IMG/VR virus record: IMGVR_UViG_3300037067_007554
Coordinates: 1 to 64,000 of that record
Source: a virus
Taxonomy: Duplodnaviria > Caudoviricetes
Direction: 5' to 3' (one strand)
DNA length: 64,000 bases
Under the pieces are notes generated by a model, which saw only the letters and a list, made by a program, of their open reading frames with translations, had not been told where the DNA came from and did not search any database. Within the stretch, counting starts at the first letter, position 1; every line of letters starts with the position of its first letter. The position numbers were made by a program, and so were the translations under genes. Of the stretch, positions 1-64,000 are shown one piece after another.

Positions 1-173
1 CCACCCTTACCCCAACTCCATGCGTTAGCCATAGGCCACCCCCTCTGTTGCTAACAGTCTAACACTTTCGGTCAACTAGAAAAATGTCCCAAATTGGTCC
101 ATTCCCCTCTAACGGGGCCTGTGGAAGAATGGGGGCGTCTGGGAAAATATGGGGAACCCAAGGAGCCAAAATC

Positions 174-785
174 ATGTTCTCACTCGTTCTTGCATCGTGT
201 CTCGCCGCTATCTCTGCGGACCCATCTCGATCGGCAACCCAAGACTTCCACCGTGCAACGTCCCACAAACTCGCCAATGCCATCGACACCTACCAAAAGG
301 CAATCGAGGCGGCCGAGCAGGCAAAGGTCGATGCTGGACATAGGTTGGTGGAGAGTTACGAGGCGTCAATCAAACGAGCCATGCGATCTGGGGACCTGAA
401 AACGGTGGATGAATTGCAGGCAGAGTTGAAACTGGTTCGGACGGAGACTGAGAAAGAGTCTGTGTCATCCGCACGGACCGCAAGCCAGAGTACGGTATCG
501 GAACTAAGGAAGACGATACTGGCGACACGTTGGTCCATTTTCTGGAATATGAAGAAAGAGCCGCGATCACCATGTACATTCTTTCCAGACGGAACGGCGA
601 TTTTTTCGGATTCTGGTACTAAGAGGACTTGGAAAATCGAATGGCGTCCAGCGTTGATAATTGACCCCATGACAGATAGAGGCCCAGAGGATGTTCTCTT
701 CTTCTTGAAGATTGGCGAGTTCCGCGGTTTCTTCGCTGGCGATGGTCGCCCCATGGGCGCATTTCCAATTCCTCGCTCGCCATGA
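174..785 (+). CDS. secreted/periplasmic hypothetical protein (signal peptide + coiled coil)
   Basis: AGGAG at 161-165 precedes ATG 174; N-terminus MFSLVLASCLAAISA is signal-like; coiled-coil A/E/K-rich middle; lone plus-strand gene converging on the late operon. Confidence 0.7.
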   Translation: MFSLVLASCLAAISADPSRSATQDFHRATSHKLANAIDTYQKAIEAAEQAKVDAGHRLVESYEASIKRAMRSGDLKTVDELQAELKLVRTETEKESVSSARTASQSTVSELRKTILATRWSIFWNMKKEPRSPCTFFPDGTAIFSDSGTKRTWKIEWRPALIIDPMTDRGPEDVLFFLKIGEFRGFFAGDGRPMGAFPIPRSP

Positions 786-802
786 CATAGCCGAACAAGC
801 CT

Positions 803-3226
803 CTACATCTTGGCAATGGAGTGCAATCCCTCACGTTCAAACATTTTCCACGTCTCCCGACTCTGGTCTGACGTAAACCTACCAAATCGTTCGATGTGGT
901 CTCCAGCAACGCAAAACGCCTCACTTTCGCTGAAGACTTCTGAAGGATGCCGTTCTACAGCGTAATAGGATTGGCCTAATTGCATCGCGTTCGGGTGTGC
1001 AAAAAAGGCGGCGTGTTGAAGCCAAAAGAAAGTACCAGAAAAATGCCATAAGCACGGCGGACGATCAGGTTCTGGATTGAAGTATCCGAATCTCCGAAGA
1101 CATCCAACGCATCCATAACTGTGAAGGAGTCGGTCCAACTTCGCAATCGGGATGCCTTCCAAAAGAAAACGATACATAAAATCTCGCCACCTACGCATAG
1201 CCATCTTTTTGCGACCCCATCCTGGAGCATGGTATTTCTCTGACACTCCCTTTGCGTGTGCGTAGAATGTCGCTTCAGAAAGACTGTAAGATCGCAAACT
1301 GGAAATTGCCGGCAGAAATGTCAGCGACTCCGACCGTTCTGGATGGTTCGGCGTAACAATCCATTCGATTTCGGAATCTCCAGGAAAGGCTTTTTGAACT
1401 TCCGAGATGGGCGACGTGCGATTGTCTGTAACGATTCCTACGATTCGTCGTCCGTTGAACAACTGCCAAGACTGGACAAGCCGATTGACATTTTCCTTCC
1501 ATTCTCGGTTGGATGCTACGGGATAAATGTGGTAAATCAGGTTGCGCGTTACCGCACGGGAGTGTAGTGGCTGTGAACTTTCCTGGGGAACAATACTGAC
1601 AATATCTGGAATCCACACAATAGCCCCGCTCGGATACTTTGCCAGCGTTGTACATACAAAGGCGAGGTCGCCAGCGTCCTGAGTTCCCCATGTGCCGAGC
1701 CGTTGTGGATCATTTGGCACGACAAACATCTGGGTACTCACATTGCCAACACGAACTGTCTTGTCGCGCCACAGTGTTGGCGCCCATCCTGGCCGTTCCA
1801 TCCGAAACAGCATTGGCCGTTTCGGATGTGCCTTTGCACCCCTGCGGATTCTGTCAAAGGCACCCGACGTATAGCGATCATCGTCGTCGATGAAAGCTAG
1901 ATATTCTCCACCAGCCTCTGCTATTCCGCGATTCCGCGGCGTTCCACCTATGTCCCCGTAGTGTCGGTCGAGACCAAGATACTTCCCAGGCAATCTCGAC
2001 TCCTCAAAAACGTGCCGAGTGGCTGCTTTCTCGGGTCCGTCCTGCACTAGGATGATTTCGTCGCCATCGGTAAGCTGCTGGCTGCGTATTGAATCCAGGG
2101 TCTGCTTCAGTGTCGGTCGCCCAATCGTCGGGATGATAATCGAAAGGGTCGGACCAGCGGAGTGGACATTGATCTGGGCATTTTCTGACTCCTTCTCGAA
2201 CCTGCATTTCTTAGGAAGTAATTCATCGAGCAGAGTTCGTAGATTGGACGTAAAGCCCGCCCCGTTGTAGCCCAGAAACCATCGACCCCCCAGACGACGA
2301 CGCATCTCCGAGGTAGGCAGTGCTCCCTCTATTGTTGCCTTATGCTCACCCAACGGTTGCGCATTGGCCTTAACCCAATTCAGATATAGAGTCCCGACGC
2401 ACAGCCCTGGCGGGCGCCTGTAGTCGGCCTCGTGACACACACGTACAAACGTCTTACGAAACATCGGCAGCGGGATATGCGTGTCTCCATGCCAGGTCGG
2501 GCGGCCATGGGCTGCCAAGACATTCCGCGTGTTCTCCATCCGTTTCCACCAGGTGGTCGTCCACCTCTTGCGTTCTGCCAAGTCTCCGCGGTGGTATGGA
2601 CCAAACTGCTTCCAGCCAACTGGACGCAACAAAACCTGGTCATCACTGAAGAAGACAAACCGATCGGATAACGGAGGATCAATGTGCGAGGAAACGCAAG
2701 CTACCAGCAACTTGCGGATGATGTTTACGTCCTTCATTCCGCACTTGTCGGGCATCGGCACATGGATCACCTGATCTGTGGCCACCCAAGACGGAAGGTG
2801 GCCAACGATCCATACCCGGCCTAGATTCTCGAAGTACGTGGCAACCGACCGCAACGAGTAACGCAACTCAGCATCATCGTGTTTACTACCCGTTCCGAGC
2901 GTGTAGACTACGTCGATCGTCTCGTTTTTCGGCTCCGACTTAAACTCACTGATCGGGAAAGCTGGTGTTCGTTGCACTTCTCCCGACAGCGGATCGAACT
3001 GCGGCGGGTCGGACGCATATCCAGGCTCCAGCCAGCCGACAGGAATCCACCGGCTATCCTGTTCACGCCATTCTTGCCAAAGTGCTTTCTGAACGGGAAC
3101 ATTGCCGGCTGCCGATCGCCGTGCTTTCCGCAGGGGAGGAGGTGGAACTGGTCTTCCATGCCCCACCCTTTCGGCCAATCGGCTGATGATCTTATCGAAG
3201 AGCGCCAACTCCAATTTGTCTGCCAT
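803..3226 (-). CDS. multidomain glycan enzyme: Stealth-like phosphotransferase + GT2 glycosyltransferase + C-terminal YAHAKG/FSGTFFW domain
   Basis: TIDVVYT..ELRYSLRSV and FFSDD (Stealth CR1/CR2-like); SIIIPTIGR..LAFIDDDD (GT2 DxD); start re-called at MADKLE (3226). Confidence 0.75.
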   Translation of the reverse strand: MADKLELALFDKIISRLAERVGHGRPVPPPPLRKARRSAAGNVPVQKALWQEWREQDSRWIPVGWLEPGYASDPPQFDPLSGEVQRTPAFPISEFKSEPKNETIDVVYTLGTGSKHDDAELRYSLRSVATYFENLGRVWIVGHLPSWVATDQVIHVPMPDKCGMKDVNIIRKLLVACVSSHIDPPLSDRFVFFSDDQVLLRPVGWKQFGPYHRGDLAERKRWTTTWWKRMENTRNVLAAHGRPTWHGDTHIPLPMFRKTFVRVCHEADYRRPPGLCVGTLYLNWVKANAQPLGEHKATIEGALPTSEMRRRLGGRWFLGYNGAGFTSNLRTLLDELLPKKCRFEKESENAQINVHSAGPTLSIIIPTIGRPTLKQTLDSIRSQQLTDGDEIILVQDGPEKAATRHVFEESRLPGKYLGLDRHYGDIGGTPRNRGIAEAGGEYLAFIDDDDRYTSGAFDRIRRGAKAHPKRPMLFRMERPGWAPTLWRDKTVRVGNVSTQMFVVPNDPQRLGTWGTQDAGDLAFVCTTLAKYPSGAIVWIPDIVSIVPQESSQPLHSRAVTRNLIYHIYPVASNREWKENVNRLVQSWQLFNGRRIVGIVTDNRTSPISEVQKAFPGDSEIEWIVTPNHPERSESLTFLPAISSLRSYSLSEATFYAHAKGVSEKYHAPGWGRKKMAMRRWRDFMYRFLLEGIPIAKLDRLLHSYGCVGCLRRFGYFNPEPDRPPCLWHFSGTFFWLQHAAFFAHPNAMQLGQSYYAVERHPSEVFSESEAFCVAGDHIERFGRFTSDQSRETWKMFEREGLHSIAKM

Positions 3227-3242
3227 GTTCACGGCTATTTCC

Positions 3243-4979
3243 TTAGTAAGACATACATGGAGTGGAAGCGATCTCGCCCAGGGCGCCGCCCACGGATGGC
3301 TTAAATGCCTTGCAGCCGTAGGGGCATTTTCCTGCAACATGCTGCCAGTCCGGCGTACCGCCTCCCTCCGGGAACATCCAGCACCACACCAAGAAGCCGT
3401 AACATCCAGCAGCAGACTGACAGTTGGTCGTCTCGATTTGCCCTTCGTAGGTCCCCGGAAAATTAGGCTCGACACAGATGCAACCCGAGTCGCAGAGGTC
3501 GATGGTTTTGGTCCAGTAGCCGGGCGTCCAAGACCAAGTACAGTAACCGCAAGTGCCACTGCTTGAGGCGTCGCAAAGCGACACGGTGGCTGTCCCAGTG
3601 GTATGAACGGACGGTTCGTAGGTTCCTAGCGGATTTTCCGGATCGGCCGTCTTTGTCCAGCACCAATCGGGTGAGTTGTAGTCCTCGATCCTGTAGGAAT
3701 TTACGGGGTCTCCCCTGTACTGCAATTGCCAGTAGTGCGTTCCATCCCAACGCCTGTAATAGCACCGGTACGGTTCAGCGTACCCGAGGAACGTGTATTG
3801 GCCCTTCGCCTCGGCCGGAGTGATGTCTCCGCTAACTTCGAGGCACGGCGCACATTCCTCGCTTCCGGACTCGTAGCACCATGTCGTTTCTACCTGACCT
3901 TCGTAGGTCCCATCAAAACTGGGTTGTTCGCATTCGCAATTGGAATCGCAGAGGTCGGTGTTCTTTTCCCAACTCCCCGGCGTCCAAGACCATGTGCAGT
4001 GACCGGTGCAGCCTCCGTCTGAAGACTCTTCTTGGCACAAGGAAACAAGAGCCACGCCCTCAGCATCCAATGCCGGAGAATAAACTCCGATGGGCGAGTC
4101 GGGACCGGCGGCCTTTTGCCAGTAATAATCTTCTAGTTCCCCATTAACAATCACCCAGACCTGCATTTCGTACCACCAACCGATCCACCAGTTTGTCCCA
4201 ATCTTTCTCCAAACACAGAAGCCGCGGCTGTTTAATCCACGAAGCACATACTTGCCGACGGCTTGTTCCGGAACAAGGTCTCCCGTGACCTCCAGGCAGT
4301 AGGGGCAATCGCCGGTCGATTCTTGCGACCAATCGGACTCGTCATAAGACTCCCATGTCGATTCGCTTGACTCGTCTGGACAGCACACGTAAATTCGCAC
4401 TTCGGGAGCATCGTCGATGGCAGTAATTAGACCATCAATGATCGTCAAGCGTTTTTGTGGGAAGTGGAGATGGTCGGCTACGCGGTGTGGATTGCAGACG
4501 ACGACATCCAGGTAGCCGTTATAGTTCTCTTCGCCAGCCGAAGAGCCGCCTTCGCTGCTGGTATCGCCGCTGGCGCTCTCGCTCCCTGATGAACTTTCAC
4601 TTCCAGAAGAACTCCCGCCAGAGGATTCGCCTTCGCTCGATTCTTCTCCTCCGCCCGTCTGGTAGTGGTTGTGCAGTGACCGCATCCACGTTCCGGCGCG
4701 TGCATCCTTTCGTGTCCACACGTATTGGAGTGTGTCGCCAGCAACGATGTCGGGAAGTTCCCCGCCCGTCTCCTGGACGTGGATGTCGAACGTTGGACCT
4801 CGCAGATTCACCCCAAATCTGTCGTCCATGTCCCGAGCTGCAACCCACCACTCGTCTCTACTCAGCCGATGGCTGTAGACCTCACGAACGTTGCCCATCG
4901 CCCTAGCCCAGCAGACGACGCCATGTGGTGACTCATCAAACGTCGGATTCTGGTTCGGTCCAAGCGTCAGGCCGGGCAT
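3243..4979 (-). CDS. Cys/Trp-rich repeat virion (tail) protein with Ser/Gly/Glu linker
   Basis: Follows the nozzle gene; duplicated CTWSWTPG..DLCDS.C.C modules; SSGGSSSGSESS linker; frame is open upstream to 5099, so the true start is uncertain. Confidence 0.65.
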   Translation of the reverse strand: MPGLTLGPNQNPTFDESPHGVVCWARAMGNVREVYSHRLSRDEWWVAARDMDDRFGVNLRGPTFDIHVQETGGELPDIVAGDTLQYVWTRKDARAGTWMRSLHNHYQTGGGEESSEGESSGGSSSGSESSSGSESASGDTSSEGGSSAGEENYNGYLDVVVCNPHRVADHLHFPQKRLTIIDGLITAIDDAPEVRIYVCCPDESSESTWESYDESDWSQESTGDCPYCLEVTGDLVPEQAVGKYVLRGLNSRGFCVWRKIGTNWWIGWWYEMQVWVIVNGELEDYYWQKAAGPDSPIGVYSPALDAEGVALVSLCQEESSDGGCTGHCTWSWTPGSWEKNTDLCDSNCECEQPSFDGTYEGQVETTWCYESGSEECAPCLEVSGDITPAEAKGQYTFLGYAEPYRCYYRRWDGTHYWQLQYRGDPVNSYRIEDYNSPDWCWTKTADPENPLGTYEPSVHTTGTATVSLCDASSSGTCGYCTWSWTPGYWTKTIDLCDSGCICVEPNFPGTYEGQIETTNCQSAAGCYGFLVWCWMFPEGGGTPDWQHVAGKCPYGCKAFKPSVGGALGEIASTPCMSY

Positions 4980-5123
4980 GTCTACTTCGCCACGGGTGGT
5001 CAGCTTTTGCGAGCAGTTGCCAAGGATGGTGCGAAGCACCTCCTTGAGTTGCTCAAGCGTCTGAGCACTGTCCAGGTTCTGAACTTGTTCCGTGTAGATA
5101 TGTCACCCCACTTTAGGATGCTG

Positions 5124-7514
5124 TTACGACATCCCTTCAATACCAAACTCGTAGACGCTGATTTCCTCTTCGGCCTGGAAAAAGTGCAACTCCGCCGCAA
5201 TCCAGTGTCGTCCCTGGACCCGCGGGGCGTTTCTAAAACGGAAGGGAAGGCGAGCATACCCTGGAGCATTGCCCAGGGCACTTTGGGTAGACTGAAGTTT
5301 AACCGCCGCCTTTCCATCTGCGTTGATAATCACGGGGCCATCCGTGACCCGCGCAAGAAGAGTCTCAACCGTGGTCTCGTGGTCTGGGTAGTAGTAGACA
5401 TCAACCCGCTGGTCCTCGACCGTTGGTTTGAACGTGAGCGTGATGGCCCGTTCGTCGCTCTGCTGTATCGACTGTTTGGACTCCGGCGAGAACGGAGGAA
5501 TCTCCCGGATGCCTGTCTTGTAGGTCGCTTCGATGGCTCCGATCAGATAGGTCGTTGTCGCGTCCGGCGTCGTGGTCCAATTATCAGCGACGGTCAAGGT
5601 GTGGCTACTCGCCGTAATGATCCGCCCAACCTGGCCGGCACCCGTGCCCAGGAGCAAAGCAACGGGTGCTCCGGCCAGGCTTGGGGAGAACGTCTTGCTG
5701 GAATCAACCATTGTGTTGGCGGTAGCTGAGGTAACGGTCCCCCGGATTGCGTAATGAAGGGCGTAACGGCTCGTCGTGTCCGGCGTTGTCTCCCAGACCG
5801 AAACAACAAACTGGGTAGATGAGCCAAGAGATAGAACCTCGCGAACCTGCCCAGCCCCTGTGCCACGAACGATAATTAGGTCGTAGCCAACCATCTCAGC
5901 CGTGAATGTGGCCCCAGAATCGCTCAGCGTCGTGCTGGTGGCTGCCGTGACGGACCCTTGCACAGAGACCCCATCGCTGTAGCCGTCGCTCAGAACGCAT
6001 ACACGGTCGTTCTGGCCGCCTACCAGGGTTCTCATCCGACCGAGGTGTTCTACTCGGCAGGCACCGGACATCATTTCTGGATAGGTTTCAATCCACCACG
6101 CCTTAGACCGAATCGAGTAGCAAAGAGCAGTCTTCGGCCGGATGCCAGTTTGCCCGGTCAAAGTTAGAAAGAACCGCACCACTTGCTGGACTGGCTCGAT
6201 GGCAACAAACCACCATTCCTTCTTGCCGAAGTCCACTTGCGGGTCTCGGAACACGTCCTGAATCTGGGGACCGATAACCTCAAACGTGCCATCTGCTGCG
6301 ATGGACCATGGACCGCAGGCGTCCAAAAGGTAGGCCGAATCCTCGAAGTATGCCCAGCATCGTTGGTTGATGCACCCGCGGGAAAAGCGAAGATGTACCC
6401 CGATGTCAACGGTCGGCTGCCTGACAAACGTAATCCCGTAGACATGCCGTTGTTTGAGACCCCAAAGCGTGGCCCCGTGAGGCATCAGGCCGGTCATGGA
6501 ATCGTTGTCGTCCGTGTTCTCCTGGATGACGAACACGTTTTGTGTGGCCGGTACACTCTCCGGTTCGTCCGGCTCGCTGTAAAGAACTGCGTTGTTCCAC
6601 TCTTTGGGGTCGGGGAAAATGGCATAGATTACACCAGTGACGCTGGCATCGGTGAACGCCTCCTCCAAGGTCATGCTGGTACCGCTCACGAACGTGTCGA
6701 TCGTGTATAGTTTGGACGACCCGGCAATCCAAATCTTTCGACCGGGATTGTCATCTTCCCAGTTCGTCGCAATACCGGTCAACGCTGTACTTCCGTTGGC
6801 GATGGTCACGTGACCAACCGTGTAGACGGATGGTACCGTGTAGAAGTAGCGGTCCTGAAACGGGACTACCACCCGCATAAAGTAGGGAGGCTCACCTTGC
6901 CGGCGGGCACAAAGCGTTCCATCGGAGTTGTAGATGTCCAACTGTTTATCTACAGCCATGACTCCCATGTGATCGTCGTCAAGGCCGTCCAGCAGATAGG
7001 TCGGTGTTCCAGTGTTTGCGATGGTCTTGATGAGGTAGAGTTTCGTGCTCTGGTCGCACGTCGATCGCCAGAGTTCGATGTGCGTCACTCTGGGATCGGA
7101 AACGGCACGCGGTCTTGGAATCACCGTCCAGTGGAAGTGTCCGTCGTCCTCGGCACTGACCACCGTAAGTTCCGAGAGTTCGGAGTAGGTATCGTGCGTT
7201 TCGTCCTTGTAGCGGATCGCACAGTAGTATTTCCCTTCGATGGTCCCAAGGTGATCCTCGTCGTCCTCAAGGTCGAATTCTTCGTCATAGTCCTCGTCCA
7301 TGTCTTCGGCAGTACCGCTCTGCCAACTCACCGTGGGTCCAGAGGTCGGTGCGGCGATTCCAAGGTAGTCGGGCGTGGTCTGAACGCCGTCCCAAATGGT
7401 TCCCTGGTTGATGCCGTCCTGGCGAATGAGCCTTTGGTCGCGGGTCTCGCACCAACAGGGCGGCCAAAGCGTTCGGACCCCTGTTTCTAGGGTAGGTGCT
7501 TCTCGGTCAATCAT
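5124..7514 (-). CDS. tail nozzle / packaged-DNA stabilisation protein (P22 gp10 / T7 gp12-like)
   Basis: About 800 aa, beta-rich, LYSEPDEPESVP motif, downstream of the adaptor; ATGA overlap with 7511-7708 fixes the start at 7514. Confidence 0.65.
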   Translation of the reverse strand: MIDREAPTLETGVRTLWPPCWCETRDQRLIRQDGINQGTIWDGVQTTPDYLGIAAPTSGPTVSWQSGTAEDMDEDYDEEFDLEDDEDHLGTIEGKYYCAIRYKDETHDTYSELSELTVVSAEDDGHFHWTVIPRPRAVSDPRVTHIELWRSTCDQSTKLYLIKTIANTGTPTYLLDGLDDDHMGVMAVDKQLDIYNSDGTLCARRQGEPPYFMRVVVPFQDRYFYTVPSVYTVGHVTIANGSTALTGIATNWEDDNPGRKIWIAGSSKLYTIDTFVSGTSMTLEEAFTDASVTGVIYAIFPDPKEWNNAVLYSEPDEPESVPATQNVFVIQENTDDNDSMTGLMPHGATLWGLKQRHVYGITFVRQPTVDIGVHLRFSRGCINQRCWAYFEDSAYLLDACGPWSIAADGTFEVIGPQIQDVFRDPQVDFGKKEWWFVAIEPVQQVVRFFLTLTGQTGIRPKTALCYSIRSKAWWIETYPEMMSGACRVEHLGRMRTLVGGQNDRVCVLSDGYSDGVSVQGSVTAATSTTLSDSGATFTAEMVGYDLIIVRGTGAGQVREVLSLGSSTQFVVSVWETTPDTTSRYALHYAIRGTVTSATANTMVDSSKTFSPSLAGAPVALLLGTGAGQVGRIITASSHTLTVADNWTTTPDATTTYLIGAIEATYKTGIREIPPFSPESKQSIQQSDERAITLTFKPTVEDQRVDVYYYPDHETTVETLLARVTDGPVIINADGKAAVKLQSTQSALGNAPGYARLPFRFRNAPRVQGRHWIAAELHFFQAEEEISVYEFGIEGMS

Positions 7515-7708
7515 TGGCTGGCCCTCGGCTTTTCCACCAGGATTTCCTTGATGATGAAAGTGGCGTGCTTCTTTTGGTCGCACGACGTGACATAGGGAGC
7601 ACAGCGATTGCCGGGCCGGCTGTGCGTATGTCCGCAAGCGGGACAGTCATACTCCACGGAGTTACCGTGTTTGATCCCAATGACGCAAGGTAGGAGTTCT
7701 TGGCTCAT
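7511..7708 (-). CDS. small Cys/His (CPACGH) hypothetical protein
   Basis: 4-nt overlaps with both neighbours; CxxC motif. Confidence 0.6.
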   Translation of the reverse strand: MSQELLPCVIGIKHGNSVEYDCPACGHTHSRPGNRCAPYVTSCDQKKHATFIIKEILVEKPRASQ

Positions 7709-7998
7709 GTCGGGTTCCTACCGTAGTGAACAGTCCCCTCGCTGTCCAGAAAGACGCAGTAGTCCGCCTCGGGACGCCTGAAGATCGTTAAGGCGATGAT
7801 GTCTGGCAGCGTCGTGATGTCGGCGACCGTACCGCCTCCCCGTGCCGTCGCGTTGTCAAGCCAGACTTCACGGCATCCGGCCCGGCCGGTTAGCTTGCCG
7901 GCTGAGAGCGACATGCAATTCTCCTGGACAGTCGCCCCAGGATTGTCGTGCGGGTCCGCATCGCTTATGAGGCCCATCCACTGAGGAGTGCTAGCCAT
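7705..7998 (-). CDS. small virion-associated hypothetical protein
   Basis: In-operon ORF directly after the adaptor; WMGLISDADPHDNPG motif. Confidence 0.65.
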   Translation of the reverse strand: MASTPQWMGLISDADPHDNPGATVQENCMSLSAGKLTGRAGCREVWLDNATARGGGTVADITTLPDIIALTIFRRPEADYCVFLDSEGTVHYGRNPT

Positions 7999-8000
7999 GC

Positions 8001-9206
8001 TTAATCTCCCGTCCAGGCGTCAGGAACCGGCGAGGTCATGGAAAGGGAGCCCGCAATCAGGCTCCACGCAGGATGGCTCCAAGGAGACGAAATCGTGGGT
8101 GTTGCAACGTATTGCTTGTCTCTCTCCCTTGCTTCCACCCGTGCTTTTATCAGAAACGCCGTCGTCTCCTGCAAACGCTCCCGGATGGACACGCGAGAGT
8201 ATTCGTGCTCGCACCAGCGCATAAACAGGTCGGCGAGATAGTCGGGTAGGTCCACCGGGTCGCTCAGACAATAGCCGGTTCCGATGGCCACACCCACCGT
8301 GTCAATCGAGTCGTCTACGGTCAGTGTCCCACCACTGACCGCCGTGACGATTCGCTGGTCCAGGTAGGGATTCCCGCCGGCCACGTCGGTCGGAACATTG
8401 GCGTTGCGGCTCAGTCGAACCACGGCGTTGACGCACTCCCGAGCGAATGTGTTGTCGGCAATGACGATGGTCGTCCCGGTGGCCGACGATACGGTACCTG
8501 CCGTCCAGGCCGTGGCATACCCGTCAATCAACAGCCGTCGCGGCTTCTTGGTGCAGAGGAAGTCCAGCGTCTCGGCTGCGTCGGGGTAGCCGGAGACCCG
8601 GATGGACATGCCGCCGTAGTAGTCGCTGTGCCCGGTCAGGGTCCAAAAAAACGGATGGCCGGCAGTAGTTAGCGTTCGTTCTCTAGCTAGCCATTCATCA
8701 GCAGGAATGTAACAACTGGATAGTGTTCCATCCTCGTCGTTGATCGCATGTATCCGATGCACTTCGGGCAAGGGATACTCAGACCGAAACAGGATGAACG
8801 TCGCTCCGGCCGCAACATCAGCACTGGGACAGTATGTGCTATCTAGGGTAATCACACTGTTCGACTTTCGGGCGGAGACCTTGTAGATGACCTCATCCGT
8901 ACCGATGAGGATGCGACCCTGGGCGGCCCATATAGGCCAGGTGCCGGTGGTCAGCGTCAGTTGGCGTTCGTAGGTCCCTCCGGTCAAGTCGAAGGCTACA
9001 GTGCCTGTTGTGTATGGAGCGTTCAGGATGATGCGTTGATCGTCGAGGAAATACCGCCATTTCCAGTCGAAAAACAGCGAACGGTACGCCGTGAGAATGG
9101 CACGTCTTGCCCGCCGGCATTCCGCCTCTTGGGGCATGGCTCCCGCCCAGTCTATGACATGCTCGATAATGTCCCGGAAGGTTCCGAGGTAATTTCCTTG
9201 CGACAT
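8001..9206 (-). CDS. head-tail adaptor (P22 gp4 / T7 gp11-like) with insertion domains
   Basis: N-terminal helix pattern ARRAILTAYRSLFFDWKWRYF, ..YPLP.., C-terminal DLPDYLADLFMRWCEHE; position between portal region and nozzle. Confidence 0.65.
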   Translation of the reverse strand: MSQGNYLGTFRDIIEHVIDWAGAMPQEAECRRARRAILTAYRSLFFDWKWRYFLDDQRIILNAPYTTGTVAFDLTGGTYERQLTLTTGTWPIWAAQGRILIGTDEVIYKVSARKSNSVITLDSTYCPSADVAAGATFILFRSEYPLPEVHRIHAINDEDGTLSSCYIPADEWLARERTLTTAGHPFFWTLTGHSDYYGGMSIRVSGYPDAAETLDFLCTKKPRRLLIDGYATAWTAGTVSSATGTTIVIADNTFARECVNAVVRLSRNANVPTDVAGGNPYLDQRIVTAVSGGTLTVDDSIDTVGVAIGTGYCLSDPVDLPDYLADLFMRWCEHEYSRVSIRERLQETTAFLIKARVEARERDKQYVATPTISSPWSHPAWSLIAGSLSMTSPVPDAWTGD

Positions 9207-9209
9207 ACT

Positions 9210-11144
9210 TCACGCTCCTGTCACTTGTTTCTTACGCTTCGCCCATTCCCGCACCACGCGGCGGAGATACACGATCCATCGCTTCGCCATGTGGGATGCC
9301 AGAAAACGCTTGTTCACAATCTTCTGGCAGTCTGCCACAAGTCCCTCTCGCTCCGCCCTTGGCATGTCAGCAATCCTGGCAATCGCCTTCGCGGCAAGCC
9401 GAGGCGTTTCGTCACCGACGGGAATCTTCTCCCAGTGCCGGCCCACCATCCGTTCCAACTCCGGCAATACGCCCACATTCGTCAGAACGCACGGGCACCC
9501 GCAATACATTGCTTCCAACATCCCCATGCTGAAGCCTTCCCGGGGACTCAGGAGCGAGAAGCAATCCATCGCACGGTAGTAGTTGCCCACGTGCTCGGTG
9601 CGGTCAACGAATATCGCCCGCTCGCCAAGGTACTCAGCAATCTCTTGCCGCTGTCGGTTCTGGTCCCAGCCGCCTCCCACAAAAACAACCTTGAACCGCT
9701 CTGGCAAAAGCACGATAGCCCTCGCCAGCCCCACTGGATTCTTCTCTGGCACCATTCGGCCGACGTACCCGACAAGGAACTCATCATCCGACACGCCCAG
9801 TTGTTTTCTGATCTCTTCGCGCGAGACCGTCTGAACGCAACGGTCGGGGTCGATGCCATTGTGGATAACCTCTACCTCGTCAAGGGGAACAAACCCCTTG
9901 TACGGCTCCAAGGAAGCCTCCGCGACGGCCGCGAAATGAGTAGCACCCGAAACGGCCTGACGAATTGCGTTGCGGTCGAAGTCGCCAGAACCGTGGCCAA
10001 CAAACACCACGGGACCCGTGTATCCATCGACCAGTGCAGCGAGGTCATAAGCACCCCAAGAGACCAGCACGTCGGCCCTGGCAGCTACCTTACGAACAGC
10101 CTCTCGCCCGTACTCCACGACCTCCATTAAGGGGTCGAACAGGCTGGCCATCGTCTTGTCCCGAAACTGCTTGGTCACGCACGCACATCCGACCCATTCG
10201 ATGGCGTGTCCACTGAATCGGGCGAGGTCCAACATCCAGCGTTCGGCACCGCCCCAATAGAGGGCAGGCGTAATGAATCCGACCCGGAGTTTGCCGGCTT
10301 TTCCCCGCGTTGTCGGTCGGACAACTGGCTGGGGCGTCCCCATTCGGCGAGCCCGCTTGGTCTTGCTCAAGTCCGCCAATTGCCGATAGAAGTGGCTGTT
10401 GTCTAAGGGTTCCGCCACGATAGCCCCGGCATCACGAGCCGACGTGACTGCCAGTTGACCCACATCCGTCAGAATATGGGCCATTGTTTTGCCGTCTCCA
10501 ATCCGTTTGGAATCGACGGTCCATGGGTCGCCAACCAGGATGTCCGTCCCAATCCTTCCGTCCCACCGGCACGCCCGGCACTTGTCGCAGACGTTGGGCT
10601 GAGTGAACTCGTAACCCCACGCTGCGGTAAAAGACATCTGTTTGTAAAGACGACCACACATTGCCGTAATCAGACCAGGCCACCCGTCTCCCCTGTATCG
10701 CAATGATTTCAATTTGCTGTGGTCGAGTCCCATTCTGTCCAGAACCAAATCGGTCCAAACCTTGTCGGGAGTAGCATTGCAGAGCAGAGTCACAACGAAC
10801 GTCACGTTCAGCAGCCGGCCGGTGTTTTTGATTCGACGGAGCCATGCCGCATCGCATGGCAATAGGGTTGCGGCATATCGCTTCTCGGGGTCAAGATTGA
10901 GAATGACTTCCCTCGGAGAAATCGGGTAGTAGACCGAATTGGTGTCGGGCGTCAGGATGTCCTCGGGATCTTCCGTTACGATGAATTCTGGCTTGAACGA
11001 CCCGTCATGCCCTACCCGTGCGATCACGACCCCATCGACCTGCCCACTCTGGAGCAAATGGACGAGCAGAGCCTTGGTCATACCGCCACTGGACGCCATG
11101 TGGCGGATTGCAGGGTCAGCAGCGTATGCGAGAAAAGTGGTCAT
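9210..11144 (-). CDS. FrhB-like (F420 hydrogenase/dehydrogenase beta subunit family) domain fused to GT4 glycosyltransferase
   Basis: ASSGG, LLPC, LLCNATP, YRGDGWPG, CDKCRAC in the N-half; WGGAERW, HNGID, GRMVPEKN, EGFSMGMLEAMYCG in the C-half; ATGA overlap sets the start at 11144. Confidence 0.85.
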   Translation of the reverse strand: MTTFLAYAADPAIRHMASSGGMTKALLVHLLQSGQVDGVVIARVGHDGSFKPEFIVTEDPEDILTPDTNSVYYPISPREVILNLDPEKRYAATLLPCDAAWLRRIKNTGRLLNVTFVVTLLCNATPDKVWTDLVLDRMGLDHSKLKSLRYRGDGWPGLITAMCGRLYKQMSFTAAWGYEFTQPNVCDKCRACRWDGRIGTDILVGDPWTVDSKRIGDGKTMAHILTDVGQLAVTSARDAGAIVAEPLDNSHFYRQLADLSKTKRARRMGTPQPVVRPTTRGKAGKLRVGFITPALYWGGAERWMLDLARFSGHAIEWVGCACVTKQFRDKTMASLFDPLMEVVEYGREAVRKVAARADVLVSWGAYDLAALVDGYTGPVVFVGHGSGDFDRNAIRQAVSGATHFAAVAEASLEPYKGFVPLDEVEVIHNGIDPDRCVQTVSREEIRKQLGVSDDEFLVGYVGRMVPEKNPVGLARAIVLLPERFKVVFVGGGWDQNRQRQEIAEYLGERAIFVDRTEHVGNYYRAMDCFSLLSPREGFSMGMLEAMYCGCPCVLTNVGVLPELERMVGRHWEKIPVGDETPRLAAKAIARIADMPRAEREGLVADCQKIVNKRFLASHMAKRWIVYLRRVVREWAKRKKQVTGA

Positions 11145-12097
11145 GCTTGGAATAGTTCCACCTGTTTCTCGACGGACGGAACGCAACGGTGCTCCTGGTA
11201 GTAAGCAATCAGTCGCTTCAGGTAACCTAGCCGAAGACTTGCACGATGCCTGCTCAAGGCAAGTTGCTGGCCGGCAGCGGCAATCTCTGAGAATGGAAAC
11301 GGGTCCTGGAGGCTCTCACTGAGGATGGTCGTAAAACGGTCCTTGTCTTTCGGCCAATCGAACAGGAAGCAATTCTCGCCGTCTCGGACGCCGAGGACTT
11401 CGCAGTCCCGCTCGCTCGGACGTTCGGCCAACAGCAGCAGCCCGGCATAAGGGTATTCGAGGTACTTGGCTAGGACGTACCCGCCCCTGCCCCACCCGAG
11501 ACCGACGATGCCCACACGGAACTGCGAGAGGGTGGGAAACCACTTCGCCTGGTCCTCTGCCATTTTGTTCCCGTAACCAGGGTGCGAAACCCACGTAATC
11601 CCCGGAAGTCCAATCGCCTTGACGGCGTGAAGGAACGGGTACGCCCTTGCCCCGCCGCCGGAACCAAGCACGAACGTACCGGCAGCATCCTCGCGTTGGG
11701 GGAGCGGCGGATCGTCCGGTACGCTGTGCGGGAATATCACCATCGCGTCTCGTTTCGTCTCGTCCAGGTGTAAAAGGTCGGTCGGCAAAGCGGAAAACCG
11801 ATAGGCACTGAGTGCCATGTCGTAGCTGGCCTGTGCAGTACAAGCTCCAAGATGATGTGCATAGCTGTATTGGTGGATATCATCCCAGAGACGGACCTTG
11901 ATGGCTTCTTTCGGCCAATCAGCACGCATGCAACTATCCGTGACGATGGCTGTCAGATTCAGGTTTTTAGGTGGGCCTCGCCATCCTTCCGGCAGAAGGA
12001 TACAGTCCCGGTCACCTTCCGCAGATCGCCACAGATTGAGGTATGGCGAGTGCGAGATGTATCCGAGCCAGCCCGGATTGATGTCGAAAAGAATCAT
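11141..12097 (-). CDS. GT-B fold glycosyltransferase (CgeB/YkvP-like)
   Basis: C-terminal KYLEYPYAGLLLLAE..GVRDGENCFLF..EIAAAGQQ pattern; 4-nt overlaps with neighbours. Confidence 0.6.
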   Translation of the reverse strand: MILFDINPGWLGYISHSPYLNLWRSAEGDRDCILLPEGWRGPPKNLNLTAIVTDSCMRADWPKEAIKVRLWDDIHQYSYAHHLGACTAQASYDMALSAYRFSALPTDLLHLDETKRDAMVIFPHSVPDDPPLPQREDAAGTFVLGSGGGARAYPFLHAVKAIGLPGITWVSHPGYGNKMAEDQAKWFPTLSQFRVGIVGLGWGRGGYVLAKYLEYPYAGLLLLAERPSERDCEVLGVRDGENCFLFDWPKDKDRFTTILSESLQDPFPFSEIAAAGQQLALSRHRASLRLGYLKRLIAYYQEHRCVPSVEKQVELFQA

Positions 12098-12678
12098 TTG
12101 CGATTCCTTTGAGCAATGGCAATTCCTACCAGGCGGTTGTCTGCCTCAACGTACCGTGTAGGGAACTCCAGAACGGTCCAACCACCGGAGCGCACTTCCG
12201 CAAGCACCTTTTGCACGGAACCCCAACCGGCATCGTGGAAGATGATCCATTCCGCACGATCACGGCACATCTCAAAGTCGTTTCGTGCAGCACTTTCAGT
12301 GTGGTCTCCGTCAATAAACACCAAATCGACGTTCCCGATTTCATCGAATAGTTTCGGCAGGGCAACGTCGCTGCACGCCTGAATCACAGTCACGGCAGCA
12401 TCCATCCCGGCTTCGTGAAAAGCGGCAAGGGCCGTGTCCCGAACGTGCATGGCCGGAAACGGGTCAATCGTCCAAAGATGCGGAGCATAACCGTTGTCGA
12501 TTGCTGCACGCAGCAGGCAGATTCCAGAGGCTCCGCGGTGGGTTCCGATCTCCACGATTCTTTTGGCTTGAATCGCCCTTGCTACGGCGTAGAGCATCAG
12601 ATAGTCCTGCTCAGTGCTGCCGAGGCCACGATAGGCGTTCAGTCTTGTCACCACAGGATCTATTTCTAAGGTTCGCAC
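12094..12678 (-). CDS. class I SAM-dependent methyltransferase (Methyltransf_24-like)
   Basis: IVEIGTHRGASG and DLVFIDGDH..IIFHD motifs. Confidence 0.85.
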   Translation of the reverse strand: MRTLEIDPVVTRLNAYRGLGSTEQDYLMLYAVARAIQAKRIVEIGTHRGASGICLLRAAIDNGYAPHLWTIDPFPAMHVRDTALAAFHEAGMDAAVTVIQACSDVALPKLFDEIGNVDLVFIDGDHTESAARNDFEMCRDRAEWIIFHDAGWGSVQKVLAEVRSGGWTVLEFPTRYVEADNRLVGIAIAQRNRK

Positions 12679-13526
12679 ATCTCACCGGATGGGGTATGCG
12701 TACTGAATGGAAAGGCCCTCAGAAGCGGACCACTGTCCGGAATTACAAGAGACCTGCCTTCAGTCTCCCACCACCGCTCGCCCTCGTCGAGGTTATGGAC
12801 GATCGGCAACGGGGTGGCCGGATCGCGGCCAAGAGACTCAAAAACGTCCCGCCACTTGTCGGGCATGTTCAGCTCTTCGCCCTCGGTCAGGCATAGGGCG
12901 CAGGGCACGCAATAGGCCAGGCAGAAGATGAGTCCGTGAAGCGTGTTGGCCAGCACAAACTGGGCCGAAGCCACGCGGGCCATGAAGTCCAATACTTCGT
13001 CTCGATGCAGCATGACGTTTAGGCAGTCTGTCGCCCCAATCCGCTTGGCTGTCTCTTTGGAGACCTTCGCAAAGTTGGCGTGGTGAGGGAGGTAAAGGAC
13101 CTCGGATTCTTCAGCGACCAGATGCCAACTCGGATAGAACGCTGGCATCAGAAAACCGGGGTCCAGCAGCGGAACGTCGCCATCGAAGTGCGAGATTCTC
13201 TTGGTCAGTGGCCCTCGCAAGGCATGGATCGTCACATTGTCTCTGTACTTCGGCAAACGCATATCCACGGCTCGGTCAGCACCGCGGCCATTGCCCTGAC
13301 CCCAGACGTGGACGTGGCAGCCGGAACATGCAAGGCCATCGACCAACCCATGATGAAACTCCGATCCGATCATCAGCAGACAGGGTTCGCCCGGCCGAAT
13401 CTCGCCGGCAGCCATGGCAACGTCGAAGCTCCGCGGCTGACAGCCGAGCCTCGGCAAGAGCAACTCCACGAAGTGCTCGCCGAAATTGAGTACGCTTTGT
13501 CCACCCATCCAGTACCATGTCAACAT
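12666..13526 (-). CDS. polysaccharide pyruvyl transferase family protein (ExoV-like)
   Basis: NFGE, ALRGPLT, DPGFLMP, YLPH, TLHGLIFCLAYCVP motifs. Confidence 0.8.
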   Translation of the reverse strand: MLTWYWMGGQSVLNFGEHFVELLLPRLGCQPRSFDVAMAAGEIRPGEPCLLMIGSEFHHGLVDGLACSGCHVHVWGQGNGRGADRAVDMRLPKYRDNVTIHALRGPLTKRISHFDGDVPLLDPGFLMPAFYPSWHLVAEESEVLYLPHHANFAKVSKETAKRIGATDCLNVMLHRDEVLDFMARVASAQFVLANTLHGLIFCLAYCVPCALCLTEGEELNMPDKWRDVFESLGRDPATPLPIVHNLDEGERWWETEGRSLVIPDSGPLLRAFPFSTHTPSGEMCEP

Positions 13527-14296
13527 GGCGAAGCCCCCCAATTCACGAAAGACTTGATCTCGGGGCGAACGGGAAGGGACGCAAAATCCCGCAGCCGGCC
13601 AATCGCGAGCGTTGCCTTGGCAACGGGCCCACCATGTATCCGGGCTAATTCTTCGTATCCCTTCGCCGGATTCATCCGACTGATGTGATACGTGTTCATT
13701 TCTGGGTAGGACGGCTCGTACACAAAATAGGGCGGATATTTCAAACCTTCGAGGGCATCGACCGGAGGGTCATCCGAGGCCAGCGCCCGACCGAAGAGTT
13801 CCTGATCTTCGCCGTGCGATAAAAGGGTGGAATAACCTCCTAACCGTGAGAAAAGCTCGCGACGAAATCCCCACGTTGGATGATGAAACCAGTGTCCATT
13901 GTGGGCGACGGTTTGGAACCGAACGAGTTGCCCCGGCGGATGCTCGACATAGACGTGCTTCGCCCCACACCAGGGGCCCGCCTCCAAGGCTGCGGCAATC
14001 CGCTCCAGCCAATGAGGAAAGTACCAATCGTCGTCGTCCATGACGGCCAGGCCCTGCACCTCGGGATCGGCCAGGGCAAGGGCGACCGCAGCATTCCGCT
14101 TCGCCCCCAAACTCGGAAACCGCTCAGATTGGCTGAACAACTCCCAGCGGTCACCCTTCTGCGGCTCGTACTGGCCTGCGTCATCGAGGATGACCAACTT
14201 ACGGTCAGGGTGCGTCTGGTCCAAGAAGCACTGGATAGCTACCCCCAACAGCTTGGGGCGTCGGTAGGTACAGCAGACGGCGGCGATTTTCATCAT
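13520..14296 (-). CDS. GT2 family glycosyltransferase
   Basis: AVCCTYRRP, ILDD, LGAKRN, VMDDDDWY, GED motifs; ATGA overlap at 14293-14296. Confidence 0.85.
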   Translation of the reverse strand: MMKIAAVCCTYRRPKLLGVAIQCFLDQTHPDRKLVILDDAGQYEPQKGDRWELFSQSERFPSLGAKRNAAVALALADPEVQGLAVMDDDDWYFPHWLERIAAALEAGPWCGAKHVYVEHPPGQLVRFQTVAHNGHWFHHPTWGFRRELFSRLGGYSTLLSHGEDQELFGRALASDDPPVDALEGLKYPPYFVYEPSYPEMNTYHISRMNPAKGYEELARIHGGPVAKATLAIGRLRDFASLPVRPEIKSFVNWGASPC

Positions 14297-14838
14297 TGCA
14301 CCTGCACGAGCCAACTGTCATCCTGGAAAATCCGCGGCTCTCCAAAATGTCCCAGGAACTTGCGCACGGCGTCCCCAACGCCGGGCCATGACCAATCGTG
14401 ACCAGATGCCCAGCCGCCGGCCCGCAGTTTGGGGAGCCATGCCACGATGTCACGGGTAACGGCATCAAATGTGTGCTCCGCGTCGATATAGAAGAGATCC
14501 AGATAGCCGTCCGGTATCAGATTCGCCGCCTCCTGGCTGCTCATTTTGAACTTGACAACGCGCCAGATCGGTCGCCTAGTCCGACGATCAAATTCCTCTT
14601 CGGCCAGGTCGGGCCTGATGTTCTCGGCGACGTTCTCGCGATACGCGATGGGAGCCCAAAGATCGACGGCACACAGAACCCCGGCCCCCTCCTCAAGGAA
14701 AATCTCTGCGCTCTCTCCGGCGAAACTCCCAATCTCGGCCATGCAAAACGGAGTCCCCCACAGGTCCGTCGCGCGGATCATGTCACGTAGGCCATCGGCC
14801 TGAACGGCACTTCGCATCACGTAGAGGTTCATGGCCAC
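14293..14838 (-). CDS. class I SAM-dependent methyltransferase (Methyltransf_24-like)
   Basis: AEIGSFAGES, YIDAEH, GGWASGHDW motifs. Confidence 0.85.
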   Translation of the reverse strand: MAMNLYVMRSAVQADGLRDMIRATDLWGTPFCMAEIGSFAGESAEIFLEEGAGVLCAVDLWAPIAYRENVAENIRPDLAEEEFDRRTRRPIWRVVKFKMSSQEAANLIPDGYLDLFYIDAEHTFDAVTRDIVAWLPKLRAGGWASGHDWSWPGVGDAVRKFLGHFGEPRIFQDDSWLVQVQ

Positions 14839-14855
14839 CGCTCGCTATCTGGTGG

Positions 14856-15092
14856 TCAGTATTGGACCCCAACGAGAATCCACACAGGAGACGCCATCGT
14901 GCCCGTATTGATGTACAAGTCCGTGTTGCTATAGTCGAAACAGAGCGAGCATGGACCGCACCTGCCGGCTCCCGTGCCTGTAGTGCCGTCCGTCGGGGCA
15001 CCGGCGTTGGGGATGAAGATGATGTCAACCTGAATCAGGTCAGCCATCATGTCGAGAACTTTTTGTCGAATCAGCGCCGTGACTGGAGGCAT
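14856..15092 (-). CDS. small virion protein
   Basis: AGGAG RBS; GAPTDGTTGTGAG..LYINTGT.ASPVW motif typical of small phage structural proteins. Confidence 0.6.
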   Translation of the reverse strand: MPPVTALIRQKVLDMMADLIQVDIIFIPNAGAPTDGTTGTGAGRCGPCSLCFDYSNTDLYINTGTMASPVWILVGVQY

Positions 15093-15104
15093 CGGTCTCT
15101 CCTT

Positions 15105-15659
15105 CTACTTGGGAGGTGAGTGTTTGTTGATAACGTCCTCCCGGAGCTTTTTGAGTTTCGCTTTACTACTCTTGAGCCCCGGATTTTTCTTTATTCGCAG
15201 CCACATCAACTTGCGAATCACGTCTTCAGCCAACGGAGGTCCCGTGTCTGGCTTGGGATCTTTGACTACGCCTTCCATCTCAACCAAGCCGTGGCACGGC
15301 ATTCCACGTTGGCGACAGACTTTACGAATATGACCCTTGGGATTGTCGTGAGGGACCACAGCCAAGGGATCGAGGGGCTCGACGCCGAGGGCGGCCTGAT
15401 AAGAGTCGTTGCTGCTGACCGCGAAGCCCATCTTCTTAGCCTTGGCCTTGAGGATCGCCAGTTCCAAAGGCCGCTTACAAAACTGTTGCCCGATGGTCTC
15501 GGCGTGTTGGTGGAAGGCCCGGTCGGACGACACGGCCGGCGTCCGTCTTGTGGCAAAAATCTTTGCCATGTTGTGACTCTCGCCACGTTCTCGGCAGTCT
15601 TCGTAGAACGCCTGGATGGCTGGGTCGTCGCTGATAACGGGAAGTTGTTCGGTAATCAT
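15105..15659 (-). CDS. hypothetical protein
   Basis: In-operon ORF; start re-called at MITEQ. Confidence 0.65.
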   Translation of the reverse strand: MITEQLPVISDDPAIQAFYEDCRERGESHNMAKIFATRRTPAVSSDRAFHQHAETIGQQFCKRPLELAILKAKAKKMGFAVSSNDSYQAALGVEPLDPLAVVPHDNPKGHIRKVCRQRGMPCHGLVEMEGVVKDPKPDTGPPLAEDVIRKLMWLRIKKNPGLKSSKAKLKKLREDVINKHSPPK

Positions 15660-15663
15660 GGGT

Positions 15664-16005
15664 TTACATCTCGACGTAGGTTCCGGTGACCGAGCCGGCG
15701 ATTCCACTGTTGGCAATCTGAAGGGCCGCCCCAACCGCTGTCACAAACCATCCACGGGGAGCATGAGGGGCTGTGTGAACGGTAGTTCCGGCCGCCTGAA
15801 GGTAGATCAACCCCGAGATGTCCACGGCATCGCCAGCCGGCTTGGATTGCCACTTGTAGGTCCCGTTTGTGGCGGACGACATGATGTAAGACAAGACGCA
15901 AATCTTCTTGCCGGAGACGGCCGCCACAATAGTCTTCGGGTTGTCGCCCGACCCAATTGCCACGGCAAACGTCTTCACGGCATGGGTCTTAATGAGGTCT
16001 TCCAT
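15664..16005 (-). CDS. hypothetical virion protein
   Basis: GAGGAAG RBS before ATG 16005; beta-rich; directly after the portal. Confidence 0.6.
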   Translation of the reverse strand: MEDLIKTHAVKTFAVAIGSGDNPKTIVAAVSGKKICVLSYIMSSATNGTYKWQSKPAGDAVDISGLIYLQAAGTTVHTAPHAPRGWFVTAVGAALQIANSGIAGSVTGTYVEM

Positions 16006-16021
16006 TTTCTTCCTCTTGTGG

Positions 16022-18364
16022 TTATGCCTTCGCCGCTCCGTTGCTTGGAGCCTTGGCTTTCTGTTTTGCCAGCCGCAACTGCAACTGGCCCTGTTGTGCC
16101 TTCTGAATCGTGTCAAGGTACTTCTGTTGCAGGTCAAGGCTTCCCTCGGAAACCTTGCGCAGCATTTCCGCCCGGTGGGCCTCCATGTCCTGTTGCATCT
16201 TCTGACCAAACTGAGCACCACGTTGTGCCTGCTCTGCCTCGAACGCCGCCTGTTGCTGCTGCAACTCGGTCTGGGCCCGCTGTTGCTCCTGCTGCATCTC
16301 CAGTTGCTTAGCCTGGAATTCTGGGTTCTGAGTCGGGTCGGGCGGCTGCTGCGGTTGCGGCGGCTTGAGCATCAGCCCGTCCATCTTCATCCCGTTGACC
16401 TTGCCGAAGAGTTGCTGCAAAGCATTGATAGTGGACGTGTCCCCGCTGGCAGCAGCGTACTGCTGGTGAATCGGACCGAAGACCTGGATAAAGTTGCGGA
16501 GACTCTCGGCGTCCCGGTCGTTGTCTGGCCGGGCCATGCTGCTGGCCTCCACGGCGTAGTCGATTTGTCGAAGAACCCGCTCTCCAGGCTGGCTCTTGAC
16601 GTAGCGACCCCATAGTTGGGCACCCGTATTTCCGAGGATGTCCGCAAGGTCTTCGGGGGTGCAAGAGTACCACAGCCCGTAGCTTTCCTTGCGGGCCAGT
16701 TCGGTCTGGCAGGCAGCCACTCGCCGAGCCATGTCCTGGGGACGGATTGCCGTGTTGGCCTGGCGAACCTTCACGTCGGTCGCCGAGCGGGATGCTGGGC
16801 CTTGCATCCCATAAAGAATCTCGCTCAGACCAACACGACGGTCGAACATCTCCATCAAGGCGTCGAGAATTTTCCACACGTCGTAGTTGACAGGTGGATG
16901 CGTCAGGAACTGGACCACCTTACTGAGATCGTCCTGAAGGCTCTCTAGGCCGAAGATGGCGAAGTCCTTGCCACGTTCCAAAGCCTTCTGCACTTCTTCC
17001 TTGGCACTCTCCAGAACCCCGGTGAGCGTGCGGCTGGACATCCACACATGATGGCAGAGTGAGCAAAGGAAGATGTTGATCGCCTTCAGTTCACCCAATC
17101 CGGGGGCCAACGGGGGCAACGGCCATGGGTAGCGAGTCCGCTGGTACACGTCCAAAAACGTCACCGGGAACTTGCCCTCTGTCCAGAACGGTATCGGCCA
17201 ACTCAGTCGGGACTTGACCTCGGCGACCGTGCCCTGCTGGAGAACCCAGTCAGGGCAATTCAAGAGGTAGGGAATGCCGGGGGCCACGACCATGTAAACG
17301 TAGTCGCCGGTCGCTGATTCAAGGGCTCGCTGAGTCGCCGTGGGAAGATCCAAGCCACGGATACCGACGCCCTCGCGGGAATAGAATTCCCAGTAGCGGA
17401 TCATGTCCTTGGCCTCGCCGGTCTGCTGCCGGTTGTTGGCCGTATTGGCAGACATGGCCCAAGCGGTCCCCTGAGAATTCCCGCTCTGATAACTGGAGGC
17501 GTTTTTCAGTACGCCCTCGGGGAAGAGTTTGAACTTCCGCTCGACTTCCCAGTAGGGGGCATATCTCTCAACGGCAACCCAATGGGCATTCTTCGCGTTC
17601 TCGCAGTCCGGGTCGATAAACACCCGGTCGGGCGTCTCGTAGAAACTGCCCACAAGCAGTTTGTTGGAGCCCGGATGCCGGTACGGCTCCGTGATGAACA
17701 CGCCACGGCCCTTGACCAACAGGTCCGTGATGGCACGGTCGGAATGGTCGTGCAACTCCAGGAGGTCCGGCGTATGGTTGAGAATTCGGGCCTGGAGTTG
17801 AGCCGACATATTCCGCTGGAGCGACTCTTGCTGAAACTCCGACAAGGCTTGCTGGTACTGAGAGGCCGCCTGCTGTTGCTGCTGAAGGATCGCCATGGCC
17901 TGCTGTTGCATCGCCATGGCCTGTTGGCGTTGCAGCGGGTCGCCCTGCTGCAACATGCCAGCGGCCTGTTGTTGCATCGCCTGGGCTTGCTGTTGCTGGT
18001 CGGCCATTACGCCGAAGACCTCGGGGGGGATTTCCACAAAGTCCCGCGGCTTCGCTGTCCTGGTCGGGTTCGCCCAATAGAGCGTCGGACCGAAGAGGGC
18101 GACCAACTCGAAGGCTCTCGCACACGTAATCTGGAACTGGGGCTCGATGGCCCCGTTCGTGGTATTCCAGAAACGCCACCGATTCTCCGGCCTCCACAAG
18201 AACCCCGACACGGCCGAATAGAAGAAGTCACACTCGTCGGCCACGTCCTGCCACGGCTTTTTGTGCAGGCGGGCACGCTCAATCTTGCCCTCGATAGCCT
18301 GGCACAAGCCCCGCAGTGGGTTGTCGGTTTCCGCGTAGGGAACCATCGGTGGAATCATGGTCAT
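16022..18364 (-). CDS. portal protein
   Basis: 780 aa, near terL; podovirus-portal-like layout with Q-rich C-terminal helix; ATGA overlap with the upstream gene. Confidence 0.8.
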   Translation of the reverse strand: MTMIPPMVPYAETDNPLRGLCQAIEGKIERARLHKKPWQDVADECDFFYSAVSGFLWRPENRWRFWNTTNGAIEPQFQITCARAFELVALFGPTLYWANPTRTAKPRDFVEIPPEVFGVMADQQQQAQAMQQQAAGMLQQGDPLQRQQAMAMQQQAMAILQQQQQAASQYQQALSEFQQESLQRNMSAQLQARILNHTPDLLELHDHSDRAITDLLVKGRGVFITEPYRHPGSNKLLVGSFYETPDRVFIDPDCENAKNAHWVAVERYAPYWEVERKFKLFPEGVLKNASSYQSGNSQGTAWAMSANTANNRQQTGEAKDMIRYWEFYSREGVGIRGLDLPTATQRALESATGDYVYMVVAPGIPYLLNCPDWVLQQGTVAEVKSRLSWPIPFWTEGKFPVTFLDVYQRTRYPWPLPPLAPGLGELKAINIFLCSLCHHVWMSSRTLTGVLESAKEEVQKALERGKDFAIFGLESLQDDLSKVVQFLTHPPVNYDVWKILDALMEMFDRRVGLSEILYGMQGPASRSATDVKVRQANTAIRPQDMARRVAACQTELARKESYGLWYSCTPEDLADILGNTGAQLWGRYVKSQPGERVLRQIDYAVEASSMARPDNDRDAESLRNFIQVFGPIHQQYAAASGDTSTINALQQLFGKVNGMKMDGLMLKPPQPQQPPDPTQNPEFQAKQLEMQQEQQRAQTELQQQQAAFEAEQAQRGAQFGQKMQQDMEAHRAEMLRKVSEGSLDLQQKYLDTIQKAQQGQLQLRLAKQKAKAPSNGAAKA

Positions 18365-18858
18365 TCAGCCTGTGGCTTTTGTTGAACATCGAGGGCCTTG
18401 TGCTTCTGAAGCACGCCATTGACCTTCTGGGCGGTCCATTCGCCACCCATGATTTCCGCAATCCGTCCGCAGTTCTTCTCGACGGTCTGATAGAGCGTGA
18501 TGATTCGGGCCGCCTCGTTGTCGATGCCGAGGTATTTGGCCGGAACCAAACCCTCGACCCAATCCCACGCACCGATGGGACGCTCCGAGTTCCGGTTCGG
18601 GTTCAGAATCAGTTTCGGGTCGGAGATGTGCATCGTTCGCCGCTGACGAAACACGGCACCATCGGGGTGGTGTGCCTCGATCATGCACATGCCTCGCCCT
18701 GTTTCTTGGAGGCACGTGGCCGACAACGCCGGCTCGCGAACGTCGGCCCTGGGATAGAACCGGATGGGGAATCCAACGGGCGGCTCGATAAAGAACCGCT
18801 TCAGTACGGGGGCCTGCGGCTGCGGTTGGGGCTTGGTGGTGGCTTCTGCCATGGTCAA
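18361..18858 (-). CDS. hypothetical protein
   Basis: In-operon ORF between terL and portal; TTG 18858 or ATG 18852 start. Confidence 0.65.
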   Translation of the reverse strand: MTMAEATTKPQPQPQAPVLKRFFIEPPVGFPIRFYPRADVREPALSATCLQETGRGMCMIEAHHPDGAVFRQRRTMHISDPKLILNPNRNSERPIGAWDWVEGLVPAKYLGIDNEAARIITLYQTVEKNCGRIAEIMGGEWTAQKVNGVLQKHKALDVQQKPQAE

Positions 18859-18883
18859 CGTCCTCTCGCAAAAGGTCTGGGGA

Positions 18884-20668
18884 TTAGTTTCTGGCCGGTA
18901 CTCCCGGTCCAGGTCCGAGAATCAGGGTTTCGCCTTGACGGCGACTTTTCTCATCGCTCATCAGGTGTCGAATCGCGTCGGAAATAGAATCGTCCGGGCC
19001 AGACGGTCCGGTCGGCTTGTGGTAACGGCTCTGTGGGTCATGGGCGAAATACTCCAAACAGTTCATTGCGTGGTTGTGTTCATCAACCGGGTCTTCTCTC
19101 GCCTCTTCGTGGTGCAACACCCGCTTGTACATCTCGAATTCATCTTCCATGTACGGAAGGGCCGAACGGTTGTCGTCGGAGTTGCTGCGAAGGATGCGAA
19201 ACTTCGGAGTCCCGTCGTCCCGTAATCCAAGCCAAGTGCGAACCATGGTGCATCGCCCCTGAATGTTCGTACTTCCACGGCGGAAGCTGGACCCCGTAGT
19301 CGCACTGCGGACTCCTCGCCTTTTGAATTCGTCTATGAATTGCTGAACCTGTGTCTTGCCTGTGGCCTGGTCGTGTTTTCTTCCATGTTGGAAGTCCATC
19401 CCAAAAGCGTGGAATCGGTTTCCTTGCGCCTTCATGGCAATTGCTTCAACAACTCGGACGACGGTGTAACCGCAGAGATGCAGTTCGTCGTAGGCGACTA
19501 CGCAATCTCCGATTTCCGGCGGCGAGACGGCGAAGAACACAACGGCCGTGACCGTGTAACCCGGGTCAATCCACATGAACCTGGCCCAGTCATCGGGAAT
19601 CTTCCTGGTTCGCAGGAACCAGTCGATCTTCCCCTGGTACGCCTGCCGGTCCAGAGACTTTGGGTCAGAGACGTTGGGAATGCCATGCACGTCCATCGAG
19701 AACTCGGGATACATCTTGATGGCATCCATGCCAAAATCGCCCATGTCTCTGGACCGGACCACATCTTCTCCCTGAGTTGCCCAGAGTCGAATCGTCTTCA
19801 GTTTGTCGGCCTGCGAAACGTACTCATTATGCGAGAACCGCATCCGAAACTCTTCGACATCGGGGTCGGGCTGCCCCGCCTGGTTGGAAGCCTCCTTGCA
19901 GAGCTTCTGCAAAACGCTGTTTTTGGTCTTCGGCCACACGCTCCAGATGATCTTCCCGCCCCGGGTCGCGGTGCGAGCCATCAACTCGCTAATCATCTTG
20001 CGGTCTTGTTTGAGGTCTTCGTCGATCACGGCCAGGTCTACCGAGTCACCCATCGGAGGCTCGCTACCGGAGCAGAACGTGCGGATTTCCGAGCCGTTCT
20101 TCAGTCGGCATACCTTGAAGATTCGAGGCCCCTTGCTGACCCACGAGAAGCCACCTCCACCCGTTTTACCGTCCCCTTTAATTTCCTCCTTGGGAATTAA
20201 CGGAGGAGCCGGAATTCGTTCTTTTTTGCGGGCCGCGTCCGATGGGTCGTTTGGTTTCCAGGTTCGGTACTTACCAGTGGCAAGGTCCCGAATGATCCAG
20301 ACCTCATCTCCACAGCCAGGCTTGAAAAGTGTTCGGTATAGAGTTCGCCCGATGTTGTCTTGCTCGAAAACTATCATCCACACGATGATGGCCTGGTCAG
20401 ACGGATACTTCTTGTGCGGGTCAAGTCGGCGAACGGCACGAGCAACTTCCTGACACACCGCGTAGGTCTTTCCACTTCGATTCCCGGCGCGAATAATTCG
20501 CACGCTCGCCTTGCTCCGGTGGAACGCTTCCTGGGCAGGCATCGGAGAATACAGACGCACCGAGTCCATCTGGCGACGGTCCAACTCTTCAGTCGAAAGC
20601 TGGACCCGCTTCCGGGCCTCTTCCGCCGCCCGCTGGGCTTCACGTAGAGTTTTCTGGGGGTCGATCAT
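18884..20668 (-). CDS. terL: terminase large subunit
   Basis: Walker A AGNRSGKT, Walker B LAVIDED, RNase H-like nuclease WIDPG..DELH..HAMNCLEY. Confidence 0.92.
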   Translation of the reverse strand: MIDPQKTLREAQRAAEEARKRVQLSTEELDRRQMDSVRLYSPMPAQEAFHRSKASVRIIRAGNRSGKTYAVCQEVARAVRRLDPHKKYPSDQAIIVWMIVFEQDNIGRTLYRTLFKPGCGDEVWIIRDLATGKYRTWKPNDPSDAARKKERIPAPPLIPKEEIKGDGKTGGGGFSWVSKGPRIFKVCRLKNGSEIRTFCSGSEPPMGDSVDLAVIDEDLKQDRKMISELMARTATRGGKIIWSVWPKTKNSVLQKLCKEASNQAGQPDPDVEEFRMRFSHNEYVSQADKLKTIRLWATQGEDVVRSRDMGDFGMDAIKMYPEFSMDVHGIPNVSDPKSLDRQAYQGKIDWFLRTRKIPDDWARFMWIDPGYTVTAVVFFAVSPPEIGDCVVAYDELHLCGYTVVRVVEAIAMKAQGNRFHAFGMDFQHGRKHDQATGKTQVQQFIDEFKRRGVRSATTGSSFRRGSTNIQGRCTMVRTWLGLRDDGTPKFRILRSNSDDNRSALPYMEDEFEMYKRVLHHEEAREDPVDEHNHAMNCLEYFAHDPQSRYHKPTGPSGPDDSISDAIRHLMSDEKSRRQGETLILGPGPGVPARN

Positions 20669-21323
20669 CCTCGACCTCTAGCCTCTTGGGTTCATTCGTC
20701 TCGGATTCTTTGGCCTCAGCAATCACCTCACGCAACATCGGAAACGTCTCAAGAACCTGGGCGATGGCGATGGTTTTCAGGTCCTCCACCATCCGCAACT
20801 TGATTTCCTCGTCCGTCTGGTTTAACAGGTCCGGGGTCTCCTGAATCATCGGGTGAGCGGCGGCCATCATCTTGGATACGGCGTAAAGGGCGTCCAGAAC
20901 GACCTTCCCGCCCGGCTTGTTGATCGCAGCCTCCTCGATCTGTGACCAGTGAAAGGCGGCGAGCATTTCCACTCCGCCCGCCTCTTCCACCAACGCTGTG
21001 ACATAGTTGACGAACTTCGGTGCAGAAGACCCGGTGTTGTCTCGGACCAGCCGTACCAGCTCCTCCATTCGATCCTTGGCCGCCGTAAGCCTGCTGGCTT
21101 CTGCGGCATCGACTCGACACCGAATCAGGCATTCCGAGCAAACGTACCAATCCTTGCCACCAGAAGGATGGCTGTGGTGAAAGTCCGACTCCAAGTGGTA
21201 CCGATGGCAGCAAGGACATTCCTTGGTCTGTACATCAGGTTCCGCTGGATACAGACACACCTGCTCCGTTCTCGGATGCAGAAACGTCGGTTCCTGCTGT
21301 TGCTCGACCGTTGTGATTTCCAT
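20640..21323 (-). CDS. putative terminase small subunit (N-terminal Zn finger, helical C-terminus)
   Basis: Immediately upstream of and overlapping terL; CPCC..CSEC motif; assignment is positional. Confidence 0.45.
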   Translation of the reverse strand: MEITTVEQQQEPTFLHPRTEQVCLYPAEPDVQTKECPCCHRYHLESDFHHSHPSGGKDWYVCSECLIRCRVDAAEASRLTAAKDRMEELVRLVRDNTGSSAPKFVNYVTALVEEAGGVEMLAAFHWSQIEEAAINKPGGKVVLDALYAVSKMMAAAHPMIQETPDLLNQTDEEIKLRMVEDLKTIAIAQVLETFPMLREVIAEAKESETNEPKRLEVEDDRPPENST

Positions 21324-23151
21324 TGGTTCTCAGAATGTGTCCCTCGCCGTCCATCGTGACCCACCAAATCGCTCCCTTGGTCTTGAGGCACGTCCGTGGA
21401 AACGATTCATCTACCGCCCGCTCCACGCCCGGCAGGAACGACATGCCGTAGTCGTGACCGCAGAGGATACCGCCCTTACGGACCAACGGGGCCCATGCGA
21501 GGATGTCAGCCTTCACCGATTCGTAGGAGTGGTCGGCGTCGATGAAGATGAGGTCAAAAAGAGCCAAGTCGCCCGGTCTCAACGCTGTTAGGGCTTGCGC
21601 AACCGTCAAGCTCTGGTTTCGATGTGGCAAGATGGTTCTGTTCAGCCGATCCCCGACGTTCTGGCAGAACGCCCGGTATAGCGAGTCCGGTCCGTAGTTC
21701 CGTGCCCACGGGCCAGTCATGTCCGACACACTGCCCTCCCACGTATCGACGCACCGGATGATTGCATCGGGCGCTGCTTCGGCCATCGCCAGGGCCGACT
21801 GCCCTAGCCAGGAACCAACCTCGACGATTCGCTTGGCATCAATCTCTCGAACCAATCCAGCGAGCACATCGAGGTCTTCCTGGCAGGTCACGTGGCCGAT
21901 GAAGGTGCGGCCACCCTCTTCCCAGACGGGCGGGACGGTCGGGTCGGCAGACTCTTCCGCTAGTCGGTCGTACTCCGCGGAGAACTGCTTCAGTGAACCA
22001 AAATCCTTGCGGAGCCTGTTCAGAAGGGTCTGCTCCTCGGGATCGCAAGGCGGTGACTGCATCTGCTGAGCGGCCATGGCCTCGGCTGCTGACCGCACCG
22101 GCCTCGGTCTGTTCAGGGTGTTCTCGATCTCCTTTGGAGAGAGCATTGCTGGCGGCTGAAGAGTTTCGGCTTTCATTGCCTCTCTCTGCTTCGCCACCGC
22201 CGCCTGTACCTCGGCCATCACCTCCTCGGCGGACTTCTCGGGATGCAGTTCAACGAGCCGAACCTTCTCACTGTTTTTGGCCAATACCGCTTTGACGTAA
22301 TCCTTGTTGATGCCCTCGACCGTTGGCAGGATGGGCTTCCCAACAATTTCGATCTTCGCGTGCCCGCACCAAGCCCACCAATTGCAGTAGACCTTGGTGC
22401 CAGCCAGCGTGGCATTGCGGGTAAAGTACACGTCCTCCGTACTCGCTTTGATGGTGTTGTACGGCGAGTCGGCCCACTCGTAGTCGAACCACGGAGGCGG
22501 CAGAGGGTGCCAGCCTTGCTTCTCACACTTCCGGCCCCAATCCTGCCACGCGGGCGTACCTTCCTCGGGAACGGGATGTCCGATGGCCCGCATGTCGATG
22601 AGGATAAGACCCGTGCATCCTGCGGGAAGACACTCAAATCCGACTCGCTCCGCCGCCTCGGTCCGACTGAAAATCTTCAGCTCAACAGCTTCTTTCTGTT
22701 GTCTGGTGTTTCCAGCATTTGACCAGTGAAAGGCATAGGGGATTTCCTCTCCACCCATGATCGGATGCGGGGGCGGTCCGCAGTACGGACAGTACACGAT
22801 GCACGGCCCGCGGTCGTAGTGCTCGACGAAGAAGTCGAAACTCGACTTCCAAAAGGGTTTGGCGAGCGGATCGAAACCGAGATAGAGGTCCGGCACGGTG
22901 TCGGAGTCGATCATCACCAACACGTCCACACCCTTGTCCAGGGCAGCCTTGAGAGCCCCGTTGCGGGTCATGGTGAGAGGGGTGTCGGCCTCCGTGTACT
23001 TGAAGAGAGTTGGTTCACAACGAGGGTCTTTGTGGACCTCCAGCGTGAAGCCGGCAAGCCAGTCGCCGACCTTGGGGGACTCCGACTGTAAAGACCCATT
23101 CCCGCCGTAAGGAAAGCGACATACGCCACACTTAAACCGTCTTGGAATCAT
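21235..23151 (-). CDS. GT-A (GT2-like) glycosyltransferase fused to a SAM methyltransferase
   Basis: VLVMIDSD, GCTGLILID, STEDVYF..CGH in the N-half; VEVGSWLGQS, LIFIDADHSY, GGILCGHDY in the C-half; GGAG RBS before ATG 23151. Confidence 0.8.
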   Translation of the reverse strand: MIPRRFKCGVCRFPYGGNGSLQSESPKVGDWLAGFTLEVHKDPRCEPTLFKYTEADTPLTMTRNGALKAALDKGVDVLVMIDSDTVPDLYLGFDPLAKPFWKSSFDFFVEHYDRGPCIVYCPYCGPPPHPIMGGEEIPYAFHWSNAGNTRQQKEAVELKIFSRTEAAERVGFECLPAGCTGLILIDMRAIGHPVPEEGTPAWQDWGRKCEKQGWHPLPPPWFDYEWADSPYNTIKASTEDVYFTRNATLAGTKVYCNWWAWCGHAKIEIVGKPILPTVEGINKDYVKAVLAKNSEKVRLVELHPEKSAEEVMAEVQAAVAKQREAMKAETLQPPAMLSPKEIENTLNRPRPVRSAAEAMAAQQMQSPPCDPEEQTLLNRLRKDFGSLKQFSAEYDRLAEESADPTVPPVWEEGGRTFIGHVTCQEDLDVLAGLVREIDAKRIVEVGSWLGQSALAMAEAAPDAIIRCVDTWEGSVSDMTGPWARNYGPDSLYRAFCQNVGDRLNRTILPHRNQSLTVAQALTALRPGDLALFDLIFIDADHSYESVKADILAWAPLVRKGGILCGHDYGMSFLPGVERAVDESFPRTCLKTKGAIWWVTMDGEGHILRTNGNHNGRATAGTDVSASENGAGVSVSSGT

Positions 23152-23289
23152 GCTTGCTCCAATTTGTCTGGGATGCAGAGGGGTACTGCAAACAACACAA
23201 CGCACGGAGAAAGTCGTCTATCTCGTTTTCAAGTCCTCCATACCCGTGAGGGGGATTGGACAGTAGTAGTGTTTTCGGGAAAGTGCCTT

Positions 23290-23323
23290 AAAAACCGCGG
23301 CTAACGGGTTAGGTCAGCCGCGG
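23290..23323 (-). terminator. Rho-independent terminator after the capsid/decoration genes
   Basis: Minus strand CCGCGGCTGAC-CTAACCC-GTTAGCCGCGG followed by TTTTT. Confidence 0.75.
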
Positions 23324-23381
23324 CCCCCTCGTCACCGGTGACATCCCAGACCTCGCCGCACGCTGATTCGTGAGGGGTTGT

Positions 23382-24014
23382 CTAGCTTGCCGTGCCGAGG
23401 TCCACTTCCACGAGGATGGAAGCGTTTGTGTTGGCCGTCGTCTTGGCCGACAACGCCTGAATGCGCTTCCGCATCATGTTGGCCAGCAGTTGGGTGGCCC
23501 CCGTGAGGTCGGCAGCCCCCAACTTGCCGGCGTAGGTCGCCGTCGAGCCGCTCGCCGTGCCAGCAACCAGCCTAGTCCCGACCGGAATCAAGTTCTCGGC
23601 ACCGGCCAGGTAGCTGGTGTAGGCGAGCACCTGCCCCTTGATGATGGCCCAGAACAGGTGACCGTTCGGGACGGCACCGGAGCCGTACCATTCGTCCACA
23701 ATGGCGTCGATGTCGTTGAACGCCGAGGCCGTCGGCGGCAAGTAGACCTTCGACCCGGCCCGCATGTTCGGATAGCCGGTGGCGAAGGACACGGCGTCAC
23801 CGCCGCTGAGCGTGCCGCCCGTGACGTTTCGCAACAGGATCATCGCATTCCGCGACTGGTCTCGCTTGACCATCGTGCTCTTCGGCATGTTGTCGAAGAA
23901 CGCGGTCAGTCCTTCCTTGTAAACGCTGTCGCCGTAGTCCCCCGAGGAGACCGCCGTGCCCGGCGTGCCCCAGGTGTGGCCACGAGGAGGGTTGATTTGA
24001 GTGTGCTCACCCAT
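23382..24014 (-). CDS. capsid decoration/cement protein (putative)
   Basis: Directly downstream of MCP; GAGGT RBS; Gly/Ala/Thr-rich beta protein. Confidence 0.6.
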   Translation of the reverse strand: MGEHTQINPPRGHTWGTPGTAVSSGDYGDSVYKEGLTAFFDNMPKSTMVKRDQSRNAMILLRNVTGGTLSGGDAVSFATGYPNMRAGSKVYLPPTASAFNDIDAIVDEWYGSGAVPNGHLFWAIIKGQVLAYTSYLAGAENLIPVGTRLVAGTASGSTATYAGKLGAADLTGATQLLANMMRKRIQALSAKTTANTNASILVEVDLGTAS

Positions 24015-24077
24015 AGGTATACCTCGCTTTGGTTAGTTAGACTGCTTGGTTACTCAGGTACGTGAAACCACCCCGCC

Positions 24078-25190
24078 TTACTGGGCGGCGTAGGGATACA
24101 ACTTGGCGACGTTCTTGGGCTCGAAGCACCACTGGCCAGCGAACACAGCGGCCCAGAGCATGGTCAGGCCCCGCAGATCCTCGTCCGGCCCCTTCGCCTT
24201 GAACAACTGCTCGTACATGCACCGCAACTCCACTTTGCTGGAGTTGATGATGTAGCCTCGCGTCTGCGGGACGCCGTACTCGGTCGTAACGAACACGCCG
24301 TCCTGGTTGAAACCGTCGCCCTTGAAACCCACGTCCTGGCCAGGAGCCCATGGAACGTTGATGGTCTGCTTCGCCCGCTGAACGGCCTTGTAGATTTCAA
24401 AGTAGTCGGCCGACAACATGCAGAGGTCCGGCATGGCGTCCGGGCCGCCGAGGAGCCGCAGCCACGTCACGGCCTGGCTGATGCACTCCTCGATGTTGTC
24501 GTCCACATTGTTTGTGCCAGCCGTCCAGGACGTGCTGGTGATGTTCAGCAGTTTCGGTGAGGTGCAGTCGGCCTCGGTATCACCCGACCCGTTGGGCCAC
24601 TCGTAGCCCAACGTGGTATTGGGTGGCGTTGCACCGGCTGCGTCCCACGTACCACCTTCGCTGAACAGGTCGGTGGCGATGGAGGCGTAGTCGTCATCCG
24701 GCTGACCGATCCTGTCGGCCACCACGGTCCCCGCTTTAACGGCGAGGAAAGACTCCAAGCCGTGCGGGTAGCCGATGCTGACATAGCCGTCGCAGTAGAT
24801 GGACCAGGCCAACTTGTTCTGGAGGGCCTGACGGATGTCGTCCGTAACCTTGTCCTGGCGCCGGATGATGGCTGCCTCGCCCCGGTTTTGAAGCCGGGTC
24901 AACTCATCGAGGCCATCCGCGGCGTAGAACATACGCCACGGCAGGTCCATCTCGCGGTGCTTGTCGCTCTCGTCAAACTGAAGCGTGCCGCCCGTGTACG
25001 GATGCACGGTCGGCAAGGCGATCTTCAGGGGCCATTGGCATCGATCGCCGTTGTGGTTGTACGACACGCCCTTCCGCTTGGTGATCCGATCGAGGAGTTG
25101 GAAACTCCTCAGTGTCAGGTCCGAGACCTGACGCAGATACTCATGAAGGGTTGTGTAGAACTGGCTCGGAGAAACCGATTGGTCGGCCAT
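24078..25190 (-). CDS. major capsid protein
   Basis: 370 aa after the scaffold; HK97-fold-like pattern (WSIYCDG, PDLCMLSADYFEIY, GFNQDGVFVTTE); GAGGT RBS. Confidence 0.8.
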   Translation of the reverse strand: MADQSVSPSQFYTTLHEYLRQVSDLTLRSFQLLDRITKRKGVSYNHNGDRCQWPLKIALPTVHPYTGGTLQFDESDKHREMDLPWRMFYAADGLDELTRLQNRGEAAIIRRQDKVTDDIRQALQNKLAWSIYCDGYVSIGYPHGLESFLAVKAGTVVADRIGQPDDDYASIATDLFSEGGTWDAAGATPPNTTLGYEWPNGSGDTEADCTSPKLLNITSTSWTAGTNNVDDNIEECISQAVTWLRLLGGPDAMPDLCMLSADYFEIYKAVQRAKQTINVPWAPGQDVGFKGDGFNQDGVFVTTEYGVPQTRGYIINSSKVELRCMYEQLFKAKGPDEDLRGLTMLWAAVFAGQWCFEPKNVAKLYPYAAQ

Positions 25191-25235
25191 ATCGTGGTAC
25201 CTCGCTATGCCATGGGTTGGCTACCGTCCGCCCAC

Positions 25236-26606
25236 TTACCGGGTAGTCCCCGTCAACTGGGCAAAGATGTTGGAAAACGACGGAGGTGCGAGGTCTTGGG
25301 GATGGGCCATGCCCGGCTGTCCGAAGGCACCGCCACGCTGGGCGTCGGAGACTCCGGCAAACTGGGCTTGGCGTTGGACAAACAACTCTTGGGAAGTTGG
25401 CTGGGGCTGGGGAGGCTGAGGTTGCGGTGGGGGGACCGCAGCCTGAACCGGCACAGGAGCAGGCGAGGGAACCTGGTGCTGCGCCACTTGACCGTTTGAG
25501 CCGTTGCTAGCGGCGGCGGCCAATAACTCGGCCATTTGGGCGACATGACCCGGATTTTGTGGGTCGAACCTCTGAATGACGTTCATTGCCTCCAGATACC
25601 GCTGACCGTGTTCAGTCATCTTCGGCTGGTTGGTCAGGGGGTTGACCACGGTGCGTCCGAACTGGTCCACCTCGTAAATCTGGGGCTTCTTCTGTTCGGC
25701 CAGAGCGGCGAGATACTGCTGGTCGGCGTACTCCTTCAGCTTCTGGTCGATATACTCTTTGGTGGCGTAGGTTTCCTTCAGCTTCGGTTCAAGGCCAGGC
25801 ATGATGGCCGCAAGGGGGTCGTGCAGAAGGGTCTCCTGCCGGCTTCGCTCCCACTTCTTGCGGGCGACGTATTGTTGGGGAAGGTCGGGGGCAACGCGGG
25901 TGATGTACGGTTGCTTGACGACCACTTCGCCGTTGGCGTCCAACTCCAGATACTTTTCCATCTCCGGGTCCCAGGCGGGACCATCGGGCCACCACTTCTC
26001 TTCAGCAGGTTGGATTGCAGCGGGGGCCTGCGGGGCAACCTGTTGCTGACCCTGCTGAGCCCGAAACGCCTGCCACGCCTGGTAGTTTTGGGCAGCCTCA
26101 CGCCCCAACTGAAGCATCTGCTGGGTCTGTGGGTCATTCGCAGCACGCACCTGAGCGTAGAGGGCATCCAAAATGTCGTCGTCGCTGGCTTCGCCGAATG
26201 CCGCCGGGTTGATGCCACGAGAGGCCAGTGCATCGCGAAAACTGCCCCATTGCTCGCCTGCCGGTGGCGCCCCCGGAACCTGACTGGCCGGTACGAGCGG
26301 AGCACTGGGAGGCTGCGGTACAGTCGGCTGGCCCGCTTGAGGCATCGGAACCGGCTGTCCAGGCTGGCTCGGGGTGGGCTGTTGCAATTCAGGTGCAGTC
26401 GGCAAACCGGGTTGCGGTGCCGGCGCTCCGCCTTGTGGTGCAGGAGACGGTTGCGGCTGGGCAGAAGGCGCCGAGGGCGGCGGAGAAGACGTGGGAAGCG
26501 GAGGTTGGCCAGTTTGCGGGGCGTTCAGTCCGGTTTGAGAACCAATAGACGAGAAACTGGGCAATCCCTGGTTCAAACCCTGATCTTGTGATAGCGGCAT
26601 CGGCAT
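25236..26606 (-). CDS. capsid scaffolding protein (Pro/Gln-rich)
   Basis: First gene of the late operon, upstream of MCP; low-complexity P/Q termini with a helical core; GAGGT RBS before ATG 26606. Confidence 0.7.
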   Translation of the reverse strand: MPMPLSQDQGLNQGLPSFSSIGSQTGLNAPQTGQPPLPTSSPPPSAPSAQPQPSPAPQGGAPAPQPGLPTAPELQQPTPSQPGQPVPMPQAGQPTVPQPPSAPLVPASQVPGAPPAGEQWGSFRDALASRGINPAAFGEASDDDILDALYAQVRAANDPQTQQMLQLGREAAQNYQAWQAFRAQQGQQQVAPQAPAAIQPAEEKWWPDGPAWDPEMEKYLELDANGEVVVKQPYITRVAPDLPQQYVARKKWERSRQETLLHDPLAAIMPGLEPKLKETYATKEYIDQKLKEYADQQYLAALAEQKKPQIYEVDQFGRTVVNPLTNQPKMTEHGQRYLEAMNVIQRFDPQNPGHVAQMAELLAAAASNGSNGQVAQHQVPSPAPVPVQAAVPPPQPQPPQPQPTSQELFVQRQAQFAGVSDAQRGGAFGQPGMAHPQDLAPPSFSNIFAQLTGTTR

Positions 26607-26684
26607 TGGATAACCTCGGTCTGGGGGTAATGAGGGTTCCTCTGCCGATATTCCACTACCTTGGCTCAATTGCCTCTTGCTCTT

Positions 26685-26737
26685 TTTGTCCCTTTTGGCA
26701 ACATTTGTATAGAAATGGGCACATTTGTCCCTTTTGG
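26685..26737. promoter_or_regulatory. direct repeat TTTGTCCCTTTTGG x2 in the divergent control region
   Basis: Exact 14-mers at 26685-26698 and 26724-26737 between divergently transcribed operons. Confidence 0.6.
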
Positions 26738-26774
26738 ACTGCCTTGCGTCGGCAAGTGAGTAAAGGAATCACGC

Positions 26775-27011
26775 ATGATTATCGACGAGAAGATAGACAT
26801 CGCCGACTTGAAGCCGCTGAAGGAGTTGGCCAGGATTCATCCCAGCCTGAGCGGCAAGCGGCTAAGGCGATGGCACTTGATGGGCATCATGCAACGAGGC
26901 GATACCGACATGCGGCAACGGATCTATATGGACGGTTGGTGGGTAGGAGGCCAACTGTACTCGACCCGAAAGGCGGTACTGGAGTTCTGGAAAAGAATTG
27001 GAGGAAAGTGA
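26775..27011 (+). CDS. helix-turn-helix DNA-binding protein (DUF1580-like)
   Basis: L.P.KELAR..P....RLRRW..MG....VGGQLYSTRKAVLEF pattern recalled as the planctomycete DUF1580 HTH. Confidence 0.65.
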   Translation: MIIDEKIDIADLKPLKELARIHPSLSGKRLRRWHLMGIMQRGDTDMRQRIYMDGWWVGGQLYSTRKAVLEFWKRIGGK

Positions 27012-27316
27012 TGAACTACTCACCTGAACCATGGCGAGTCGCTCTTGATTCACCCTGCCGATACACCGAAGGTACGATTCCCATCCTTGCCGAAGACACG
27101 AATGTCGGATGGATCAACGCCAAGGAAGATCGGGGAGAAGAGAATGCCAAACGTGCTGTGACCTGCGTCAACGCATGTCGGAAAATCAGCACCGAGTACC
27201 TTGAAAGGATTGTCAGTGACGGCCATGTCCTGACTCCATTTCTTCAGGAGGCATTCAAAGCCGGAGACCAACCATACGAACTCCCAGCGAGAGAAGAGGA
27301 AAGCGATGAGCCATAG
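27011..27316 (+). CDS. SPEPW/ACVNA-family phage protein, paralog 1
   Basis: MNYSPEPW..AKRAVTCVNAC. Confidence 0.75.
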   Translation: MNYSPEPWRVALDSPCRYTEGTIPILAEDTNVGWINAKEDRGEENAKRAVTCVNACRKISTEYLERIVSDGHVLTPFLQEAFKAGDQPYELPAREEESDEP

Positions 27317-27680
27317 CCCAGAACCGTGGCAAGGAATCGCCCTTGCTCCCGATTGCTACGAAATCCGGGACGGTACCGGAACGGCCATCGTGACGATGAA
27401 GGAACTCACTGCCACCGTATCCGGCCAGCCATCACAATCTCTCGGGCCTTCGCCAGTAATGTCCTTTGCGGATGCAACTAGGATTCTGGCCTGCGTGAAC
27501 GCCTGCCGTTGTCTTCCAACCGCCTATCTCCAAAACCGATTGGCAGAGGGGAAATACTTAATCGGCGAGTGGCGGATAGACGCCGCAACGTGTCTAACAA
27601 AACTTCCTCCGCTCACGGATCATCAACTGCAAATCGCAAAGGCTGTCAGGGCCACATTCAAGGAGAGATTTGGAACATGA
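27306..27680 (+). CDS. SPEPW/ACVNA-family phage protein, paralog 2
   Basis: MSHSPEPW..ATRILACVNAC. Confidence 0.8.
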   Translation: MSHSPEPWQGIALAPDCYEIRDGTGTAIVTMKELTATVSGQPSQSLGPSPVMSFADATRILACVNACRCLPTAYLQNRLAEGKYLIGEWRIDAATCLTKLPPLTDHQLQIAKAVRATFKERFGT

Positions 27681-27940
27681 GCCACTCACCAGAGCCATGG
27701 TACTGGAAGAACGACACTCTTGATCGCCCATACTGCTTCCTCATGTGTTTGAATGACAATGTTCTCTCAACTGCTCAAGATGAGGAATGGTCTCCATCAG
27801 AAGAAGATGCCAAGCGAATCACGGCGTGCGTGAATGCCCTGAAGGGTGTACCAACGGAGGAACTTGAGGAGATTATCACTGCCGGCCGTGCGTTCATCAT
27901 CGCCGAGTTCATCAAAACGAATCGCGAGGTCCTACGATGA
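27677..27940 (+). CDS. SPEPW/ACVNA-family phage protein, paralog 3
   Basis: MSHSPEPW..AKRITACVNAL; ATGA overlaps on both sides. Confidence 0.8.
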   Translation: MSHSPEPWYWKNDTLDRPYCFLMCLNDNVLSTAQDEEWSPSEEDAKRITACVNALKGVPTEELEEIITAGRAFIIAEFIKTNREVLR

Positions 27941-28299
27941 GCCATAGCCCAGAACCGTGGACGTATAAACCCTACTACCCCGTTCCCTACGACAGCGACT
28001 ATATCATTCAGTCTGGGTTAAACGAAGTAGCGGTCTGTCATAAGAACGCCCAGCGAGACCAAAATGGTTTGCCGTTTGGCGACGCTGCCCGCATCGTGGC
28101 CTGCGTCAACGCCTTCCGCGGCTTTCCCACCGAGGCCATCGGGCCATTTATGGAGAAGATACAAGAAGCGATGCGGCTGTCTGACCGACTTTTCACAACC
28201 ACGACATCCGGTGGTGCTCGCGACGATGTGGCCGATTTGATGGCCGCAGCCTTTTGGATTCTTCGCGACCACGGCATGGAGTGGAAGGAAGCCACATGA
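27937..28299 (+). CDS. SPEPW/ACVNA-family phage protein, paralog 4
   Basis: MSHSPEPW..AARIVACVNAF. Confidence 0.8.
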   Translation: MSHSPEPWTYKPYYPVPYDSDYIIQSGLNEVAVCHKNAQRDQNGLPFGDAARIVACVNAFRGFPTEAIGPFMEKIQEAMRLSDRLFTTTTSGGARDDVADLMAAAFWILRDHGMEWKEAT

Positions 28300-28538
28300 G
28301 CGTTCCCAAGCATGGCCGGCACTGCGTTGAAAGACCCAGTTACGACGGTCGTAAACTCCCGCGAGGAAACGACTGCATGGATTGCTGGCGTATGTATTTT
28401 TACGCCCACAAGGACGAACCTATCACGGGTGCCGTCATGTTCCAGTTCATGTCGGCACTTCAGTTCTTGCGTTTTGATGCAAGCAGGGACGCACTGTCCG
28501 AGTTGGCCGACATTATAAGGTATCCCTATGAAGAATAG
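28296..28538 (+). CDS. hypothetical protein (Cys/His motif)
   Basis: ATGA overlap; HC..CMDC. Confidence 0.65.
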   Translation: MSVPKHGRHCVERPSYDGRKLPRGNDCMDCWRMYFYAHKDEPITGAVMFQFMSALQFLRFDASRDALSELADIIRYPYEE

Positions 28539-28776
28539 CCCAACCCCCTGGTCAGTTGAGGAAACCACAATCGACCGACGGGTCGTCGATGCAAACGGGA
28601 CGCCCATCTTCGGCCTGATTGAGCGTGACGGTCGCCAGTTCATGGTGATTCCGTTGCAGGAGAACGCCGAGAGAATCGTGGCGTGTGTGAATGCGTGTGC
28701 AGGTATTCCGACTGAAGACCTTCAACAACTCACACACGGAGAACTACATTGGGACAAGGAACTCAATCATGGATGA
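28528..28776 (+). CDS. SPEPW/ACVNA-family phage protein, paralog 5
   Basis: MKNSPTPW..AERIVACVNAC. Confidence 0.8.
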   Translation: MKNSPTPWSVEETTIDRRVVDANGTPIFGLIERDGRQFMVIPLQENAERIVACVNACAGIPTEDLQQLTHGELHWDKELNHG

Positions 28777-29032
28777 CCTCCGAACCTTCCCGCTATCCGC
28801 ATTCCAAGGCACCTGTCCAATCTGCAAGGAAGTCCTCGCCGGCCTGCCTGATGCCAAGCATCTCTACGCCGGCCGAGTCTGGCGCCCCGAAGAGAAGGAC
28901 CCAGAGAAACGATCCGAGGCAAAGTACGTGTGCAAGAACAGAAAACCCCGAGAAGCCCCATGCGAGCCGACCCCCACATCAAGCGAAAACCAAGAGCCGA
29001 ACCCGCCCCCGTCGATCCACTCACCCTCCTAA
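28769..29032 (+). CDS. hypothetical protein (CPIC)
   Basis: AAGGA RBS; overlaps neighbours. Confidence 0.5.
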   Translation: MDDLRTFPLSAFQGTCPICKEVLAGLPDAKHLYAGRVWRPEEKDPEKRSEAKYVCKNRKPREAPCEPTPTSSENQEPNPPPSIHSPS

Positions 29033-29655
29033 GCGCCGAGGCCCGTCTCGCGATTCTCGGCAAACGACTGGTGGCCAAAGACCCCGTGTTGCGGGTGCTG
29101 ATGGAGAAGGTGCTGTACAACTGTAGTGGAACCCACGCACAGGACCCGTATGGATCACCCATGAAGTGGCAGTCCTGGAAAGAGCCGCTATCCAGACTGT
29201 CTGAATACAGAATCAGAAATGATGTCGGGGCTATCCTTGAAATCATGTCACAGGACTTCGTTGGAAGTCGCGGAAGTAGGGGATTGAACCTTGGCCATTC
29301 ACTCCTGAGTCAAGCAATCAAATACGGCAAGAAACTATGCTACGGTTCAACCAAGATGTCGCTCCGTCGGTGCCTCAAGGCGATACCCATTCCACCACTG
29401 GACAACCCGGTGGCCTTCCTCCCTGAGCAAACTGCTGAAGCATTCGGCAAGGAGAGCAATTACGGACTACGGGTCGTAGGCACCCCACTTCTAGCCCTTC
29501 ATGGTTTCTGTGTGGCCTCGCGAAAGCTCTGGTTTCACTGCATGACCAAGCGACTGCTGTACTTGAGAAAAGACGGGGAACAGTATCGGATATACTGTTT
29601 AGGCACTTGGACGTTTGGCGACCCGAAGGACTTGGTGTACCTGTACGAGGCGTAG
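28960..29655 (+). CDS. hypothetical protein
   Basis: 231-codon ORF in operon orientation. Confidence 0.65.
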   Translation: MRADPHIKRKPRAEPAPVDPLTLLSAEARLAILGKRLVAKDPVLRVLMEKVLYNCSGTHAQDPYGSPMKWQSWKEPLSRLSEYRIRNDVGAILEIMSQDFVGSRGSRGLNLGHSLLSQAIKYGKKLCYGSTKMSLRRCLKAIPIPPLDNPVAFLPEQTAEAFGKESNYGLRVVGTPLLALHGFCVASRKLWFHCMTKRLLYLRKDGEQYRIYCLGTWTFGDPKDLVYLYEA

Positions 29656-29664
29656 GAAATTAAG

Positions 29665-29865
29665 ATGGAATCCATGACCAGAACTGAGATCGAAGCCGAG
29701 CTGTTCCGGCTGCAAGGGCATGTACATGGAGGGCGACTGACGTTGCGTCCCGATGGAACGCGAGACCCAAACGACCATGCCTGCTATGGCTGTTCTCGGT
29801 ATATTCAACTGAGCAACATGCTCAGTGACCTTGTGGCTGCCGAGCAAAAGAAGGAAACCCCATGA
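29665..29865 (+). CDS. hypothetical protein
   Basis: RBS AGGA; ATGA overlap downstream. Confidence 0.6.
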   Translation: MESMTRTEIEAELFRLQGHVHGGRLTLRPDGTRDPNDHACYGCSRYIQLSNMLSDLVAAEQKKETP

Positions 29866-30128
29866 CAAAACACCGATTCAACATCGCTTGGGCACTTGCT
29901 CCAGGAGATTACTGGCTCCTCAAGGGAGGTCAAGGCAATGGTAGGATTGCTCCAAAAAATGGCGGAAAGCGATTTAGTCTTCTGGTTCGGACCGACACTT
30001 GAGCCTACTCTCGTGAGGAATACTCCGCTACGGCATCCTGGAGCGACCGTAAGGGCGAAGTGAGTCTGACCATCGCCGAGTATCAGAAGACCAAGCGAAA
30101 GAAAAAGAAAAGGAGAAGGGCCCCGTGA
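29862..30128 (+). pseudogene. ORF with in-frame TGA at 30000-30002
   Basis: ATGA overlap at the start and GTGA overlap at the end in one frame, with a single internal TGA; an alternative split into short ORFs is possible. Confidence 0.4.
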
Positions 30129-30379
30129 CTCCCGACCTCTCCCTCGTCTCCACGGACGACCTGATACGAGAAATTGCCAAGCGGTCGGACTGCGGAGTCG
30201 CCATCTACCTTCAGGAACTGACGAAGAAGGGGAACGACCTCCAGGTGGACCGCCCGTCGCTTCATCGGTGGGGAAGCACGTTCACTCAACTTGGTTTGCT
30301 CGACTACTGGAAGAGTCACCTACTTGGAGAAGTCTTCCAGTCATTTACCATGGACGCACCGGAGAAAGAAGAACCATGA
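30125..30379 (+). CDS. hypothetical protein
   Basis: AGGAG RBS; LSLVSTDDLIREI start typical of small phage proteins. Confidence 0.7.
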   Translation: MTPDLSLVSTDDLIREIAKRSDCGVAIYLQELTKKGNDLQVDRPSLHRWGSTFTQLGLLDYWKSHLLGEVFQSFTMDAPEKEEP

Positions 30380-30972
30380 CCCTTGCCATTATCTGGACTT
30401 GGACGTGCGACGAGTGCGGAAAGACGCACGCGAAAGAGCAGGGCAAGTTGCTCCCTGGCAACACGGTTATACACTACGATATCCCGTCCGGCTGGCACTT
30501 CATTCGAGGCAGGATGGTTTGCGATGAGCACAAAATCACGATCGAACCACGGGGGGCACCAGAGGCACCTGGGCCAACGTCCCATTCTGCCAGCACGTTA
30601 GGACCGGGAGAGGAGAATAGCAAGTCCACAACAACTACCGAGATGGTCCAATTCCGAGACGATAATTGGGAAGAAGTCTTTGACTTTCTTCCTCCCTATG
30701 TTAGTTACAGCCTCACTCCTGATGGAGTTCTAACGATTAGAACTCCGACTACGGAATATGTTGTGCACAAGCACGACTGGATTGTTCGTGATGCAAGGGG
30801 ATTTTTAGAGGTACGCACCTCGACGCTTCCGAATGTTGGGCATGAACGATTTATAAAGGAGGCACCTGTCCCGCCGTCCCTTGACGAGGAACTCGATGCA
30901 CGTTTTCCTGGTTGCTTTAAGCCGAGAACCAAGAAGGACGACAAGGTACCACCTATCTGGCCAGAAGAATAG
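30376..30972 (+). CDS. hypothetical protein (CDECG Zn ribbon + C-terminal domain)
   Basis: ATGA overlap sets the start at 30376. Confidence 0.65.
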   Translation: MTLAIIWTWTCDECGKTHAKEQGKLLPGNTVIHYDIPSGWHFIRGRMVCDEHKITIEPRGAPEAPGPTSHSASTLGPGEENSKSTTTTEMVQFRDDNWEEVFDFLPPYVSYSLTPDGVLTIRTPTTEYVVHKHDWIVRDARGFLEVRTSTLPNVGHERFIKEAPVPPSLDEELDARFPGCFKPRTKKDDKVPPIWPEE

Positions 30973-30984
30973 GACCGTCCGTCC

Positions 30985-31185
30985 ATGATGACCCCGCCGC
31001 CCCAACCTCCGAAGAAAATCCTGACCAAGGGCCTCCTTCCCACAGTTGACTACTTGCAATACCTCGACGAGCTGGATGCCATCAAAGCGGAAAGACAGGC
31101 AGAAGCACTCACTACCATACGTGACGGACGGAAACTCACTTACAGTCACGGTCCTACAACTTCAAAGTGGAGAATACGGGACTAA
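30985..31185 (+). CDS. hypothetical protein
   Basis: Operon-tiling ORF. Confidence 0.5.
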   Translation: MMTPPPQPPKKILTKGLLPTVDYLQYLDELDAIKAERQAEALTTIRDGRKLTYSHGPTTSKWRIRD

Positions 31186-31188
31186 ACC

Positions 31189-31371
31189 ATGCTCCAGACC
31201 TTCAACGACCTGACCATCGACCCCGACAACATCGAAGCTATCTCTTCTCCAGTGGAGAGCAGGTACGCCACGATCTACCTGAAGCGGGGCAGGGAAATCC
31301 ACGTCTCCAAGGAAACGTGCGAGGTGCTGAAGAAGCATCTCGCCGATTTCCGCCGAAACCATGACCCCTGA
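31189..31371 (+). CDS. hypothetical protein
   Basis: Operon-tiling ORF; IDPDNIEAI..IYLKRG pattern. Confidence 0.6.
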   Translation: MLQTFNDLTIDPDNIEAISSPVESRYATIYLKRGREIHVSKETCEVLKKHLADFRRNHDP

Positions 31372-31594
31372 TCCTCCCATCCGCTGTCAGGCGTGCGCCA
31401 AGTACACGGGCACGTTCTCCAAGGACGGCCAGTGTCCCAACCAGGCCACGGAGACGGTCTGTGTCGGCTCCCGCAAGACGCTGCTGTGCAAGGAGCACGC
31501 CGACTTCGCCAGGTTAGGCGTGTGGGCGATGGTGACGACAAAAGAGGTGCCGTGGGTGGAACCAAGCCAGGAGAATGACGATGCCAAGATGTGA
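31361..31594 (+). CDS. Cys-rich hypothetical protein
   Basis: Operon-tiling ORF; CQAC..C..LCKEH. Confidence 0.6.
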   Translation: MTPDPPIRCQACAKYTGTFSKDGQCPNQATETVCVGSRKTLLCKEHADFARLGVWAMVTTKEVPWVEPSQENDDAKM

Positions 31595-31778
31595 AGAGTG
31601 CAAGTTCTGGGAAAGGAAAGGCGAGTCCACCGGATTGTGCCGTATCGGCCGGCCGACATTTCATGCACTGGTCATCCCCTTTGAGACTTATCGAGCCGAA
31701 GCAGCCACAACTGGTATATGGCCGACTACGCTGGATTCGGATTCGTGTGGTAAAGGCAAGCCGAAGGAACTCCAATGA
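31575..31778 (+). CDS. Cys-rich hypothetical protein
   Basis: CEECKFW..GLCR..WP....SCG, a common small phage family pattern. Confidence 0.65.
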   Translation: MTMPRCEECKFWERKGESTGLCRIGRPTFHALVIPFETYRAEAATTGIWPTTLDSDSCGKGKPKELQ

Positions 31779-32008
31779 CCAAACGCCATCGACCCGCCGA
31801 GCCCCTCTTCGCTCAGGCTGTCCCTGCCATCGCCACCAGCATCCTCGTCTTCACTCCCGGCCGCCTCACCGTTGGCGAGTTGAAGCGGCAACTCGACCTG
31901 CTGGACGTGGGCGATGACGTGGTAGTCAAGACGATCAACGGCGACAATTGGCGGCTGCTCGAACACATGAGCTTCTGTAGGAGCAAAGGCGAGGTGGTGC
32001 TGTGGTAA
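31775..32008 (+). CDS. hypothetical protein
   Basis: ATGA overlap; LTVGELKRQL motif. Confidence 0.65.
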   Translation: MTKRHRPAEPLFAQAVPAIATSILVFTPGRLTVGELKRQLDLLDVGDDVVVKTINGDNWRLLEHMSFCRSKGEVVLW

Positions 32009-32208
32009 AGCAGAACCTCAACCCCGATCCCAATGAACGGCCGCCCCGAGTCCTCCTCCAGGACATCCTCGAAACGACCTACATCTTGTGTCGTAACTGC
32101 GGGATGCCCGTGCATGTCCCGGTAGTCCCCATTGAGGTAACCCCAGAAAAACTGTGGCCCTGTCCGTACTGTGGAACCAGCCCGTTCTTACCGAAAGGAA
32201 ACCCATGA
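32002..32208 (+). CDS. Zn-ribbon hypothetical protein
   Basis: CRNCG..CPYCG. Confidence 0.6.
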   Translation: MVKQNLNPDPNERPPRVLLQDILETTYILCRNCGMPVHVPVVPIEVTPEKLWPCPYCGTSPFLPKGNP

Positions 32209-32603
32209 CTGACGAACCAGATATGGACCTCTCCCTCCGTTTCTACTCCTTCAAGACAACCATCAGCGAGAACGCCAACACCGGCTATGCGAACGACGCC
32301 GATGCCCTCGGCACGATGATAGCGGCCATGCTTGTATCGCTCCACACGGCTCGAAATGATACGTCTTCCGGTGACGTTTCTCCCTTCCGCATCCTGGCCG
32401 AGGGCATTACGACGTTGAAACCCTATGCCTACGCTCACGAGGAATCGGCGTTCGTCCTTGCCGCCGAAGACTTCTGCGACGAGGACGACCGAGAAACCGA
32501 GAGGAGAGAGGAGGCCGAAGAGGAAGCTGCAAAAACGGTTGTCCAGGCTGGTGCGGACCAGATCGACCAGACGGATGACAAGGCCAGGAATACAGTGAGG
32601 TGA
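32205..32603 (+). CDS. acidic hypothetical protein
   Basis: ATGA overlap at 32205. Confidence 0.65.
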   Translation: MTDEPDMDLSLRFYSFKTTISENANTGYANDADALGTMIAAMLVSLHTARNDTSSGDVSPFRILAEGITTLKPYAYAHEESAFVLAAEDFCDEDDRETERREEAEEEAAKTVVQAGADQIDQTDDKARNTVR

Positions 32604-32606
32604 ACC

Positions 32607-32795
32607 ATGGGTGACGAAACCGACTGTCACGATGCCTGCAAACAGAGCAAGCGGGCAATGATGCCGGATGAGATGATCGAATTCCTCTTGGCACCTGCTT
32701 TTAGCCCAGAAGTCTTTCAGGCCATAAACGCCATTATCGACGCCTACGACAATGTCTACGTCGATGCAGAAACCAAGACGGAGGACAAGACGTAA
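32607..32795 (+). CDS. hypothetical protein
   Basis: GAGGTGA RBS. Confidence 0.55.
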   Translation: MGDETDCHDACKQSKRAMMPDEMIEFLLAPAFSPEVFQAINAIIDAYDNVYVDAETKTEDKT

Positions 32796-33086
32796 GCAAC
32801 GTGGGAATGCGGTTGCAGTACGGTCGGGAACCGCAGCCCTGGACAAAAGGGACAAAACAGGTCATTTGTGCCCAAATTGTCCGAGTGGTCAAGAAAAGCG
32901 TTGAATTCCCATTGTGAATAGTGAAAATCAGGTTCGTTGTCCGGGCAGACAAACAAATCAACCTACGTGAGGGCCGCTGAATTCTTCTGCCCGGAGAACA
33001 AGCGGCCCTCACTTTTTTGTCAGGTCCCAAAGCACAAGGTAAAACGACGGCACGTCGAGACGGCTCGCCGCTGATCCGGAGGACCA

Positions 33087-34139
33087 ATGGCAAGAAATCA
33101 CCGAGCGGCAATCCGCGAGGATGGATACCCAACGACATCGCATCCCCCCGGACAGCCTCAATCTGTCCCGCTCTACAGCCTATCCGTCCGGTCCTACCAG
33201 GACATCAAGGTCAACCCCATCACCTGGCTCTGGAAAAACCGCCTTGCCTTTGGCAAGTTTTCTCTCTTCGCGGGTGTTCCGGGTGCTGGTAAGACCTACG
33301 CCATGTGCGATCTTGTAGCCCGCTGTTCCCAAGGTGGCATGTTTCCAGACGGAACCCCTGTACCCCATTGCGAGTCACTCATTCTCTCGGCCGAAGATGG
33401 AGCTGAAGACACCCTGAAGCCCCGCCTCCTTGCCCATAACGCCGACATGAACATGGTGCACCACCTAGACGGAGTACGAACCCAGGACCGGGACCTGTTC
33501 TTCGCCGTCTCAAGATACACAGACCTGCTGGACAAGTGGCTGGATGGTCACCCCCACGTTCGTCTCATCGCCATCGACCCTATTACAGCCTTCATGGGAG
33601 ACGACGTTGACGACTACAAAAACGCCGAAGTTCGAGCGGCCCTCGGTCCCTTGGCTGCAATGGCAGACCAGCGAAAAATTACCATCCTTGGAATCACTCA
33701 CCTGAGCAAGAGCCAAACCAAGAGCATCAACCGGGTTATTGGCTCCATCGCCTACGTTGCTGCCGCTAGGGCGGTCTGGCTCATCGACCACGATCCCAAC
33801 GAACATGGTCGCAGGCTGTTTCTCCAAATCAAGAACAATCTCGGACACGCCGATGGACTCGCTTTTTCTATCAATCCTCCCGCCCCCATCGCATGGGAGT
33901 CAGATCCCGTGACCATGACGGCCGACGACCTCAGCGACACGACGCATACGACATCACAGGAAGCGGCTGTCGAATGGTTGCGGGACTCGTTATCCGATGG
34001 TCCAGTTTCTGCCCGTCAGATTCTGTCCCAGTGTGAACGGGAAGGTATCTCAAAAAGGACCTTGGGCCGTGCGAAAAAGGCTCTCAAGGTCATCTCCAAG
34101 CACAAGGAGTCATCCTGGTTTTGGATGATTCCAGAGTAG
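33087..34139 (+). CDS. AAA_25 / RepA-like replicative helicase-ATPase with C-terminal winged helix
   Basis: Walker A GVPGAGKT, LSAEDG, Walker B LIAIDP, HLSK, GSIAYVAAARAV; GGAGG RBS. Confidence 0.85.
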   Translation: MARNHRAAIREDGYPTTSHPPGQPQSVPLYSLSVRSYQDIKVNPITWLWKNRLAFGKFSLFAGVPGAGKTYAMCDLVARCSQGGMFPDGTPVPHCESLILSAEDGAEDTLKPRLLAHNADMNMVHHLDGVRTQDRDLFFAVSRYTDLLDKWLDGHPHVRLIAIDPITAFMGDDVDDYKNAEVRAALGPLAAMADQRKITILGITHLSKSQTKSINRVIGSIAYVAAARAVWLIDHDPNEHGRRLFLQIKNNLGHADGLAFSINPPAPIAWESDPVTMTADDLSDTTHTTSQEAAVEWLRDSLSDGPVSARQILSQCEREGISKRTLGRAKKALKVISKHKESSWFWMIPE

Positions 34140-34163
34140 GCTGTGCTCCCACCCAAAAGCTGG

Positions 34164-34311
34164 AAGGATGCCAACTTTACTACCGTGGCATCCTTGGCAT
34201 CCTTGGCAACGTTGCCACAACTCCAACAATAACACTAACTTACGGTGAGAGAGCAGTAGTAAAAAAAGTCAAGGATGCCAAGATGGCCAAGGTATAGAAA
34301 TTGGCATCCTT
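34164..34311. repeat. TTGGCATCC(TT) iteron-like repeats in alternating orientation
   Basis: AAGGATGCCAA at 34164 and 34271; tandem TGGCATCCT units at 34186-34204; TTGGCATCCTT at 34301. Confidence 0.7.
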
Positions 34312-34567
34312 GGCTCTGTTGAGTAGGCGATTTTTCACTATTCGATTGCTGGAAAGCCAAGTTTCTGACCCCAAAGGTTTTTGGGACGAAGAAAAATGGG
34401 TGAGTATGTTGACTATTACAGCAGAGCGATGGGGGACCCTACCCCCTGGGCTCCTTCGGCTGCATGTAAGTCATTGGTAGCAAACATGTTGCATTCGCAC
34501 CTTTGTATGACACCCATCCTGACTAGCCCTACCTAGCCGCTGTGAGTACGTGCATTTGGGGGTCTCC

Positions 34568-34653
34568 TGACTCACATTGACTACACCTCACTGTAGTCAA
34601 TGTCATCACAATGACTACAGTAGTCATTGGAATGAGTCATCAGAATGACTACA
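34568..34653. repeat. TGACTAC/GTAGTCA palindromic repeat cluster
   Basis: ATTGACTACA (34576) / TGTAGTCAAT (34592); AATGACTAC-A-GTAGTCATT (34610-34628); AATGAGTCAT (34631); AATGACTACA (34644). Confidence 0.7.
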
Positions 34654-34990
34654 CATAGACCAGGCGGGTGTCGCAATTTTGACACACACCCAGCTATCGG
34701 GTGGAAAAGCAACTAAACCTGTTTTGCGGCAACGGGTTACGGCAACGGCCTGGCTTGCAAAGTGTAGTCACTTTGATGAATCGTGGTGCTTAAACACCAG
34801 AAAATGTGACCACACCAGAATTGCATGGTGACATACGTAAATTGTTTCGCAGAAACACTTTACGCGAATTTTGTACACGCCAAAACGGGTGGAAAGGTGC
34901 GTATTGTACAGACTTTGGTGGTTGTCTGGCCGCGAAACCTGCGACCGACTGACAAGAGGTTCCCCGATCCCTTTACAAGTGAGGTGTGAC

Positions 34991-35593
34991 ATGGCTAAGA
35001 GCAAAAGTGTTCCGATTGAGTTACTGCAACGTGTTGCTCGTGGCGAGGTATCGGTAGCGGATGCTCTCGCCGCAATGGGCGACCGGCCGACAACGGCAGC
35101 GGGTCGAGCTACGGGCCGGCCTGTTGGGCGGCCGAAGGGTGAGGATCGGCTTATCGTTATCGTCCGGGAATGGCGAGCGCTGGAGGACAAGGCGGAGCGT
35201 ACTCCCGCTGAGGAGGCAAGATTGGCGAAGCTACGAAAGACGGTCGCAAACCCCCCCGAAAGGCTAGGCTTGCTGACAGGCGAGAAAACAGCCATGGCCC
35301 CCGATGGAAGGGTTGGTGTCCGGGTCCGCGGTGACGCCCACCGGGGTGACAAGCCTACGTGGAGAGGGAGGAAGTACACGATGGTTCCCGTCCGAGAAAA
35401 GCGTATCCTACGGCGGAAAATGCTCATGGAACGGGATCTCGTCGGCCGTCCAGCGCAGGCCCCAGGGTACTGCCTGCCGAGGGAGTACGAGTGCAATATC
35501 ATCCCGCTCTATCAGCGGCAGGCAGTGCTTTGCCTCATCCAGGAGCATGTTGTGGACATTGCCATGGGAAGCATGATGCTGACGATGGCATGA
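34991..35593 (+). CDS. hypothetical protein (basic)
   Basis: GAGGTGT RBS before ATG 34991; followed by a terminator. Confidence 0.6.
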   Translation: MAKSKSVPIELLQRVARGEVSVADALAAMGDRPTTAAGRATGRPVGRPKGEDRLIVIVREWRALEDKAERTPAEEARLAKLRKTVANPPERLGLLTGEKTAMAPDGRVGVRVRGDAHRGDKPTWRGRKYTMVPVREKRILRRKMLMERDLVGRPAQAPGYCLPREYECNIIPLYQRQAVLCLIQEHVVDIAMGSMMLTMA

Positions 35594-35606
35594 GATGATT
35601 CGACAG

Positions 35607-35636
35607 AAAAAAGCCCCCAGAAATGGGGGCTTTTTT
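35607..35636 (+). terminator. bidirectional Rho-independent terminator
   Basis: AAAAAAGCCCCCA-GAAA-TGGGGGCTTTTTT. Confidence 0.85.
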
Positions 35637-35745
35637 CGTTTCCACCCCTCTTTTGGAAGCCGGCCGGCAATTTTGCTTTTGTTGTGAGGCCGGTCGGTTG
35701 ACCGGCAAACCGAGAACGAGAACCCTTGAACAAGTGAGGTGTGCT

Positions 35746-36102
35746 ATGAGTACCGTTATGGATTCCCCGATTGCTGCGAAGAGGCCGGTGTCAATGGCTG
35801 CGATCCCCCCTAACGCCACAAAGGATGTGGTGCTGGCCATGTTGGGTGCTGGAACGATCACGGCACAATCCGCAGCCGCTTGGCTTGACGCTGACACGGC
35901 CGCAAAGGTTGCCGCGGCAAGGGCGCTTCGGCCGCAGAACAACCTCCGGTGCAAGGTCAGTGAGAAGAAGGCGTTGAGCATCTATGGGCTCCAGAGGATG
36001 CCAGTCACTCTCTACGTTGAGCAATGGGAGCGGCTCTTGGCGTTCGCCGATGAGGTTCGCACCTTCATCGTCACCCATACGGCCGAGTTCTCCCGCAAAT
36101 AG
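35746..36102 (+). CDS. conserved hypothetical protein (KVSEK..SIYGL.R.PVTLY.EQW family)
   Basis: GAGGTGT RBS; recognisable conserved C-terminal motif. Confidence 0.75.
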   Translation: MSTVMDSPIAAKRPVSMAAIPPNATKDVVLAMLGAGTITAQSAAAWLDADTAAKVAAARALRPQNNLRCKVSEKKALSIYGLQRMPVTLYVEQWERLLAFADEVRTFIVTHTAEFSRK

Positions 36103-36184
36103 TCCGGCCGAGGGGGTGCAATTCAGCCCGGCCCTGCAACCCGGGCTTTGTTCTGCCCCTTCCCATTAGCAAGCGAGGTGTACC

Positions 36185-36355
36185 GTGAAGCCCATCGTTC
36201 ACAAGCTGACTATCGACACCCTAATCCGCTCTGGCAAGAGTTGGCTACAGGGCAACGGCGTGACCGTGCGGAAGGTCGTGGCCTACTACCGCAAGGAGTA
36301 CGGGCTGTCTTCCCATCGGGTGAGTCAACTCCGGCGGGGACTGGCGACGAGCTAG
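36185..36355 (+). CDS. small basic HTH-like protein (56 aa, below the ORF-track cutoff)
   Basis: GAGGTGT RBS, GTG start, MKPIVHKLTIDTLIRSGKSW..SHRVSQLRRG. Confidence 0.6.
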   Translation: MKPIVHKLTIDTLIRSGKSWLQGNGVTVRKVVAYYRKEYGLSSHRVSQLRRGLATS

Positions 36356-36454
36356 GCCCCTGACAACGTGCCGCCAGTGGAGTGCCACCGTGCCGTAGTG
36401 TGAGCCGGTGCGGAGGCTTTCCCCTTGCGTTTCCTTAGACCTGGAGGTGTGACC

Positions 36455-36637
36455 ATGCTCAGCATGACGTGTGAGATTGTGCGCCGGCAAAATGCCCGGC
36501 GGGACGGCCGTTGTTTCCCCTCCCTCAAAACGGTGAGGGAGGCGTTCGAGAGCGACAGCCAGGAGGATGAGAACCGGGAGTACCAGGAGTTCGCCAGCCC
36601 GTACTGGGACCAGGCGAGGGGCATGAGTGACCTGTAG
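36455..36637 (+). CDS. hypothetical protein
   Basis: GGAGGTGT RBS. Confidence 0.6.
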   Translation: MLSMTCEIVRRQNARRDGRCFPSLKTVREAFESDSQEDENREYQEFASPYWDQARGMSDL

Positions 36638-36755
36638 AGGTCCGTGCCGCCAATAGGACGTGATACACCGCCCCGTCAGCGTGTCTCGATACTCTCGCCG
36701 GGACGACGGGGCGAGGTTTCGTGCCCTACCCATCCCTTGGACTGCGAGGTGTACC

Positions 36756-36980
36756 ATGTGTCTCGGACTGACGTGCGGCCAGATAGCAGCCCTGTGGCGG
36801 GGTGGCAACCAAGAGGCTGCACCGTACTTCATGGCGAGGTACGGGAGCAAACAGGACTGCTGCAAGGTGGTTCTGGAGGTGTGCCGCCAGGACGGACCGT
36901 ACTCTGCGGACTGCTTTGTCCGGGAGTTGGAGAAGCAGTTGGCGCTCTTGGAGGAGAACGCCAGGATCAGCGTAGCGTAG
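36756..36980 (+). CDS. hypothetical protein
   Basis: GAGGTGT RBS. Confidence 0.6.
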   Translation: MCLGLTCGQIAALWRGGNQEAAPYFMARYGSKQDCCKVVLEVCRQDGPYSADCFVRELEKQLALLEENARISVA

Positions 36981-37000
36981 TGCCGCCAGAGTAACCCTAT

Positions 37001-37092
37001 TGGCCCCGGCTGGTAGGCGGGACTTCACGCCGTTGCGTTTTGCCGGCGGAATACCGATGCCGAGAGTTGAGGTTCGATTCCTCATTGGGCCA
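37001..37092 (+). ncRNA. tRNA-like element (non-canonical or degenerate)
   Basis: T arm TGAGG-TTCGATT-CCTCA (37068-37084); acceptor-like pairing TGGCCCCG/TTGGGCCA with one mismatch; no canonical D or anticodon arm and no encoded CCA. Confidence 0.45.
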
Positions 37093-37178
37093 CTTGTGTA
37101 GAGATGCCCACTCCCTGTGGCGGCCGGGGAGAGGGTCTTAGGTCCATGCCGCCAGCCCCCTACACAAGAGGTGTGCCT

Positions 37179-37382
37179 GTGCTACTCAACTGCCCCACAA
37201 CTGCCGTAACCATCATCAACGCATCGCCGTTGCTCAAGACCTGCGATGAGGCCCAGGACCTCTGCGACCAGGTTGCTTCCTGGCTCTCGGGTGGCGAGAG
37301 TTACGACCCGGAGTTCCTTGCGGAGAATCTCACGCAGATCGCCATGGACCTCCGACAGTCGATGCAGGAGGCCGTGGCCTGA
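37179..37382 (+). CDS. hypothetical protein
   Basis: GAGGTGT RBS, GTG start. Confidence 0.6.
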   Translation: MLLNCPTTAVTIINASPLLKTCDEAQDLCDQVASWLSGGESYDPEFLAENLTQIAMDLRQSMQEAVA

Positions 37383-37519
37383 TTGTCGAGGTAGCCCACA
37401 AGACGTAGACTGCGGGGCGAACCTTGCCAGTGTCGTCGCTGGCCGCAGTCCTGTATCCCCATGCCGCCAGGGGGAAGTGGCGGTTCCTACTGAATGCCCT
37501 AGAGGCAGGAGGTATCGCA

Positions 37520-37840
37520 ATGAGTCGTTACCAGATGAGCGATGGGACGGTTGTGGACACCAAGAACGCTACCGCATCGTGGGGTGAATCCACACGATGG
37601 GACGGCCACAACCATATCAGCGTGGCCACCGGGAGCCAGTGGGAGCACCAGACTCTCTACCGCAGCCGCAAGGGCCGGTACTACGTCGAGCACACGAGCC
37701 GGCGGGATGGCTCGACGCCTGGTGCCGAGTGGGTGAGTTTAGAAGAGGCTTGCCGATGGCTGCTGGCCAACGAGCACAGCCCCGAGGATGAAAACTTCCC
37801 CGAGGATCTCAAGGACCACATCGACAAGGTGAGCGAGTAG
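37520..37840 (+). CDS. conserved phage hypothetical protein (W.G.NHIS.ATGSQW.H..LYR family)
   Basis: GGAGGT RBS; recognisable motif. Confidence 0.75.
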   Translation: MSRYQMSDGTVVDTKNATASWGESTRWDGHNHISVATGSQWEHQTLYRSRKGRYYVEHTSRRDGSTPGAEWVSLEEACRWLLANEHSPEDENFPEDLKDHIDKVSE

Positions 37841-38019
37841 ACACCTCCCAGGAATGCCGGCGTACTGCCAGCCGCCGGCCCTCTGGTACATGTCATGCCC
37901 CAGAACGCTCCAGCAACGCCAGGATTGCGTCGGACGCTGGGCTGTCCAAGTAGACTTGTGCCGCCAAGACGCATTCCTGAGCGTCTGGATCAACGCTAGG
38001 GGCGACGTGTGAGAAAAGA

Positions 38020-38325
38020 ATGCCCGATGGGCGACAGACTCGTATCGTCGTGCCGCCAGATTACCTAGAGTCCCTTACTGTGAGGTGTACGATGCTCGGT
38101 TACAGCGTGTGGTGTGCCTCAAGGGCATACCAAGAGGAGTACGACCAGACCAAACGGGTGGCCGCGTTCACGTTCCTGCTGGACGCCGTGGACTATGCCG
38201 CCAGTCTGGCGAGAAACAGCGTCCGCTGCGTGCTGATCGGCCCTTACGGGCTGGCAACTGAGTACGTGAGAGACGAGACCGATGGTTCCGGGTACACCAT
38301 CCGGGACGCCAACGGGCGGAAGTAG
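38020..38325 (+). CDS. hypothetical protein
   Basis: ORF fills the gap in operon orientation. Confidence 0.55.
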   Translation: MPDGRQTRIVVPPDYLESLTVRCTMLGYSVWCASRAYQEEYDQTKRVAAFTFLLDAVDYAASLARNSVRCVLIGPYGLATEYVRDETDGSGYTIRDANGRK

Positions 38326-38348
38326 TGCAGTCAACAGGGGCAGGCAAT

Positions 38349-38408
38349 GTCCTTTCGTGCTCTTTCGTGTCTTTTGCTGTCCTTTCGTGTCTTTTCGTGT
38401 CCTTTGTA
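38349..38408. repeat. six tandem 10-nt units (GTCYTTTCGT consensus)
   Basis: gtcctttcgt gctctttcgt gtcttttgct gtcctttcgt gtcttttcgt gtcctttgta. Confidence 0.85.
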
Positions 38409-38425
38409 CCCCTTGGAGGTGTGTG

Positions 38426-38548
38426 ATGGCTGTCAAACGTAACCTGATTCCCCGTCCGGGTGAGGGCAAGGCGTTCGCCTATGCCTATCAGGCTGGGCGA
38501 GATTCGGTGGCTGAGTGAGCCGACCTGGCCGCCGCCCTCCTGGCCTAA
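38426..38548 (+). CDS. short peptide (30 aa to TGA 38516-38518; 40 aa if read through to TAA)
   Basis: GGAGGTGT RBS; the in-frame continuation ADLAAALLA ends at TAA 38546-38548. Confidence 0.45.
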
Positions 38549-38614
38549 CCCGCCAGAGTGGGCAGCGAGCGGGCCGACTGAGTGCCCGTGGTCCCTTAGA
38601 TGGAGGCGTGGAGG

Positions 38615-38896
38615 ATGACCCCAACCAAAGCTATCGAACACACCGACGACATGATGGGAAAGTTGACGGCCCTGGTCGCCCACCTGCACAACGAAGCCGA
38701 CGAGGTTGCCGAACAGTGGTACGGCCTCGGACAGGCTGGCGGACAACGGGAAGACCATGCCGCCAGCCTGTTGACCAGACTTCGCCCCCACTTGGAGGCA
38801 ATCGAGAGCTTCGCCCATATCTGCGGACAGCAGATTACGGGCTACGTGAAAGACCCGTTCGGCCGACAGGCGGCGATGGAGGCTCCAACCGTCTGA
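38615..38896 (+). CDS. hypothetical protein (helical)
   Basis: GGAGG RBS; followed by a GGGGC-TTCG-GCCCC hairpin. Confidence 0.65.
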   Translation: MTPTKAIEHTDDMMGKLTALVAHLHNEADEVAEQWYGLGQAGGQREDHAASLLTRLRPHLEAIESFAHICGQQITGYVKDPFGRQAAMEAPTV

Positions 38897-39003
38897 CCCC
38901 CAGGGGCTTCGGCCCCGCTTCTACCCTCCTGCTGGGAGGGTGCAAGCGGCGTCAAAGTCCGGTTTTTCGACGAATCACGGCCCCTTGCAAAGGAGGTGTA
39001 CCC

Positions 39004-39372
39004 TTGTCGCACATCGTCAGTATCAAGACCGAGGTCCGCGACCTGGCCGCCCTCATGGCTGCCTGTCAACGCCTCAAGTTACCCGCCCCCGTGGTCGGAG
39101 AGCACAAGCTGTTCTCTGGCACCAAGACGGGGGCAGCCGTCCAGTTGCCCGACTGGCAGTATCCCGTGGTCACCGACCTCGGAACCGGGGAGTTGTCCTA
39201 CGACAACTTCAACGGTCACTGGGGAGATCAGAAGCACCTGGACGCCCTAAAGCAAGCCTACGCCGTGGCCAAGGCCACCATCGAGGCCCGCAAGCATGGG
39301 CATCGGGTGAGCGAAGTCAAGCAAGCGGACGGCAGTGTCAAACTGACCATCCAGGTAGGAGGTGTGGCATGA
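39004..39372 (+). CDS. DUF1257-family protein
   Basis: MSHIVSIKTEVRD..LFSG..VQLPDWQYPVV..YDNFNGHWG; TTG start with GGAGGTGT RBS. Confidence 0.8.
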   Translation: MSHIVSIKTEVRDLAALMAACQRLKLPAPVVGEHKLFSGTKTGAAVQLPDWQYPVVTDLGTGELSYDNFNGHWGDQKHLDALKQAYAVAKATIEARKHGHRVSEVKQADGSVKLTIQVGGVA

Positions 39373-39560
39373 GAACCATCGAAGTCCTAGTCAGCCCCAC
39401 GGGCGAAGTCGTCGTCACCACCAAGGGTTTCAAGGGCAAGTCCTGTCAGGACGCTAGCCGCCAGCTTGAGAAGGCCCTGGGCGTTCGGCAGAGCGAGAAG
39501 CTGACGACAGAGTACCACTGTGCCGCCAGCAGCACAACGCAGCAGGAGGCCCGGCAGTGA
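39369..39560 (+). CDS. DUF2997-family protein
   Basis: IEVLVSPTGEV...GFKGKSCQDAS..LEKALG..T.EY. Confidence 0.8.
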   Translation: MRTIEVLVSPTGEVVVTTKGFKGKSCQDASRQLEKALGVRQSEKLTTEYHCAASSTTQQEARQ

Positions 39561-39799
39561 ACGTCATCATCGACCAGCAGGGCAACCTGCGAACGATCTA
39601 CAACGAGGCCCTGGACCTGTCCGCCTGTGGAGAGGTGACTATCACCCGTGCCTCAAACGTGGAGTGGAGTCCTGGCATCGGATGGCACGCCTACATGGGC
39701 GAGCCTTTCAACATGGACGGCCCCGTCCTCGGCCCCTTCGCCAAGCGTAGCGAGGCGTTGGCGGCTGAGGTGGCGTTCATCGAGGAAAACGTGCTTTGA
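39557..39799 (+). CDS. conserved protein of the DUF1257/DUF2997 module
   Basis: IYNEALDL..ITRASNVE..GPVLGPF..RSEALAAEV. Confidence 0.75.
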   Translation: MNVIIDQQGNLRTIYNEALDLSACGEVTITRASNVEWSPGIGWHAYMGEPFNMDGPVLGPFAKRSEALAAEVAFIEENVL

Positions 39800-39873
39800 C
39801 AGTCACCAGACAGCCAGGGGTACGCCTGCTGTCCGTCCGGTCACTATCGAGTCCCCTTACGTGGAGGTGTGCC

Positions 39874-41349
39874 ATGCTTGGAGACGTGTTAGGGCAATAC
39901 CTCGATGCCTGTTTTTCTGGAGTCTACGTCCAGTCGGCGGAGCACGAGGACGCGATCAGCGAGGTATCGGCCCTATGTCGATGCCGCCAGTGGCAATTGG
40001 CCGTGTGGGACATGGCCGGCGGCTTGCAGATGAACGGGCAGAGCAACCCGGACATGAAAGACCCGCTAGCTGTCCTGGCAAGCCTGCCTGCGATGGCACC
40101 GAACGGTGAAGGGTCCGCCGTCATGCTCCTCCGCAACTTTCATGCGTTCATGGACAACCCAGAGATCGTGGCAGAGATGTGCCGCCAGATCGAGGCCGGC
40201 AAGGTACGGCGTACCTTCATCGTGGTCCTGTCGCCAGTGGTCAAGATCCCAGTGGAGTTGGAGAAACACTTCGTCGTGCTGGAGCACGAGTTGCCAGGAC
40301 GAACAGAGCTTGAAGCCGTCGCCCGTGGCATCGCCACCCGAGAGGGCGAGATGCCCGAGGGTTCCGACCTGGACAAGTTGCTCGATGCCTCCGCTGGCCT
40401 GACCCGGATGGAAGCCGAGGGGGCGTTCTCGCTGAGTCTGGTACGGGATGGCAAGCTCCATCCGGAGAGCGTGTGGGAACTGAAATCAGGAATGCTCAAG
40501 AAGACTGGTTGCCTGTCGCTGTACCACGGTACGGAGAGTTTCTCCGAGTTGGGAGGACTGGACAACCTGAAGGCTTTTACCTTCCGCGCGATTACCAGAA
40601 GCAAGGAAAAGGTACGCCCCAAGGGCGTCATGCTGCTGGGAGTGTACGGAACCGGCAAGTCGGCTTTTGCCAAGGCACTCGGTGCCGAAGTCGGCAGGCC
40701 AACCCTGGTCCTCACAAGCGAGCAAATCAAGACCTCGGCCTATGGCAAGAGCGAGGAGTTGATGGCCAAGTCCCTGAAGATTGCAGACATGATGGCCCCC
40801 TGCATCCTGTTTGTTGACGAGATTGAGGGACTTCTGGCTGGAGTGAACAAGGCTGGTGACCCTGGCGTAAGCAAGTCAATCGGAAAGGTGTTCTCAATCT
40901 GGTTGACTGACCACACCTCGGACGTTTTCGTCGTCGCCACCAGCAACGACATTTCCGACCTGCCAGGAGAGTTCACCCGTGCTGGTCGATTCGATGCCGT
41001 GTTCTTCGTGGACACGCCAGGCCGTGACCAGCGTGACATGATTTGGAAGATTCACGAGAAGAAGTACGGCATCGAGCCACAGGATCGCCCGGATGATACA
41101 AACTGGACTGGGGCGGAAATTGAGAGTGCCTGTCGGCTGAGTGCCTTGCTGGACGTTCCCTTGGTGGCGGCGGCAGACAACGTGGTGCCTGTGGTTGTAA
41201 CGCAGGCAGAGAAGATTGAGGCCATGAGGCAGTTTGCCGCAGGGCGTTGTCTGAATGCCGAGGCTACGGGTCGCTATCAGCGGGATGGCCAGCCAGTGGC
41301 TCGCCGCAACATCGAACGTGGTCCCACCACACAGCCGAGTACCAACTGA
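39874..41349 (+). CDS. Ycf46-like AAA+ ATPase
   Basis: Degenerate N-terminal AAA domain (LLRNFH); Walker A GVYGTGKS, Walker B ILFVDEIE, VATSND, SRH RAGRFD. Confidence 0.85.
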   Translation: MLGDVLGQYLDACFSGVYVQSAEHEDAISEVSALCRCRQWQLAVWDMAGGLQMNGQSNPDMKDPLAVLASLPAMAPNGEGSAVMLLRNFHAFMDNPEIVAEMCRQIEAGKVRRTFIVVLSPVVKIPVELEKHFVVLEHELPGRTELEAVARGIATREGEMPEGSDLDKLLDASAGLTRMEAEGAFSLSLVRDGKLHPESVWELKSGMLKKTGCLSLYHGTESFSELGGLDNLKAFTFRAITRSKEKVRPKGVMLLGVYGTGKSAFAKALGAEVGRPTLVLTSEQIKTSAYGKSEELMAKSLKIADMMAPCILFVDEIEGLLAGVNKAGDPGVSKSIGKVFSIWLTDHTSDVFVVATSNDISDLPGEFTRAGRFDAVFFVDTPGRDQRDMIWKIHEKKYGIEPQDRPDDTNWTGAEIESACRLSALLDVPLVAAADNVVPVVVTQAEKIEAMRQFAAGRCLNAEATGRYQRDGQPVARRNIERGPTTQPSTN

Positions 41350-41361
41350 GGAGAAAAACCC

Positions 41362-41389
41362 TTTACAAGTGCAGCGGTTATGGTAGAAT
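41362..41389 (+). promoter_or_regulatory. sigma70-like promoter for the HNH gene
   Basis: TTTACA-16 nt-TAGAAT with a TG extended -10. Confidence 0.65.
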
Positions 41390-41451
41390 GCGAGCGGCCC
41401 AGTTGGAGCTGGGCCGCTCTGAACACAAGCAACCTATGAAGGAGGTCGCTC

Positions 41452-42204
41452 ATGTCTGATGATGATTCTACCATCCCCCGTGGCTTCTGCCAGTGTGGCT
41501 GTGGACAAAGGACCAACCTGTACAAATCCACACGATGTCAACTCGGCCAGTTCAAGGGAGAGCCCCGCCCCTATATGCGGGGGCACCACAACCGAGCCCG
41601 AAAGCAAACACAGCAAATCGGATTTGAAGAGGGACTCCGGCGTGGTGCAGAAATGCCCCCTCTGCCAAATGTCACTGGAGTTGAGATTAGGCCCATCCCG
41701 GAATTTCCGGGGTACGCCATTGGTGACGATGGCACCGTATGGGGATGCCGCCACGCCTGGGGATTTCACAACTGCTGGCACTGCTTAGTCCCCTATTGGT
41801 ATGGTCGTCACAACAAGGTTAAGTATCTCGTCGTTGGTCTGCGTGCAACTGGAGCGAAGAAAAGAAAGAGGACGCTTGTGCACATCCTCGTCTTGTCAGT
41901 CTTTCGCGGACCGAAGCCCACTGGACAAGAAACCCGCCATTTGGATGGACACCCTGACAACAACAGGCTCAGTAACCTTGTCTGGGGAACGTCCCTGGAT
42001 AATACCGCAGACAAGATCAAGCACGGTCACGACTATTTCAAACCAGGTCAAGACCATCCCCAAGCGAAACTGACCACAGAGGCCGTTCTGGCCATCCGAA
42101 GTGACAGCCAAGCGAACTACAACGAGCTAGCCCTCAAATACGGGGTCTCGCCGTCACTGATTAGCCTTGTAAAGAAACGGAGGGCATGGAAGCATTTGCC
42201 GTGA
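41452..42204 (+). CDS. HNH homing endonuclease (NUMOD4-like + HNH + DNA-binding tail)
   Basis: CQCGCG, IPEFPGYAIGDDG, VHILVLSVF, RHLDGHPDNNRLSNLVWGT..N, AKLT. Confidence 0.9.
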   Translation: MSDDDSTIPRGFCQCGCGQRTNLYKSTRCQLGQFKGEPRPYMRGHHNRARKQTQQIGFEEGLRRGAEMPPLPNVTGVEIRPIPEFPGYAIGDDGTVWGCRHAWGFHNCWHCLVPYWYGRHNKVKYLVVGLRATGAKKRKRTLVHILVLSVFRGPKPTGQETRHLDGHPDNNRLSNLVWGTSLDNTADKIKHGHDYFKPGQDHPQAKLTTEAVLAIRSDSQANYNELALKYGVSPSLISLVKKRRAWKHLP

Positions 42205-42307
42205 ACTAGGTCGGGTGACACGACCCGAGCCCGAGTCCTCTGGATGGCCAGAGGGCCGGCACCCTGGCCGTTTGACCTGGGAACCCTAACCCTTTTGGAG
42301 GTGTACC

Positions 42308-43246
42308 ATGAGCGAGTTCGTCAATGCGTCAGACCGTGCCACCAGCCCCCGTGAGCGGCTGGAAGTCGAGTTCCTCGCAACCCGTGTGTCCTTCACTTGG
42401 CTGGGCGTTCGCCGGGCATTGGACCGGGAGCAAACAGCCCAGGCGGCCGAGTCCTTCGGCGCCGAGGGGCAGTTTTTGTCGGCAGCAAAAAAGCTGCTGG
42501 ACACGAAGCACCCGGCGTACAAAGCCGTGAGCAAGGTCAAGAGCCAGGCGGGAGGCTTTTGGAAGGGGATGAGCCTGCCCTTCCCGGAGCCCGGTCTGCG
42601 GCTGATCCGGCAGGAGGATCTGGACGGGTTCGAGTCTCGGATGGCCGGCTTCCGCCAGGCCCTCAACACGAACGTCGAAGCCCTTGACCAGGTGTTCTGG
42701 GAGTTGAAGGACAACGCCCGGCAGAAGTCGGGCCGCCTCTACAACTCCAGCGATCTGCCGGACAGCGTGCTCGGTGCCTTCTCCATCGACTGGAGCCTTG
42801 AGAACGTCGCCCCCCCGGACTATCTTCTGACTCTGCGGCCGGACCTGTACGAGCGGGAAGCCGCCCGGATTCGTGGCCAGTTCGAGCAGGCGGTAGTCCT
42901 GGCAGAGCAAGGATTCATCGCCGAGTTTCGCAAGCTGGTCGCCCACCTGACGGAGATGCTGACCGACAGCCCGGACGGCAAGCCCCGGCAATTCAAGAGC
43001 GCCTCGGTGGACAACCTCAAGGAGTTCTTCGAGCAGTTCAAGCGGCTGAGCGTGAGCGACAACGCCGACCTGGCGGAGTTGGTCGGCAAGGCCCAGAACC
43101 TCGTCAACGGGGTCAGTGCCGAGGCGTTGACCAACTACGACGTGCTCCGCCAGTTCGTCGGCGGCGAGATGGGCAAGGTACAGCAGAGTCTTGACAGCAT
43201 GATCGTTGACCGCCCCCGTCGCAACATCGTTAGAAAGGCACGGTGA
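42308..43246 (+). CDS. DUF3150-like coiled-coil protein
   Basis: RVSFTWLGVRR..SAAKKLLD..LPFPEPGLRL; GGAGGTGT RBS; known partner type of the Ycf46 module (recalled). Confidence 0.65.
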   Translation: MSEFVNASDRATSPRERLEVEFLATRVSFTWLGVRRALDREQTAQAAESFGAEGQFLSAAKKLLDTKHPAYKAVSKVKSQAGGFWKGMSLPFPEPGLRLIRQEDLDGFESRMAGFRQALNTNVEALDQVFWELKDNARQKSGRLYNSSDLPDSVLGAFSIDWSLENVAPPDYLLTLRPDLYEREAARIRGQFEQAVVLAEQGFIAEFRKLVAHLTEMLTDSPDGKPRQFKSASVDNLKEFFEQFKRLSVSDNADLAELVGKAQNLVNGVSAEALTNYDVLRQFVGGEMGKVQQSLDSMIVDRPRRNIVRKAR

Positions 43247-43250
43247 GCCC

Positions 43251-43334
43251 ATGAAACGCCTTACTCTCCACGTAGCGATGCTTGCCGTCCTCGTCGGCGT
43301 GCTGTACCTGCACTGGATTGCGATGGTGCGGTGA
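43251..43334 (+). CDS. 27-aa single-TM peptide
   Basis: MKRLTLHVAMLAVLVGVLYLHWIAMVR directly after the upstream stop. Confidence 0.45.
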   Translation: MKRLTLHVAMLAVLVGVLYLHWIAMVR

Positions 43335-43448
43335 CTTCCTACGCCTCCGTGGGAGAAGCACGGGGGCGAAATGAGTTCACCCTCAAACACACCTCCCCAG
43401 TCTGCCGTCCCTGGGTCAACAAAGGGCGGCAGGAAAGGAAAGAACGAC

Positions 43449-43817
43449 ATGGGATTAGACCTTACTGTGTGCCCCGTCAGCTATTTCAAGCAAGACTCAT
43501 GGCTGTGCTATGACCGTCTCGGCCTCAACCGCAACTACGAACTCTTCGCACAAATTGACGAGGAGAAATCCCGTATGCCCGCCATCGAAGCGGTGTGCGA
43601 TCCCAAGGATATTCCCCAGGGTAAGCGTGTCCACTGGTATGGAGACGATGGGCTAAAAACCATTACGGAAGACCCCTACGGATGCGGACTGACCTACGTG
43701 GACGCCCGTGAGTTTGCCAACGTCGAGCCCGGAGAGACAGGCGACTGGAACAAGGCCGTGCTTGCATTCCTCAAGGCCCTGCCGCCAGAGACGCCGATTG
43801 TGCTCTGGTGGCACTAG
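43449..43817 (+). CDS. conserved phage hypothetical protein (MGLDL..IVLWWH)
   Basis: AAGGA RBS; family-like termini. Confidence 0.7.
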   Translation: MGLDLTVCPVSYFKQDSWLCYDRLGLNRNYELFAQIDEEKSRMPAIEAVCDPKDIPQGKRVHWYGDDGLKTITEDPYGCGLTYVDAREFANVEPGETGDWNKAVLAFLKALPPETPIVLWWH

Positions 43818-44018
43818 ATACACACCTCCGGCTCCCGTGGGGACGGGGGCCAGCCCAGCGTCTTCGACGGCGAGGACGCTGGCCCGGCAAACCGTCCTGC
43901 CTTGAAACTGGACTTCCTCAAGATGAACCACCTCAATAGAATGCGTTTGCGTGCTTTGCGCCGCAGTGTGCCAGCGGGGGGAGCTGCCGACAACGGCTAT
44001 GATCCCCGCTGGCCTCTA

Positions 44019-44047
44019 TTGACATACCGCCAGCATTTGACTAGGCT
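44019..44047 (+). promoter_or_regulatory. sigma70-like promoter
   Basis: TTGACA-17 nt-TAGGCT. Confidence 0.6.
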
Positions 44048-44054
44048 TATCAAC

Positions 44055-44490
44055 GGTGTTGGGTTGTCGGCCCAGCACCCAAGAACCTCTGAAGGTGCAA
44101 AGCAACAATGCCAACAGCAACGCCACAAGGTTTCAGGCCAGCCCGTTATCCCGTGTGCCGTCAGGCACCAAAAAGGGCGCTGCCCGTTGAGTCGGGAAAA
44201 GGCGATGCCGCCAGTAAGGTTGCTGAGGACGTGCCCCCATCGGCACGGTGGCAAAGTGGGGTATCCAGCCCCCGAGGAAAGCCCGGCAACGGCACCGGGC
44301 AGGCCGACCGACGCTCACACAAAATCCCGGCAACGCTGGCCCAATTGCGCCCGGGTGCTCATGCTGCTCTCAAAGGCAGTCCCAGAACGTCGGATCGGCA
44401 CAGCCCAGTCAGCCAACATACTGACTGCCAATAGCTTCTCTCAGAGGCAAAATCAAGGCGCCCGCCCCCATGAGCGGAAAGGGGGCCGGT
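44055..44490 (+). ncRNA. candidate large structured RNA
   Basis: Starts at the predicted TSS with a 9-bp hairpin GGTGTTGGG/CCCAGCACC; long-range CCTCTGA (44086)/TCAGAGG (44441); several internal stems; no credible ORF. Confidence 0.4.
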
Positions 44491-44536
44491 CTACTCTTCT
44501 ATCAGCAACCACGACCCTAACCCGTGAGGTGAGAGA

Positions 44537-44779
44537 GTGACGAAGACTCAAGCAATGAAGAAGATTCGGAGCATGATGAAGCCGACCCGCGAGGCCATCC
44601 TGAAAGAAGCCGAACGCCTGCTATCCAGTGGGGCTATCGACGTGGAACGGGCAGACAATGACTACCGCCTGCCCGAACTGGTGCTGTGCGTTGCCCTGCA
44701 CAATGCGGCTTTTGACTGGGAACCGCCTTATGCCACGAAGGAAGACAAGCGGCTGATGAAGAACCTGTATCGGTTCTAA
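44537..44779 (+). CDS. hypothetical protein
   Basis: GAGGTGA RBS, GTG start. Confidence 0.7.
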   Translation: MTKTQAMKKIRSMMKPTREAILKEAERLLSSGAIDVERADNDYRLPELVLCVALHNAAFDWEPPYATKEDKRLMKNLYRF

Positions 44780-44879
44780 CGTAGCCCCTGACCCGGCCTC
44801 TCGCTGACAGCGATATGCCGCCAGCGAGTGAGCGGGCCAGTGTCCGTAACTTGCAACCCCTGGATTCGGAGGTGTGAAC

Positions 44880-45392
44880 GTGAGTTGCTTCGAGGTTGGA
44901 TCAACACATATTGACGCCCTGCTGACTGCCGGGCTGAACGTCGGCCGTTACGGCCCCCTACGATGGTACGTTCCAAGCGACGACACGGAGGGCGACTATG
45001 AGCAAGGCGAGCCCTGGGGACCGGAGGCAATCAAGCACTACCAGCAACGGCGACGTGAGTTGACGGAGGAGACGGCCGGCATGGTAGGTGCCATGCTGGT
45101 TGCGGAGAACCGCCGCAGTGTTGATTACCGCTACGATGAGGCCGAGGAAGAGGAGCCCTACGTGTTCAACGCACTCCAAGGGCGCCCCGATCCCGTGGTT
45201 GTGCTGAAAGCAATCGCCTGCTATGAGTACCAGGCGTGCGAGACGCCGGACTGGGAGGAGTCCGAGGCGTATGCGTTCTGCCAGGCCCTCCGGCATCGCA
45301 TGATCGGTGCCCTGCCGGGCTACGATGATGCCGATGGCTGGGAGGTCTCCGACCGGAGGGTGTTCCTGAAACAGGTCGGCGTTGTCCACTAG
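44880..45392 (+). CDS. conserved phage hypothetical protein (HIDALL..ENRRSVDYRY..LKAIACYEYQACE family)
   Basis: GGAGGTGT RBS; recognisable motif. Confidence 0.75.
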   Translation: MSCFEVGSTHIDALLTAGLNVGRYGPLRWYVPSDDTEGDYEQGEPWGPEAIKHYQQRRRELTEETAGMVGAMLVAENRRSVDYRYDEAEEEEPYVFNALQGRPDPVVVLKAIACYEYQACETPDWEESEAYAFCQALRHRMIGALPGYDDADGWEVSDRRVFLKQVGVVH

Positions 45393-45480
45393 CCGATGGC
45401 TCGACACGCCCCCTCATCGCCCAGTCTATCGAGGCTGGGCGAGGATGGTGTTTGTCCGCTAGCCCTTAGAGAGGTGCAAG

Positions 45481-45693
45481 ATGACTATTGAAATTATCCG
45501 ACGTTACATCGAGGGGTCGTGCCAACAACAAGACGGCACCCTTGATACCGATGCCGCCAACAAGACACTTTGCCGGCTGACCCGAGCAGGTGACGAGGAA
45601 ACCCGTCATGCTGCCGGCCTGATGTGGTCCGCCTACTTAGCGTCAGACCTGTCAGAGCACGACGCCATGCTCCAGGTCATTCACGGAGTCTAG
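45481..45693 (+). CDS. hypothetical protein
   Basis: GAGGTG RBS. Confidence 0.65.
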   Translation: MTIEIIRRYIEGSCQQQDGTLDTDAANKTLCRLTRAGDEETRHAAGLMWSAYLASDLSEHDAMLQVIHGV

Positions 45694-45723
45694 CGTTTAC
45701 CCCATGTCCCTTAGAAGTGTCCC

Positions 45724-46272
45724 ATGATTACGCAAGCAGTTCCCGACTACATGACCTTCCAATACTGGTACGACCTGCCAGTCAAACGGAAAAAGTGGCC
45801 CTACAAGAGCCTGGATGATTGGGTGGCGAGAAATCCAGGTCGGGCGGCAGGTGTTGCCCACTTCGCACCGCAGGTCGTTCGGTACTATACGAGTGGTACT
45901 TTTGGCCCAGGTGGAACCGGCGATGCAAACTGGCGTCCCATGGGGGCTCAACGGGAAATCACACTGGCTGAGTACCATGAGTTAGTTGAAACTCCACTTT
46001 GGGAACGTCCCGCAGTCATGCCCGTGTGGCGTGGTGCCACCGACCTGACGCCGATACGCAAGAATGGGAAGAAATCCAAGCCGATCAAGGTGAAGGTTGC
46101 CGCCGTCCACCAGGTCACAGCCGCTCGTTGCCAACCTGCGCCCATGCCGCCAGTGAAGCCGACCATCGAGCAGCGATACGCCAACTACTGCGGGGCGTGC
46201 TCGATGCTGGAGAAGCCCCCTGAGGACATGGGGGTGTGGATGCTACGGATGGCGGGGATGGGAGTGCTGTAG
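45724..46272 (+). CDS. hypothetical protein
   Basis: 182-codon ORF in operon orientation. Confidence 0.6.
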   Translation: MITQAVPDYMTFQYWYDLPVKRKKWPYKSLDDWVARNPGRAAGVAHFAPQVVRYYTSGTFGPGGTGDANWRPMGAQREITLAEYHELVETPLWERPAVMPVWRGATDLTPIRKNGKKSKPIKVKVAAVHQVTAARCQPAPMPPVKPTIEQRYANYCGACSMLEKPPEDMGVWMLRMAGMGVL

Positions 46273-46388
46273 TTGCAGTACGTGAGACACGACAGTAGCT
46301 TACAGGAGTACCTTCCCGCCCCAGAGGGCTCTACGGAGCCCGAAGGGATGGAGAGTTACGAAACACCACTACACGAAAGGCGAGAACC

Positions 46389-46679
46389 ATGCCCCTAAAC
46401 CTGTACGAAGACTCAAAGGAAAATCGTGTGCTGTGTAACTGCTGTGCGGCCAGCCGTGGGCTGTGCAAGAACCGCCTGGACACTGCCGACGACGACGCCG
46501 AATGCGAGGACTGCGGGTTGAACGTCTTTGAGGAGCGGATCGCCGCTTGTGTTGAACAGGCGAAGGCGGCCGGATTCGAGGTGTTCACCAGCGATAACAA
46601 GCTCGTCGTACAGAAGCCGCTCCAAATCCAGAACCAAACGGCGGGATACGACAATCGAGCCGAAGCGGCCGGGCTGTAG
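46389..46679 (+). CDS. Cys-rich hypothetical protein
   Basis: CNCC..C..CEDCG. Confidence 0.6.
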   Translation: MPLNLYEDSKENRVLCNCCAASRGLCKNRLDTADDDAECEDCGLNVFEERIAACVEQAKAAGFEVFTSDNKLVVQKPLQIQNQTAGYDNRAEAAGL

Positions 46680-46756
46680 CCGGTCCCCGCCCCGCCCGGC
46701 GAAGCATTCAGCGGGGGCCGACAACTGAGCCCGAGTGACAACTAAGGAGGTGCGAA

Positions 46757-47038
46757 ATGATGCACTGGCAATATGACGATGTGTATGGAAAGTATCTTGG
46801 TCATCCAACGCCCTGCGTGGTGTTCCACGAGATCGACCCAGCCAGCGATCAACCCGGAAACGCCGGCATGGTCTGTGAGAACATCAGCCGGCCAGAATGG
46901 GGACACCTGATTGAAGCCGCCCCGCGAATGCTGGAGCGACTACGGGCGATCCTCACCGCCTACGACGCAAATGACAGCCACAGCGTCCGTGAGGAAATTG
47001 AGAATGCCCGCTCCATCGTCGCCAAGAACACCGTCTGA
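46757..47038 (+). CDS. phage protein with LIEAAP.ML motif
   Basis: AAGGAGGT RBS; resembles the widespread ..LIAAAP.LL family. Confidence 0.7.
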   Translation: MMHWQYDDVYGKYLGHPTPCVVFHEIDPASDQPGNAGMVCENISRPEWGHLIEAAPRMLERLRAILTAYDANDSHSVREEIENARSIVAKNTV

Positions 47039-47153
47039 CGGTCCCCACCTCACCCCGGTGTGGCGCCCGGGGCCTGGCGGTGACCGTCAACGCGGGGGAC
47101 AGACCTCCGCACTCGCCCGCTGAGTGAGCGGGAAAAAAAACGGGAGACGAGCC

Positions 47154-47372
47154 GTGAGAGTAACAATCGACGAACAGGGCCGCGGCCTGCAGATCCGACC
47201 AGGCGTGGACGTGGGCGCCTACGGTCTGGGCCTGGCTCCTGGGGATCGCGTCTGGGTGCCGCGAGCCCAAGCGTGGGGGCGAGTGGTGAGTATCGGGACC
47301 CGCATCGAGAGTGGGACGCCCGGCACCGGGCAAAGCAACCGCGTCCGAGGCGAGGTTGAGATCGAATCGTAG
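47154..47372 (+). CDS. cassette gene 1, hypothetical
   Basis: GGAGACGAG RBS after repeat 1; GTG start. Confidence 0.6.
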   Translation: MRVTIDEQGRGLQIRPGVDVGAYGLGLAPGDRVWVPRAQAWGRVVSIGTRIESGTPGTGQSNRVRGEVEIES

Positions 47373-47418
47373 CGAGCCAACTCGCCCGCTGAGTGAGCGG
47401 GGCAAGGAGACGAGAGAG

Positions 47419-47748
47419 ATGATTACTGATGAAAGAATCCGCGACATTTTGGCCCGCTGCACGGTGGACGGCAAACACACATCGGGCGGCGACGGCAAGC
47501 TGCCAGCGAAGGACCGGGGGTTCTGCCCGATCGACGGCGTGCCAGACGAGACAATCGGCGTGCAGCAAGTCCGCGATGCGATTTCCCGTGTGGTTGTGGA
47601 CGGCCGCGATGATGATCGAGACATCCTCGACGCAATCGAGGCCGCCTACGATGTGGCGTGGCTCGATTTCTGCGCGCGAGAACATCCAGACTGGGTGCGA
47701 TCCGCGGTGGATGACGTGTGCTTCACTGCCTCACTGTCCAACACCTAA
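47419..47748 (+). CDS. cassette gene 2, hypothetical
   Basis: AAGGAG RBS after repeat 2. Confidence 0.7.
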   Translation: MITDERIRDILARCTVDGKHTSGGDGKLPAKDRGFCPIDGVPDETIGVQQVRDAISRVVVDGRDDDRDILDAIEAAYDVAWLDFCAREHPDWVRSAVDDVCFTASLSNT

Positions 47749-47797
47749 CGCCCCCAGGCACTCGCCCGGGAGACGCCGGGAAGAAGGAGATGAGACG

Positions 47798-48004
47798 ATG
47801 AAATGGTACGAGAAAAACGACGTGGTGGCTGAACTGGTCAAGCGATTCCCCGAAGCCGACCCCGGACCCGCAGGGCTGTGGGGATTCGTCAACGCAGGAT
47901 GGGAGGGGCCAGTTGACGACAACGACCTGGACAACTGGGCCGAGGCGTGGAAAGACGCCGAGCAGGACTGGGCCGAGGCGTGGAAAGGCACCGGAGGCGG
48001 TTAG
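47798..48004 (+). CDS. cassette gene 3, small acidic Trp-rich protein
   Basis: AAGGAGATGAGACG-ATG after repeat 3; WAEAWK twice. Confidence 0.7.
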   Translation: MKWYEKNDVVAELVKRFPEADPGPAGLWGFVNAGWEGPVDDNDLDNWAEAWKDAEQDWAEAWKGTGGG

Positions 48005-48061
48005 AAACCACCCACCACCAAGCACTCGCCCGCAGAGTGGAGCGGGAAAAGGAAAGATGAG

Positions 48062-48403
48062 ATGACGACCAAAGCGCAACTTGGAATCACCCCCGAGTTT
48101 TTGCGATTCACGGATGCCGTAGCCTACCTGACGTGGTCTCTGAGCGGGCATCCCCCCTATCCCGCATCGGCGGCTCCGGGCCTGGCGGGGGAGGCGGTCG
48201 CCCTGCTGCCAGCATTTCGCCACTGGATGATCGCCAACGAGTGGGCAATGACGGAGGCTCAGCAACTCCGCGACATCCTCGACGTCCACCCGGAGTTGGG
48301 CTATTGGGACACGACGCCGATGTCGGCTGATGTGTTGCAGGCAATACGGATTTTTGAGTTGTCCCGAGACGATGCTGTCCGATTGCTGGGCGGCTCGCCG
48401 TAA
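48062..48403 (+). CDS. cassette gene 4, hypothetical
   Basis: RBS after repeat 4. Confidence 0.7.
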   Translation: MTTKAQLGITPEFLRFTDAVAYLTWSLSGHPPYPASAAPGLAGEAVALLPAFRHWMIANEWAMTEAQQLRDILDVHPELGYWDTTPMSADVLQAIRIFELSRDDAVRLLGGSP

Positions 48404-48474
48404 CCGCCGCAAGGCACTCGCCCGCAGAGAGGAGCGGGGCCGGCACCGGGTGACGAGGTGCAGGAGATGAGACC

Positions 48475-48873
48475 ATGCGTAAGGTATACCGCACCGTGAA
48501 AGAGGCCCGCAACGCCCTCGCCCTGGACACCGGGTTTGACCCATTCCACACGGGCTACGTCAAAGGACGTTGCACCAAGATCGCTCTCGCGCGGCTCGGC
48601 TATCCGGTAGACAAGAAACTCGCGGAGCAACAGGCAGCCGAGCGGCGACGAAAGCTCCTGACGTCCGCAGAAGCAGAGAGCCTGCTCCGCCCAGTCGGCC
48701 GCTGTGCCAAGGGCCACATGTGGTCCGTGGACCAGCACGGGCGCGATTGCCCAGAGTGTGGCGGACCCGAGATCATGGATATGGAGTGTGACAACGGGCA
48801 CAAATGGAAGGCCGCCTACAATGCCGGGCCTGAGTCCGATAAATGCCCAAAATGCGGAGAGTATTACGTGTAG
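48475..48873 (+). CDS. cassette gene 5, C-terminal Zn-ribbon protein
   Basis: AGGAGATGAGACC-ATG; CAKGH..CPECG..CDNGH..CPKCG. Confidence 0.75.
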   Translation: MRKVYRTVKEARNALALDTGFDPFHTGYVKGRCTKIALARLGYPVDKKLAEQQAAERRRKLLTSAEAESLLRPVGRCAKGHMWSVDQHGRDCPECGGPEIMDMECDNGHKWKAAYNAGPESDKCPKCGEYYV

Positions 48874-48994
48874 CACGGTCCCCGCCTCGCCCTGGTACTG
48901 CCAGCCCGGGGCCTGGCGGTAACCGTCCGCGGTGGCGCATGACCTCCGCACTCGCCCGCAGAGTAAGTTGGAGCCAAAAAGGGGAGACGAGACG

Positions 48995-49153
48995 ATGGAC
49001 GCCACACATCATGGCATGACGATTCTCGCCGTGCGCGAGATTGAGACTGGACAAATCGAAACGTATGAATGTCTAAACTACGACACGGCGCGCGCTCGCA
49101 GCGGCCGACCACGGCAACGATCCCGAGGACTGGGAGCCGGCGGAATCCGCTGA
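48995..49153 (+). CDS. cassette gene 6, short hypothetical (possibly truncated)
   Basis: GGGGAGACGAGACG-ATG after repeat 6. Confidence 0.5.
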   Translation: MDATHHGMTILAVREIETGQIETYECLNYDTARARSGRPRQRSRGLGAGGIR

Positions 49154-49174
49154 GTGATTTACGGGGTGAGAGAC

Positions 49175-49516
49175 ATGGGTAGGCCATCAAGAATATGGAC
49201 ACGTGCGCAACGACGACTGCTTGGTACTGTGCCCGATGCAGTCGCCGGCGCAAAACTCGGGTGCTGCGCCTCGACCGTCCGAAACTGGCGACGACGCTGG
49301 GGGATCGCCGGGTATTCCGAAGGTCCGCGTTGTACCGCCGTGACGAACGATGCGATCTTCGTTGGAATCTGGTGGTCGAGCGCGAATACTGAGGAGGTGG
49401 AAGTCCGCCTCAATCTCACCACGAGGCAGGTACGCAGCCAGAGCATCCGATTGCGCAGACATGGCGTGGTGCTAAAAGCGATGCCACGGCATCGGCGGCG
49501 CAAACCAATTTTCTGA
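49175..49516 (+). CDS. tandem HTH-like DNA-binding protein
   Basis: WT.AQRRLLGTVPD...GAKLGC..STVRNWRRRWGI pattern. Confidence 0.65.
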   Translation: MGRPSRIWTRAQRRLLGTVPDAVAGAKLGCCASTVRNWRRRWGIAGYSEGPRCTAVTNDAIFVGIWWSSANTEEVEVRLNLTTRQVRSQSIRLRRHGVVLKAMPRHRRRKPIF

Positions 49517-49584
49517 CCTGCAAATTTCCTGAAACGAGACTCGCCCGCTGAGTGAGCGGGGCAAGGGCAAAAGGAAAACCAAAC

Positions 49585-49785
49585 ATGACTATGACGTTGT
49601 CCGACATCCACTACAGGCTGAACACAATGCAGTCGAGCAAGCAGGCGTTCGACGTGCGAGATGAACTCATCGAGCTAACGCGGATCGTCAGCGACATGCA
49701 CGCCGCGCTGGGCGACCTGTCGCGAAAGGTCGAAAGACTCACGGAAGCAGCGGCCAAAGCGTCTTGCCAATGCCCTCTGACTTAG
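49585..49785 (+). CDS. cassette gene 7, coiled-coil hypothetical
   Basis: AAGGA RBS after repeat 7. Confidence 0.65.
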   Translation: MTMTLSDIHYRLNTMQSSKQAFDVRDELIELTRIVSDMHAALGDLSRKVERLTEAAAKASCQCPLT

Positions 49786-49807
49786 CCCACGAAAACAGAG
49801 GTGAACC

Positions 49808-50062
49808 ATGCGAACGCGAGAAGAACTCCGCGAGTGGCTGTGCGGTGAGATCGTCGATGTCATGGACAGCTACGATTGCAATGAGGACTCTGCTCGGCAA
49901 CACATTCGTGACATGCTCGTCGAGGGGCAGGACAGCTATAGCGACGTGACGGATGATGAGGTGCCGGTAGTGCTACGGCTAATTGAATCAGGAAGGAAAA
50001 GCGGCAAGAAGGGCAAGACCACCAAGCCCAAGAATCGGCACTCGTGGAATCGGAACTCGTGA
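49808..50062 (+). CDS. hypothetical protein (acidic N-terminus, basic tail)
   Basis: GAGGTGA RBS. Confidence 0.65.
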   Translation: MRTREELREWLCGEIVDVMDSYDCNEDSARQHIRDMLVEGQDSYSDVTDDEVPVVLRLIESGRKSGKKGKTTKPKNRHSWNRNS

Positions 50063-50126
50063 AAGAATGTGAAGGAACTCAATACCAAGCACTCGCCCGG
50101 GAGAGCCGGGTAAAGGAGATGAGACG

Positions 50127-50516
50127 ATGAGGATACAAGAGACACGCCGACTGCGGCAGTATGCAGTCTGCCAAACAGCACAAATCCAGGCACCGATGCT
50201 GGACCGACCCGTGACGCAACCAGAACACTGGAGTGACGAGGCGGCGGAAGCGGCCAAGCGAAGCGGCTATATCGTCTACTTTGCACTCGCAACCACTGGA
50301 GAGAGTCTCTGGGATTTCGAGCGATTCGCCCATGTCCCCATGGAGCACGCTCATCCCGTGGAGGTGCTCGACCACGTCCGAGCCTCAGCTCCGCCGTGGT
50401 GGGATGCAGACTCGGCAATCTACGCTTCGTATCGCGGAGGGCCTTGGTATCCGCGCGATTGGGATGAGGTTCTCGGAAAAATGGAAGTTCCACCCGCAAT
50501 GGTAATCGACGAGTGA
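50127..50516 (+). CDS. cassette gene 8, hypothetical
   Basis: AAGGAGATGAGACG-ATG after repeat 8. Confidence 0.7.
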   Translation: MRIQETRRLRQYAVCQTAQIQAPMLDRPVTQPEHWSDEAAEAAKRSGYIVYFALATTGESLWDFERFAHVPMEHAHPVEVLDHVRASAPPWWDADSAIYASYRGGPWYPRDWDEVLGKMEVPPAMVIDE

Positions 50517-50573
50517 TAGGGCGTTGTCTCGGGTTGTTGGCAAGGGGATGCCGGATTCATGGGGATCGACTAG

Positions 50574-50756
50574 ATGACAAACTACCAAGAGAAACGGACC
50601 ATCGAATTGTTGGACAGCATGGCGGAATCTATCGTCATGGCGAAGCCCGGCGACCGCGATAGCTTCGTGAGGGCAGTCGCAATCCTGCACTACTTGATCT
50701 GGGAGTCCCGGAAGATTCTCGACCTGCCGGATTTCCCCGGCCTGGACCCCTTGTAA
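50574..50756 (+). CDS. hypothetical protein
   Basis: Operon-tiling ORF. Confidence 0.55.
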   Translation: MTNYQEKRTIELLDSMAESIVMAKPGDRDSFVRAVAILHYLIWESRKILDLPDFPGLDPL

Positions 50757-50806
50757 GGAAGTGCTACGGCTTATCCACTCAGGAAGGAAAAAGGAGTAAT
50801 CACACT

Positions 50807-51004
50807 ATGACGAAATCTGATACGATCACAGTTACGCGATCAACGGACGAGGATGCCTCGGCCGTTGCCGCCCGCGCCGCGAAGAAAGCGGGGACGATGG
50901 TCGCCGGCAATTTGCGATGGTACGGTGCCAGGGGGCCAGCCTATCGAGAGGTACCCACGCGCGACGGCCGGACGGTCCGGGTCTGCGAGCCGATGGTCGA
51001 TTAG
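50807..51004 (+). CDS. hypothetical protein
   Basis: AAGGAG RBS. Confidence 0.6.
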   Translation: MTKSDTITVTRSTDEDASAVAARAAKKAGTMVAGNLRWYGARGPAYREVPTRDGRTVRVCEPMVD

Positions 51005-51128
51005 TGGAATGTCGGCGGTTGCGTGGGCTTGCGTGTTAGTGTCGGTCAGTGTCGGTCAGGTCGGGCGGAACCGGTCCGCAGAGAATCGCTCGGGTATACG
51101 AAAACACGTAGGTTTGTCCCATCCCTAC

Positions 51129-51156
51129 TTGACAGATGGTTCGCCGGTAGTACAAT
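51129..51156 (+). promoter_or_regulatory. strong sigma70-like promoter
   Basis: TTGACA-16 nt-TACAAT; TTTGTCCC motif just upstream (51113-51120). Confidence 0.75.
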
Positions 51157-51187
51157 AGCACGACCAGCCAACCAAGGAGCAAGTACC

Positions 51188-51376
51188 GTGGCTATTCTCG
51201 ATGGCAAACACGTACCGCCAGAAAACATTCGACCCTAGCGGCACCGACTCGTTGGCAAGTATCGGCCCCCTGAGCCGCCAATGGGGATGCCGCCAGCAAT
51301 TGCCATTCCCCTCTACCATGCCGGCGTGTACGACGAGGCAGTCTACGTCAGCCAGACCAAGGAGCGAGTAAAATGA
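51188..51376 (+). pseudogene. ORF with in-frame TAG at 51236-51238
   Basis: AAGGAG RBS + GTG 51188; the same frame ends in an ATGA overlap with the next gene. Confidence 0.4.
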
Positions 51377-51639
51377 GTCCTAGACGACCCGACCCGCCGA
51401 GCCCAGGGCAAGAGTACATTGGCAGGCAGGGAATGTACGCGATACGTTCCCGCTATCCCGACCAGCAGACCGGCGACGAAGAGTTGATCTTTCCAGTCCG
51501 CGTTACGGCGGTGAAGAAACGGTTCGGGCGGCTGTACTTCTTCATCACGCCAGTCGGCGGGGAGAATCACTGGTGGGTCGAGGACAAGATGGTGAAGTTC
51601 TCCTGTTCGGACGAGCCTTCGACCAACGGGAAGGAATAG
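51373..51639 (+). CDS. hypothetical protein (SH3/KOW-like beta pattern)
   Basis: YIGRQG..FPVRVTAVKKRFGRLYFFITPVGG...WV. Confidence 0.7.
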   Translation: MSPRRPDPPSPGQEYIGRQGMYAIRSRYPDQQTGDEELIFPVRVTAVKKRFGRLYFFITPVGGENHWWVEDKMVKFSCSDEPSTNGKE

Positions 51640-51658
51640 GGCAATCCTTTGGAAGAAT

Positions 51659-51898
51659 GATTCAAGAGCGAGGAAGTTGGGTAGGCTAAAACACGGCGAC
51701 CGGCCAAGTCTGCAAATCGCTCAGAGAGCCGCTGGGCGAGAAACGGACGCAGTACGCCACCGGCTTGTTAATCCGGCAGTCCCAACTTTCTCGCTCTTGA
51801 ATCAATCGCCCGGCTGCACTCGGGGAACTAAGGCCCTTAAAGGCTGATTGGCGCTACACACCTCGCGTCTCAGCTACCGTGCAGTCGGGCGTTTTTTT
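51659..51898 (+). ncRNA. candidate structured RNA / attenuator leader
   Basis: 23-bp stem 51659-51681/51781-51803 (one G-U) enclosing a multibranch domain; 13-bp stem 51807-51819/51879-51891 followed by T7. Confidence 0.6.
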
Positions 51899-51908
51899 GG
51901 ACCATCCG

Positions 51909-52130
51909 ATGCCAACTACACAAACATCCGCTGACCTCATGCCGCCAAAGGTGCCTCCTCTAGTTGCTACCAACTGGCCAGAAGACATCCAACGACTGGG
52001 CGATGCGATTGCAAAGTTGTCGGTCGAAAAGGCTCAAGAGTTGAAGGCGTATTTGGAAAGTAAGAAGATCGTGACGCCGGCAAGGGTGACCGAATCATGC
52101 AACGGGAAAACAGCCCCATCCAACTCGTAA
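51909..52130 (+). CDS. ribosomal protein bL12 (L7/L12) N-terminal-domain-like protein lacking the C-terminal domain
   Basis: WPEDIQRLGDAIAKLSVEKAQELKAYLE matches the recalled planctomycete bL12 NTD pattern I..LGD.I..L....A.EL..YL; ATG at 51909 or 51939. Confidence 0.65.
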   Translation: MPTTQTSADLMPPKVPPLVATNWPEDIQRLGDAIAKLSVEKAQELKAYLESKKIVTPARVTESCNGKTAPSNS

Positions 52131-52423
52131 AGTCTTCCATCAAGGCCCTCAAGCAGGAAGGCTTCAAGGAGGACTCTGGCACGTACAGGGCCCGCCTTCT
52201 GTATGCTCGAACCGTTGTGAAGAAAGACGATAGCGTGGAGATTCAATTTGCCCAACGGTCAACCTTCGACAGGTGGACTAACAGCACAAACTTCCGCGTG
52301 ACCATTGCAGCAAATTACAGAGGCCCCGTCAATCTCAAGCCCGCTGTGACACTAGCTCGAAGAATCTGTCGGTCCGGTGTCTTCGACTTTAACACCTACT
52401 TTCACACCATCGACCTTAGCTGA
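52097..52423 (+). CDS. hypothetical protein
   Basis: Operon-tiling ORF. Confidence 0.55.
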   Translation: MQRENSPIQLVKSSIKALKQEGFKEDSGTYRARLLYARTVVKKDDSVEIQFAQRSTFDRWTNSTNFRVTIAANYRGPVNLKPAVTLARRICRSGVFDFNTYFHTIDLS

Positions 52424-52467
52424 ATCAATTCAATTGAATCAGCCCTCCGACCCTTACGGAGCCCCTC

Positions 52468-53568
52468 ATGACGGTGCAGCCCCTCGTCAATTACAACCGC
52501 ATCGAGCCAACGGACGCCTCCCCGCTGCTGGCCCTGCCTTTCGGCGACTTCTCCGGCGCTCTCTATCAGCCGTTCATCGCGTACTCCGTGTCCTATCGCC
52601 ACACCGCCGCCCAGCGAACGCTCCCCTGGATTCGCAGCATGAACCGCGATACCTTTCCCATGACGACCGAGGAGACGGTCCGCTGGCTGAAGGAAAAGCA
52701 CAACGTTCACGCCAACGGCAAAGAAATCGTCCGATGGGAGGAGGCCGCATTGAACTGGGTTCGCCCGATAGGGACAACGGCCTGGCCGTACATCCGCGTG
52801 TCGGAACGCAGGTCAAGTTTCAGTGGAATCTCCCTAGAGACGCAGCGAGCGGAAATTGTCCGGTACTACGCCAGACGATTCACGGACGGGACGATCGGCA
52901 TGGGGCCTGTATTCTCCGACCCGTCCGTCAGTGCCTCCAAGACAGAGTTCCGCCATCGACGCGGCGGCATGGCCCTATCGCTGCTGATACGACCCGGAGA
53001 TCACATCCTTTTTGCGAGACTGGACCGTGGGCTGCGGTCTGTTTACGATGCCTCCGTGTGCTGGCACGAATACTGGCAACCAAAGAACATCACGCCCCAC
53101 TTTCTCGACCTTGGCATCGACCTGACGACGGCCCATGGGCAACTGGTCTTCAACATCATGGTAGCCGTTGCCCAGAGCGAGAGCGATATCAAGTCAGAGC
53201 GGATGAAGGGCATCGTCAAGACGATGAAGGAAAACCACCGTCCCATGGCCTACGCTCCACTGGGCTGGAAGAAACAGGGGCAGGGCAAGAACGCTCGCCT
53301 GGTAAAGGATGAGCCCACACGGGTCATCATGCGGGAAATTTACCGCCTTCGCGAAGAGGAGCACAAGTCCTTCTGGCAGATCAGCGACATCATCGAGCAA
53401 CGCATCTGCCAGTTCGCGGGTCGCCTCTACACGAAGTCGGCATGGCAACCTAGGCTGTGGAACTACAAGCGGTGCGAGAAGGCATGGTTCAGGTGGGGCG
53501 AGATTCTTAGGGATGAGTACCTGCGAGTCCCTGCGTCAGAGAAACCGCCGGCGATAGAGGGGAGTTGA
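52468..53568 (+). CDS. serine recombinase (resolvase/invertase catalytic domain + recombinase-like C-terminus) with an N-terminal extension of about 105 aa
   Basis: YIRVS catalytic motif, SLETQ, FSDPSVSA, RLDRGLRS, IDLTTAHGQLVFNIMVAVAQSE, APLGW. Confidence 0.88.
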   Translation: MTVQPLVNYNRIEPTDASPLLALPFGDFSGALYQPFIAYSVSYRHTAAQRTLPWIRSMNRDTFPMTTEETVRWLKEKHNVHANGKEIVRWEEAALNWVRPIGTTAWPYIRVSERRSSFSGISLETQRAEIVRYYARRFTDGTIGMGPVFSDPSVSASKTEFRHRRGGMALSLLIRPGDHILFARLDRGLRSVYDASVCWHEYWQPKNITPHFLDLGIDLTTAHGQLVFNIMVAVAQSESDIKSERMKGIVKTMKENHRPMAYAPLGWKKQGQGKNARLVKDEPTRVIMREIYRLREEEHKSFWQISDIIEQRICQFAGRLYTKSAWQPRLWNYKRCEKAWFRWGEILRDEYLRVPASEKPPAIEGS

Positions 53569-54297
53569 CTCTTCTTCTGCCCTGCCAGCAAGAACCGGCA
53601 CCGTCTCTGCCTCGCGATGGTAGAGGGCATCGGCATCTTCTGCCGTGCGTCCCCAGGGTAGGTCCGGGTACTCAATGATGTTTACCTGGCACGTTACCGT
53701 CACCGCAATCTGCAAGGGCGAGACGGAGATGATTCGGTCAAGAGCAAGTGCTGGAGGGACAACAGTAACGGTCACTGCCAGAGGATTCAAACTGACAGAA
53801 ACCGCCTTGGTAATCGTGGGCTGAACAATAGTTGCTGCGATTAGCAGCGGTGAGACAGAGACCGAAACCCCCACCGCAATCGTCGGAGGAACAACAGTAA
53901 TAACACAAGGCAATGCCGCCAGCGAGACCGTCGTGCCTACAGAGACCGTCGGAGGAACGATAGTCGCTTGAATCTGAACAGGACTTGGGGTGACAGTCAC
54001 CCCGACGGAGACGGCCGGGGGGACCACGGCGATTGCCAGGGAGACTGCTGGCAGGCCAACCGTGGTCCCCGCCGAGACCGCTGGAGGAACAACTGCAACG
54101 GCTAACGGCATGGGAGGCGACGAAACAGTCACCCCTACCACAATCGCAGGCGGGACTACCGTGGCTTGAATCGCCACGGGGTCTGGTGTGACCGTCACGC
54201 CGACCAAGATTGCTGGCGGTACAACGGTGACCATAATCGCAATCGGGTCAATCCCGAGCGATGCAGTGACGCCAGTCCCAATGTACCACCACCACAT
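53536..54297 (-). CDS. Val/Pro/Thr 22-aa-repeat virion fibre protein
   Basis: About 9 repeats of P...(V/I)TVVPPA(I/V).VG.TV. Confidence 0.65.
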   Translation of the reverse strand: MWWWYIGTGVTASLGIDPIAIMVTVVPPAILVGVTVTPDPVAIQATVVPPAIVVGVTVSSPPMPLAVAVVPPAVSAGTTVGLPAVSLAIAVVPPAVSVGVTVTPSPVQIQATIVPPTVSVGTTVSLAALPCVITVVPPTIAVGVSVSVSPLLIAATIVQPTITKAVSVSLNPLAVTVTVVPPALALDRIISVSPLQIAVTVTCQVNIIEYPDLPWGRTAEDADALYHREAETVPVLAGRAEEESTPLYRRRFL

Positions 54298-54311
54298 GGG
54301 CCAACCCTACA

Positions 54312-54758
54312 TCACGCCTGGGCGAGTTGGAACATGATGGTCACCTGAAACGCCCCGCCACCAGTTGCCACAGGCAACAAGCCGCCAGAATCCGTGTCGA
54401 TGTAGGCCACCAGGATGTCATCGGCTGGCGTGGCATCACTGCCACCCACCTGCTGGTAGACAATGATGGCTTTGGCCGTCTGCCCAGCAGCTACGTTGCC
54501 GAAGTTGATGGTATCGCAGCCCAACTCTACCCGGTCGTTGGGGTCATCCTGAGTGACGGTGGGAGTTGCCAGCGTCTGCCGGGAGTAGCCAGCCGCCGTC
54601 AGTTCCACGAGCCCCGTCAGGTCAGCCACGTCAACGTGGTCCGGGTCGGGCGTATAGGCGGAGGTGCTCCGCTCCAATAACGCCCGAAAGACACTGGTTT
54701 CCCAGTTGATGGTTTTACTAAGGCCAGTCGCAAAGGCCGTATAGAGGATGTTCGCCAC
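54312..54758 (-). CDS. minor tail/virion protein
   Basis: AAGGAG RBS + GTG; ELTAAGYSRQTL..LVAYID pattern of phage tail proteins. Confidence 0.7.
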   Translation of the reverse strand: MANILYTAFATGLSKTINWETSVFRALLERSTSAYTPDPDHVDVADLTGLVELTAAGYSRQTLATPTVTQDDPNDRVELGCDTINFGNVAAGQTAKAIIVYQQVGGSDATPADDILVAYIDTDSGGLLPVATGGGAFQVTIMFQLAQA

Positions 54759-54769
54759 ATTATTCTCCT

Positions 54770-55705
54770 TTATGCTTCGATTCTTCCGATGATGCAAAAC
54801 GTCACGCCATTGGCCGGGGCAGAAGTGAGGGCGGGGGTGACGGTGATGGTCTTGGTGGCTTGGTCATAGTTCGAGATGCGGCGTGCCTGCCCTGTCAGAA
54901 CCCCACTCGTGAACACCAGGACACTGCCGCTGTAGAAGTCGTCCACTGCTGATGCCAAGTCGGTGATGAACGCCGTCGTGCTTGCTCCGGCATCGTTGAC
55001 CGTGCCGGTTATCAGGGCGTCGGGGATGCGAGTTAGAAGCTCCGTCGTGCCCGCCGTGTCGTCACCCGCGTAGGTGCTCGTACCGACGCTCGCCGGAAAT
55101 GTCGTGCCACCGGCATCCACGGTCACGCCCTTCGTCTTGATCGTCTCCACGTCCACCTTCTGTGTCGTCGGCACACCTACCAAGTGATCCGCGTCTACGG
55201 CCAACGTGTTGGCCGGCGTGGCGGACCGGACCAGCTTGGCGTTGCCATAGTCGGCGTGCGCCACCACAGCGTAGGAATCGCCGGTCTGGTCCGTGCTCGC
55301 CGTGTAGGGATCTTTGTCCACCAGCGGGATCACGAAGTCGGTCTCGGCGGCCCCGGCTGCCCCGCTGATGCTCACCAACAGGCTCTTGGCCCCGGAGACG
55401 GCGAACCGGGCATCAGCAAGCTGGAGTTCGTAGATGCCCTTCATGTTCGTGCTGTCCACTTCCTTGAAGCGGCAGCAGGAGGCCGACGGCGCGGCGTAGG
55501 TGCCGAGCGTGCTGATGTCCTCGATGTGGGTGGCGGCCGATGTGTAGACGGTGGCCGATGCCTCGTTGTCGGCCTTGGTTGCAATGACCAGCCCCGACGT
55601 GTTGTAGGCGAGCCCAGTCTTGCCTGCCCCTGTAGCGACTGACGAATCGAGAATCTTCAGGAGTATGATGACAGAGGTTTGGCCGCGTTTGTAGCTTAGG
55701 AGCAT
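54770..55705 (-). CDS. virion structural protein (Thr/Ala/Gly-rich)
   Basis: GIYELQLADARFA, GQARRISNY..ITV motifs; start re-called at MLLSYKRG. Confidence 0.65.
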   Translation of the reverse strand: MLLSYKRGQTSVIILLKILDSSVATGAGKTGLAYNTSGLVIATKADNEASATVYTSAATHIEDISTLGTYAAPSASCCRFKEVDSTNMKGIYELQLADARFAVSGAKSLLVSISGAAGAAETDFVIPLVDKDPYTASTDQTGDSYAVVAHADYGNAKLVRSATPANTLAVDADHLVGVPTTQKVDVETIKTKGVTVDAGGTTFPASVGTSTYAGDDTAGTTELLTRIPDALITGTVNDAGASTTAFITDLASAVDDFYSGSVLVFTSGVLTGQARRISNYDQATKTITVTPALTSAPANGVTFCIIGRIEA

Positions 55706-55995
55706 GGTTTGCCCTTGTCTGGCGAGTCGGGATTGTTGTGAATGCCCTCGCCGATTATGCAGTGCAGCGATTGGTCGCAGTACGGACACCAGCCAGTGCC
55801 AGTCCGCTTGAACACCACGTCATCGACCTGCGTGACCGGCAAACTAACTGTCTGTCCCGAGCATTCAAATGTGAGCATGGAGATCGCGCCCGGGCACGAG
55901 GTCTGCTCGCCATCAGAAACGCCAAGCGTTACCGAAAGGTGATTCGCGTCGTACAGTCTGTTACGCGACTTGACCGTAAAACTTGCTCGCTGCAT
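55696..55995 (-). CDS. hypothetical protein
   Basis: Operon-tiling ORF; WCPYC. Confidence 0.5.
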   Translation of the reverse strand: MQRASFTVKSRNRLYDANHLSVTLGVSDGEQTSCPGAISMLTFECSGQTVSLPVTQVDDVVFKRTGTGWCPYCDQSLHCIIGEGIHNNPDSPDKGKPCS

Positions 55996-55998
55996 CGC

Positions 55999-57117
55999 TT
56001 ATCCTCCGATTCCCATGCCGATCATGCCGCCCTGCATCAGCCGGCGGGTGTAGTGCGGAAACGGGCCGCCAACCGAAGGCGTCTCTTCTCCGCCCCAGGT
56101 CTGGGCGTTGTCGGCGTCGGCGATGTTGCTGTGCTCATATGCCAACCAGGCAGCAGAGCGGCCCGTTGCCGAAACTCGCACCTCGTCCATTCCGCCGTAC
56201 CACAGCCGCGTGTCGGAATCGACGAATTTGCCGATTCGATATGGCCTGGCACTGACGGCAAACAGGTTGCCAATGCCTTCCTTCGCCGCCGACTGGGCAA
56301 CGCCATCCCAGTACAAATCGCACGTTCCACCGTTGATCCAGACGGCAGCTATGTGGTGCCACTCGTCGGCGTTGAACGCGATGGCCTTACTAAGCGATCC
56401 GGCTGTTTCTGCGGTATTGTTTGAAAAGTCGAAGTAGCACTTGCCGAGCGAACCCTCATAACGCAAATAGACTCGGGGGTAATACGCCGTCGTAGACCCG
56501 TGGAGCAAAATGCTCATCACGTAAGAGGTCGTGCTGGCCACGGCCGGCTTGATCCACGCCTCGATGGTGACCGCACCAGCCGTCGCGTAGTCTCGCGTTA
56601 CGTTGCCCGTGTAGATAAAATCGTCGCTGTGGTCGAAATTGGCTCCGCCGCCGACCTTGCCGGCAATTGCCGTCGCACCGCTCACCGTGCCGTCGTAGCC
56701 GTGATTCGTGGAATCAAGGGCCGAAAGCGTGCTGCCGTCCGGCAGGTGATACACGCCGTCGAAGTAACTGTCCCACGCGTTCGTCGGGTCGTCCTGGTCG
56801 CTTCCGGGGTCGTAGCCGTAGCAAACCTGGACCGTGTTCTGGTCGCCGGTGGGGCTGGCGTAGGCGTCGGGCAGTTTCACCCAAATCAGGGCATTGGCGT
56901 AGCTCGCACCCTCTGTGTACGACTCCTGCTCATAGGACAGCAGGTTGCCGAGCCAGTCGTAGATTCTGTACCGCTTGCTCGCCATGTCGGCGTTGGCAAT
57001 GGCCTTCGCATCGTTCAGCACCAACAAGAACGGGAAGTCCGCGACATTCGCAGTGGGACTGTCCACCACGATGTTCTGCCACTTCGGGTACAGTACGTCT
57101 TGCTGGGCTACGGTCAC
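55999..57117 (-). CDS. DUF2341 + LamG/concanavalin-A-like domain protein (putative receptor-binding protein)
   Basis: FPFLLV..IWVKLP..YG (DUF2341-like); TIEAWIKP, WHHIAAV, LYWDG, IG, MDEVRVS..RSAAW (LamG). Confidence 0.8.
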   Translation of the reverse strand: MTVAQQDVLYPKWQNIVVDSPTANVADFPFLLVLNDAKAIANADMASKRYRIYDWLGNLLSYEQESYTEGASYANALIWVKLPDAYASPTGDQNTVQVCYGYDPGSDQDDPTNAWDSYFDGVYHLPDGSTLSALDSTNHGYDGTVSGATAIAGKVGGGANFDHSDDFIYTGNVTRDYATAGAVTIEAWIKPAVASTTSYVMSILLHGSTTAYYPRVYLRYEGSLGKCYFDFSNNTAETAGSLSKAIAFNADEWHHIAAVWINGGTCDLYWDGVAQSAAKEGIGNLFAVSARPYRIGKFVDSDTRLWYGGMDEVRVSATGRSAAWLAYEHSNIADADNAQTWGGEETPSVGGPFPHYTRRLMQGGMIGMGIGG

Positions 57118-57121
57118 GCGA

Positions 57122-57466
57122 TTACCCCAACTCTGCGATCTTCGCCACCACGGCGGCGGCCCCGAACTTTTCGACCGCCGCGAAACACGCCAGCCCCGCG
57201 TCGGCCATCGCCTTGACGGGGGTGGCGTCGGCCAGCATCAGGCCCAACTCTTCCTTTGCGGCCTTCCACGCGGCCGAATCGGGACTGGCCGCAAGCCCCG
57301 CGTCGATGGCCTCGACCACTTCGGCATAGGTCGCGGCCATGGCCCCAACGCGGTTGCTCGACTGCTTGAGCGTCTTCGCCACGCTGTCCAGTTCCTGCCG
57401 GCTGCGGTCAACGTCCTGTGCCGGGTTGCCCAGCCGAGCCTTCACCTGTGAAAACAACATAGCCAT
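57122..57466 (-). CDS. Ala-rich helical hypothetical protein
   Basis: AAGGAG RBS before ATG 57466. Confidence 0.65.
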   Translation of the reverse strand: MAMLFSQVKARLGNPAQDVDRSRQELDSVAKTLKQSSNRVGAMAATYAEVVEAIDAGLAASPDSAAWKAAKEELGLMLADATPVKAMADAGLACFAAVEKFGAAAVVAKIAELG

Positions 57467-57492
57467 CGCTTCTCCTTTGCGGCCTCGCCGCG

Positions 57493-57987
57493 TCAAATAG
57501 TTTCAGTCACCAGGGCCCGGGTTGCATCCAACTGGGCCATGAACTCCTTCGTGTGCGTCTCCCAGTAGCCTCGCATCCAGCGGTCCCGGCTCTTGCTGAT
57601 CTGCTCATAGTTGTCGCCGAGCGGCGTACCGTCGGCACTCCGCTCCACGATGTGCGGGCAAACGCCATCATCCAGCCCGGCAAGGTAGGCCTCGCGCCCG
57701 GCCTGATACTCCGGGGTCAAGGTCAACTCGGTGTGGGTGGCATCGGTTGGGGTCACTGGCTCTGAACGGCGGAATGGACTTCTCATTCTCGGGGTCTCCT
57801 TGACATCTTCGCGAATCTTCTGGCTCAACACGGCGGCATCGTACCAGGTGAAACTCAGTTTCGGGTTCGACGCGAATCGCCCCAGGACTCTCAGCGTCTC
57901 CGCGCGACTGGAGTCGTCGTAGAGAAACACGTAGCGCTCCATCCCCTTGACGAGTGCCAGCACGTTGATCTCGGCGGAAGCGGCCAC
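57493..57987 (-). CDS. fusion of a planctomycete-type conserved domain and an Rmf/CrpP-like C-terminal motif
   Basis: INVLALVKG.ERYVFLYDD..ETLRVLGRFASNP.LSFTWYDAAVLSQKIR; YQAGREAYLAG..CP..RDRWMRGY. Confidence 0.6.
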   Translation of the reverse strand: MAASAEINVLALVKGMERYVFLYDDSSRAETLRVLGRFASNPKLSFTWYDAAVLSQKIREDVKETPRMRSPFRRSEPVTPTDATHTELTLTPEYQAGREAYLAGLDDGVCPHIVERSADGTPLGDNYEQISKSRDRWMRGYWETHTKEFMAQLDATRALVTETI

Positions 57988-57988
57988 A

Positions 57989-58294
57989 CTACCCTCCGTG
58001 CAGCATGGACCAGGCCAGAGTCCCGACGACTGTTATCACACCACCGACAATGGCCGACACGACCGCCTTGAACAGCGACCACCCGCCCTTGCGGACTTCC
58101 TGTACCACGCTATCACGAGTCTCCAACCGCTCGATCCGTGTGACCAGGCCAGGCTGCCCATTGCCGTAGAGAGTCCGGTGGTGCTCGACTTGCTGGGCAC
58201 GGCAAGCGTCGTGTTTCGTCATCTCGACCGTCAGAATCTCGATTGCTCGGTCCTGCTTTTCCTCGATTCGCTCAAGGCGTTCGTCCGTCGTCAT
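57989..58294 (-). CDS. coiled-coil protein with C-terminal TM (holin/XhlA-like candidate)
   Basis: RLERIEEK..LYGNGQPGL..RIERLE then a hydrophobic helix. Confidence 0.6.
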   Translation of the reverse strand: MTTDERLERIEEKQDRAIEILTVEMTKHDACRAQQVEHHRTLYGNGQPGLVTRIERLETRDSVVQEVRKGGWSLFKAVVSAIVGGVITVVGTLAWSMLHGG

Positions 58295-58379
58295 CGCTTA
58301 CCTCATGCTCGCGTTGATGTTCAACAGCCCGGGGCGGAGGGAAGTCGTCGAAGCCCCGCCCCGGGCGCCGCGTCTACGT

Positions 58380-58535
58380 TCACGTCTTGGCAGCCGGCTT
58401 CGGATCGCCATTCTCCAACCATGCCTCGACCGCGGCTACCGTCGCCTTTGCTTCCGCCAACGCAGTGTCGATGGACTTCTTCGTGTCCGCGCTTGCGGCG
58501 TCAAACGCACGCTCTCGCAACTTCTTCGCGTCCAT
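58380..58535 (-). CDS. small helical hypothetical protein
   Basis: GGAGG RBS before ATG 58535. Confidence 0.5.
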   Translation of the reverse strand: MDAKKLRERAFDAASADTKKSIDTALAEAKATVAAVEAWLENGDPKPAAKT

Positions 58536-58583
58536 GTTGGCCGCCTCCAAAAGGATTCGCAGGGTTCGCAATAGGTCGGGCAG

Positions 58584-59018
58584 TCAAACAGGCAAGGCCG
58601 TCTTTGCCGCAGCCCCGGCCGCGATGCCAATGAGTTTCGCACCCTCTTCCATGTACGGCTTCAGCGCGTTGAAGACCTCAAGCCGCCGGTCAGGGTCCAG
58701 CACGGCCTTGCCCAACTGCACCCTGAAGGGCTTGCGGAGCACGTCGAGGCGAGTCTCCTTGTCGATGAGGCGGTCTTGCAGGGCTTTCAAGCCATTCCAA
58801 GCACCAGAAATATCGCCAATGGAGTACGCCTGCAACGGCTTGGCAGATTCGACGTAACCTTCCTCGACGAGCACGACCGCCAGGTCGGCGGCTCGGTTTC
58901 GCCTGGCTTCCACCTTGTCGTCAACTCGCCAGAACATCTTGACGAGCCCGACAACCACGATGATCGAAAGCACGATGACGGCAATCTGATAACCGTCCAT
59001 TCCGAGAAACGCAAACAT
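58584..59018 (-). CDS. N-terminally anchored membrane protein
   Basis: GAGGAG RBS; IAVIVLSIIVVVGLV TM then a helical domain. Confidence 0.7.
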   Translation of the reverse strand: MFAFLGMDGYQIAVIVLSIIVVVGLVKMFWRVDDKVEARRNRAADLAVVLVEEGYVESAKPLQAYSIGDISGAWNGLKALQDRLIDKETRLDVLRKPFRVQLGKAVLDPDRRLEVFNALKPYMEEGAKLIGIAAGAAAKTALPV

Positions 59019-59051
59019 GGGTATCTCCTCATGAGTCGATGGGGTAATTGG

Positions 59052-59699
59052 TCAGGTACGGTTCTTCCAGCCGATCACCGCCGCAACGGCGCCGGCCGCA
59101 ACGCAGAGCAGTCCGAGTAGAATCCAGAAGTCTTGCTCGGGCGCCTCTTCCTCTTCCGGCTCCGCGGGTTGCGACACGACGTTGACCGGGATCGTGACCC
59201 CGGGCGGCGTGACCACGGGCATCGGCTTCGGCTGGGGCAGCGGCTGGGGCTTTTTCCCGTGCCGCTCCAGGTAACGCTCGGCACGGTCAACCTTGCGCTC
59301 CACCACCGCGGCGCGCCACCTCTTGAAGAATCCCTTGATGGCCGTAGGAGAATGCGGGGTTGTCGGACCAGCGGCTATTGCGCAGAGCCGCCCGTCCTCG
59401 GCTACCTGGTAGATGATGGCCGGCACGTAAGGCACGCTCGGAGCCAGGTTCTCTTTGTACACCGGATCGGTCTCGGTGTAGATGTTGAAATTGGCCTGGC
59501 CGGCCATGGCGGCGAGCGTCGGGTCCGCCTGAAACGCTGCAATCATCTCCTGCTCCTCAGCCGTGGCAGGATCGTGCGTGACCAGCGTCAGAAACGGCTT
59601 CCCGCCATCCTGTGGCAGTTCCTTGACCCACGCCTCCGGCTCGGCGAACGCCGGGCAACACAACATCAGCAGCACACAGAACGCGATGAGAGGTCTCAT
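59052..59699 (-). CDS. secreted protein with C-terminal TM anchor
   Basis: AAGGAGGAG RBS; signal peptide MRPLIAFCVLLMLCCPAFA; Pro-rich linker; FWILLGLLCVAAGAVAAVIGW. Confidence 0.7.
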   Translation of the reverse strand: MRPLIAFCVLLMLCCPAFAEPEAWVKELPQDGGKPFLTLVTHDPATAEEQEMIAAFQADPTLAAMAGQANFNIYTETDPVYKENLAPSVPYVPAIIYQVAEDGRLCAIAAGPTTPHSPTAIKGFFKRWRAAVVERKVDRAERYLERHGKKPQPLPQPKPMPVVTPPGVTIPVNVVSQPAEPEEEEAPEQDFWILLGLLCVAAGAVAAVIGWKNRT

Positions 59700-59724
59700 G
59701 TCCTCCTCCTTTGAAAAAGGGTTG

Positions 59725-60291
59725 TTACCAAGGTCTCGGCGGTAGCGGCGTACCGATGATGGCAAGAGCAACACCGCCGTCCGCGTCTTTCCACTCGTTA
59801 AGAAACTCGGCCTTCGGCATCCGACGAACGCGGCTCGTGTTGTTGTTGTCGATCAGACAGGCTTGTCCTCCGGCGTACCCGCAGAACGTAATCGCATGGG
59901 CCCCGCCTTGCCAATGGATCACTGCCGGCCGTCGCGTCCGAGAGCACCACTCTAGCACAGACTCTTCTCCCTTGAACGTGGCGACGTAGGGAATGCCAGC
60001 CCGATCTAACTCGGGCATCAGGTTCCAGGCGTTCGCCCCGCCAATGTGGTTCTGCGTCCACCATCGGGCAAGTTGTCTCTGCCCGGCCCCGGTCAGTGCG
60101 TCGGCCGTCGCGGCATGGAGGCACGATCCGCCGCGTCCGTAGTTGTCCGTCCGCAAGGCTGTGGGCAGCATGACGGGCGGGTTGTCCACAAACGGGTTCG
60201 GCCGCGCGGGGTCCAATGGTGGTTTGTACGGCTTCGCGTGGTGGCAGCCGGCGAAGACAACGAGAATGACCACAACGACGAATCGTTTCAT
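59725..60291 (-). CDS. lipoprotein with C39-like papain-fold cysteine peptidase domain
   Basis: Lipobox VFAG-C; GSCLHA (Cys), GAHAI (His), LIDNN. Confidence 0.7.
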   Translation of the reverse strand: MKRFVVVVILVVFAGCHHAKPYKPPLDPARPNPFVDNPPVMLPTALRTDNYGRGGSCLHAATADALTGAGQRQLARWWTQNHIGGANAWNLMPELDRAGIPYVATFKGEESVLEWCSRTRRPAVIHWQGGAHAITFCGYAGGQACLIDNNNTSRVRRMPKAEFLNEWKDADGGVALAIIGTPLPPRPW

Positions 60292-60836
60292 GGGGATGCC
60301 TCCACTCTTTCACATGACCGGAATACGACGTTGATTACGGGGCCGTTCCATGGTTTCGACCTGGGCAACCCGGCGGTCAAACCGGCATGCTCCACACCGA
60401 GCGGCGGAATCGAAGTCTCCCCATCATCCGGCCCTTCGTTCAGAACCGAATCCCGAATCCACTTGGCGTAAGCCTCTTCGGTGTCGTATGGGGGAGCGTA
60501 CTGCGTCTTTCCATGCCGCCCACATTCCGCGTTCCACTTACGATCAGCGTCGATGTATCCCTGGTGATAGGGCAAGCGTTCAGCGGGAGTAAGGGACGCC
60601 CAGCACTCCTGGCACAACGGGAATCTCCCCGCTGTCTTATGAAATGGTTTCCACCAATAGCTATCGCCGCACCGTTTGCAGGTGGCGTATTCGAGGGCAT
60701 CTCCACGGGCGTTGAGGTAGACCTTGCTGGAATTCACGCCCGACGCCTTGCCGACCAGAAACCAGACATAGCAGGCAGAGCCCCAAACGAGCGTCGGAAT
60801 GCAGACCGCCACAAGGATAAATCTGAGTAGTTTCAT
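60288..60836 (-). CDS. membrane-anchored protein with Zn-finger motifs
   Basis: N-terminal TM; CKRC..CQEC; ATGA overlap. Confidence 0.6.
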   Translation of the reverse strand: MKLLRFILVAVCIPTLVWGSACYVWFLVGKASGVNSSKVYLNARGDALEYATCKRCGDSYWWKPFHKTAGRFPLCQECWASLTPAERLPYHQGYIDADRKWNAECGRHGKTQYAPPYDTEEAYAKWIRDSVLNEGPDDGETSIPPLGVEHAGLTAGLPRSKPWNGPVINVVFRSCERVEASP

Positions 60837-61114
60837 GACCTTTCCTCCCTTGGTCGGCACCTTCCATCCGGGCAACAGCCACCGTCGCAGTCCGGCGTCA
60901 CGATGGGCATAGGCTTCCGGTCCGGGGTCTTCGGGCATGGCAACCCAGGGTGGAACCGGGCGCAGATCGGGCAGAGGCTCTCGGCCTGTTGGGCAGGCGG
61001 ATCGAGCGTCTTCGCCTTGCGGGCTGGCCGGCAACCGAACACGGCAAACGAGCCCACCAGTTCTAGGACGAAGAGCCAAACGAGCCAAAGTAATGCTTCC
61101 CTAAATGTTTTCAT
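60833..61114 (-). CDS. Pro/Cys-rich membrane or lipoprotein (o-spanin-like candidate)
   Basis: Hydrophobic leader ending AVFG-C; P/C-rich tail. Confidence 0.5.
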   Translation of the reverse strand: MKTFREALLWLVWLFVLELVGSFAVFGCRPARKAKTLDPPAQQAESLCPICARFHPGLPCPKTPDRKPMPIVTPDCDGGCCPDGRCRPREERS

Positions 61115-61200
61115 CAGGAAACTCCAAACACCACCAAGTGTACGAGCAAGGCGACAAGTACCTTGGCCACGGACAGCAAGAATTCGGCAAAATCGTCCAC
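61114..61200 (-). CDS. 28-aa TM peptide
   Basis: GAGGT RBS + GTG; MDDFAEFLLSVAKVLVALLVHLVVFGVS; stop overlaps the next ATG. Confidence 0.5.
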   Translation of the reverse strand: MDDFAEFLLSVAKVLVALLVHLVVFGVS

Positions 61201-61208
61201 AGATTACC

Positions 61209-61349
61209 TCAACACGGGGAGAATCTGTTGTTCACCAGGCTCTCCAACAAGAGGCGAATACTGTGCGACCAATCGCAAAGCATCCACCCCAGAGCGAAGA
61301 ACAGAAACAGGAGCATGACGGTAGCGAGTGAGACCTGTCTGTCTGTCAT
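61209..61349 (-). CDS. 46-aa TM peptide
   Basis: GAGGTGA RBS; MTDRQVSLATVMLLFLFFALGWML.. Confidence 0.5.
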   Translation of the reverse strand: MTDRQVSLATVMLLFLFFALGWMLCDWSHSIRLLLESLVNNRFSPC

Positions 61350-61353
61350 GGGC

Positions 61354-61632
61354 TCACCTCACCCGCACTCGGACGCGGCCACGCGGACGGACGACGACGG
61401 ACGTGCGACCGTAAGGGTATGCCGGCGGGGCAGTCCACCATGAACGCCACGGGTACGCCACGATGGGCACAGGCGGGGATGATACAGTGACCGATACCCC
61501 CGGCGCCTGGACGACCAGCGGCGCCGACTGGACGACGTTGCACGCCAGTACGATGATCGCCACCACAAAGAACGTCAGGGCGAACTGCCAAAACGGGAGA
61601 GCGGGTGTGCCTTTCACGACTTTCATTCGCAT
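61354..61632 (-). CDS. secreted Val/Pro/Arg-rich small protein
   Basis: AAGGAGG RBS; signal/TM then VVVRPRGRVRVR. Confidence 0.6.
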   Translation of the reverse strand: MRMKVVKGTPALPFWQFALTFFVVAIIVLACNVVQSAPLVVQAPGVSVTVSSPPVPIVAYPWRSWWTAPPAYPYGRTSVVVRPRGRVRVRVR

Positions 61633-61642
61633 GACTTCCTCC

Positions 61643-62233
61643 TTACTTCGGATCAGGAATCGGGGTAAACACGTATTCGAGCCCACTCGACCGGGCCAAA
61701 TCGCCCGGTTCGGTGGCACGGTCAGCAAGGTTTGGTACCGGGTCAAAACCGCCGACACGCAAGGCCCACGACACGGCATCGCTACAGAATCTCCACCGAT
61801 GCTTGCCGTTGGCTTGATCGTTCATACTGGTCGGAAAAAACAAACGCAGAAACGGCGTGTGCCGCAAGGTGACACCGATGAGCGACCACCAACCATACGG
61901 CGTACCAGTAAGCCTACGCATCGCCTGGACGGCTTTCGCGGCGTCGAACGGCTTCGGCCCGGGGACCACGCGATAGACATCCCAGCGGCCCCAGGAACGT
62001 TCCACCTGCTCCTTGAAGCACGTCGCCCGCCCGCCCGTGGTCTGGAGTTGCTCCAAGCACATCACATCCTCACCCCATCGGGCGGCCATGGCGCCGTGGG
62101 AATAGCGGGTACGTCCCACCATGGCGATGATGATGCTCGCCGGCCGCAACCAGGGCCGATAGAGGAGCACGCTGGCATCCTCGATCCGGTCGGCGGCTTC
62201 GGAATATGGGATCTTTTTGAACGCGGTGACCAT
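61643..62233 (-). CDS. permuted papain-like (YiiX/YebB, NlpC/P60 superfamily) amidase/peptidase
   Basis: His-before-Cys order: RYSHGAM..GTPYG..RFCSDAV..EPGDL. Confidence 0.8.
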   Translation of the reverse strand: MVTAFKKIPYSEAADRIEDASVLLYRPWLRPASIIIAMVGRTRYSHGAMAARWGEDVMCLEQLQTTGGRATCFKEQVERSWGRWDVYRVVPGPKPFDAAKAVQAMRRLTGTPYGWWSLIGVTLRHTPFLRLFFPTSMNDQANGKHRWRFCSDAVSWALRVGGFDPVPNLADRATEPGDLARSSGLEYVFTPIPDPK

Positions 62234-62294
62234 GTTCCCAAGCACAACATTTTCGCAGAGCAATTGCAAGGCCCGAAATTAGGCCACGTACCCC

Positions 62295-62570
62295 CTAGTC
62301 GGGTAAGCCGTAGTGACGGCGGTATTCTCGCGCCTGGCACACCACGCATTGGCACCCCTCGGGGCAATCATCCCTGTGTTGCGTCGTAGCCTGCGGTTCC
62401 GTTGGACGGTCATCGGGACGAGCCCGGAGATGCCGAGCCCGTACCACGGTGGCTACCGTGCCGCGAGAGACTCCGACGGCCACGGAGATGAGGCGAGTGC
62501 AAAGGCCCTGGTCGTGAAGCTCAAGAATCCGGAGTTCTTTTACGACGGGTATCAATTGGGCGTCCTCCAT
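62295..62570 (-). CDS. HTH-domain protein
   Basis: RILELHDQGLCTRLISVAVGVSRGTVATVV; C-terminal CQCVVC. Confidence 0.65.
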   Translation of the reverse strand: MEDAQLIPVVKELRILELHDQGLCTRLISVAVGVSRGTVATVVRARHLRARPDDRPTEPQATTQHRDDCPEGCQCVVCQAREYRRHYGLPD

Positions 62571-62787
62571 GCTTTTTGCGGCCGAACATCTCGGGCTTGG
62601 TTGGGAGTCGGTCTTCGTCCTTCAGAGTTGAATCATGCTCATGCCATAGTTCCATACCTGCCGCTAGCCGTTCGCGGAGCAACTCGATTTTGGCGGTAGT
62701 GCCCGGCCGGGCGTCGGTCGGCTCTGAGACTGGCCCTGGCTCGTACTCGGGGTCGGCTTCGGGTGGTGACGGAAACCAGCCAGTCAT
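62521..62787 (-). CDS. conserved phage hypothetical protein (PT.A.PGT..KIE.LR.R...G..LWH..D)
   Basis: GGGAG RBS; recognisable motif. Confidence 0.65.
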   Translation of the reverse strand: MTGWFPSPPEADPEYEPGPVSEPTDARPGTTAKIELLRERLAAGMELWHEHDSTLKDEDRLPTKPEMFGRKKHGGRPIDTRRKRTPDS

Positions 62788-62796
62788 GGTTACTCC

Positions 62797-63117
62797 CTAG
62801 TATCCAGCCTCACGCCATAGGCGTTCATATCGCTCTGCGTCCGACTCGGGCGGCTGGTACGGTTCAAACGCATCGTCATACCAGTCCCAATCGAGCGGGT
62901 AGTAATTCGCTACCTCCAATTCGTCCCGTTCGTCGCGGTCGTCAAATTCGCGTTCGTGGTCATCAGCCAAGTCGTAGCAGGACTCCCAGCCGCCCTCCAT
63001 GTCATCCCAGTGGTCTTCACGTTCTTCCTGCTCGCGTTTCGCCCGATCCTTTGCCGCAGCTTCGACTTCAGCGAGGTACTCGGCGTACAGGTCAGCGTGT
63101 AGTTGGCCACGGTTCAT
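62797..63117 (-). CDS. highly acidic hypothetical protein
   Basis: AAGGAG RBS; D/E-rich. Confidence 0.65.
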   Translation of the reverse strand: MNRGQLHADLYAEYLAEVEAAAKDRAKREQEEREDHWDDMEGGWESCYDLADDHEREFDDRDERDELEVANYYPLDWDWYDDAFEPYQPPESDAERYERLWREAGY

Positions 63118-63118
63118 G

Positions 63119-63344
63119 CTACTTCTCCTTCGCTCCCAGCCTCACGGCCTGTGCTCGCTTGGCTGGCGTGAGATCGTAGTGCGGGGTGCCGTTGCGAGAC
63201 AACTGCCGCCATGCCGGCTTGAACCCAAGTTGCAGCGGAGGAATCGAGTTCGTCTGGCATGTCGGCCGTGAGATGGCAGACACGGCATGCGCCACACCAC
63301 ATCGTCTCTGGAATCTTTCGCAGACGATCCACATACACGACCAT
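63119..63344 (-). pseudogene. DUF4031-family gene split by a frameshift near 63232
   Basis: Frame A: MVVYVD..CHLTADMPDEL; frame B: QLGFKPAW..PHYDLTPAKRAQAVRLGA. Confidence 0.65.
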
Positions 63345-63574
63345 CAGTCACCGCCTTTCTTCACCGAGAAACTCCGCATGGCCCCTGAGCCTTTAATCAC
63401 CTTTCCAAGGCATCGGTCTAAGTCTGCAATCGTCTTGTCAATCACCGGGTTATGGTGTCGATACACCACAATCCACGCAATATTCTTAGCCCACCGCTCG
63501 CAGAGCACTTCCAAGATACTGAGACAGACCAACCACACGAACAGGAGTATGGCGCAAACCCAAATTGCTATCAT
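63344..63574 (-). CDS. small membrane protein
   Basis: ATGA overlap; MIAIWVCAILLFVWLVCLSIL TM. Confidence 0.6.
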   Translation of the reverse strand: MIAIWVCAILLFVWLVCLSILEVLCERWAKNIAWIVVYRHHNPVIDKTIADLDRCLGKVIKGSGAMRSFSVKKGGD

Positions 63575-64000
63575 GAGATTTTTCCTGTGTCTACATATAA
63601 TTTCAAATCTCGTCCGCTCTCGGCGCGAATGCCGCGCACCTTTCCGAGCCGAATCCAATGAGCGAGAGACGTTCGGGCGGATCGTTCGTTCGCGTAATGG
63701 TGCTTAATCGCAGCAATCGCTGCCCTCAAGCCAATCCCTGGAGTCAGTTCAACAATGTCGCGCAGCATCTCGCATGTCCGCTTAAACGGAGACCAGGACG
63801 CACCACCCGGTGAACCCGCTTCACAAAACGTCTTTTGCCTATCATCCAGACACCGGAACACGTATGCCGGAAGTGGACGGCGGTTGATCCTCGGGGCCAA
63901 TTGTTCGGAAATCCACCGTCCGTCAACGCTGATACATCCGATGCCATAGTGCTCAAGGATGATCTTTGCCTCGCTACAATAGTCCTTTAGCGGTGCGGCC
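63571..64000 (-). CDS. 3' part of a gene running off the window edge (possible MmcB-like / PD-(D/E)XK family C-terminus)
   Basis: Frame open from 64000: ..ILEHYGIGCI..FCEAG..SPFKRT..PGIGL..HHY; the family guess is from recall only. Confidence 0.5.
   Translation of the reverse strand, partial: AAPLKDYCSEAKIILEHYGIGCISVDGRWISEQLAPRINRRPLPAYVFRCLDDRQKTFCEAGSPGGASWSPFKRTCEMLRDIVELTPGIGLRAAIAAIKHHYANERSARTSLAHWIRLGKVRGIRAESGRDLKLYVDTGKIS

What the first reader, a model, noticed from the sequence alone, without database searches (positions are those of the whole stretch)
803..23151. Eight-gene glycosylation and glycan-tailoring system embedded in the virion morphogenesis operon
Seen: GT-A+MTase (21235), MTase (14293), GT2 (13520), pyruvyl transferase (12666), MTase (12094), GT-B (11141), FrhB-GT4 (9210) and Stealth-GT2-X (803). 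They are co-oriented with capsid, terminase, portal, adaptor and nozzle genes, and most are coupled to neighbours by short overlaps. That gives five GT domains, three MTase domains, one pyruvyl transferase, one oxidoreductase and one phosphotransferase. No nucleotide-sugar synthesis genes are present in the window. Established: some mycobacteriophages glycosylate capsid and tail proteins with their own GTs, and Mimiviridae build pyruvylated or methylated fibril glycans. Inference: this phage builds a complex methylated and pyruvylated glycan on its virion (late expression), using host sugar nucleotides. Possible acceptors are the Ser-rich linker of the 3243 protein or the Thr-rich fibre at 53536. 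Modification of host surface or DNA is less likely given the late-operon position.
Basis: partly seen in the sequence, partly recalled or inferred. Interest (0 to 1): 0.8.

Follow-up and report, generated by a model that had tools for sequence, protein, structure and literature searches.

The report
Phage glycan-building genes among virion genes
An uncultured 90-kb phage, probably of planctomycete bacteria, carries eight soluble sugar-adding and sugar-tailoring enzymes inside its particle-building operon, most likely to coat its own particle with a decorated glycan; this kind of cassette recurs in phages, and no experiment has shown its target here.

Summary
Eight co-oriented genes (A 21235-23151, B 14293-14832, C 13520-14296, D 12666-13526, E 12094-12654, F 11141-12097, G 9210-11144, H 803-3232) sit at three places in one 26-kb minus-strand operon. 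That operon also holds the capsid, a probable capsid decoration protein, terminase, portal and a fibre-like gene.

Domain calls were verified by Pfam, fold prediction and motifs:
- Catalytic motifs are intact.
- None of the eight has a membrane segment.
- The unknown 'X' domain of H has a GT-A fold, giving six GT-fold domains rather than five.
- 'Stealth' is only a distant relative of that family.
- Adaptor and nozzle genes were not verified, and the '53536 fibre' is not Thr-rich.

No SDR epimerase/dehydratase, sugar nucleotidyltransferase, priming transferase or base hydroxymethylase occurs in the 89.5-kb record.

Two distant relatives keep parts of the layout: capsid-decoration-GT-A-terminase-portal in one, and a Stealth+X enzyme in the structural operon in the other.

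Best reading (about 0.55): cytoplasmic glycosylation of virion proteins, analogous but not homologous to Che8/Corndog. Host-envelope modification remains a rival.

This scan has noted similar cassettes on other DNA many times.

The parts
21235..23151 (-). Gene A, 638 aa: N-terminal GT-A-like glycosyltransferase (about residues 1-300, DSD motif) joined to a C-terminal Methyltransf_24 class I SAM methyltransferase (about 420-600).
   Evidence: Pfam Methyltransf_24 1.4e-17. PDB O-methyltransferases 3tr6 and 8c9v. Atlas GT-A-like phage clusters, often fused to methyltransferases. Stand-alone homolog in L007 with MxDSDT conserved.
14293..14832 (-). Gene B, 179 aa: Methyltransf_24 methyltransferase.
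   Evidence: Pfam 3.5e-14. 32% identical to the methyltransferase domain of A. Overlaps C by 4 nt.
13520..14296 (-). Gene C, 258 aa: GT2 glycosyltransferase with a DDDD (DXD) motif.
   Evidence: Pfam GT2 3.9e-11. Six-frame hit. Motif.
12666..13526 (-). Gene D, 286 aa: polysaccharide pyruvyl transferase-like.
   Evidence: Pfam PF04230 31.8 bits against a cut-off of 25.3, profile 148-274/280. In GenBank phages, homologs only in Lak megaphages and one huge uncultured phage, 22-24% identity. No PDB sequence match.
12094..12654 (-). Gene E, 186 aa: Methyltransf_24 methyltransferase.
   Evidence: Pfam 2.1e-18. Six-frame hit.
11141..12097 (-). Gene F, 318 aa: CgeB-like GT-B glycosyltransferase (Glyco_trans_1_2-like), partner of G.
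   Evidence: No Pfam or PDB sequence hit. Atlas features 0.96 and TM 0.74-0.79 to PF13524 clusters. F+GT4 adjacency in the unrelated phage contig L004. PF13524+GT4 fusion P0026.
9210..11144 (-). Gene G, 644 aa: FrhB-like flavin/Fe-S oxidoreductase domain (1-265) fused to a GT4 glycosyltransferase (about 285-640, EX7E).
   Evidence: Pfam FrhB_N 1.3e-15, FrhB_C 1.4e-10, Glycos_transf_1 5e-23. The same fusion at 60% identity in P0010. The GT4 alone at about 60% in many contigs, including a Thermoguttaceae MAG.
803..3232 (-). Gene H, 809 aa, three modules: Stealth-like sugar-1-phosphate transferase core (about 100-350), GT2 (about 360-550) and the GT-A-fold 'X' domain (about 560-800, FYAHAKG motif).
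   Evidence: Pfam GT2 3e-13 and Stealth_CR2 below threshold. GNPTAB alignment with ELRYSLRS conserved. X model pLDDT 94.7, GT-A fold Z 11.1. Modules occur alone and shuffled in 3238 representatives at E<=1e-10.
24078..25190 (-). Major capsid protein.
   Evidence: phrog_9953 1.6e-13. Seven homologs of 367-370 aa. Highest GC3 of the operon together with g23382.
23382..24014 (-). g23382, 210 aa: probable capsid decoration (cement) protein; candidate acceptor of A.
   Evidence: Conserved directly after the capsid gene in L006, L007 and L008. Low-confidence model (pLDDT 56). Its best PDB matches are all phage capsid decoration proteins: Z 8.0-8.3, rmsd 3.1-3.6, 105-123 residues.
23290..23324 (-). 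Terminator-like hairpin (11-12 bp stem, 7-nt loop, T5) between g23382 and gene A; possible attenuator.
   Evidence: Sequence and RNA fold.
18884..20668 (-). Large terminase subunit.
   Evidence: phrog_2 8e-10. 39% identical homolog in L007.
16022..18364 (-). Portal protein.
   Evidence: phrog_1216 2.7e-6. Homologs in L007 (37%), L002 and L021.
14856..16005 (-). Three small genes that fill the space between the portal gene and B: 113 aa (15664-16005), 184 aa (15105-15659), 78 aa (14856-15092).
   Evidence: Sequence reading and gaps of 4-23 nt. The 113-aa protein has two tandem homologs in L007.
7705..9206 (-). g8001 (401 aa) and g7705 (97 aa): unknown, probably virion proteins, coupled to G by 3 and 2 nt.
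   Evidence: Gaps. g8001-like segment after the portal gene in L021, in a protein that also bears a fibre N-terminal domain.
5124..7637 (-). Fibre-like protein, 837 aa as the longest ORF.
   Evidence: Weak PHROG tail-fibre N-terminal domain matches at residues 270-342 (phrog_1980, 6.7e-5).
3243..5039 (-). g3243, 598 aa: unknown protein with a Ser/Gly/Glu-rich linker at about residues 131-170; candidate acceptor of H. It ends 10 nt before H.
   Evidence: Composition scan. Gap. No Pfam, PHROG or PDB match.

Best explanation
This is a phage-encoded cytoplasmic protein-glycosylation system that is co-expressed with the virion genes. The eight enzymes are soluble. They most likely use host nucleotide sugars, PEP and SAM to build and tailor glycans on virion proteins before or during assembly.

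Shown here: the genes, their domains, intact catalytic motifs, absence of membrane segments, operon coupling, and conservation of parts of the layout in distant relatives.

Inferred, in three modules:
1. Gene A (GT-A + O-methyltransferase-like) sits after the capsid gene, the probable decoration-protein gene and an attenuator-like hairpin. It would act on the head surface.
2. The B-G block after the portal gene (two methyltransferases, GT2, pyruvyl transferase, CgeB-like GT-B, FrhB-GT4) would extend and tailor a glycan with methyl and pyruvyl-derived groups.
3. Gene H (Stealth-like sugar-1-phosphate transferase + GT2 + GT-A-fold domain) sits 10 nt after a protein with a Ser/Gly/Glu-rich linker. 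It would start or extend a possibly phosphodiester-linked glycan on that linker.

The benefit (shielding, stability or adsorption) is unknown.
For: Genes and position:
- Domain calls and motifs.
- All GT2 and Methyltransf_24 hits of the 89.5-kb record lie in the structural operon.
- Overlaps or gaps of at most 23 nt run from the portal gene through B-G to g7705.

What is absent:
- No 19-residue window above Kyte-Doolittle 1.6 in seven of the eight. The one in D (1.94) is read by eye as a buried helix of the pyruvyl-transferase fold, not a membrane segment.
- No Bac_transf priming enzyme.
- No epimerase/dehydratase or NTP_transferase.

Relatives:
- L007 (31-39% identity) keeps capsid, g23382, GT-A, a small gene, TerL and portal in order.
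- L021 has TerL, portal, a fibre-domain protein, a head-tail adaptor and then Stealth+X on one strand.
- In 16 viral records with a phrog_2 TerL, the X-domain gene is on the same strand in 15, and 8-24 kb downstream in 12. Here it is about 18 kb downstream.

Links between the enzymes:
- Natural fusions join them: CgeB-like+GT4 (P0026), and Stealth+GT2+X+Methyltransf_24 (P0076).

Candidate acceptors:
- g23382 resembles capsid decoration proteins.
- (Ser-Gly)n or poly-Ser proteins lie 0.3-4.6 kb upstream of X-domain genes, on the same strand, in at least 7 of 39 viral loci.

Precedents:
- Corndog has an O-methyltransferase and three GTs between its portal and protease genes (PMC4351075).
- Che8, Corndog and Myrna virions are glycosylated (PMC12363180).
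- PBCV-1 A064R is a GT-GT-methyltransferase acting on the capsid glycan; Mimivirus has a fibril cluster with pyruvyl and methyl transferases (PMC9614988).
Against: - No direct evidence that any virion protein is modified.
- Position in an operon does not show timing or target. The capsid-glycosylating GT genes of PBCV-1 are in fact expressed early (PMC9614988).
- Soluble GTs also act on lipid-linked intermediates at the inner face of the membrane.
- There is no BLAST-level homology to Che8 gp108-110 or Corndog gp35-38.
- The capsid protein shows no extra tail compared with its relatives: all are 367-370 aa.
- The g23382 model is of low confidence (pLDDT 56).
- The Ser-tract association has only a crude internal control.
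- H has a lower GC3 (0.56) than the rest of the operon, as expected of a recently gained end-of-operon gene.
- A serine recombinase gene leaves lysogeny open, and with it expression of such a gene from a prophage.
Confidence: 0.55

Rival explanations
1. The enzymes remodel host cell-envelope glycans (lipid-linked precursors, capsule, holdfast or glycoprotein layer) in the infected or lysogenic cell. This could mask receptors against superinfection, ease release, or change the surface of a lysogen.
For: - The closest named relatives of the GT4, GT2, Stealth and pyruvyl transferase domains are polysaccharide enzymes.
- Pyruvyl transferases are typical capsule-tailoring enzymes (PMC4616057).
- The GT4 is 60% identical to a gene in a Thermoguttaceae genome and in other PVC-group MAGs.
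- H lies at the very end of the operon and has a deviating GC3.
- A serine recombinase is present.
Against: - No flippase, polymerase, priming transferase or membrane-spanning Gtr-type component was found, and none of the eight enzymes has a membrane segment.
- Seven of the eight genes are chained to virion genes by overlaps or very short gaps rather than having their own promoter.
- The GT-A gene next to the capsid genes, and the Stealth+X gene in a structural operon, are conserved in distant relatives.
Confidence: 0.25
2. The cassette is a mosaic of acquired genes with separate or unknown targets (small molecules, a free polysaccharide or other phage proteins), not one system. Some members may be decaying.
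For: - The genes lie at three separate sites.
- The modules are highly mobile and shuffled among thousands of proteins.
- Only A has a counterpart in the one relative long enough to compare (L007).
- D matches only half of its Pfam profile.
Against: - All frames are open and the catalytic motifs are intact.
- B to G are coupled by 4-7 nt overlaps or short gaps.
- Natural fusions link F-like with GT4 domains, and Stealth/GT2/X with Methyltransf_24.
Confidence: 0.12
3. The glycosyltransferases hypermodify phage DNA (glycosylated hydroxymethyl bases) to evade restriction.
For: - Phage GTs are known to glycosylate DNA (cited in PMC12619734).
- PHROG labels the Methyltransf_24 family as 'DNA methyltransferase'.
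Against: - No thymidylate-synthase-like hydroxymethylase in the record.
- The genes lie in the structural module, not the replication module.
- The methyltransferase domains match O-methyltransferases in PDB and Pfam.
- Pyruvyl and sugar-phosphate transferases have no known DNA role (my knowledge).
Confidence: 0.04

Closest known systems
Mycobacteriophage virion glycosylation (Che8 gp108-110; Corndog gp35-38; Myrna), Freeman et al. 2023 as summarised in PMC12363180 and PMC4351075
   Same: Phage-encoded soluble GTs, and in Corndog an O-methyltransferase, are placed within or directly upstream of the terminase-portal-capsid operon. [quoted passage not shown] Che8 gp108-110 lie just upstream of TerS, as gene A does here.
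   Different: There is no detectable sequence homology. This system has eight genes and about twelve catalytic domains, including a pyruvyl transferase, an FrhB-like oxidoreductase and a Stealth-like phosphotransferase. The host phylum differs. The C-terminal capsid extension reported as acceptor in the mycobacteriophages is not seen here.
Chlorovirus PBCV-1 A064R (GT-A + GT + methyltransferase, 638 aa) and A061L, which build the methylated end of the capsid N-glycan (PMC9614988)
   Same: Gene A is also a GT-A domain followed by a class I SAM methyltransferase in one soluble 638-aa protein. Extra stand-alone methyltransferases are present (B and E, compared with A061L).
   Different: The PDB sequence search with gene A returned only O-methyltransferases. 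Gene A lacks the middle GT domain. The virus and host domain of life differ.
Mimivirus (Megavirinae) fibril glycosylation clusters with GTs, a putative pyruvyl transferase (L143) and methyltransferases (PMC9614988, PMC10117803)
   Same: A virus-encoded cluster combines several GTs with pyruvyl and methyl transferases to decorate the virion surface.
   Different: Giant viruses also encode the nucleotide-sugar pathways, which are absent here. No homology was tested or claimed.
Stealth family hexose-1-phosphate transferases (GNPTAB, PDB 7s6n; bacterial capsule polymerases)
   Same: Residues about 87-216 of H align to the GNPTAB catalytic core with ELRYSLRS, PSW and F..DD conserved.
   Different: Only CR2 is detected, and below Pfam's cut-off. 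CR1, CR3 and CR4 are not detected. The module is a compact domain of about 250 aa fused to two GT-A-fold domains, and it is a member of a large, mostly unnamed family.
Phage seroconversion systems (GtrABC type)
   Same: Phage-borne glycosyltransferases.
   Different: Those need membrane proteins and act from a prophage. Here no enzyme has a membrane segment, and the genes lie among the virion genes.

Membership tests
Phage virion glycosylation systems (Che8/Corndog type) | Phage-encoded GTs located with, and co-oriented to, virion structural genes | tested here: met
   Compared with Corndog and Che8 maps.
Phage virion glycosylation systems (Che8/Corndog type) | Sequence homology to Che8 gp108-110 or Corndog gp35-38 | tested here: not met
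   tblastn gave only a 41-residue DXD-region match, E 0.001.
Phage virion glycosylation systems (Che8/Corndog type) | Glycans demonstrated on capsid or tail proteins | not testable with these tools
   Needs purified virions or co-expression followed by mass spectrometry.
Stealth (Pfam CR1-CR4) | CR2 above the gathering score | tested here: not met
   32.1 bits against 39.4. The region is nevertheless homologous to the GNPTAB core, E 2.8e-4, with ELRYSLRS conserved.
Stealth (Pfam CR1-CR4) | CR1, CR3 and CR4 present | tested here: not met
   No six-frame match at E<=1 for PF17101, PF17102 or PF17103. By eye, a DVVYT motif resembles CR1 (recalled consensus).
Polysaccharide pyruvyl transferase (PF04230) | Match above Pfam's gathering score | tested here: met
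   31.8 against 25.3 bits, covering only profile 148-274/280. No PDB sequence match.
FrhB/FdhB beta-subunit family | Both N- and C-terminal Pfam domains above their cut-offs | tested here: met
   57.7 and 41.7 bits. Cofactor binding is not testable here.
GT4 (GT-B, retaining) | Glycos_transf_1 domain with the EX7E motif | tested here: met
   81.8 bits. EGFSMGMLE motif.
GT2 (GT-A) | Glycos_transf_2 domain with a DXD motif (C and the middle module of H) | tested here: met
GT-A fold superfamily (N-terminal part of A, X domain of H) | Nucleotide-diphospho-sugar transferase fold | tested here: met
   X: pLDDT 94.7; GlcAT-P Z 11.1, rmsd 4.0, 180 aligned; all 50 listed rows are GT-A enzymes or sugar nucleotidyltransferases. 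X has no DXD motif, so transferase versus nucleotidyltransferase stays open. A N-terminal part: Atlas models only, plus a conserved DSD motif.
CgeB-like GT-B (PF13524) for F | Pfam match or fold match | tested here: inconclusive
   No Pfam hit at E<=0.01. Atlas features 0.96 and TM 0.74-0.79 to PF13524 clusters. Fusion P0026 carries PF13524.
Methyltransf_24 (class I SAM methyltransferases) | Pfam match above cut-off with a SAM-binding glycine motif | tested here: met
   Three domains at 54-68 bits. Motifs. Substrate (sugar O-methylation) is inferred.
GtrABC-type seroconversion | Membrane-embedded flippase and transferases | tested here: not met
   No hydrophobic segment consistent with a membrane helix in the eight enzymes.
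Phage DNA glycosylation | Hydroxymethylase (thymidylate synthase family) that makes the acceptor base | tested here: not met
   No PF00303 match in the record. The record is about 87% complete.

The most novel reading that the evidence does not exclude
The phage performs protein phosphoglycosylation. The Stealth-like module of H puts a sugar-1-phosphate on serines of the acidic Ser/Gly-rich linker of g3243, a chemistry known so far, to my knowledge, only from protists. The two GT-A-fold modules of H extend the chain. The B-G block adds methyl groups and a pyruvate-derived group. Its FrhB-like flavoprotein reduces an enolpyruvyl ether to a lactyl (carboxyethyl) ether in a MurA/MurB-like pair of steps, which would be an unassigned enzymology for carboxyethyl sugars.
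Probability: 0.1. Interest if true: 0.85.

Novelty: new variant of a known kind. Interest (0 to 1): 0.55.

Why it matters
Virion glycosylation by a phage's own enzymes has been shown only for a few mycobacteriophages, where it affects antibody recognition, and for giant viruses. This record would extend it to a very different phage, probably of Planctomycetota, with a much richer tool set: six GT-fold domains, three methyltransferases, a pyruvyl transferase, a flavin/Fe-S oxidoreductase and a sugar-phosphate transferase.

It offers concrete enzyme-acceptor pairs that can be tested by co-expression: A with g23382 or the capsid protein, and H with g3243. The H modules belong to a family with thousands of uncharacterised members, so one biochemical result would annotate many phage genes.

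The finding is not unique. This scan has logged many GT/methyltransferase and Stealth-like cassettes in phage structural operons on other DNA.

Tried and rejected
Searches that found nothing:
- Megablast of 24 kb against GenBank phages: no match.
- Single-protein pattern scans of viral contigs with TerL and with the N-terminal part of A: nothing.
- Capsid alignment against viral contigs: nothing.
- PDB sequence searches for the fibre, g8001, g3243, F and D: nothing meaningful.
- NCBIfam: only generic sub-threshold GT hits.
- PHROGs for the distal minus-strand genes and for Ser-tract proteins of other loci: no names.

Tools and papers not available:
The contexts of the closest capsid and FrhB-GT4 homologs (P0005, P0010) could therefore not be read.
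- The Freeman 2023 paper is not held. It is cited through PMC12363180 and PMC4351075.

Ideas rejected or left open:
- I first took L007 to lack the B-G block. That was wrong: L007 ends just after homologs of the 113-aa gene that precedes the block here, so it is uninformative.
- A promoter of the kind seen before the HNH genes (TTTACA-17-TAGAAT plus hairpin) was looked for between g23382 and A. It was not found; only a terminator-like hairpin is there.
- The Stealth-like gp6 and the Methyltransf_24 gp93 of Cluster K mycobacteriophages are a lead, not evidence. Those phages are not known to me to be glycosylated.
- A link between FrhB-like genes and pyruvyl transferases in capsule loci could not be documented from the library.

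Full report
**Origin.** The window is bases 1-64000 of an IMG/VR virus record of 89,507 bp. The record is linear and CheckV estimates it as 87% complete. It has no near relative among GenBank phages.

**Operon anatomy.**
- A minus-strand chain of genes runs from about 26.6 kb down to 0.8 kb.
- PHROGs names the major head protein (24078-25190, 1.6e-13), TerL (18884-20668, 8e-10), the portal (16022-18364, 2.7e-6) and a tail-fibre N-terminal domain inside 5124-7637.
- Reading the apparent gaps after the portal gene showed three more small genes.
- From the portal gene to g7705, every junction is an overlap or a gap of at most 23 nt.
- The junctions are B-C -4, C-D -7, D-E +11, E-F -4, F-G -4, G-g8001 +3 and g8001-g7705 +2. 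H starts 10 nt after g3243.
- The only structured intergenic element is a terminator-like hairpin with a T5 run at 23290-23324. It lies between the capsid/g23382 pair and gene A.
- That position would fit attenuation of the enzyme and packaging genes relative to the abundant head proteins. The head genes also have the highest GC3 of the operon, 0.83-0.86.

**Domain calls by Pfam.**
- G: FrhB_N and FrhB_C joined to a GT4.
- C and the middle of H: GT2.
- B, E and the C-terminal part of A: Methyltransf_24.
- D: polysaccharide pyruvyl transferase, above the cut-off but matching only the second half of the profile.
- H: Stealth_CR2, below the cut-off.

**Calls without Pfam support.**
- F: the ESM Atlas places it with CgeB-like Glyco_trans_1_2 proteins, mostly viral (features 0.96, TM 0.74-0.79).
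- F also has a 41%-identical homolog next to a 55%-identical GT4 in an unrelated phage contig (L004).
- A 721-aa protein fuses PF13524 to this GT4 (P0026).
- A, N-terminal part: it resembles GT-A-like phage proteins that are often fused to methyltransferases.
- A stand-alone 312-aa homolog in L007 conserves MxDSDT and STEDV.

**The 'X' domain of H.**
- It folded with pLDDT 94.7 from a 22-sequence alignment.
- It has a nucleotide-diphospho-sugar transferase (GT-A) fold. The best match is human GlcAT-P (Z 11.1, rmsd 4.0, 180 residues).
- All 50 listed rows are GT-A glycosyltransferases or sugar-1-phosphate nucleotidyltransferases.
- It has no DXD motif, and its conserved signature is FYAHAKG. 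Whether it is a sixth GT or a nucleotidyltransferase stays open.

**The Stealth-like module of H.**
- It aligns with the GNPTAB catalytic core and keeps ELRYSLRS, PSW and F..DD.
- The Pfam models for CR1, CR3 and CR4 find nothing.
- It is therefore a distant, compact relative, not a canonical family member.

**Integrity and what is missing.**
- Catalytic motifs are intact throughout. None of the eight has a segment consistent with a membrane helix.
- The whole record lacks an SDR epimerase/dehydratase, an NTP_transferase, a Bac_transf priming enzyme and a thymidylate-synthase-like hydroxymethylase.
- About 13% of the genome may be missing, so these absences are not final.

**Relatives of this phage.**
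- They are rare. Seven capsid homologs exist, on short contigs.
- L007, a 10.4-kb metagenome contig at 31-39% identity, keeps the order capsid, g23382 homolog, stand-alone GT-A, small gene, TerL, portal.
- The GT-A gene beside the head genes is therefore conserved over large divergence.
- L007 ends before the place where B-G would lie.
- g23382 always follows the capsid gene in these contigs.
- Its model is of low confidence. Even so, its nine best PDB matches are all phage capsid decoration or cement proteins, the top five at Z 8.0-8.3.
- It is probably a decoration protein and a natural candidate acceptor for A.

**The family of H.**
- H has 3238 representative relatives at E<=1e-10. Its three modules occur alone or shuffled, together with Methyltransf_24, Methyltransf_11 and GT32-like domains.
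- Sixty viral contigs carry the X domain.
- In the 16 records where phrog_2 finds a TerL, the X-domain gene is on the same strand in 15, and 8-24 kb downstream in 12. In this window it is about 18 kb downstream.
- In L021 the order is TerL, portal, a protein with g8001-like and fibre N-terminal segments, a head-tail adaptor (phrog_195, 4e-11), four unknown genes, then a Stealth+X enzyme.
- (Ser-Gly)n or poly-Ser proteins lie upstream on the same strand within 0.3-4.6 kb of the X-domain gene in L030, L041/L044, L037, L046, L033 and L055.
- That parallels g3243, whose residues 131-170 are almost only Ser, Gly and Glu. The control for this association is crude: near zone against far zone within the same loci.

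**Rarity in sequenced phages.** Among 50,697 GenBank phage records:
- D has homologs only in Lak megaphages and one huge uncultured phage.
- The FrhB domain has homologs only in two gut contigs.
- F has none.

**Host lead.**
- The GT4 is 60% identical to a gene of a Thermoguttaceae MAG, and similar genes are named from Phycisphaerae, Pirellulales and Opitutae MAGs.
- This agrees with the earlier suggestion of a planctomycete host.

**Comparison with what is known.**
- Corndog carries an O-methyltransferase, two GTs and a GlcNAc-transferase between its portal and protease genes. These were found in infected cells but not in virions (PMC4351075).
- Che8, Corndog and Myrna virions are glycosylated (PMC12363180).
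- Che8 gp108-110 lie just upstream of TerS across the genome end.
- None of these enzymes is detectably homologous to the ones here. The resemblance is one of design.
- PBCV-1 A064R (GT-A, GT, methyltransferase; 638 aa) with A061L, and the Mimivirus fibril cluster with a putative pyruvyl transferase, are the nearest functional analogues for methylated and pyruvylated virion glycans (PMC9614988).

**Verdict.**
- Glycosylation of virion proteins is the best-supported mechanism, at about 0.55, but it is inferred and not shown.
- Host-envelope remodelling is the main rival (0.25). DNA modification is unlikely.
- The class is known, and this scan has found it repeatedly on other DNA.
- The size of the system and the pyruvyl transferase plus FrhB-like oxidoreductase make it a new variant of a known kind.

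Noticed in passing
window 23290-23324 (-): Strong terminator-like hairpin (CCGCGGCTGAC / GTTAGCCGCGG, 7-nt loop, T5) about 60 nt after the stop of g23382 and about 140 nt before gene A. It may attenuate read-through from the capsid genes. The built-in terminator scan did not list it.
   Followed up: partly
It could be a real repeat protein or a frame artefact over a repeat.
   Followed up: partly
L016 7506-13737 (Thermoguttaceae MAG JAXGXG010000001.1): The 60%-identical GT4 homolog and a neighbouring ORF are flanked by two inverted ORFs of exactly 482 aa (7506-8954 on the minus strand, 12289-13737 on the plus strand). The arrangement looks like a composite transposon carrying glycosyltransferase genes.
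   Followed up: no
L011 1286-1972 and L012 6647-7222 (Mycobacterium phage Cheetobro NC_028979): Mycobacteriophages of Cheetobro's group (subfamily Weiservirinae; Cluster K from memory) carry an unannotated Stealth-like gene (gp6, 32% identical to H residues 106-274) just upstream of TerS. They also carry a Methyltransf_24 gene labelled 'DNA methyltransferase' (gp93) at the right genome end. These may be glycan enzymes and may be misannotated.
   Followed up: partly
L017 10765-11691 (-) = record 74765-75691, outside the window: A 308-aa protein matches Pfam Gad1 (Gabija anti-defence 1; 30.8 bits, cut-off 27). It lies next to an HNH endonuclease and near RecT/YqaJ recombination genes.
   Followed up: no
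window 52468-53568 (+): Serine recombinase (Resolvase N-terminal domain, 3.3e-16). The phage may be temperate, or the enzyme may have another role.
   Followed up: no
window 15664-16005 (-); L007 9573-9911 and 9925-10251: The 113-aa protein encoded right after the portal gene has two tandem homologs (49% and 45% identity) in the distant relative L007. It is a conserved small gene of unknown role in the head/neck region.
   Followed up: partly
window 803-3232 (-): H has a clearly lower GC (0.533) and GC3 (0.556) than the rest of the operon (GC3 0.59-0.86). This suggests more recent acquisition.
   Followed up: partly
L030 6544-7665; L041 and L044 6740-7687; L055 2312-3412; L033 3461-4924; L037 4506-5909; L046 3009-6169: Unrelated viral contigs encode proteins with long (Ser-Gly)n or poly-Ser tracts (up to 28 Ser in 30 residues) upstream of, and co-oriented with, an X-domain gene. 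None has a PHROG name.
   Followed up: partly
window 37003-37093 (+): ARAGORN reports a 91-nt tRNA-like gene with an undetermined four-base anticodon.
   Followed up: no

Follow-up and report, generated by a model that had tools for sequence, protein, structure and literature searches.

The repeat that heads a run of small genes in this phage is probably a portable, transcribed RNA leader module that acts in cis on translation or on the fate of the mRNA and that secondarily serves as a recombination seam. In the window (the whole 64-kb stretch of DNA analysed here, part of an 89.5 kb virus record) the motif ACTCGCCCG occurs eight times, on the + strand only and within 47111-50099 (starts at 47111, 47380, 47760, 48024, 48416, 48950, 49539 and 50091). 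The chance expectation for the whole window is 0.97 and eight copies were reached in 0 of 100 shuffles, confirming the eight-copy repeat of the initial annotation; the copies stand, while the literal pattern given for them matches only two at up to 2 mismatches, because loop length ranges between 5 and 8 nt. In the other 25.5 kb of the record there are only two further 9-mers, chance-looking and without a hairpin, and two covariance models run on the 89.5 kb record return the eight array copies and no others. The layout is also as first described, each copy lying between an upstream stop codon and the ribosome-binding site (RBS) and start codon of an ORFan gene unrelated to the others, in the order stop codon, 7-76 nt, (C/A/G)ACTCG, 5-bp stem, purine run, GGAGAYGAGAC and ATG or GTG. 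The features of the array are as follows.

47037..47088, + strand: long imperfect GC hairpin directly past a stop codon, the upstream block of copy 1; without a U-tract
47111..47132, + strand: leader copy 1; ACTCG, CCCGC, loop TGAGTGA, GCGGG, then an A-run, GGGAGACGAG and GTG at 47154
47380..47401, + strand: leader copy 2; core as copy 1, 7 nt past the stop codon 47370-47372; ATG at 47419
47760..47780, + strand: leader copy 3; stem CCCGG/CCGGG, loop GAGACG; ATG at 47798
48024..48046, + strand: leader copy 4; CCCGC-AGAGTGGA-GCGGG, the commonest environmental form; ATG at 48062
48416..48438, + strand: leader copy 5; loop AGAGAGGA, with an extra small hairpin (48443-48461) inserted before the Shine-Dalgarno (SD) sequence; ATG at 48475
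48873..48927, + strand: the long GC hairpin again (second copy), here as upstream block of copy 6; pairing on the + strand survives a single C-to-U change through a G-U pair
48950..48972, + strand: leader copy 6; 5' half intact, 3' arm lost; heads ORF 48995-49153
49147..49170, + strand: relic of a ninth leader, CCGCTGAGTGA...CGGGG; a deletion fused it to the end of the ORF behind copy 6; precedes ATG at 49175
49539..49560, + strand: leader copy 7; core and 3' flank identical to copy 2 over 28 nt; ATG at 49585
50091..50110, + strand: leader copy 8; stem CCCGG/CCGGG, loop GAGAG, RBS tract identical to copy 3; ATG at 50127
47154-47372, 47419-47748, 47798-48004, 48062-48403 and 48475-48873, + strand: first five of ten small cargo ORFs
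48995-49153, 49175-49516, 49585-49785, 49808-50062 and 50127-50516, + strand: last five of the ten

The cargo proteins of the array are mutually unrelated, and no Pfam or PHROG family was found for them. Copy 6 lacks its 3' arm, as had been noted, and the ORF behind it (48995-49153) is frameshifted relative to its homologue. Three degenerate copies had also been proposed. The one at 49147-49170 is a credible relic, judged by comparison with L226:8052-8274 and by a homologous cassette pair in a relative (G006), which reveals the deletion; those at 38549 and 44826 resemble parts of the unit only and fall below the model threshold. This phage thus carries eight copies and one relic.

The leader unit consists of (A)CUCG, a hairpin of 5 bp whose loop contains GAG, and a purine-rich SD tract. 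The compensatory change from CCCGC/GCGGG to CCCGG/CCGGG, pointed out earlier for copies 3 and 8, is real but represents one evolutionary event, because the flanks of the two copies are also identical, and real covariation therefore had to be sought in relatives. Four stem types occur there and in the array with pairing intact in all (CCCGC/GCGGG, CCCGG/CCGGG, CCGAC/GTCGG and CCACC/GGTGG). In the two alignments that were counted all cells are paired, with double changes at 2 of 5 pairs, and the stem of copies 3 and 8 alters a third; the observed pairing is matched by at most 1 of 500 shuffles, and sliding the register lowers it to 22-52% in every case. Since its stem covaries, the leader hairpin is an RNA-type structure under selection. 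For single leaders the RNAfold z-scores (-2.0 to +0.8) do not stand out, which a stem of only 5 bp would lead one to expect. CUCG and the loop GAG are invariant across instances, a conservation that for ACTCG and the stem is partly by construction since the relatives were all retrieved with patterns containing one or the other; of the 12 loci that two scans without ACTCG in the pattern yielded, 11 have ACTCG and one has GCTCG. Because CUCG and GAG never vary, a CUC:GAG contact lies beyond the reach of covariation. The two mutually exclusive folds suggested previously, in which CACTC pairs with GAGTG, can be drawn in some copies and are lost in variants with loops GAGAG, GAGGG or GAGGA.

The leader unit is coupled to start codons. 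In some 40 non-redundant instances the distance from the end of the hairpin to the SD-led start codon is usually 13-21 nt, and where the spacer is longer it mostly holds a small hairpin of its own (copy 5, L198, L208 and L242). A position fixed near the SD fits an enhancer, a repressor site, a stabiliser or a processing site alike. It is possible, though unlikely, that the unit is an intercistronic RNA processing or stability element (or both), cleaved at or near ACUCG with the hairpin shielding the new 5' end; in units with the long upstream hairpin (type A) the latter would shield the 3' end of the upstream fragment. The location between stop codon and RBS agrees with this, as do the GC hairpins that end 0-3 nt ahead of ACUCG in many relatives and the long hairpins at 47037-47088 and 48873-48927, which still pair despite the G-U change. 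However, six of the eight units in the array lack an upstream hairpin, promoter-proximal units are already near a 5' end, and the carriers have no nuclease in common. Processing or stabilisation is compatible with the leader explanation preferred here, the two not being exclusive.

In relatives the leader unit lies downstream of promoters. A match of 11-12 of 12 positions to TTGACA-N16/17-TATAAT (in near-consensus form TTGACR-N16/17-TATAAT) ends 19-51 nt upstream of the unit in 5 of 49 instances, a score reached by only 24 of 20,000 random windows of the same DNA, and in L242 a TATAAT lies 31 nt upstream. Promoter followed by hairpin, with a conserved distance to the start codon, is the layout in L198, L225, L229, L230, L232 and L242. 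A scan of 47000-50500 found no promoter-like site in or before the array copies, and transcription across the array itself is presumed. These observations bear on the earlier suggestion of a repeated promoter, which they do not support. A phage-specific promoter for each early gene, either a T7-like 23-nt element or an N4-like DNA hairpin, would match a conserved block of about 23 nt that is strand-specific, placed ahead of genes and repeated in an early region, and the N4 virion RNA polymerase does use small hairpin promoters. Promoters of single-subunit and N4-type polymerases, however, come with a cognate polymerase gene and act independently of host promoters, whereas the large ORFs that were scanned gave no RNA polymerase family, the carriers have no protein in common, five to seven relatives place a near-consensus sigma70 promoter 19-51 nt upstream of the unit, and the tight start-codon spacing is a feature of the RNA, as are the inserts that fold on themselves where the spacer is longer. 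We consider this explanation very unlikely.

Intrinsic terminators consist of a GC hairpin followed by a U-tract. The array hairpins run instead into A- or purine-rich stretches without a U-tract, which does not fit a terminator of this kind, and the terminator scan gave no + strand site at the array units. A processive antitermination signal (nut/boxB-, put- or LoaP-leader-like), loading a factor onto RNA polymerase in the early leader, would account for relatives with one copy per genome just past the main early promoter, and a partner that is host-encoded or absent would fit the lack of common phage proteins. The lambda-type nut site comprises boxA upstream of a boxB hairpin and works with an N-type arginine-rich protein. 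We take the 5-bp GC stem and purine-rich loop to resemble boxB, and assume a further likeness to nut sites in the placement in an early-operon leader at one or two per genome. The flank ACUCG, however, is not boxA-like and a boxA-like sequence is lacking altogether; the unit keeps a fixed distance to a start codon, for which antitermination sites have no need; eight copies in 3.4 kb would be superfluous; no terminator-like sites stand out downstream in the scan; and neither an N-like protein nor a common small basic protein was seen among carriers. Antitermination is accordingly quite unlikely to be the role of the unit.

Beyond this phage the leader module turns up in some 45 viral and metagenome contexts, standing before at least 30 gene families unrelated to one another (31 clusters among 39 downstream proteins). 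Module and cargo genes reassort: one subtype stands before four different genes (L191, L209, L211 and L213), one gene family carries differing subtypes (L201, L209 and L230), and BLASTN matches between contigs often cover just the 45-113 nt module. Different genes behind the conserved repeat in related contigs were the support asked for at the outset. A single copy is present in each of 10 further viral records, of which two are complete genomes bearing terminal repeats. Among 13 carrier records, with GC contents of 49.5-66.8%, any one protein family occurs in at most five, and this phage (G000) and G001 have almost nothing in common. A search of 185,579 species genomes for exact copies gave essentially none, with one match that is compatible with chance. 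The motif has no counterpart in the RNA catalogue: a search of the 64-kb window against Rfam 15 gave no match at the gathering score, only low-score matches (E 0.57 and E 3), and ten relatives gave no match. The option in the initial annotation of a repeated RNA or translational switch unit, built on an unrecognised repeat, was thus essentially right, given the covarying hairpin, the near-fixed start-codon distance and the promoter leaders of relatives.

The other option raised there, an integron-like platform on which a recombinase (for example that at 52468) captures and excises single-gene cassettes through attC-type hairpins, appears extremely improbable. A run of single unrelated ORFs parted by a folded repeat, with a serine recombinase (52468-53568) 2 kb downstream, is what invites the comparison. 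But attC sites are imperfect palindromes of 55-140 bp with R/L core boxes, placed 3' of their ORF without a fixed relation to the next start codon, and an integron has an adjacent IntI-type tyrosine recombinase, attI and Pc, whereas the unit measures 20-23 nt, lacks attC-type R/L boxes and keeps a near-fixed distance to the RBS of the next gene. No integron-type integrase adjoins the array; the nearest recombinase is the serine enzyme, which has no homologue near the unit in other carriers, and the tyrosine integrase of this phage, at about 86.5 kb of the record, does not co-occur with the unit there either. The single copies in other records, and the location within a promoter leader in several relatives, also speak against such cassettes.

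Shuffling in the manner of T4-type phages, which had likewise been suggested, is partly borne out. Their PeSL modules combine a terminator-like stem-loop with a following early promoter (PMC2839356, PMC4122927). As in those phages, the early region is plastic and its ORFan genes lie between small repeated regulatory units (PMC2839356, PMC4122927), and units common to genomes with differing flanking genes offer possible points of homologous exchange. Boundaries of gene swaps are thus present, but a composite of stem-loop and sigma70-type promoter within the repeat is not: the array copies have no promoter, relatives place the promoter first and the hairpin second, and the hairpin, which lacks a U-tract, is coupled to the RBS.

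Start-associated sequences (SAS, extended form ESAS) of Cluster K mycobacteriophages offer a second parallel. These have a 13-nt consensus, GGGATAGGAGCCC, 3-7 nt ahead of start codons, number 11-19 per genome within one phage cluster and are thought to concern translation initiation; the ESAS inverted repeats span 17 bp, and departures from them do not support RNA pairing (PMC3203893). Like SAS, the leader unit is short, conserved and strand-specific, lies next to start codons overlapping the RBS, and is confined to the non-structural part of the genome before various gene families (PMC3203893); SAS are absent from the host genome (PMC3203893), and exact copies of the unit are essentially absent from the species genomes searched. 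The unit differs in sequence, the conserved tract here being GGAGAYGAGAC with an upstream hairpin, in the clean covariation of its stem as compared with ESAS, and in being usually single-copy across unrelated phages.

The 5' UTR motifs of acr-aca operons bound by Aca1 and Aca2 combine a strong operator-bearing promoter, a covarying hairpin right past the start site and a conserved start-codon distance (PMC13551039). The architecture of the relatives matches this description (PMC13551039), with a strong early promoter and operators, a small covarying hairpin at a conserved distance and small uncharacterised genes downstream; small XRE-type HTH genes share the operon in 6 contigs, and array ORF 49175-49516 has a weak HTH match. 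By this comparison the hairpin would be the target of an Aca-like HTH autoregulator that stops translation of early, possibly anti-defence, genes after a first burst, a role we find decidedly doubtful. The motif is near-identical in phages that have only weakly related HTH proteins nearby, or none, so that no co-variation of protein and RNA is seen; no Aca-like protein is common to the carriers, and conservation of the leader sequence far exceeds that of any protein encoded nearby. Early regions in general moreover commonly contain HTH genes, the hairpin is unlike the promoter operators, and the array copies, unlike the Aca-bound motifs as described, lack a promoter and stand eight in tandem inside one operon.

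We therefore return to the leader module, whose hairpin sits at the 5' edge of the RBS of the next gene and, through its invariant CUCG and GAG, would govern translation initiation, survival of the mRNA, or both, for the gene downstream. Most carrier phages have a single module, several of them in the leader that follows a strong early promoter of host type. In this phage it would have spread, promoter not included, to a row of eight small ORFan genes, originally nine, in one + strand early region. Because the carriers have no protein in common, the module most likely either docks a conserved component of the host or forms a compact CUC:GAG pseudoknot, and a partner in the host machinery is probable for the same reason and given their span of 50-67% GC. 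As a by-product, identical modules of 25-110 nt could act as seams at which early genes undergo homologous exchange; genes for RecT and RecE are present in this phage.

Finally, a more specific form of this explanation, which we offer tentatively and at low probability, is that the 23-nt unit is a self-contained mini-pseudoknot, with CUC:GAG stacked on the covarying 5-bp stem, read directly by a universally conserved host machine (ribosome or RNA polymerase) and privileging the first-expressed genes of many unrelated phages. If so, the mini-pseudoknot would be an expression plug used across phages that can be copied before any new gene, as would have been done eight times here.

The leader array occupies the small-ORF portion of a plus-strand block in a virus record of 89.5 kb (linear class, CheckV completeness 87%), the first 64 kb of which make up the window and the gene content of which is arranged as follows.

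Left 26 kb, minus strand: large ORFs with glycosyltransferase and methyltransferase domains
About 27-53 kb, plus strand: AAA_25 primase/helicase-like gene, AAA ATPase, HNH endonuclease and many small ORFs
52468: serine recombinase, closing the plus-strand block
Rest of the record: DnaB, RecT, RecE, a DNA methyltransferase and a tyrosine integrase

The region also holds a tRNA-like gene (37003-37093; ARAGORN reports its four-base anticodon as undetermined), a 10-nt T-rich unit (TGTCCTTTCG-like) in five head-to-tail copies (38348-38416) and a minus-strand ORF (53536-54297) in which a 66-nt periodic repeat at 53792-54228 encodes a repetitive protein. Many plus-strand copies of a short motif, (A/G)TGCCGCCAG, occur across the early region (36000-54000; repeat families D8, D10, D13, D15, D17 and D18), one of them directly preceding a leader-like remnant at 44826.

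Within the array the 9-mer ACTCGCCCG occurs eight times between 47111 and 50099, on the plus strand only, where about one is expected in the window and no shuffle reached eight; beyond the window the record contributes two more, both lacking a hairpin. Two covariance models, scored unfiltered over all 89.5 kb, return the same eight sites only. All eight copies begin 7-76 nt after a stop codon, and the unit is laid out as (C/A/G)ACTCG and a 5-bp GC stem whose GAG-containing loop of 5-8 nt is closed by the complementary arm; a purine run follows, then in most copies GGAGAYGAGAC, and last a start codon. The literal pattern of the initial annotation matches only two copies, since loop length differs between them; its observation that copy 6 lacks the 3' arm holds. 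Among the degenerate copies it listed, that at 49147 is taken as a relic, and those at 38549 and 44826 fall below the covariance-model threshold. The corresponding intergenic stretches, 38546-38600 (CCCGC..AGAGTGG..GCGGG, then CCGACTGAGTG) and 44815-44843 (CGAGTGAGCGGG), have similarity to portions of the leader, lack ACTCG and may be old relics.

The copies fall into four subtypes.

Type A: copies 1 and 6 (47111, 48950; plus strand), a long GC hairpin ahead of each, immediately 3' of the stop codon
Type B: copies 2 and 7 (47380, 49539; plus strand), identical over 28 nt
Type C: copies 3 and 8 (47760, 50091; plus strand)
Type D: copies 4 and 5 (48024, 48416; plus strand)

Along the array the subtypes run A-B-C-D-D-A-B-C, and the genes that they head are nonetheless different. 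The long imperfect GC hairpin occurs twice (47037-47088 and 48873-48927), about 20 nt ahead of copies 1 and 6, without a U-tract, and a C-to-U difference between its two occurrences keeps a G-U pair on the plus strand only. As the initial annotation had it, the array genes are mutually unrelated, which was borne out for all ten ORFs. None of the ten belongs to a Pfam or PHROG family, the sole exception being a weak HTH match at 49175-49516, and a search of 5.8 billion proteins with a single cargo gene (c8) recovered only that gene. The ORF of copy 6 (c6) matches a protein of viral contig G006 that is likewise headed by the motif. Compared with its homologue at L226:8052-8213, c6 (48995-49157) is frameshifted: the N-terminal 33 residues share 41% identity, while the conserved C-terminal LAA.DHG.DPEDWE of the match runs on in another frame, ending at 49155-49157. 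The frameshift means that c6 is a pseudogene or that a GC run was misassembled. The sequence indicates that a deletion joined the end of c6 to the mid-part of the following leader, of which the relic at 49147-49170 remains before the HTH-like gene. Copy 6 is decaying.

Evidence for the hairpin comes from its stem variants, both within the array (CCCGC/GCGGG, with CCCGG/CCGGG in copies 3 and 8) and in relatives, the other viral records and metagenome stretches scanned for the motif (G- and L-handles). CCGAC/GTCGG stems are found in L213, G006, L229, L230, L231, L237, L241 and L242, and a CCACC/GGTGG stem in L232; these variants keep the ACTCG flank (GCTCG in the L241 copy), the GAG loop and the AGGCAAAGG tail. 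In L241 the leader stands before a gene (L241:6371-7399) for a DUF932 protein. In each of two alignments every cell pairs and two pairs show double changes, the observed pairing or covariation being reached by at most 1 of 500 shuffles, and slid registers all fall to 22-52% paired. Counting copies 3 and 8, compensatory variation is present at three of the five stem pairs. The comparative evidence indicates that the hairpin is under selection as a structure.

Other pairings do not survive the same comparison. The alternative CACUC/GAGUG fold put forward in the initial annotation is predicted for some sequences, as is a CUCGC/GCGGG register, and both are broken by the CCGAC and CCACC stems and by GAGAG and GAGGG loops. 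The longer register favoured by RNAfold for the commonest form is lost in the stem variants, and a CUCG-YGAG pairing just 3' of the SD sequence, predicted in some copies, is not general, YGAG being present in only about half of the instances. TGAGTGA loops, which lack GGA, rule out a CsrA-type GGA loop site. Invariance is confined to the CUC of the flank and the GAG of the loop, which could form a third, pseudoknot-type contact.

True copies, recovered by exact and degenerate pattern scans, are present in 27 metagenome stretches as well as in viral contigs (among them G001, of 87.6 kb, G002 and G003-G013), always on the sense strand of the downstream ORF and just ahead of its RBS. Loose hairpin patterns matched viral contigs mostly by chance, in coding DNA. 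The 39 downstream proteins first collected form 31 clusters. In L191, L209, L211 and L213 the leader is of one subtype, about 50 nt of its upstream block included, and the gene behind it differs in each; conversely, different leader subtypes head a single zinc-ribbon gene family (L201, L209, L230). The initial annotation had listed such an outcome as support. A single significant copy was found in each of ten other viral records, two being complete genomes with terminal repeats (72.8 and 50.3 kb), and fragments G002, G006, L195, L200, L208, L213 and L216 carry two adjacent cassettes; no array larger than the eight copies of the present phage was observed. Among 185,579 species genomes, the only exact copy lies in a proteobacterial MAG (L190, contig CAWDOW010000009.1, 1133-1158, minus strand), 8 nt upstream of the start codon of a 327-aa ORF that has no family, in the typical position before the RBS. 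This ORF is downstream of a DUF2948 gene and an EPSP-synthase-fold gene among ordinary chromosomal genes. No further convincing copies were found in that genome, and the match is possibly chance or an isolated case.

A repeated promoter, one of the options raised initially, is disfavoured by the upstream context. No sigma70-like site was found in the array, and relatives place the motif downstream of a promoter: TTGACA-N16/17-TATAAT (11-12 of 12 positions matching) ends 19-51 nt before ACTCG in 5 of the 49 non-redundant instances whose upstream 100 nt were available, a score that random windows drawn from this DNA reach in only 24 of 20,000 cases. The same promoter-leader arrangement stands at a contig end in L242. 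In the promoter regions of the unrelated contigs L198, L225, L229, L230 and L232 (about 110 nt upstream of the motif), operator-like repeats (tattttg..gaaaatcc, ggaaattcc, gctaggcac) are common to all in addition to the TTGACR/TATAAT boxes, and the entire promoter-operator-leader block may be a mobile unit. From the promoters in relatives we infer that the motif normally resides in the 5' leader behind a strong host-type promoter and is itself a leader, not a promoter. Between the end of the hairpin and the start codon there are usually 13-21 nt, and most longer spacers fold on themselves as a small hairpin (copy 5, L198, L208, L242); both features fit an RNA-geometry constraint near the ribosome-binding site. 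Just past the array (51129-51156, plus strand) is a near-consensus sigma70-type promoter, TTGACA-16-TACAAT, the sole site of such quality found in the record.

Features tested against known systems exclude an integron attC site, an intrinsic terminator and a phage-polymerase promoter; the integron-like platform initially considered is not supported. The closest systems are the start-associated sequences of Cluster K mycobacteriophages, PeSL cassettes, Aca-bound 5' UTR hairpins and nut sites, none of which fits as a family. Rfam holds no match, the sequence was not found in the literature searched, and the motif and its spread over unrelated phages are new.

The 13 carrier records span 49.5-66.8% GC, and a DnaB atlas search for the host returned mixed phyla. 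ORF clustering across these records found no family in more than five, and next to nothing is common to the present phage and G001, which makes it unlikely that all carriers encode the same reader. Six contigs have small XRE-type HTH genes close to the motif, which are weakly related to one another. In a duplex scan of the whole record for an anti-leader or antisense RNA, no complement beyond the array stood out, and the best complements did not include the structured region at 51659-51898. That phages with almost nothing else in common carry the motif points to a conserved host-side reader.

At the level of sequence, the module is structured, start-codon-linked, portable and, across the array, apparently transcribed. 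With its small hairpin, covarying stem and unpaired, invariant bases, it is a candidate for a new cis-regulatory RNA motif. Through host machinery or a compact fold, the leader would influence translation initiation of the downstream gene, the fate of its mRNA, or both; it could be an enhancer, a repressor site, a stabiliser or a processing site. Identical copies of 25-110 nt would supply homology for early-gene exchange, which is plausible because the phage has RecT and RecE genes. Recombinases of these types need only short homology.

A context-independent translation or stability element, if that is what the motif is, may be of use as a compact expression part. The eight-copy array records the spread of the module within one genome together with its decay (copy 6, the relic at 49147). 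The motif also points to a simple route by which phages make newly acquired genes expressible, and it marks immediate-early genes of uncultured phages, all of them ORFans, the usual site of host-takeover and anti-defence functions.

Follow-up and report, generated by a model that had tools for sequence, protein, structure and literature searches.

Ribosomal proteins encoded by viruses have been described before, and they are commonly regarded as replacements for the host copies. In the stalk protein bL12, two copies of the N-terminal domain (NTD; residues 1-37 in E. coli), each a helical hairpin, pair into an antiparallel four-helix bundle, and each such dimer docks on one 10-residue site of helix alpha8 of uL10; the C-terminal domain recruits the translational GTPases (PMC3299993; PMC10931766). 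Loss of a single bL12 dimer doubles the generation time of E. coli and slows the steps that depend on IF2 and EF-G (PMC3299993). The virus-encoded bL12s reported by Mizuno et al. in 2019 were found with a model of the Ribosomal_L12 C-terminal domain; they retain the residues for contact with uL11, EF-G and EF-Tu and often lie inside larger proteins of proteobacterial phages (PMC6375957).

The gene described here encodes an N-terminal-only phage bL12, which is the converse of these published phage bL12s and falls within the known virus-encoded homologues of ribosomal proteins. It lies in a window, meaning the whole stretch of DNA that was analysed, which covers positions 1 to 64,000 of an IMG/VR virus record of 89.5 kb with a GC content of about 58%. 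Full-text literature searches on the subject retrieved no account of a phage bL12 that consists of the N-terminal part only.

The gene and its surroundings

The record belongs to a tailed phage whose terminase, portal and major head protein genes are on the minus strand, and the gene comes at the end of a series of small ORFs on the plus strand. Its 73 codons run from an ATG at position 51909 to a TAA at 52128-52130 and give a 73-aa product (Table 1), and a second in-frame ATG at 51939 would give a 63-aa product. The earlier note had described an ORF of these two possible lengths without a bL12 C-terminal domain, and its coordinates and translation agree with ours; the peptide that it quoted, WPEDIQRLGD...YLESK, corresponds to residues 23-52 and is followed by 21 residues that contain neither a hinge nor a bL12 C-terminal domain. 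Of the two start codons, the ATG at 51909 appears the likelier, because two homologues (P0001 and P0002) align from residue 1 across the stretch that precedes the second ATG. GC content at the three codon positions in the non-overlapped core of the ORF was 0.56/0.44/0.56, which fits coding sequence, and the GC3 of 0.56 is lower than the 0.65-0.8 that is usual for the phage genes. Together with the homologues described below, the locus is a real gene that is conserved and phage-borne. Contigs from four runs were identical across 51300-52700, leaving no variants from which to judge selection. The runs listed as containing the region are DNA runs only, from the groundwater and landfill metagenomes in which the phage DNA was found, and no RNA run is listed among them.

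Table 1. Features of the gene and of its predicted product (positions are those of the window; residues are counted from the ATG at 51909).
Feature	Position	Strand	Evidence or remark
Gene for the putative headless bL12	51909..52130	+	73 aa, stop included; ORF check and 11 homologues (alignment A3)
Motif PPxxPPxVAT (residues 12-21)	51942..51971	+	P16 invariant, P13 and P17 at least 90% conserved (12 sequences)
Region homologous to the bL12 NTD (residues 22-59)	51972..52085	+	hhalign, BLASTP, Pfam
Predicted helix 1 (residues 24-36)	51978..52016	+	AlphaFold2; holds invariant G31 and I34, near-invariant D32 and A35
Predicted helix 2 (residues 39-51)	52023..52061	+	AlphaFold2; holds invariant L45 and Y48, near-invariant L49
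Variable tail (residues 60-73)	52086..52127	+	No conservation among homologues; pLDDT 54-57

The gene shares its final 34 nt with the ORF that follows (52097-52423, plus strand), which is read in the -1 frame. A frameshift fusion of the two was considered and rejected: the 34-nt overlap holds no slippery site of the form X XXY YYZ, and the homologues stop as short proteins beside unrelated genes. The overlapping ORF itself, of 108 codons, has a codon-position GC content that fits coding sequence, and its confident ESM Atlas model (pTM 0.75) was closest to a DUF4304-like fold (TM 0.62); it had no match in Pfam, PHROGs or NCBIfam and no link to the ribosome. About 340 nt downstream of the gene is a serine recombinase/integrase gene (52468-53568, plus strand; Resolvase, E 3.3e-16; phrog_95, E 1.2e-28), suggesting that the phage is temperate or carries an invertase.

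Directly upstream of the gene, the plus strand at 51658-51898 is predicted to form two tandem, very stable RNA domains, with a minimum free energy of -121.9 kcal/mol for 51640-51910 and a z score of -6.7 relative to shuffled sequences. The second domain has a closing stem of ~12 bp followed by U7 (T7 in the DNA), and its end is 10 nt before the ATG. The 51658-51898 region had no match in Rfam at gathering scores, and no sigma-70-like promoter was found for the gene. The RNA could terminate transcription of the early genes upstream, or it could be a structured RNA in its own right. A repeated motif, RTGCCGCCA, occurs in 21 copies between 36368 and 53921, all on the plus strand (about 2 expected; maximum of 6 in 100 shuffles); the copy at 51939-51947 encodes M11-P12-P13 of the small protein, in which P13 is at least 90% conserved across the family. 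Elsewhere in the window, ARAGORN reported an odd, 91-nt tRNA-like gene at 37003-37093 (plus strand) whose anticodon has four bases (gcgt) and to which no amino acid is assigned, and this region had no Rfam tRNA match at the gathering score.

Small homologues and their genomic contexts

A phmmer search of 1.84 billion cluster representatives retrieved 8 small homologues of 56-122 aa (E 4e-7 to 1e-3), and a profile search of a 5.8-billion-protein database added three more, bringing the total to 11 homologues of 50-122 aa. The alignment of the ORF with these proteins (A3, 12 sequences) gave the consensus ..L.PP.KPP.VAT...DD.IRELGDKIAALS.E.A.EL..YL. Residues M1, P16, G31, I34, L45, and Y48 are invariant in all 12 sequences, and P13, P17, D32, A35, L37, and L49 are conserved in at least 90% of them. 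Judged from this alignment, conservation of the family acts at the protein level. A word-based homologue search with the single protein returned no match, as did a search confined to longer homologues of 215-2000 aa; PHROGs and NCBIfam contain no family for the ORF, and no relatives were found in the viral contig collection or in the GenBank phage collection. Of the 33 IMG/VR loci that matched a degenerate DNA pattern encoding LGDKIAAL, none was a family member.

Ahead of the hairpin, the family carries the motif PPxxPPxVAT, which contains two Pro-Pro pairs, has no counterpart in our alignment of the phage hairpin with bL12s (A2) and is therefore family-specific. AlphaFold modelled it as coil with a pLDDT of about 80. 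Possible roles for the motif are to provide extra affinity for the stalk or to serve as a docking peptide for another factor. Because this N-terminal extension is conserved, the protein is a derived, specialised one; it is neither a simple truncation of bL12 nor a truncated pseudogene. The earlier note had recognized the part that is homologous to the NTD, which stands, and had passed over the conserved extension.

All six genomic contexts of family genes that were read consisted of phage-like, dense, co-directional arrays of small ORFs, most of which had no Pfam match. Some also contained HNH endonucleases, nonulosonic-acid synthesis genes or a deoxyribosyltransferase, and none of the six had a ribosomal operon around the family gene. 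Within the 6-kb flanks, the family gene was the only gene common to this phage and three other contigs that carry homologues, so that it has been retained independently in phage backgrounds that are unrelated. At two loci with the same homologue, P0007 (L146, 10001-10562; L147, 576-1137), the family gene shares its 3' end with an overlapping HNH endonuclease gene, and at a third (L148, 9499-10180) a weak HNH match lies two genes upstream of it. This proximity may reflect mobility linked to homing endonucleases, or just the abundance of HNH genes in these phages.

Relationship to the N-terminal domain of bL12

The earlier note had proposed a significant match to the Pfam family Ribosomal_L12_N (PF16320) as a test of the homology. 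The single sequence did not give one: residues 27-52 of the ORF matched positions 2-27 of the 48-position profile with an E of 0.04 and 14 bits, under the gathering cut-off of 25 bits, and it was only at the level of profiles that the relationship became significant. Five of nine family members had a weak match to Ribosomal_L12_N (best E 0.0015), and no other Pfam family was matched by more than one of the nine. When the family profile was run against 5.8 billion proteins, all 18 matches beyond the family members were bL12s, 17 of them full-length (database-wide E 2.8e-3 to 0.7); 16 of the 18 carried both PF16320 and PF00542, one (P0029) carried PF00542 only, and one, a 64-aa fragment, carried PF16320 only. 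Comparison of A3 with a set of 17 bL12s (A4) using hhalign gave a probability of 97.4% and an E of 1.4e-11 over 38 columns, statistics that are somewhat inflated because the bL12 set was picked from the family profile's own matches; residues 22-59 of the ORF were paired with residues 5-42 of bL12. By BLASTP, the ORF product shared 19 of 36 residues (53%) with the bL12 P0021, and identity to individual bL12 N-termini was 39-54%.

In alignment A2, the phage hairpin falls on the extreme N-terminus of the bL12s (..ELGDxIAGLTxxxAxELxxYLxxxYGIEPAA), and the preceding W.PD(I/V) residues are also common to some of them. In 17 bL12s, the hairpin has eight invariant positions (G, D, I, A, L, A, L, and Y), whose counterparts in the ORF are G31, D32, I34, A35, L37, A42, L45, and Y48. 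Seven of these show no or almost no variation across the phage family; the eighth, A42, is alanine in about 75% of members.

We also searched 401 Planctomycetota genomes in six frames with the family profile. Matches were obtained in 87 genomes, with exactly one match in each, and 84 of the 87 spanned the hairpin part of the profile within open frames of 130-267 aa. Each of the 20 loci that were fetched proved to be rplL with rplJ immediately upstream, and with rplA also present where it was looked for. Singling out one gene per genome in this manner is not what a generic helical motif would give. The three matches outside rplL, in open frames of ~631 aa in high-GC genomes, were set aside as spurious; one was inspected and had no clean gene at that place. 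No cellular, N-terminal-only paralogue of bL12 was detected among the 401 genomes.

Among PDB sequences, the best match of the family profile was 9zem_A, a designed repeat protein (HeliScrew4) with repeated DKIAALTPEQ units, and within the shared motif, IAALTPEQ..L is a generic helix-capping pattern. HMM searches at E <= 10 recovered no bacterial bL12 from this set, nor did phmmer, although the set includes those of E. coli, Thermus and Thermotoga among others, implying that the sequence likeness is specific to the N-terminal type of this planctomycete lineage. Mitochondrial bL12 was recovered at E 0.2-0.8 with the 9-sequence profile only.

Using the family alignment, AlphaFold2 predicted a two-helix hairpin with a pLDDT of about 85 in the helices and 72 overall. 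An exhaustive VIA-align comparison of the model with 48,161 PDB chains ranked the N-terminal fragment of Thermotoga maritima L12 first (1dd3_C; 32 of 32 residues superposed on ORF residues 25-56 with an rmsd of 2.1 A, 41% identity and a Z of 2.6), the N-terminal dimer of E. coli L7 third (1rqt; 37 of 37 residues, 27% identity), and mitochondrial bL12 fifth. The Z scores of 2.5-2.6 are low and are tied with those of unrelated helical hairpins, so that the ranking corroborates the homology to bL12 without proving it. The helical hairpin anticipated by the earlier note is thus borne out as a prediction and by its best PDB match, at this low Z. Foldseek found nothing in the PDB at E <= 0.001, and its top rows were 30- and 46-residue chains of the mitoribosome 6zsb (an entry that contains bL12m) at E 3-9; a shape search of the ESM Atlas gave no match, and a feature search gave leads below 0.9 only. 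A complex prediction with two copies of the ORF product and residues 140-195 of a planctomycete uL10 (from genome G253) returned a score of 0.07 and a mark of 0.32, which speaks neither for nor against the interaction.

As a whole, the family profile, the hhalign comparison and the specificity for rplL in planctomycete genomes uphold the earlier proposal that the protein is a stand-alone homologue of the NTD through which bL12 dimerises and binds uL10, and the sequence support for this is strong at the level of the family. The planctomycete-type signature (LGD.IA.L....A.EL..YL) was likewise correct, as the nearest bL12s are from Planctomycetota. Relatives of the best-scoring bL12 (P0012) at 60-84% identity were found only in this phylum and mostly in Pirellulaceae. 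In addition, one planctomycete genome (G386) contains, in syntenic arrangement on one contig, genes for a portal, a terminase and a major capsid protein that are related to those of the phage (contig C22, 210358-219922; L152-L155), with E of 1.5e-102, 5e-44, and 5.4e-76, respectively, and 28-38% identity. We regard this module as a candidate prophage relative; the family profile matched G386 in one place only, on a different contig (C28). The syntenic module and the planctomycete-type N-terminus suggest that the host of the phage is probably a planctomycete. No relatives of the terminase were found in the genome contig, viral contig or GenBank phage collections.

A putative headless subunit of the ribosomal stalk

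A protein that retains only the anchor of bL12 may most simply be read as a headless stalk subunit, and the phage protein probably acts on the ribosomal stalk of the host. In the explanation that we favour, it is a domain-minimal derivative of planctomycete-type bL12 that has kept the hairpin, lost the hinge and the C-terminal domain, and gained the proline-rich motif. During infection it would enter the host stalk, either by placing homodimers on uL10 alpha8 or by forming heterodimers with host bL12, and by either route the stalk would be left with fewer factor-recruiting heads, altering the recruitment of IF2, EF-Tu, EF-G and RF3. Dimerisation, binding to uL10 and to host bL12, and an effect on translation are all inferred here from the likeness to bL12. 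Since the phage needs host translation, a protein that did nothing but poison the stalk would have to act partially, at set times or selectively. We assign a probability of roughly 0.55 to this main explanation as a whole, i.e., to the homology and the stalk-directed mechanism jointly. A more specific version, which we put forward tentatively, is that phages of Planctomycetota make a dedicated headless subunit that outcompetes host bL12 on uL10, aided by PPxxPPxVAT, and that they thereby tune the number of heads per ribosome. If true, such tuning would be a previously undescribed viral way to slow or skew host translation, or to dampen host responses that depend on the stalk.

The same features can be read differently. 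The hairpin might have been taken from bL12 and put to new use as a general dimerisation or adaptor module that serves a partner outside the ribosome, leaving the stalk unaffected; this partner might be a second protein of the phage, or one of the host to which PPxxPPxVAT binds. Consistent with this, the most distinctive conserved element of the family is its Pro-Pro motifs, which bL12 lacks, the ..YGIEPAA segment that follows helix 2 in bL12 has not been kept, and the sequence has diverged below the Pfam threshold. Nevertheless, retention of seven of the eight bL12-invariant hairpin positions, and of the eighth in about three quarters of members, is what would be expected if the same dimer and uL10 interfaces were being maintained, and the contexts read share no conserved neighbour gene that might encode a partner. 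We consider reuse as an adaptor unlikely.

An action away from the ribosome, on the free pool of uL10-(bL12)n, seems rather improbable to us. Heterodimers, or capping of uL10, would then disturb the autogenous control of rplJL or the assembly of the stalk. The L10(L12)4 complex does autoregulate translation of the rplJ-rplL mRNA (PMC10931766), and the homology to the dimerisation and uL10-binding domain fits such an action as well as it fits the main explanation. Yet bL12 dimers are loosely bound and variable in number on ribosomes (PMC3299993), making direct incorporation equally feasible, and an effect on the free pool overlaps the main explanation and does not exclude it. Lastly, a GC3 below that of the phage's other genes, the terminator-like hairpin directly upstream and the want of any RNA run containing the region would suit an inert remnant of a captured rplL, or a chance ORF, with no function. 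This is very hard to reconcile with 11 homologues on unrelated phage contigs, all of them NTD-only, all with the same N-terminal motif and conserved at the protein level, or with the absence of any trace of a C-terminal domain from the virus record, and we give it almost no credence.

The stalk-directed explanation matters because bL12 is the one multi-copy, exchangeable ribosomal protein, of which an anchor-only copy would, if the explanation is true, be a natural dominant-negative subunit. The number of bL12 dimers affects the rates of initiation and elongation (PMC3299993), and a phage that changed it would have graded control over host translation. Such a protein would also offer, in 73 residues, a natural tool with which to probe the stoichiometry of the stalk.

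Among cellular proteins, the closest counterpart is the NTD of Planctomycetota bL12 (rplL, PF16320; e.g., in the Pirellulaceae and genomes G253 and G347), which has the same hairpin and the signature ..LGDxIAxL(T/S)xxxAxELxxYL. In contrast to it, the phage protein lacks the hinge, the C-terminal domain and the rplJL operon context, is borne by a phage, and adds the conserved N-terminal PPxxPPxVAT. Whereas cellular bL12 continues after helix 2 with a conserved ..YGIEPAA, conservation in the phage family ends at ..YL. The bL12 C-terminal domain (PF00542) was not found anywhere in the 89.5-kb virus record by a search that matched 10 of 14 control genomes; no uL10 gene was found in the record, and the neighbours of the gene are phage ORFs and the serine recombinase rather than rplJ. 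With respect to the solved NTDs (1dd3_C, 1rqt, and mitochondrial bL12m in 6gaw and 6zsb), the model superposes on 1dd3_C and 1rqt, but the Z is low, sequence HMMs give no link to the bacterial chains, and the dimer and uL10 contacts of the phage protein are putative. The E. coli strain JE105 resembles the proposed situation in having a stalk with fewer heads, from which slower IF2- and EF-G-dependent steps and slower growth would be expected here too; in that strain, however, a binding site on uL10 was deleted (PMC3299993), whereas in the infected host the sites would stay filled, by headless subunits. The bL12s of Mizuno et al. share with the present family their derivation, as phage genes, from the stalk bL12, as well as the idea of swapping exchangeable ribosomal proteins in host ribosomes (PMC6375957). 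Theirs are defined by the head, and the present family is the converse: anchor only, headless and of the planctomycete type.
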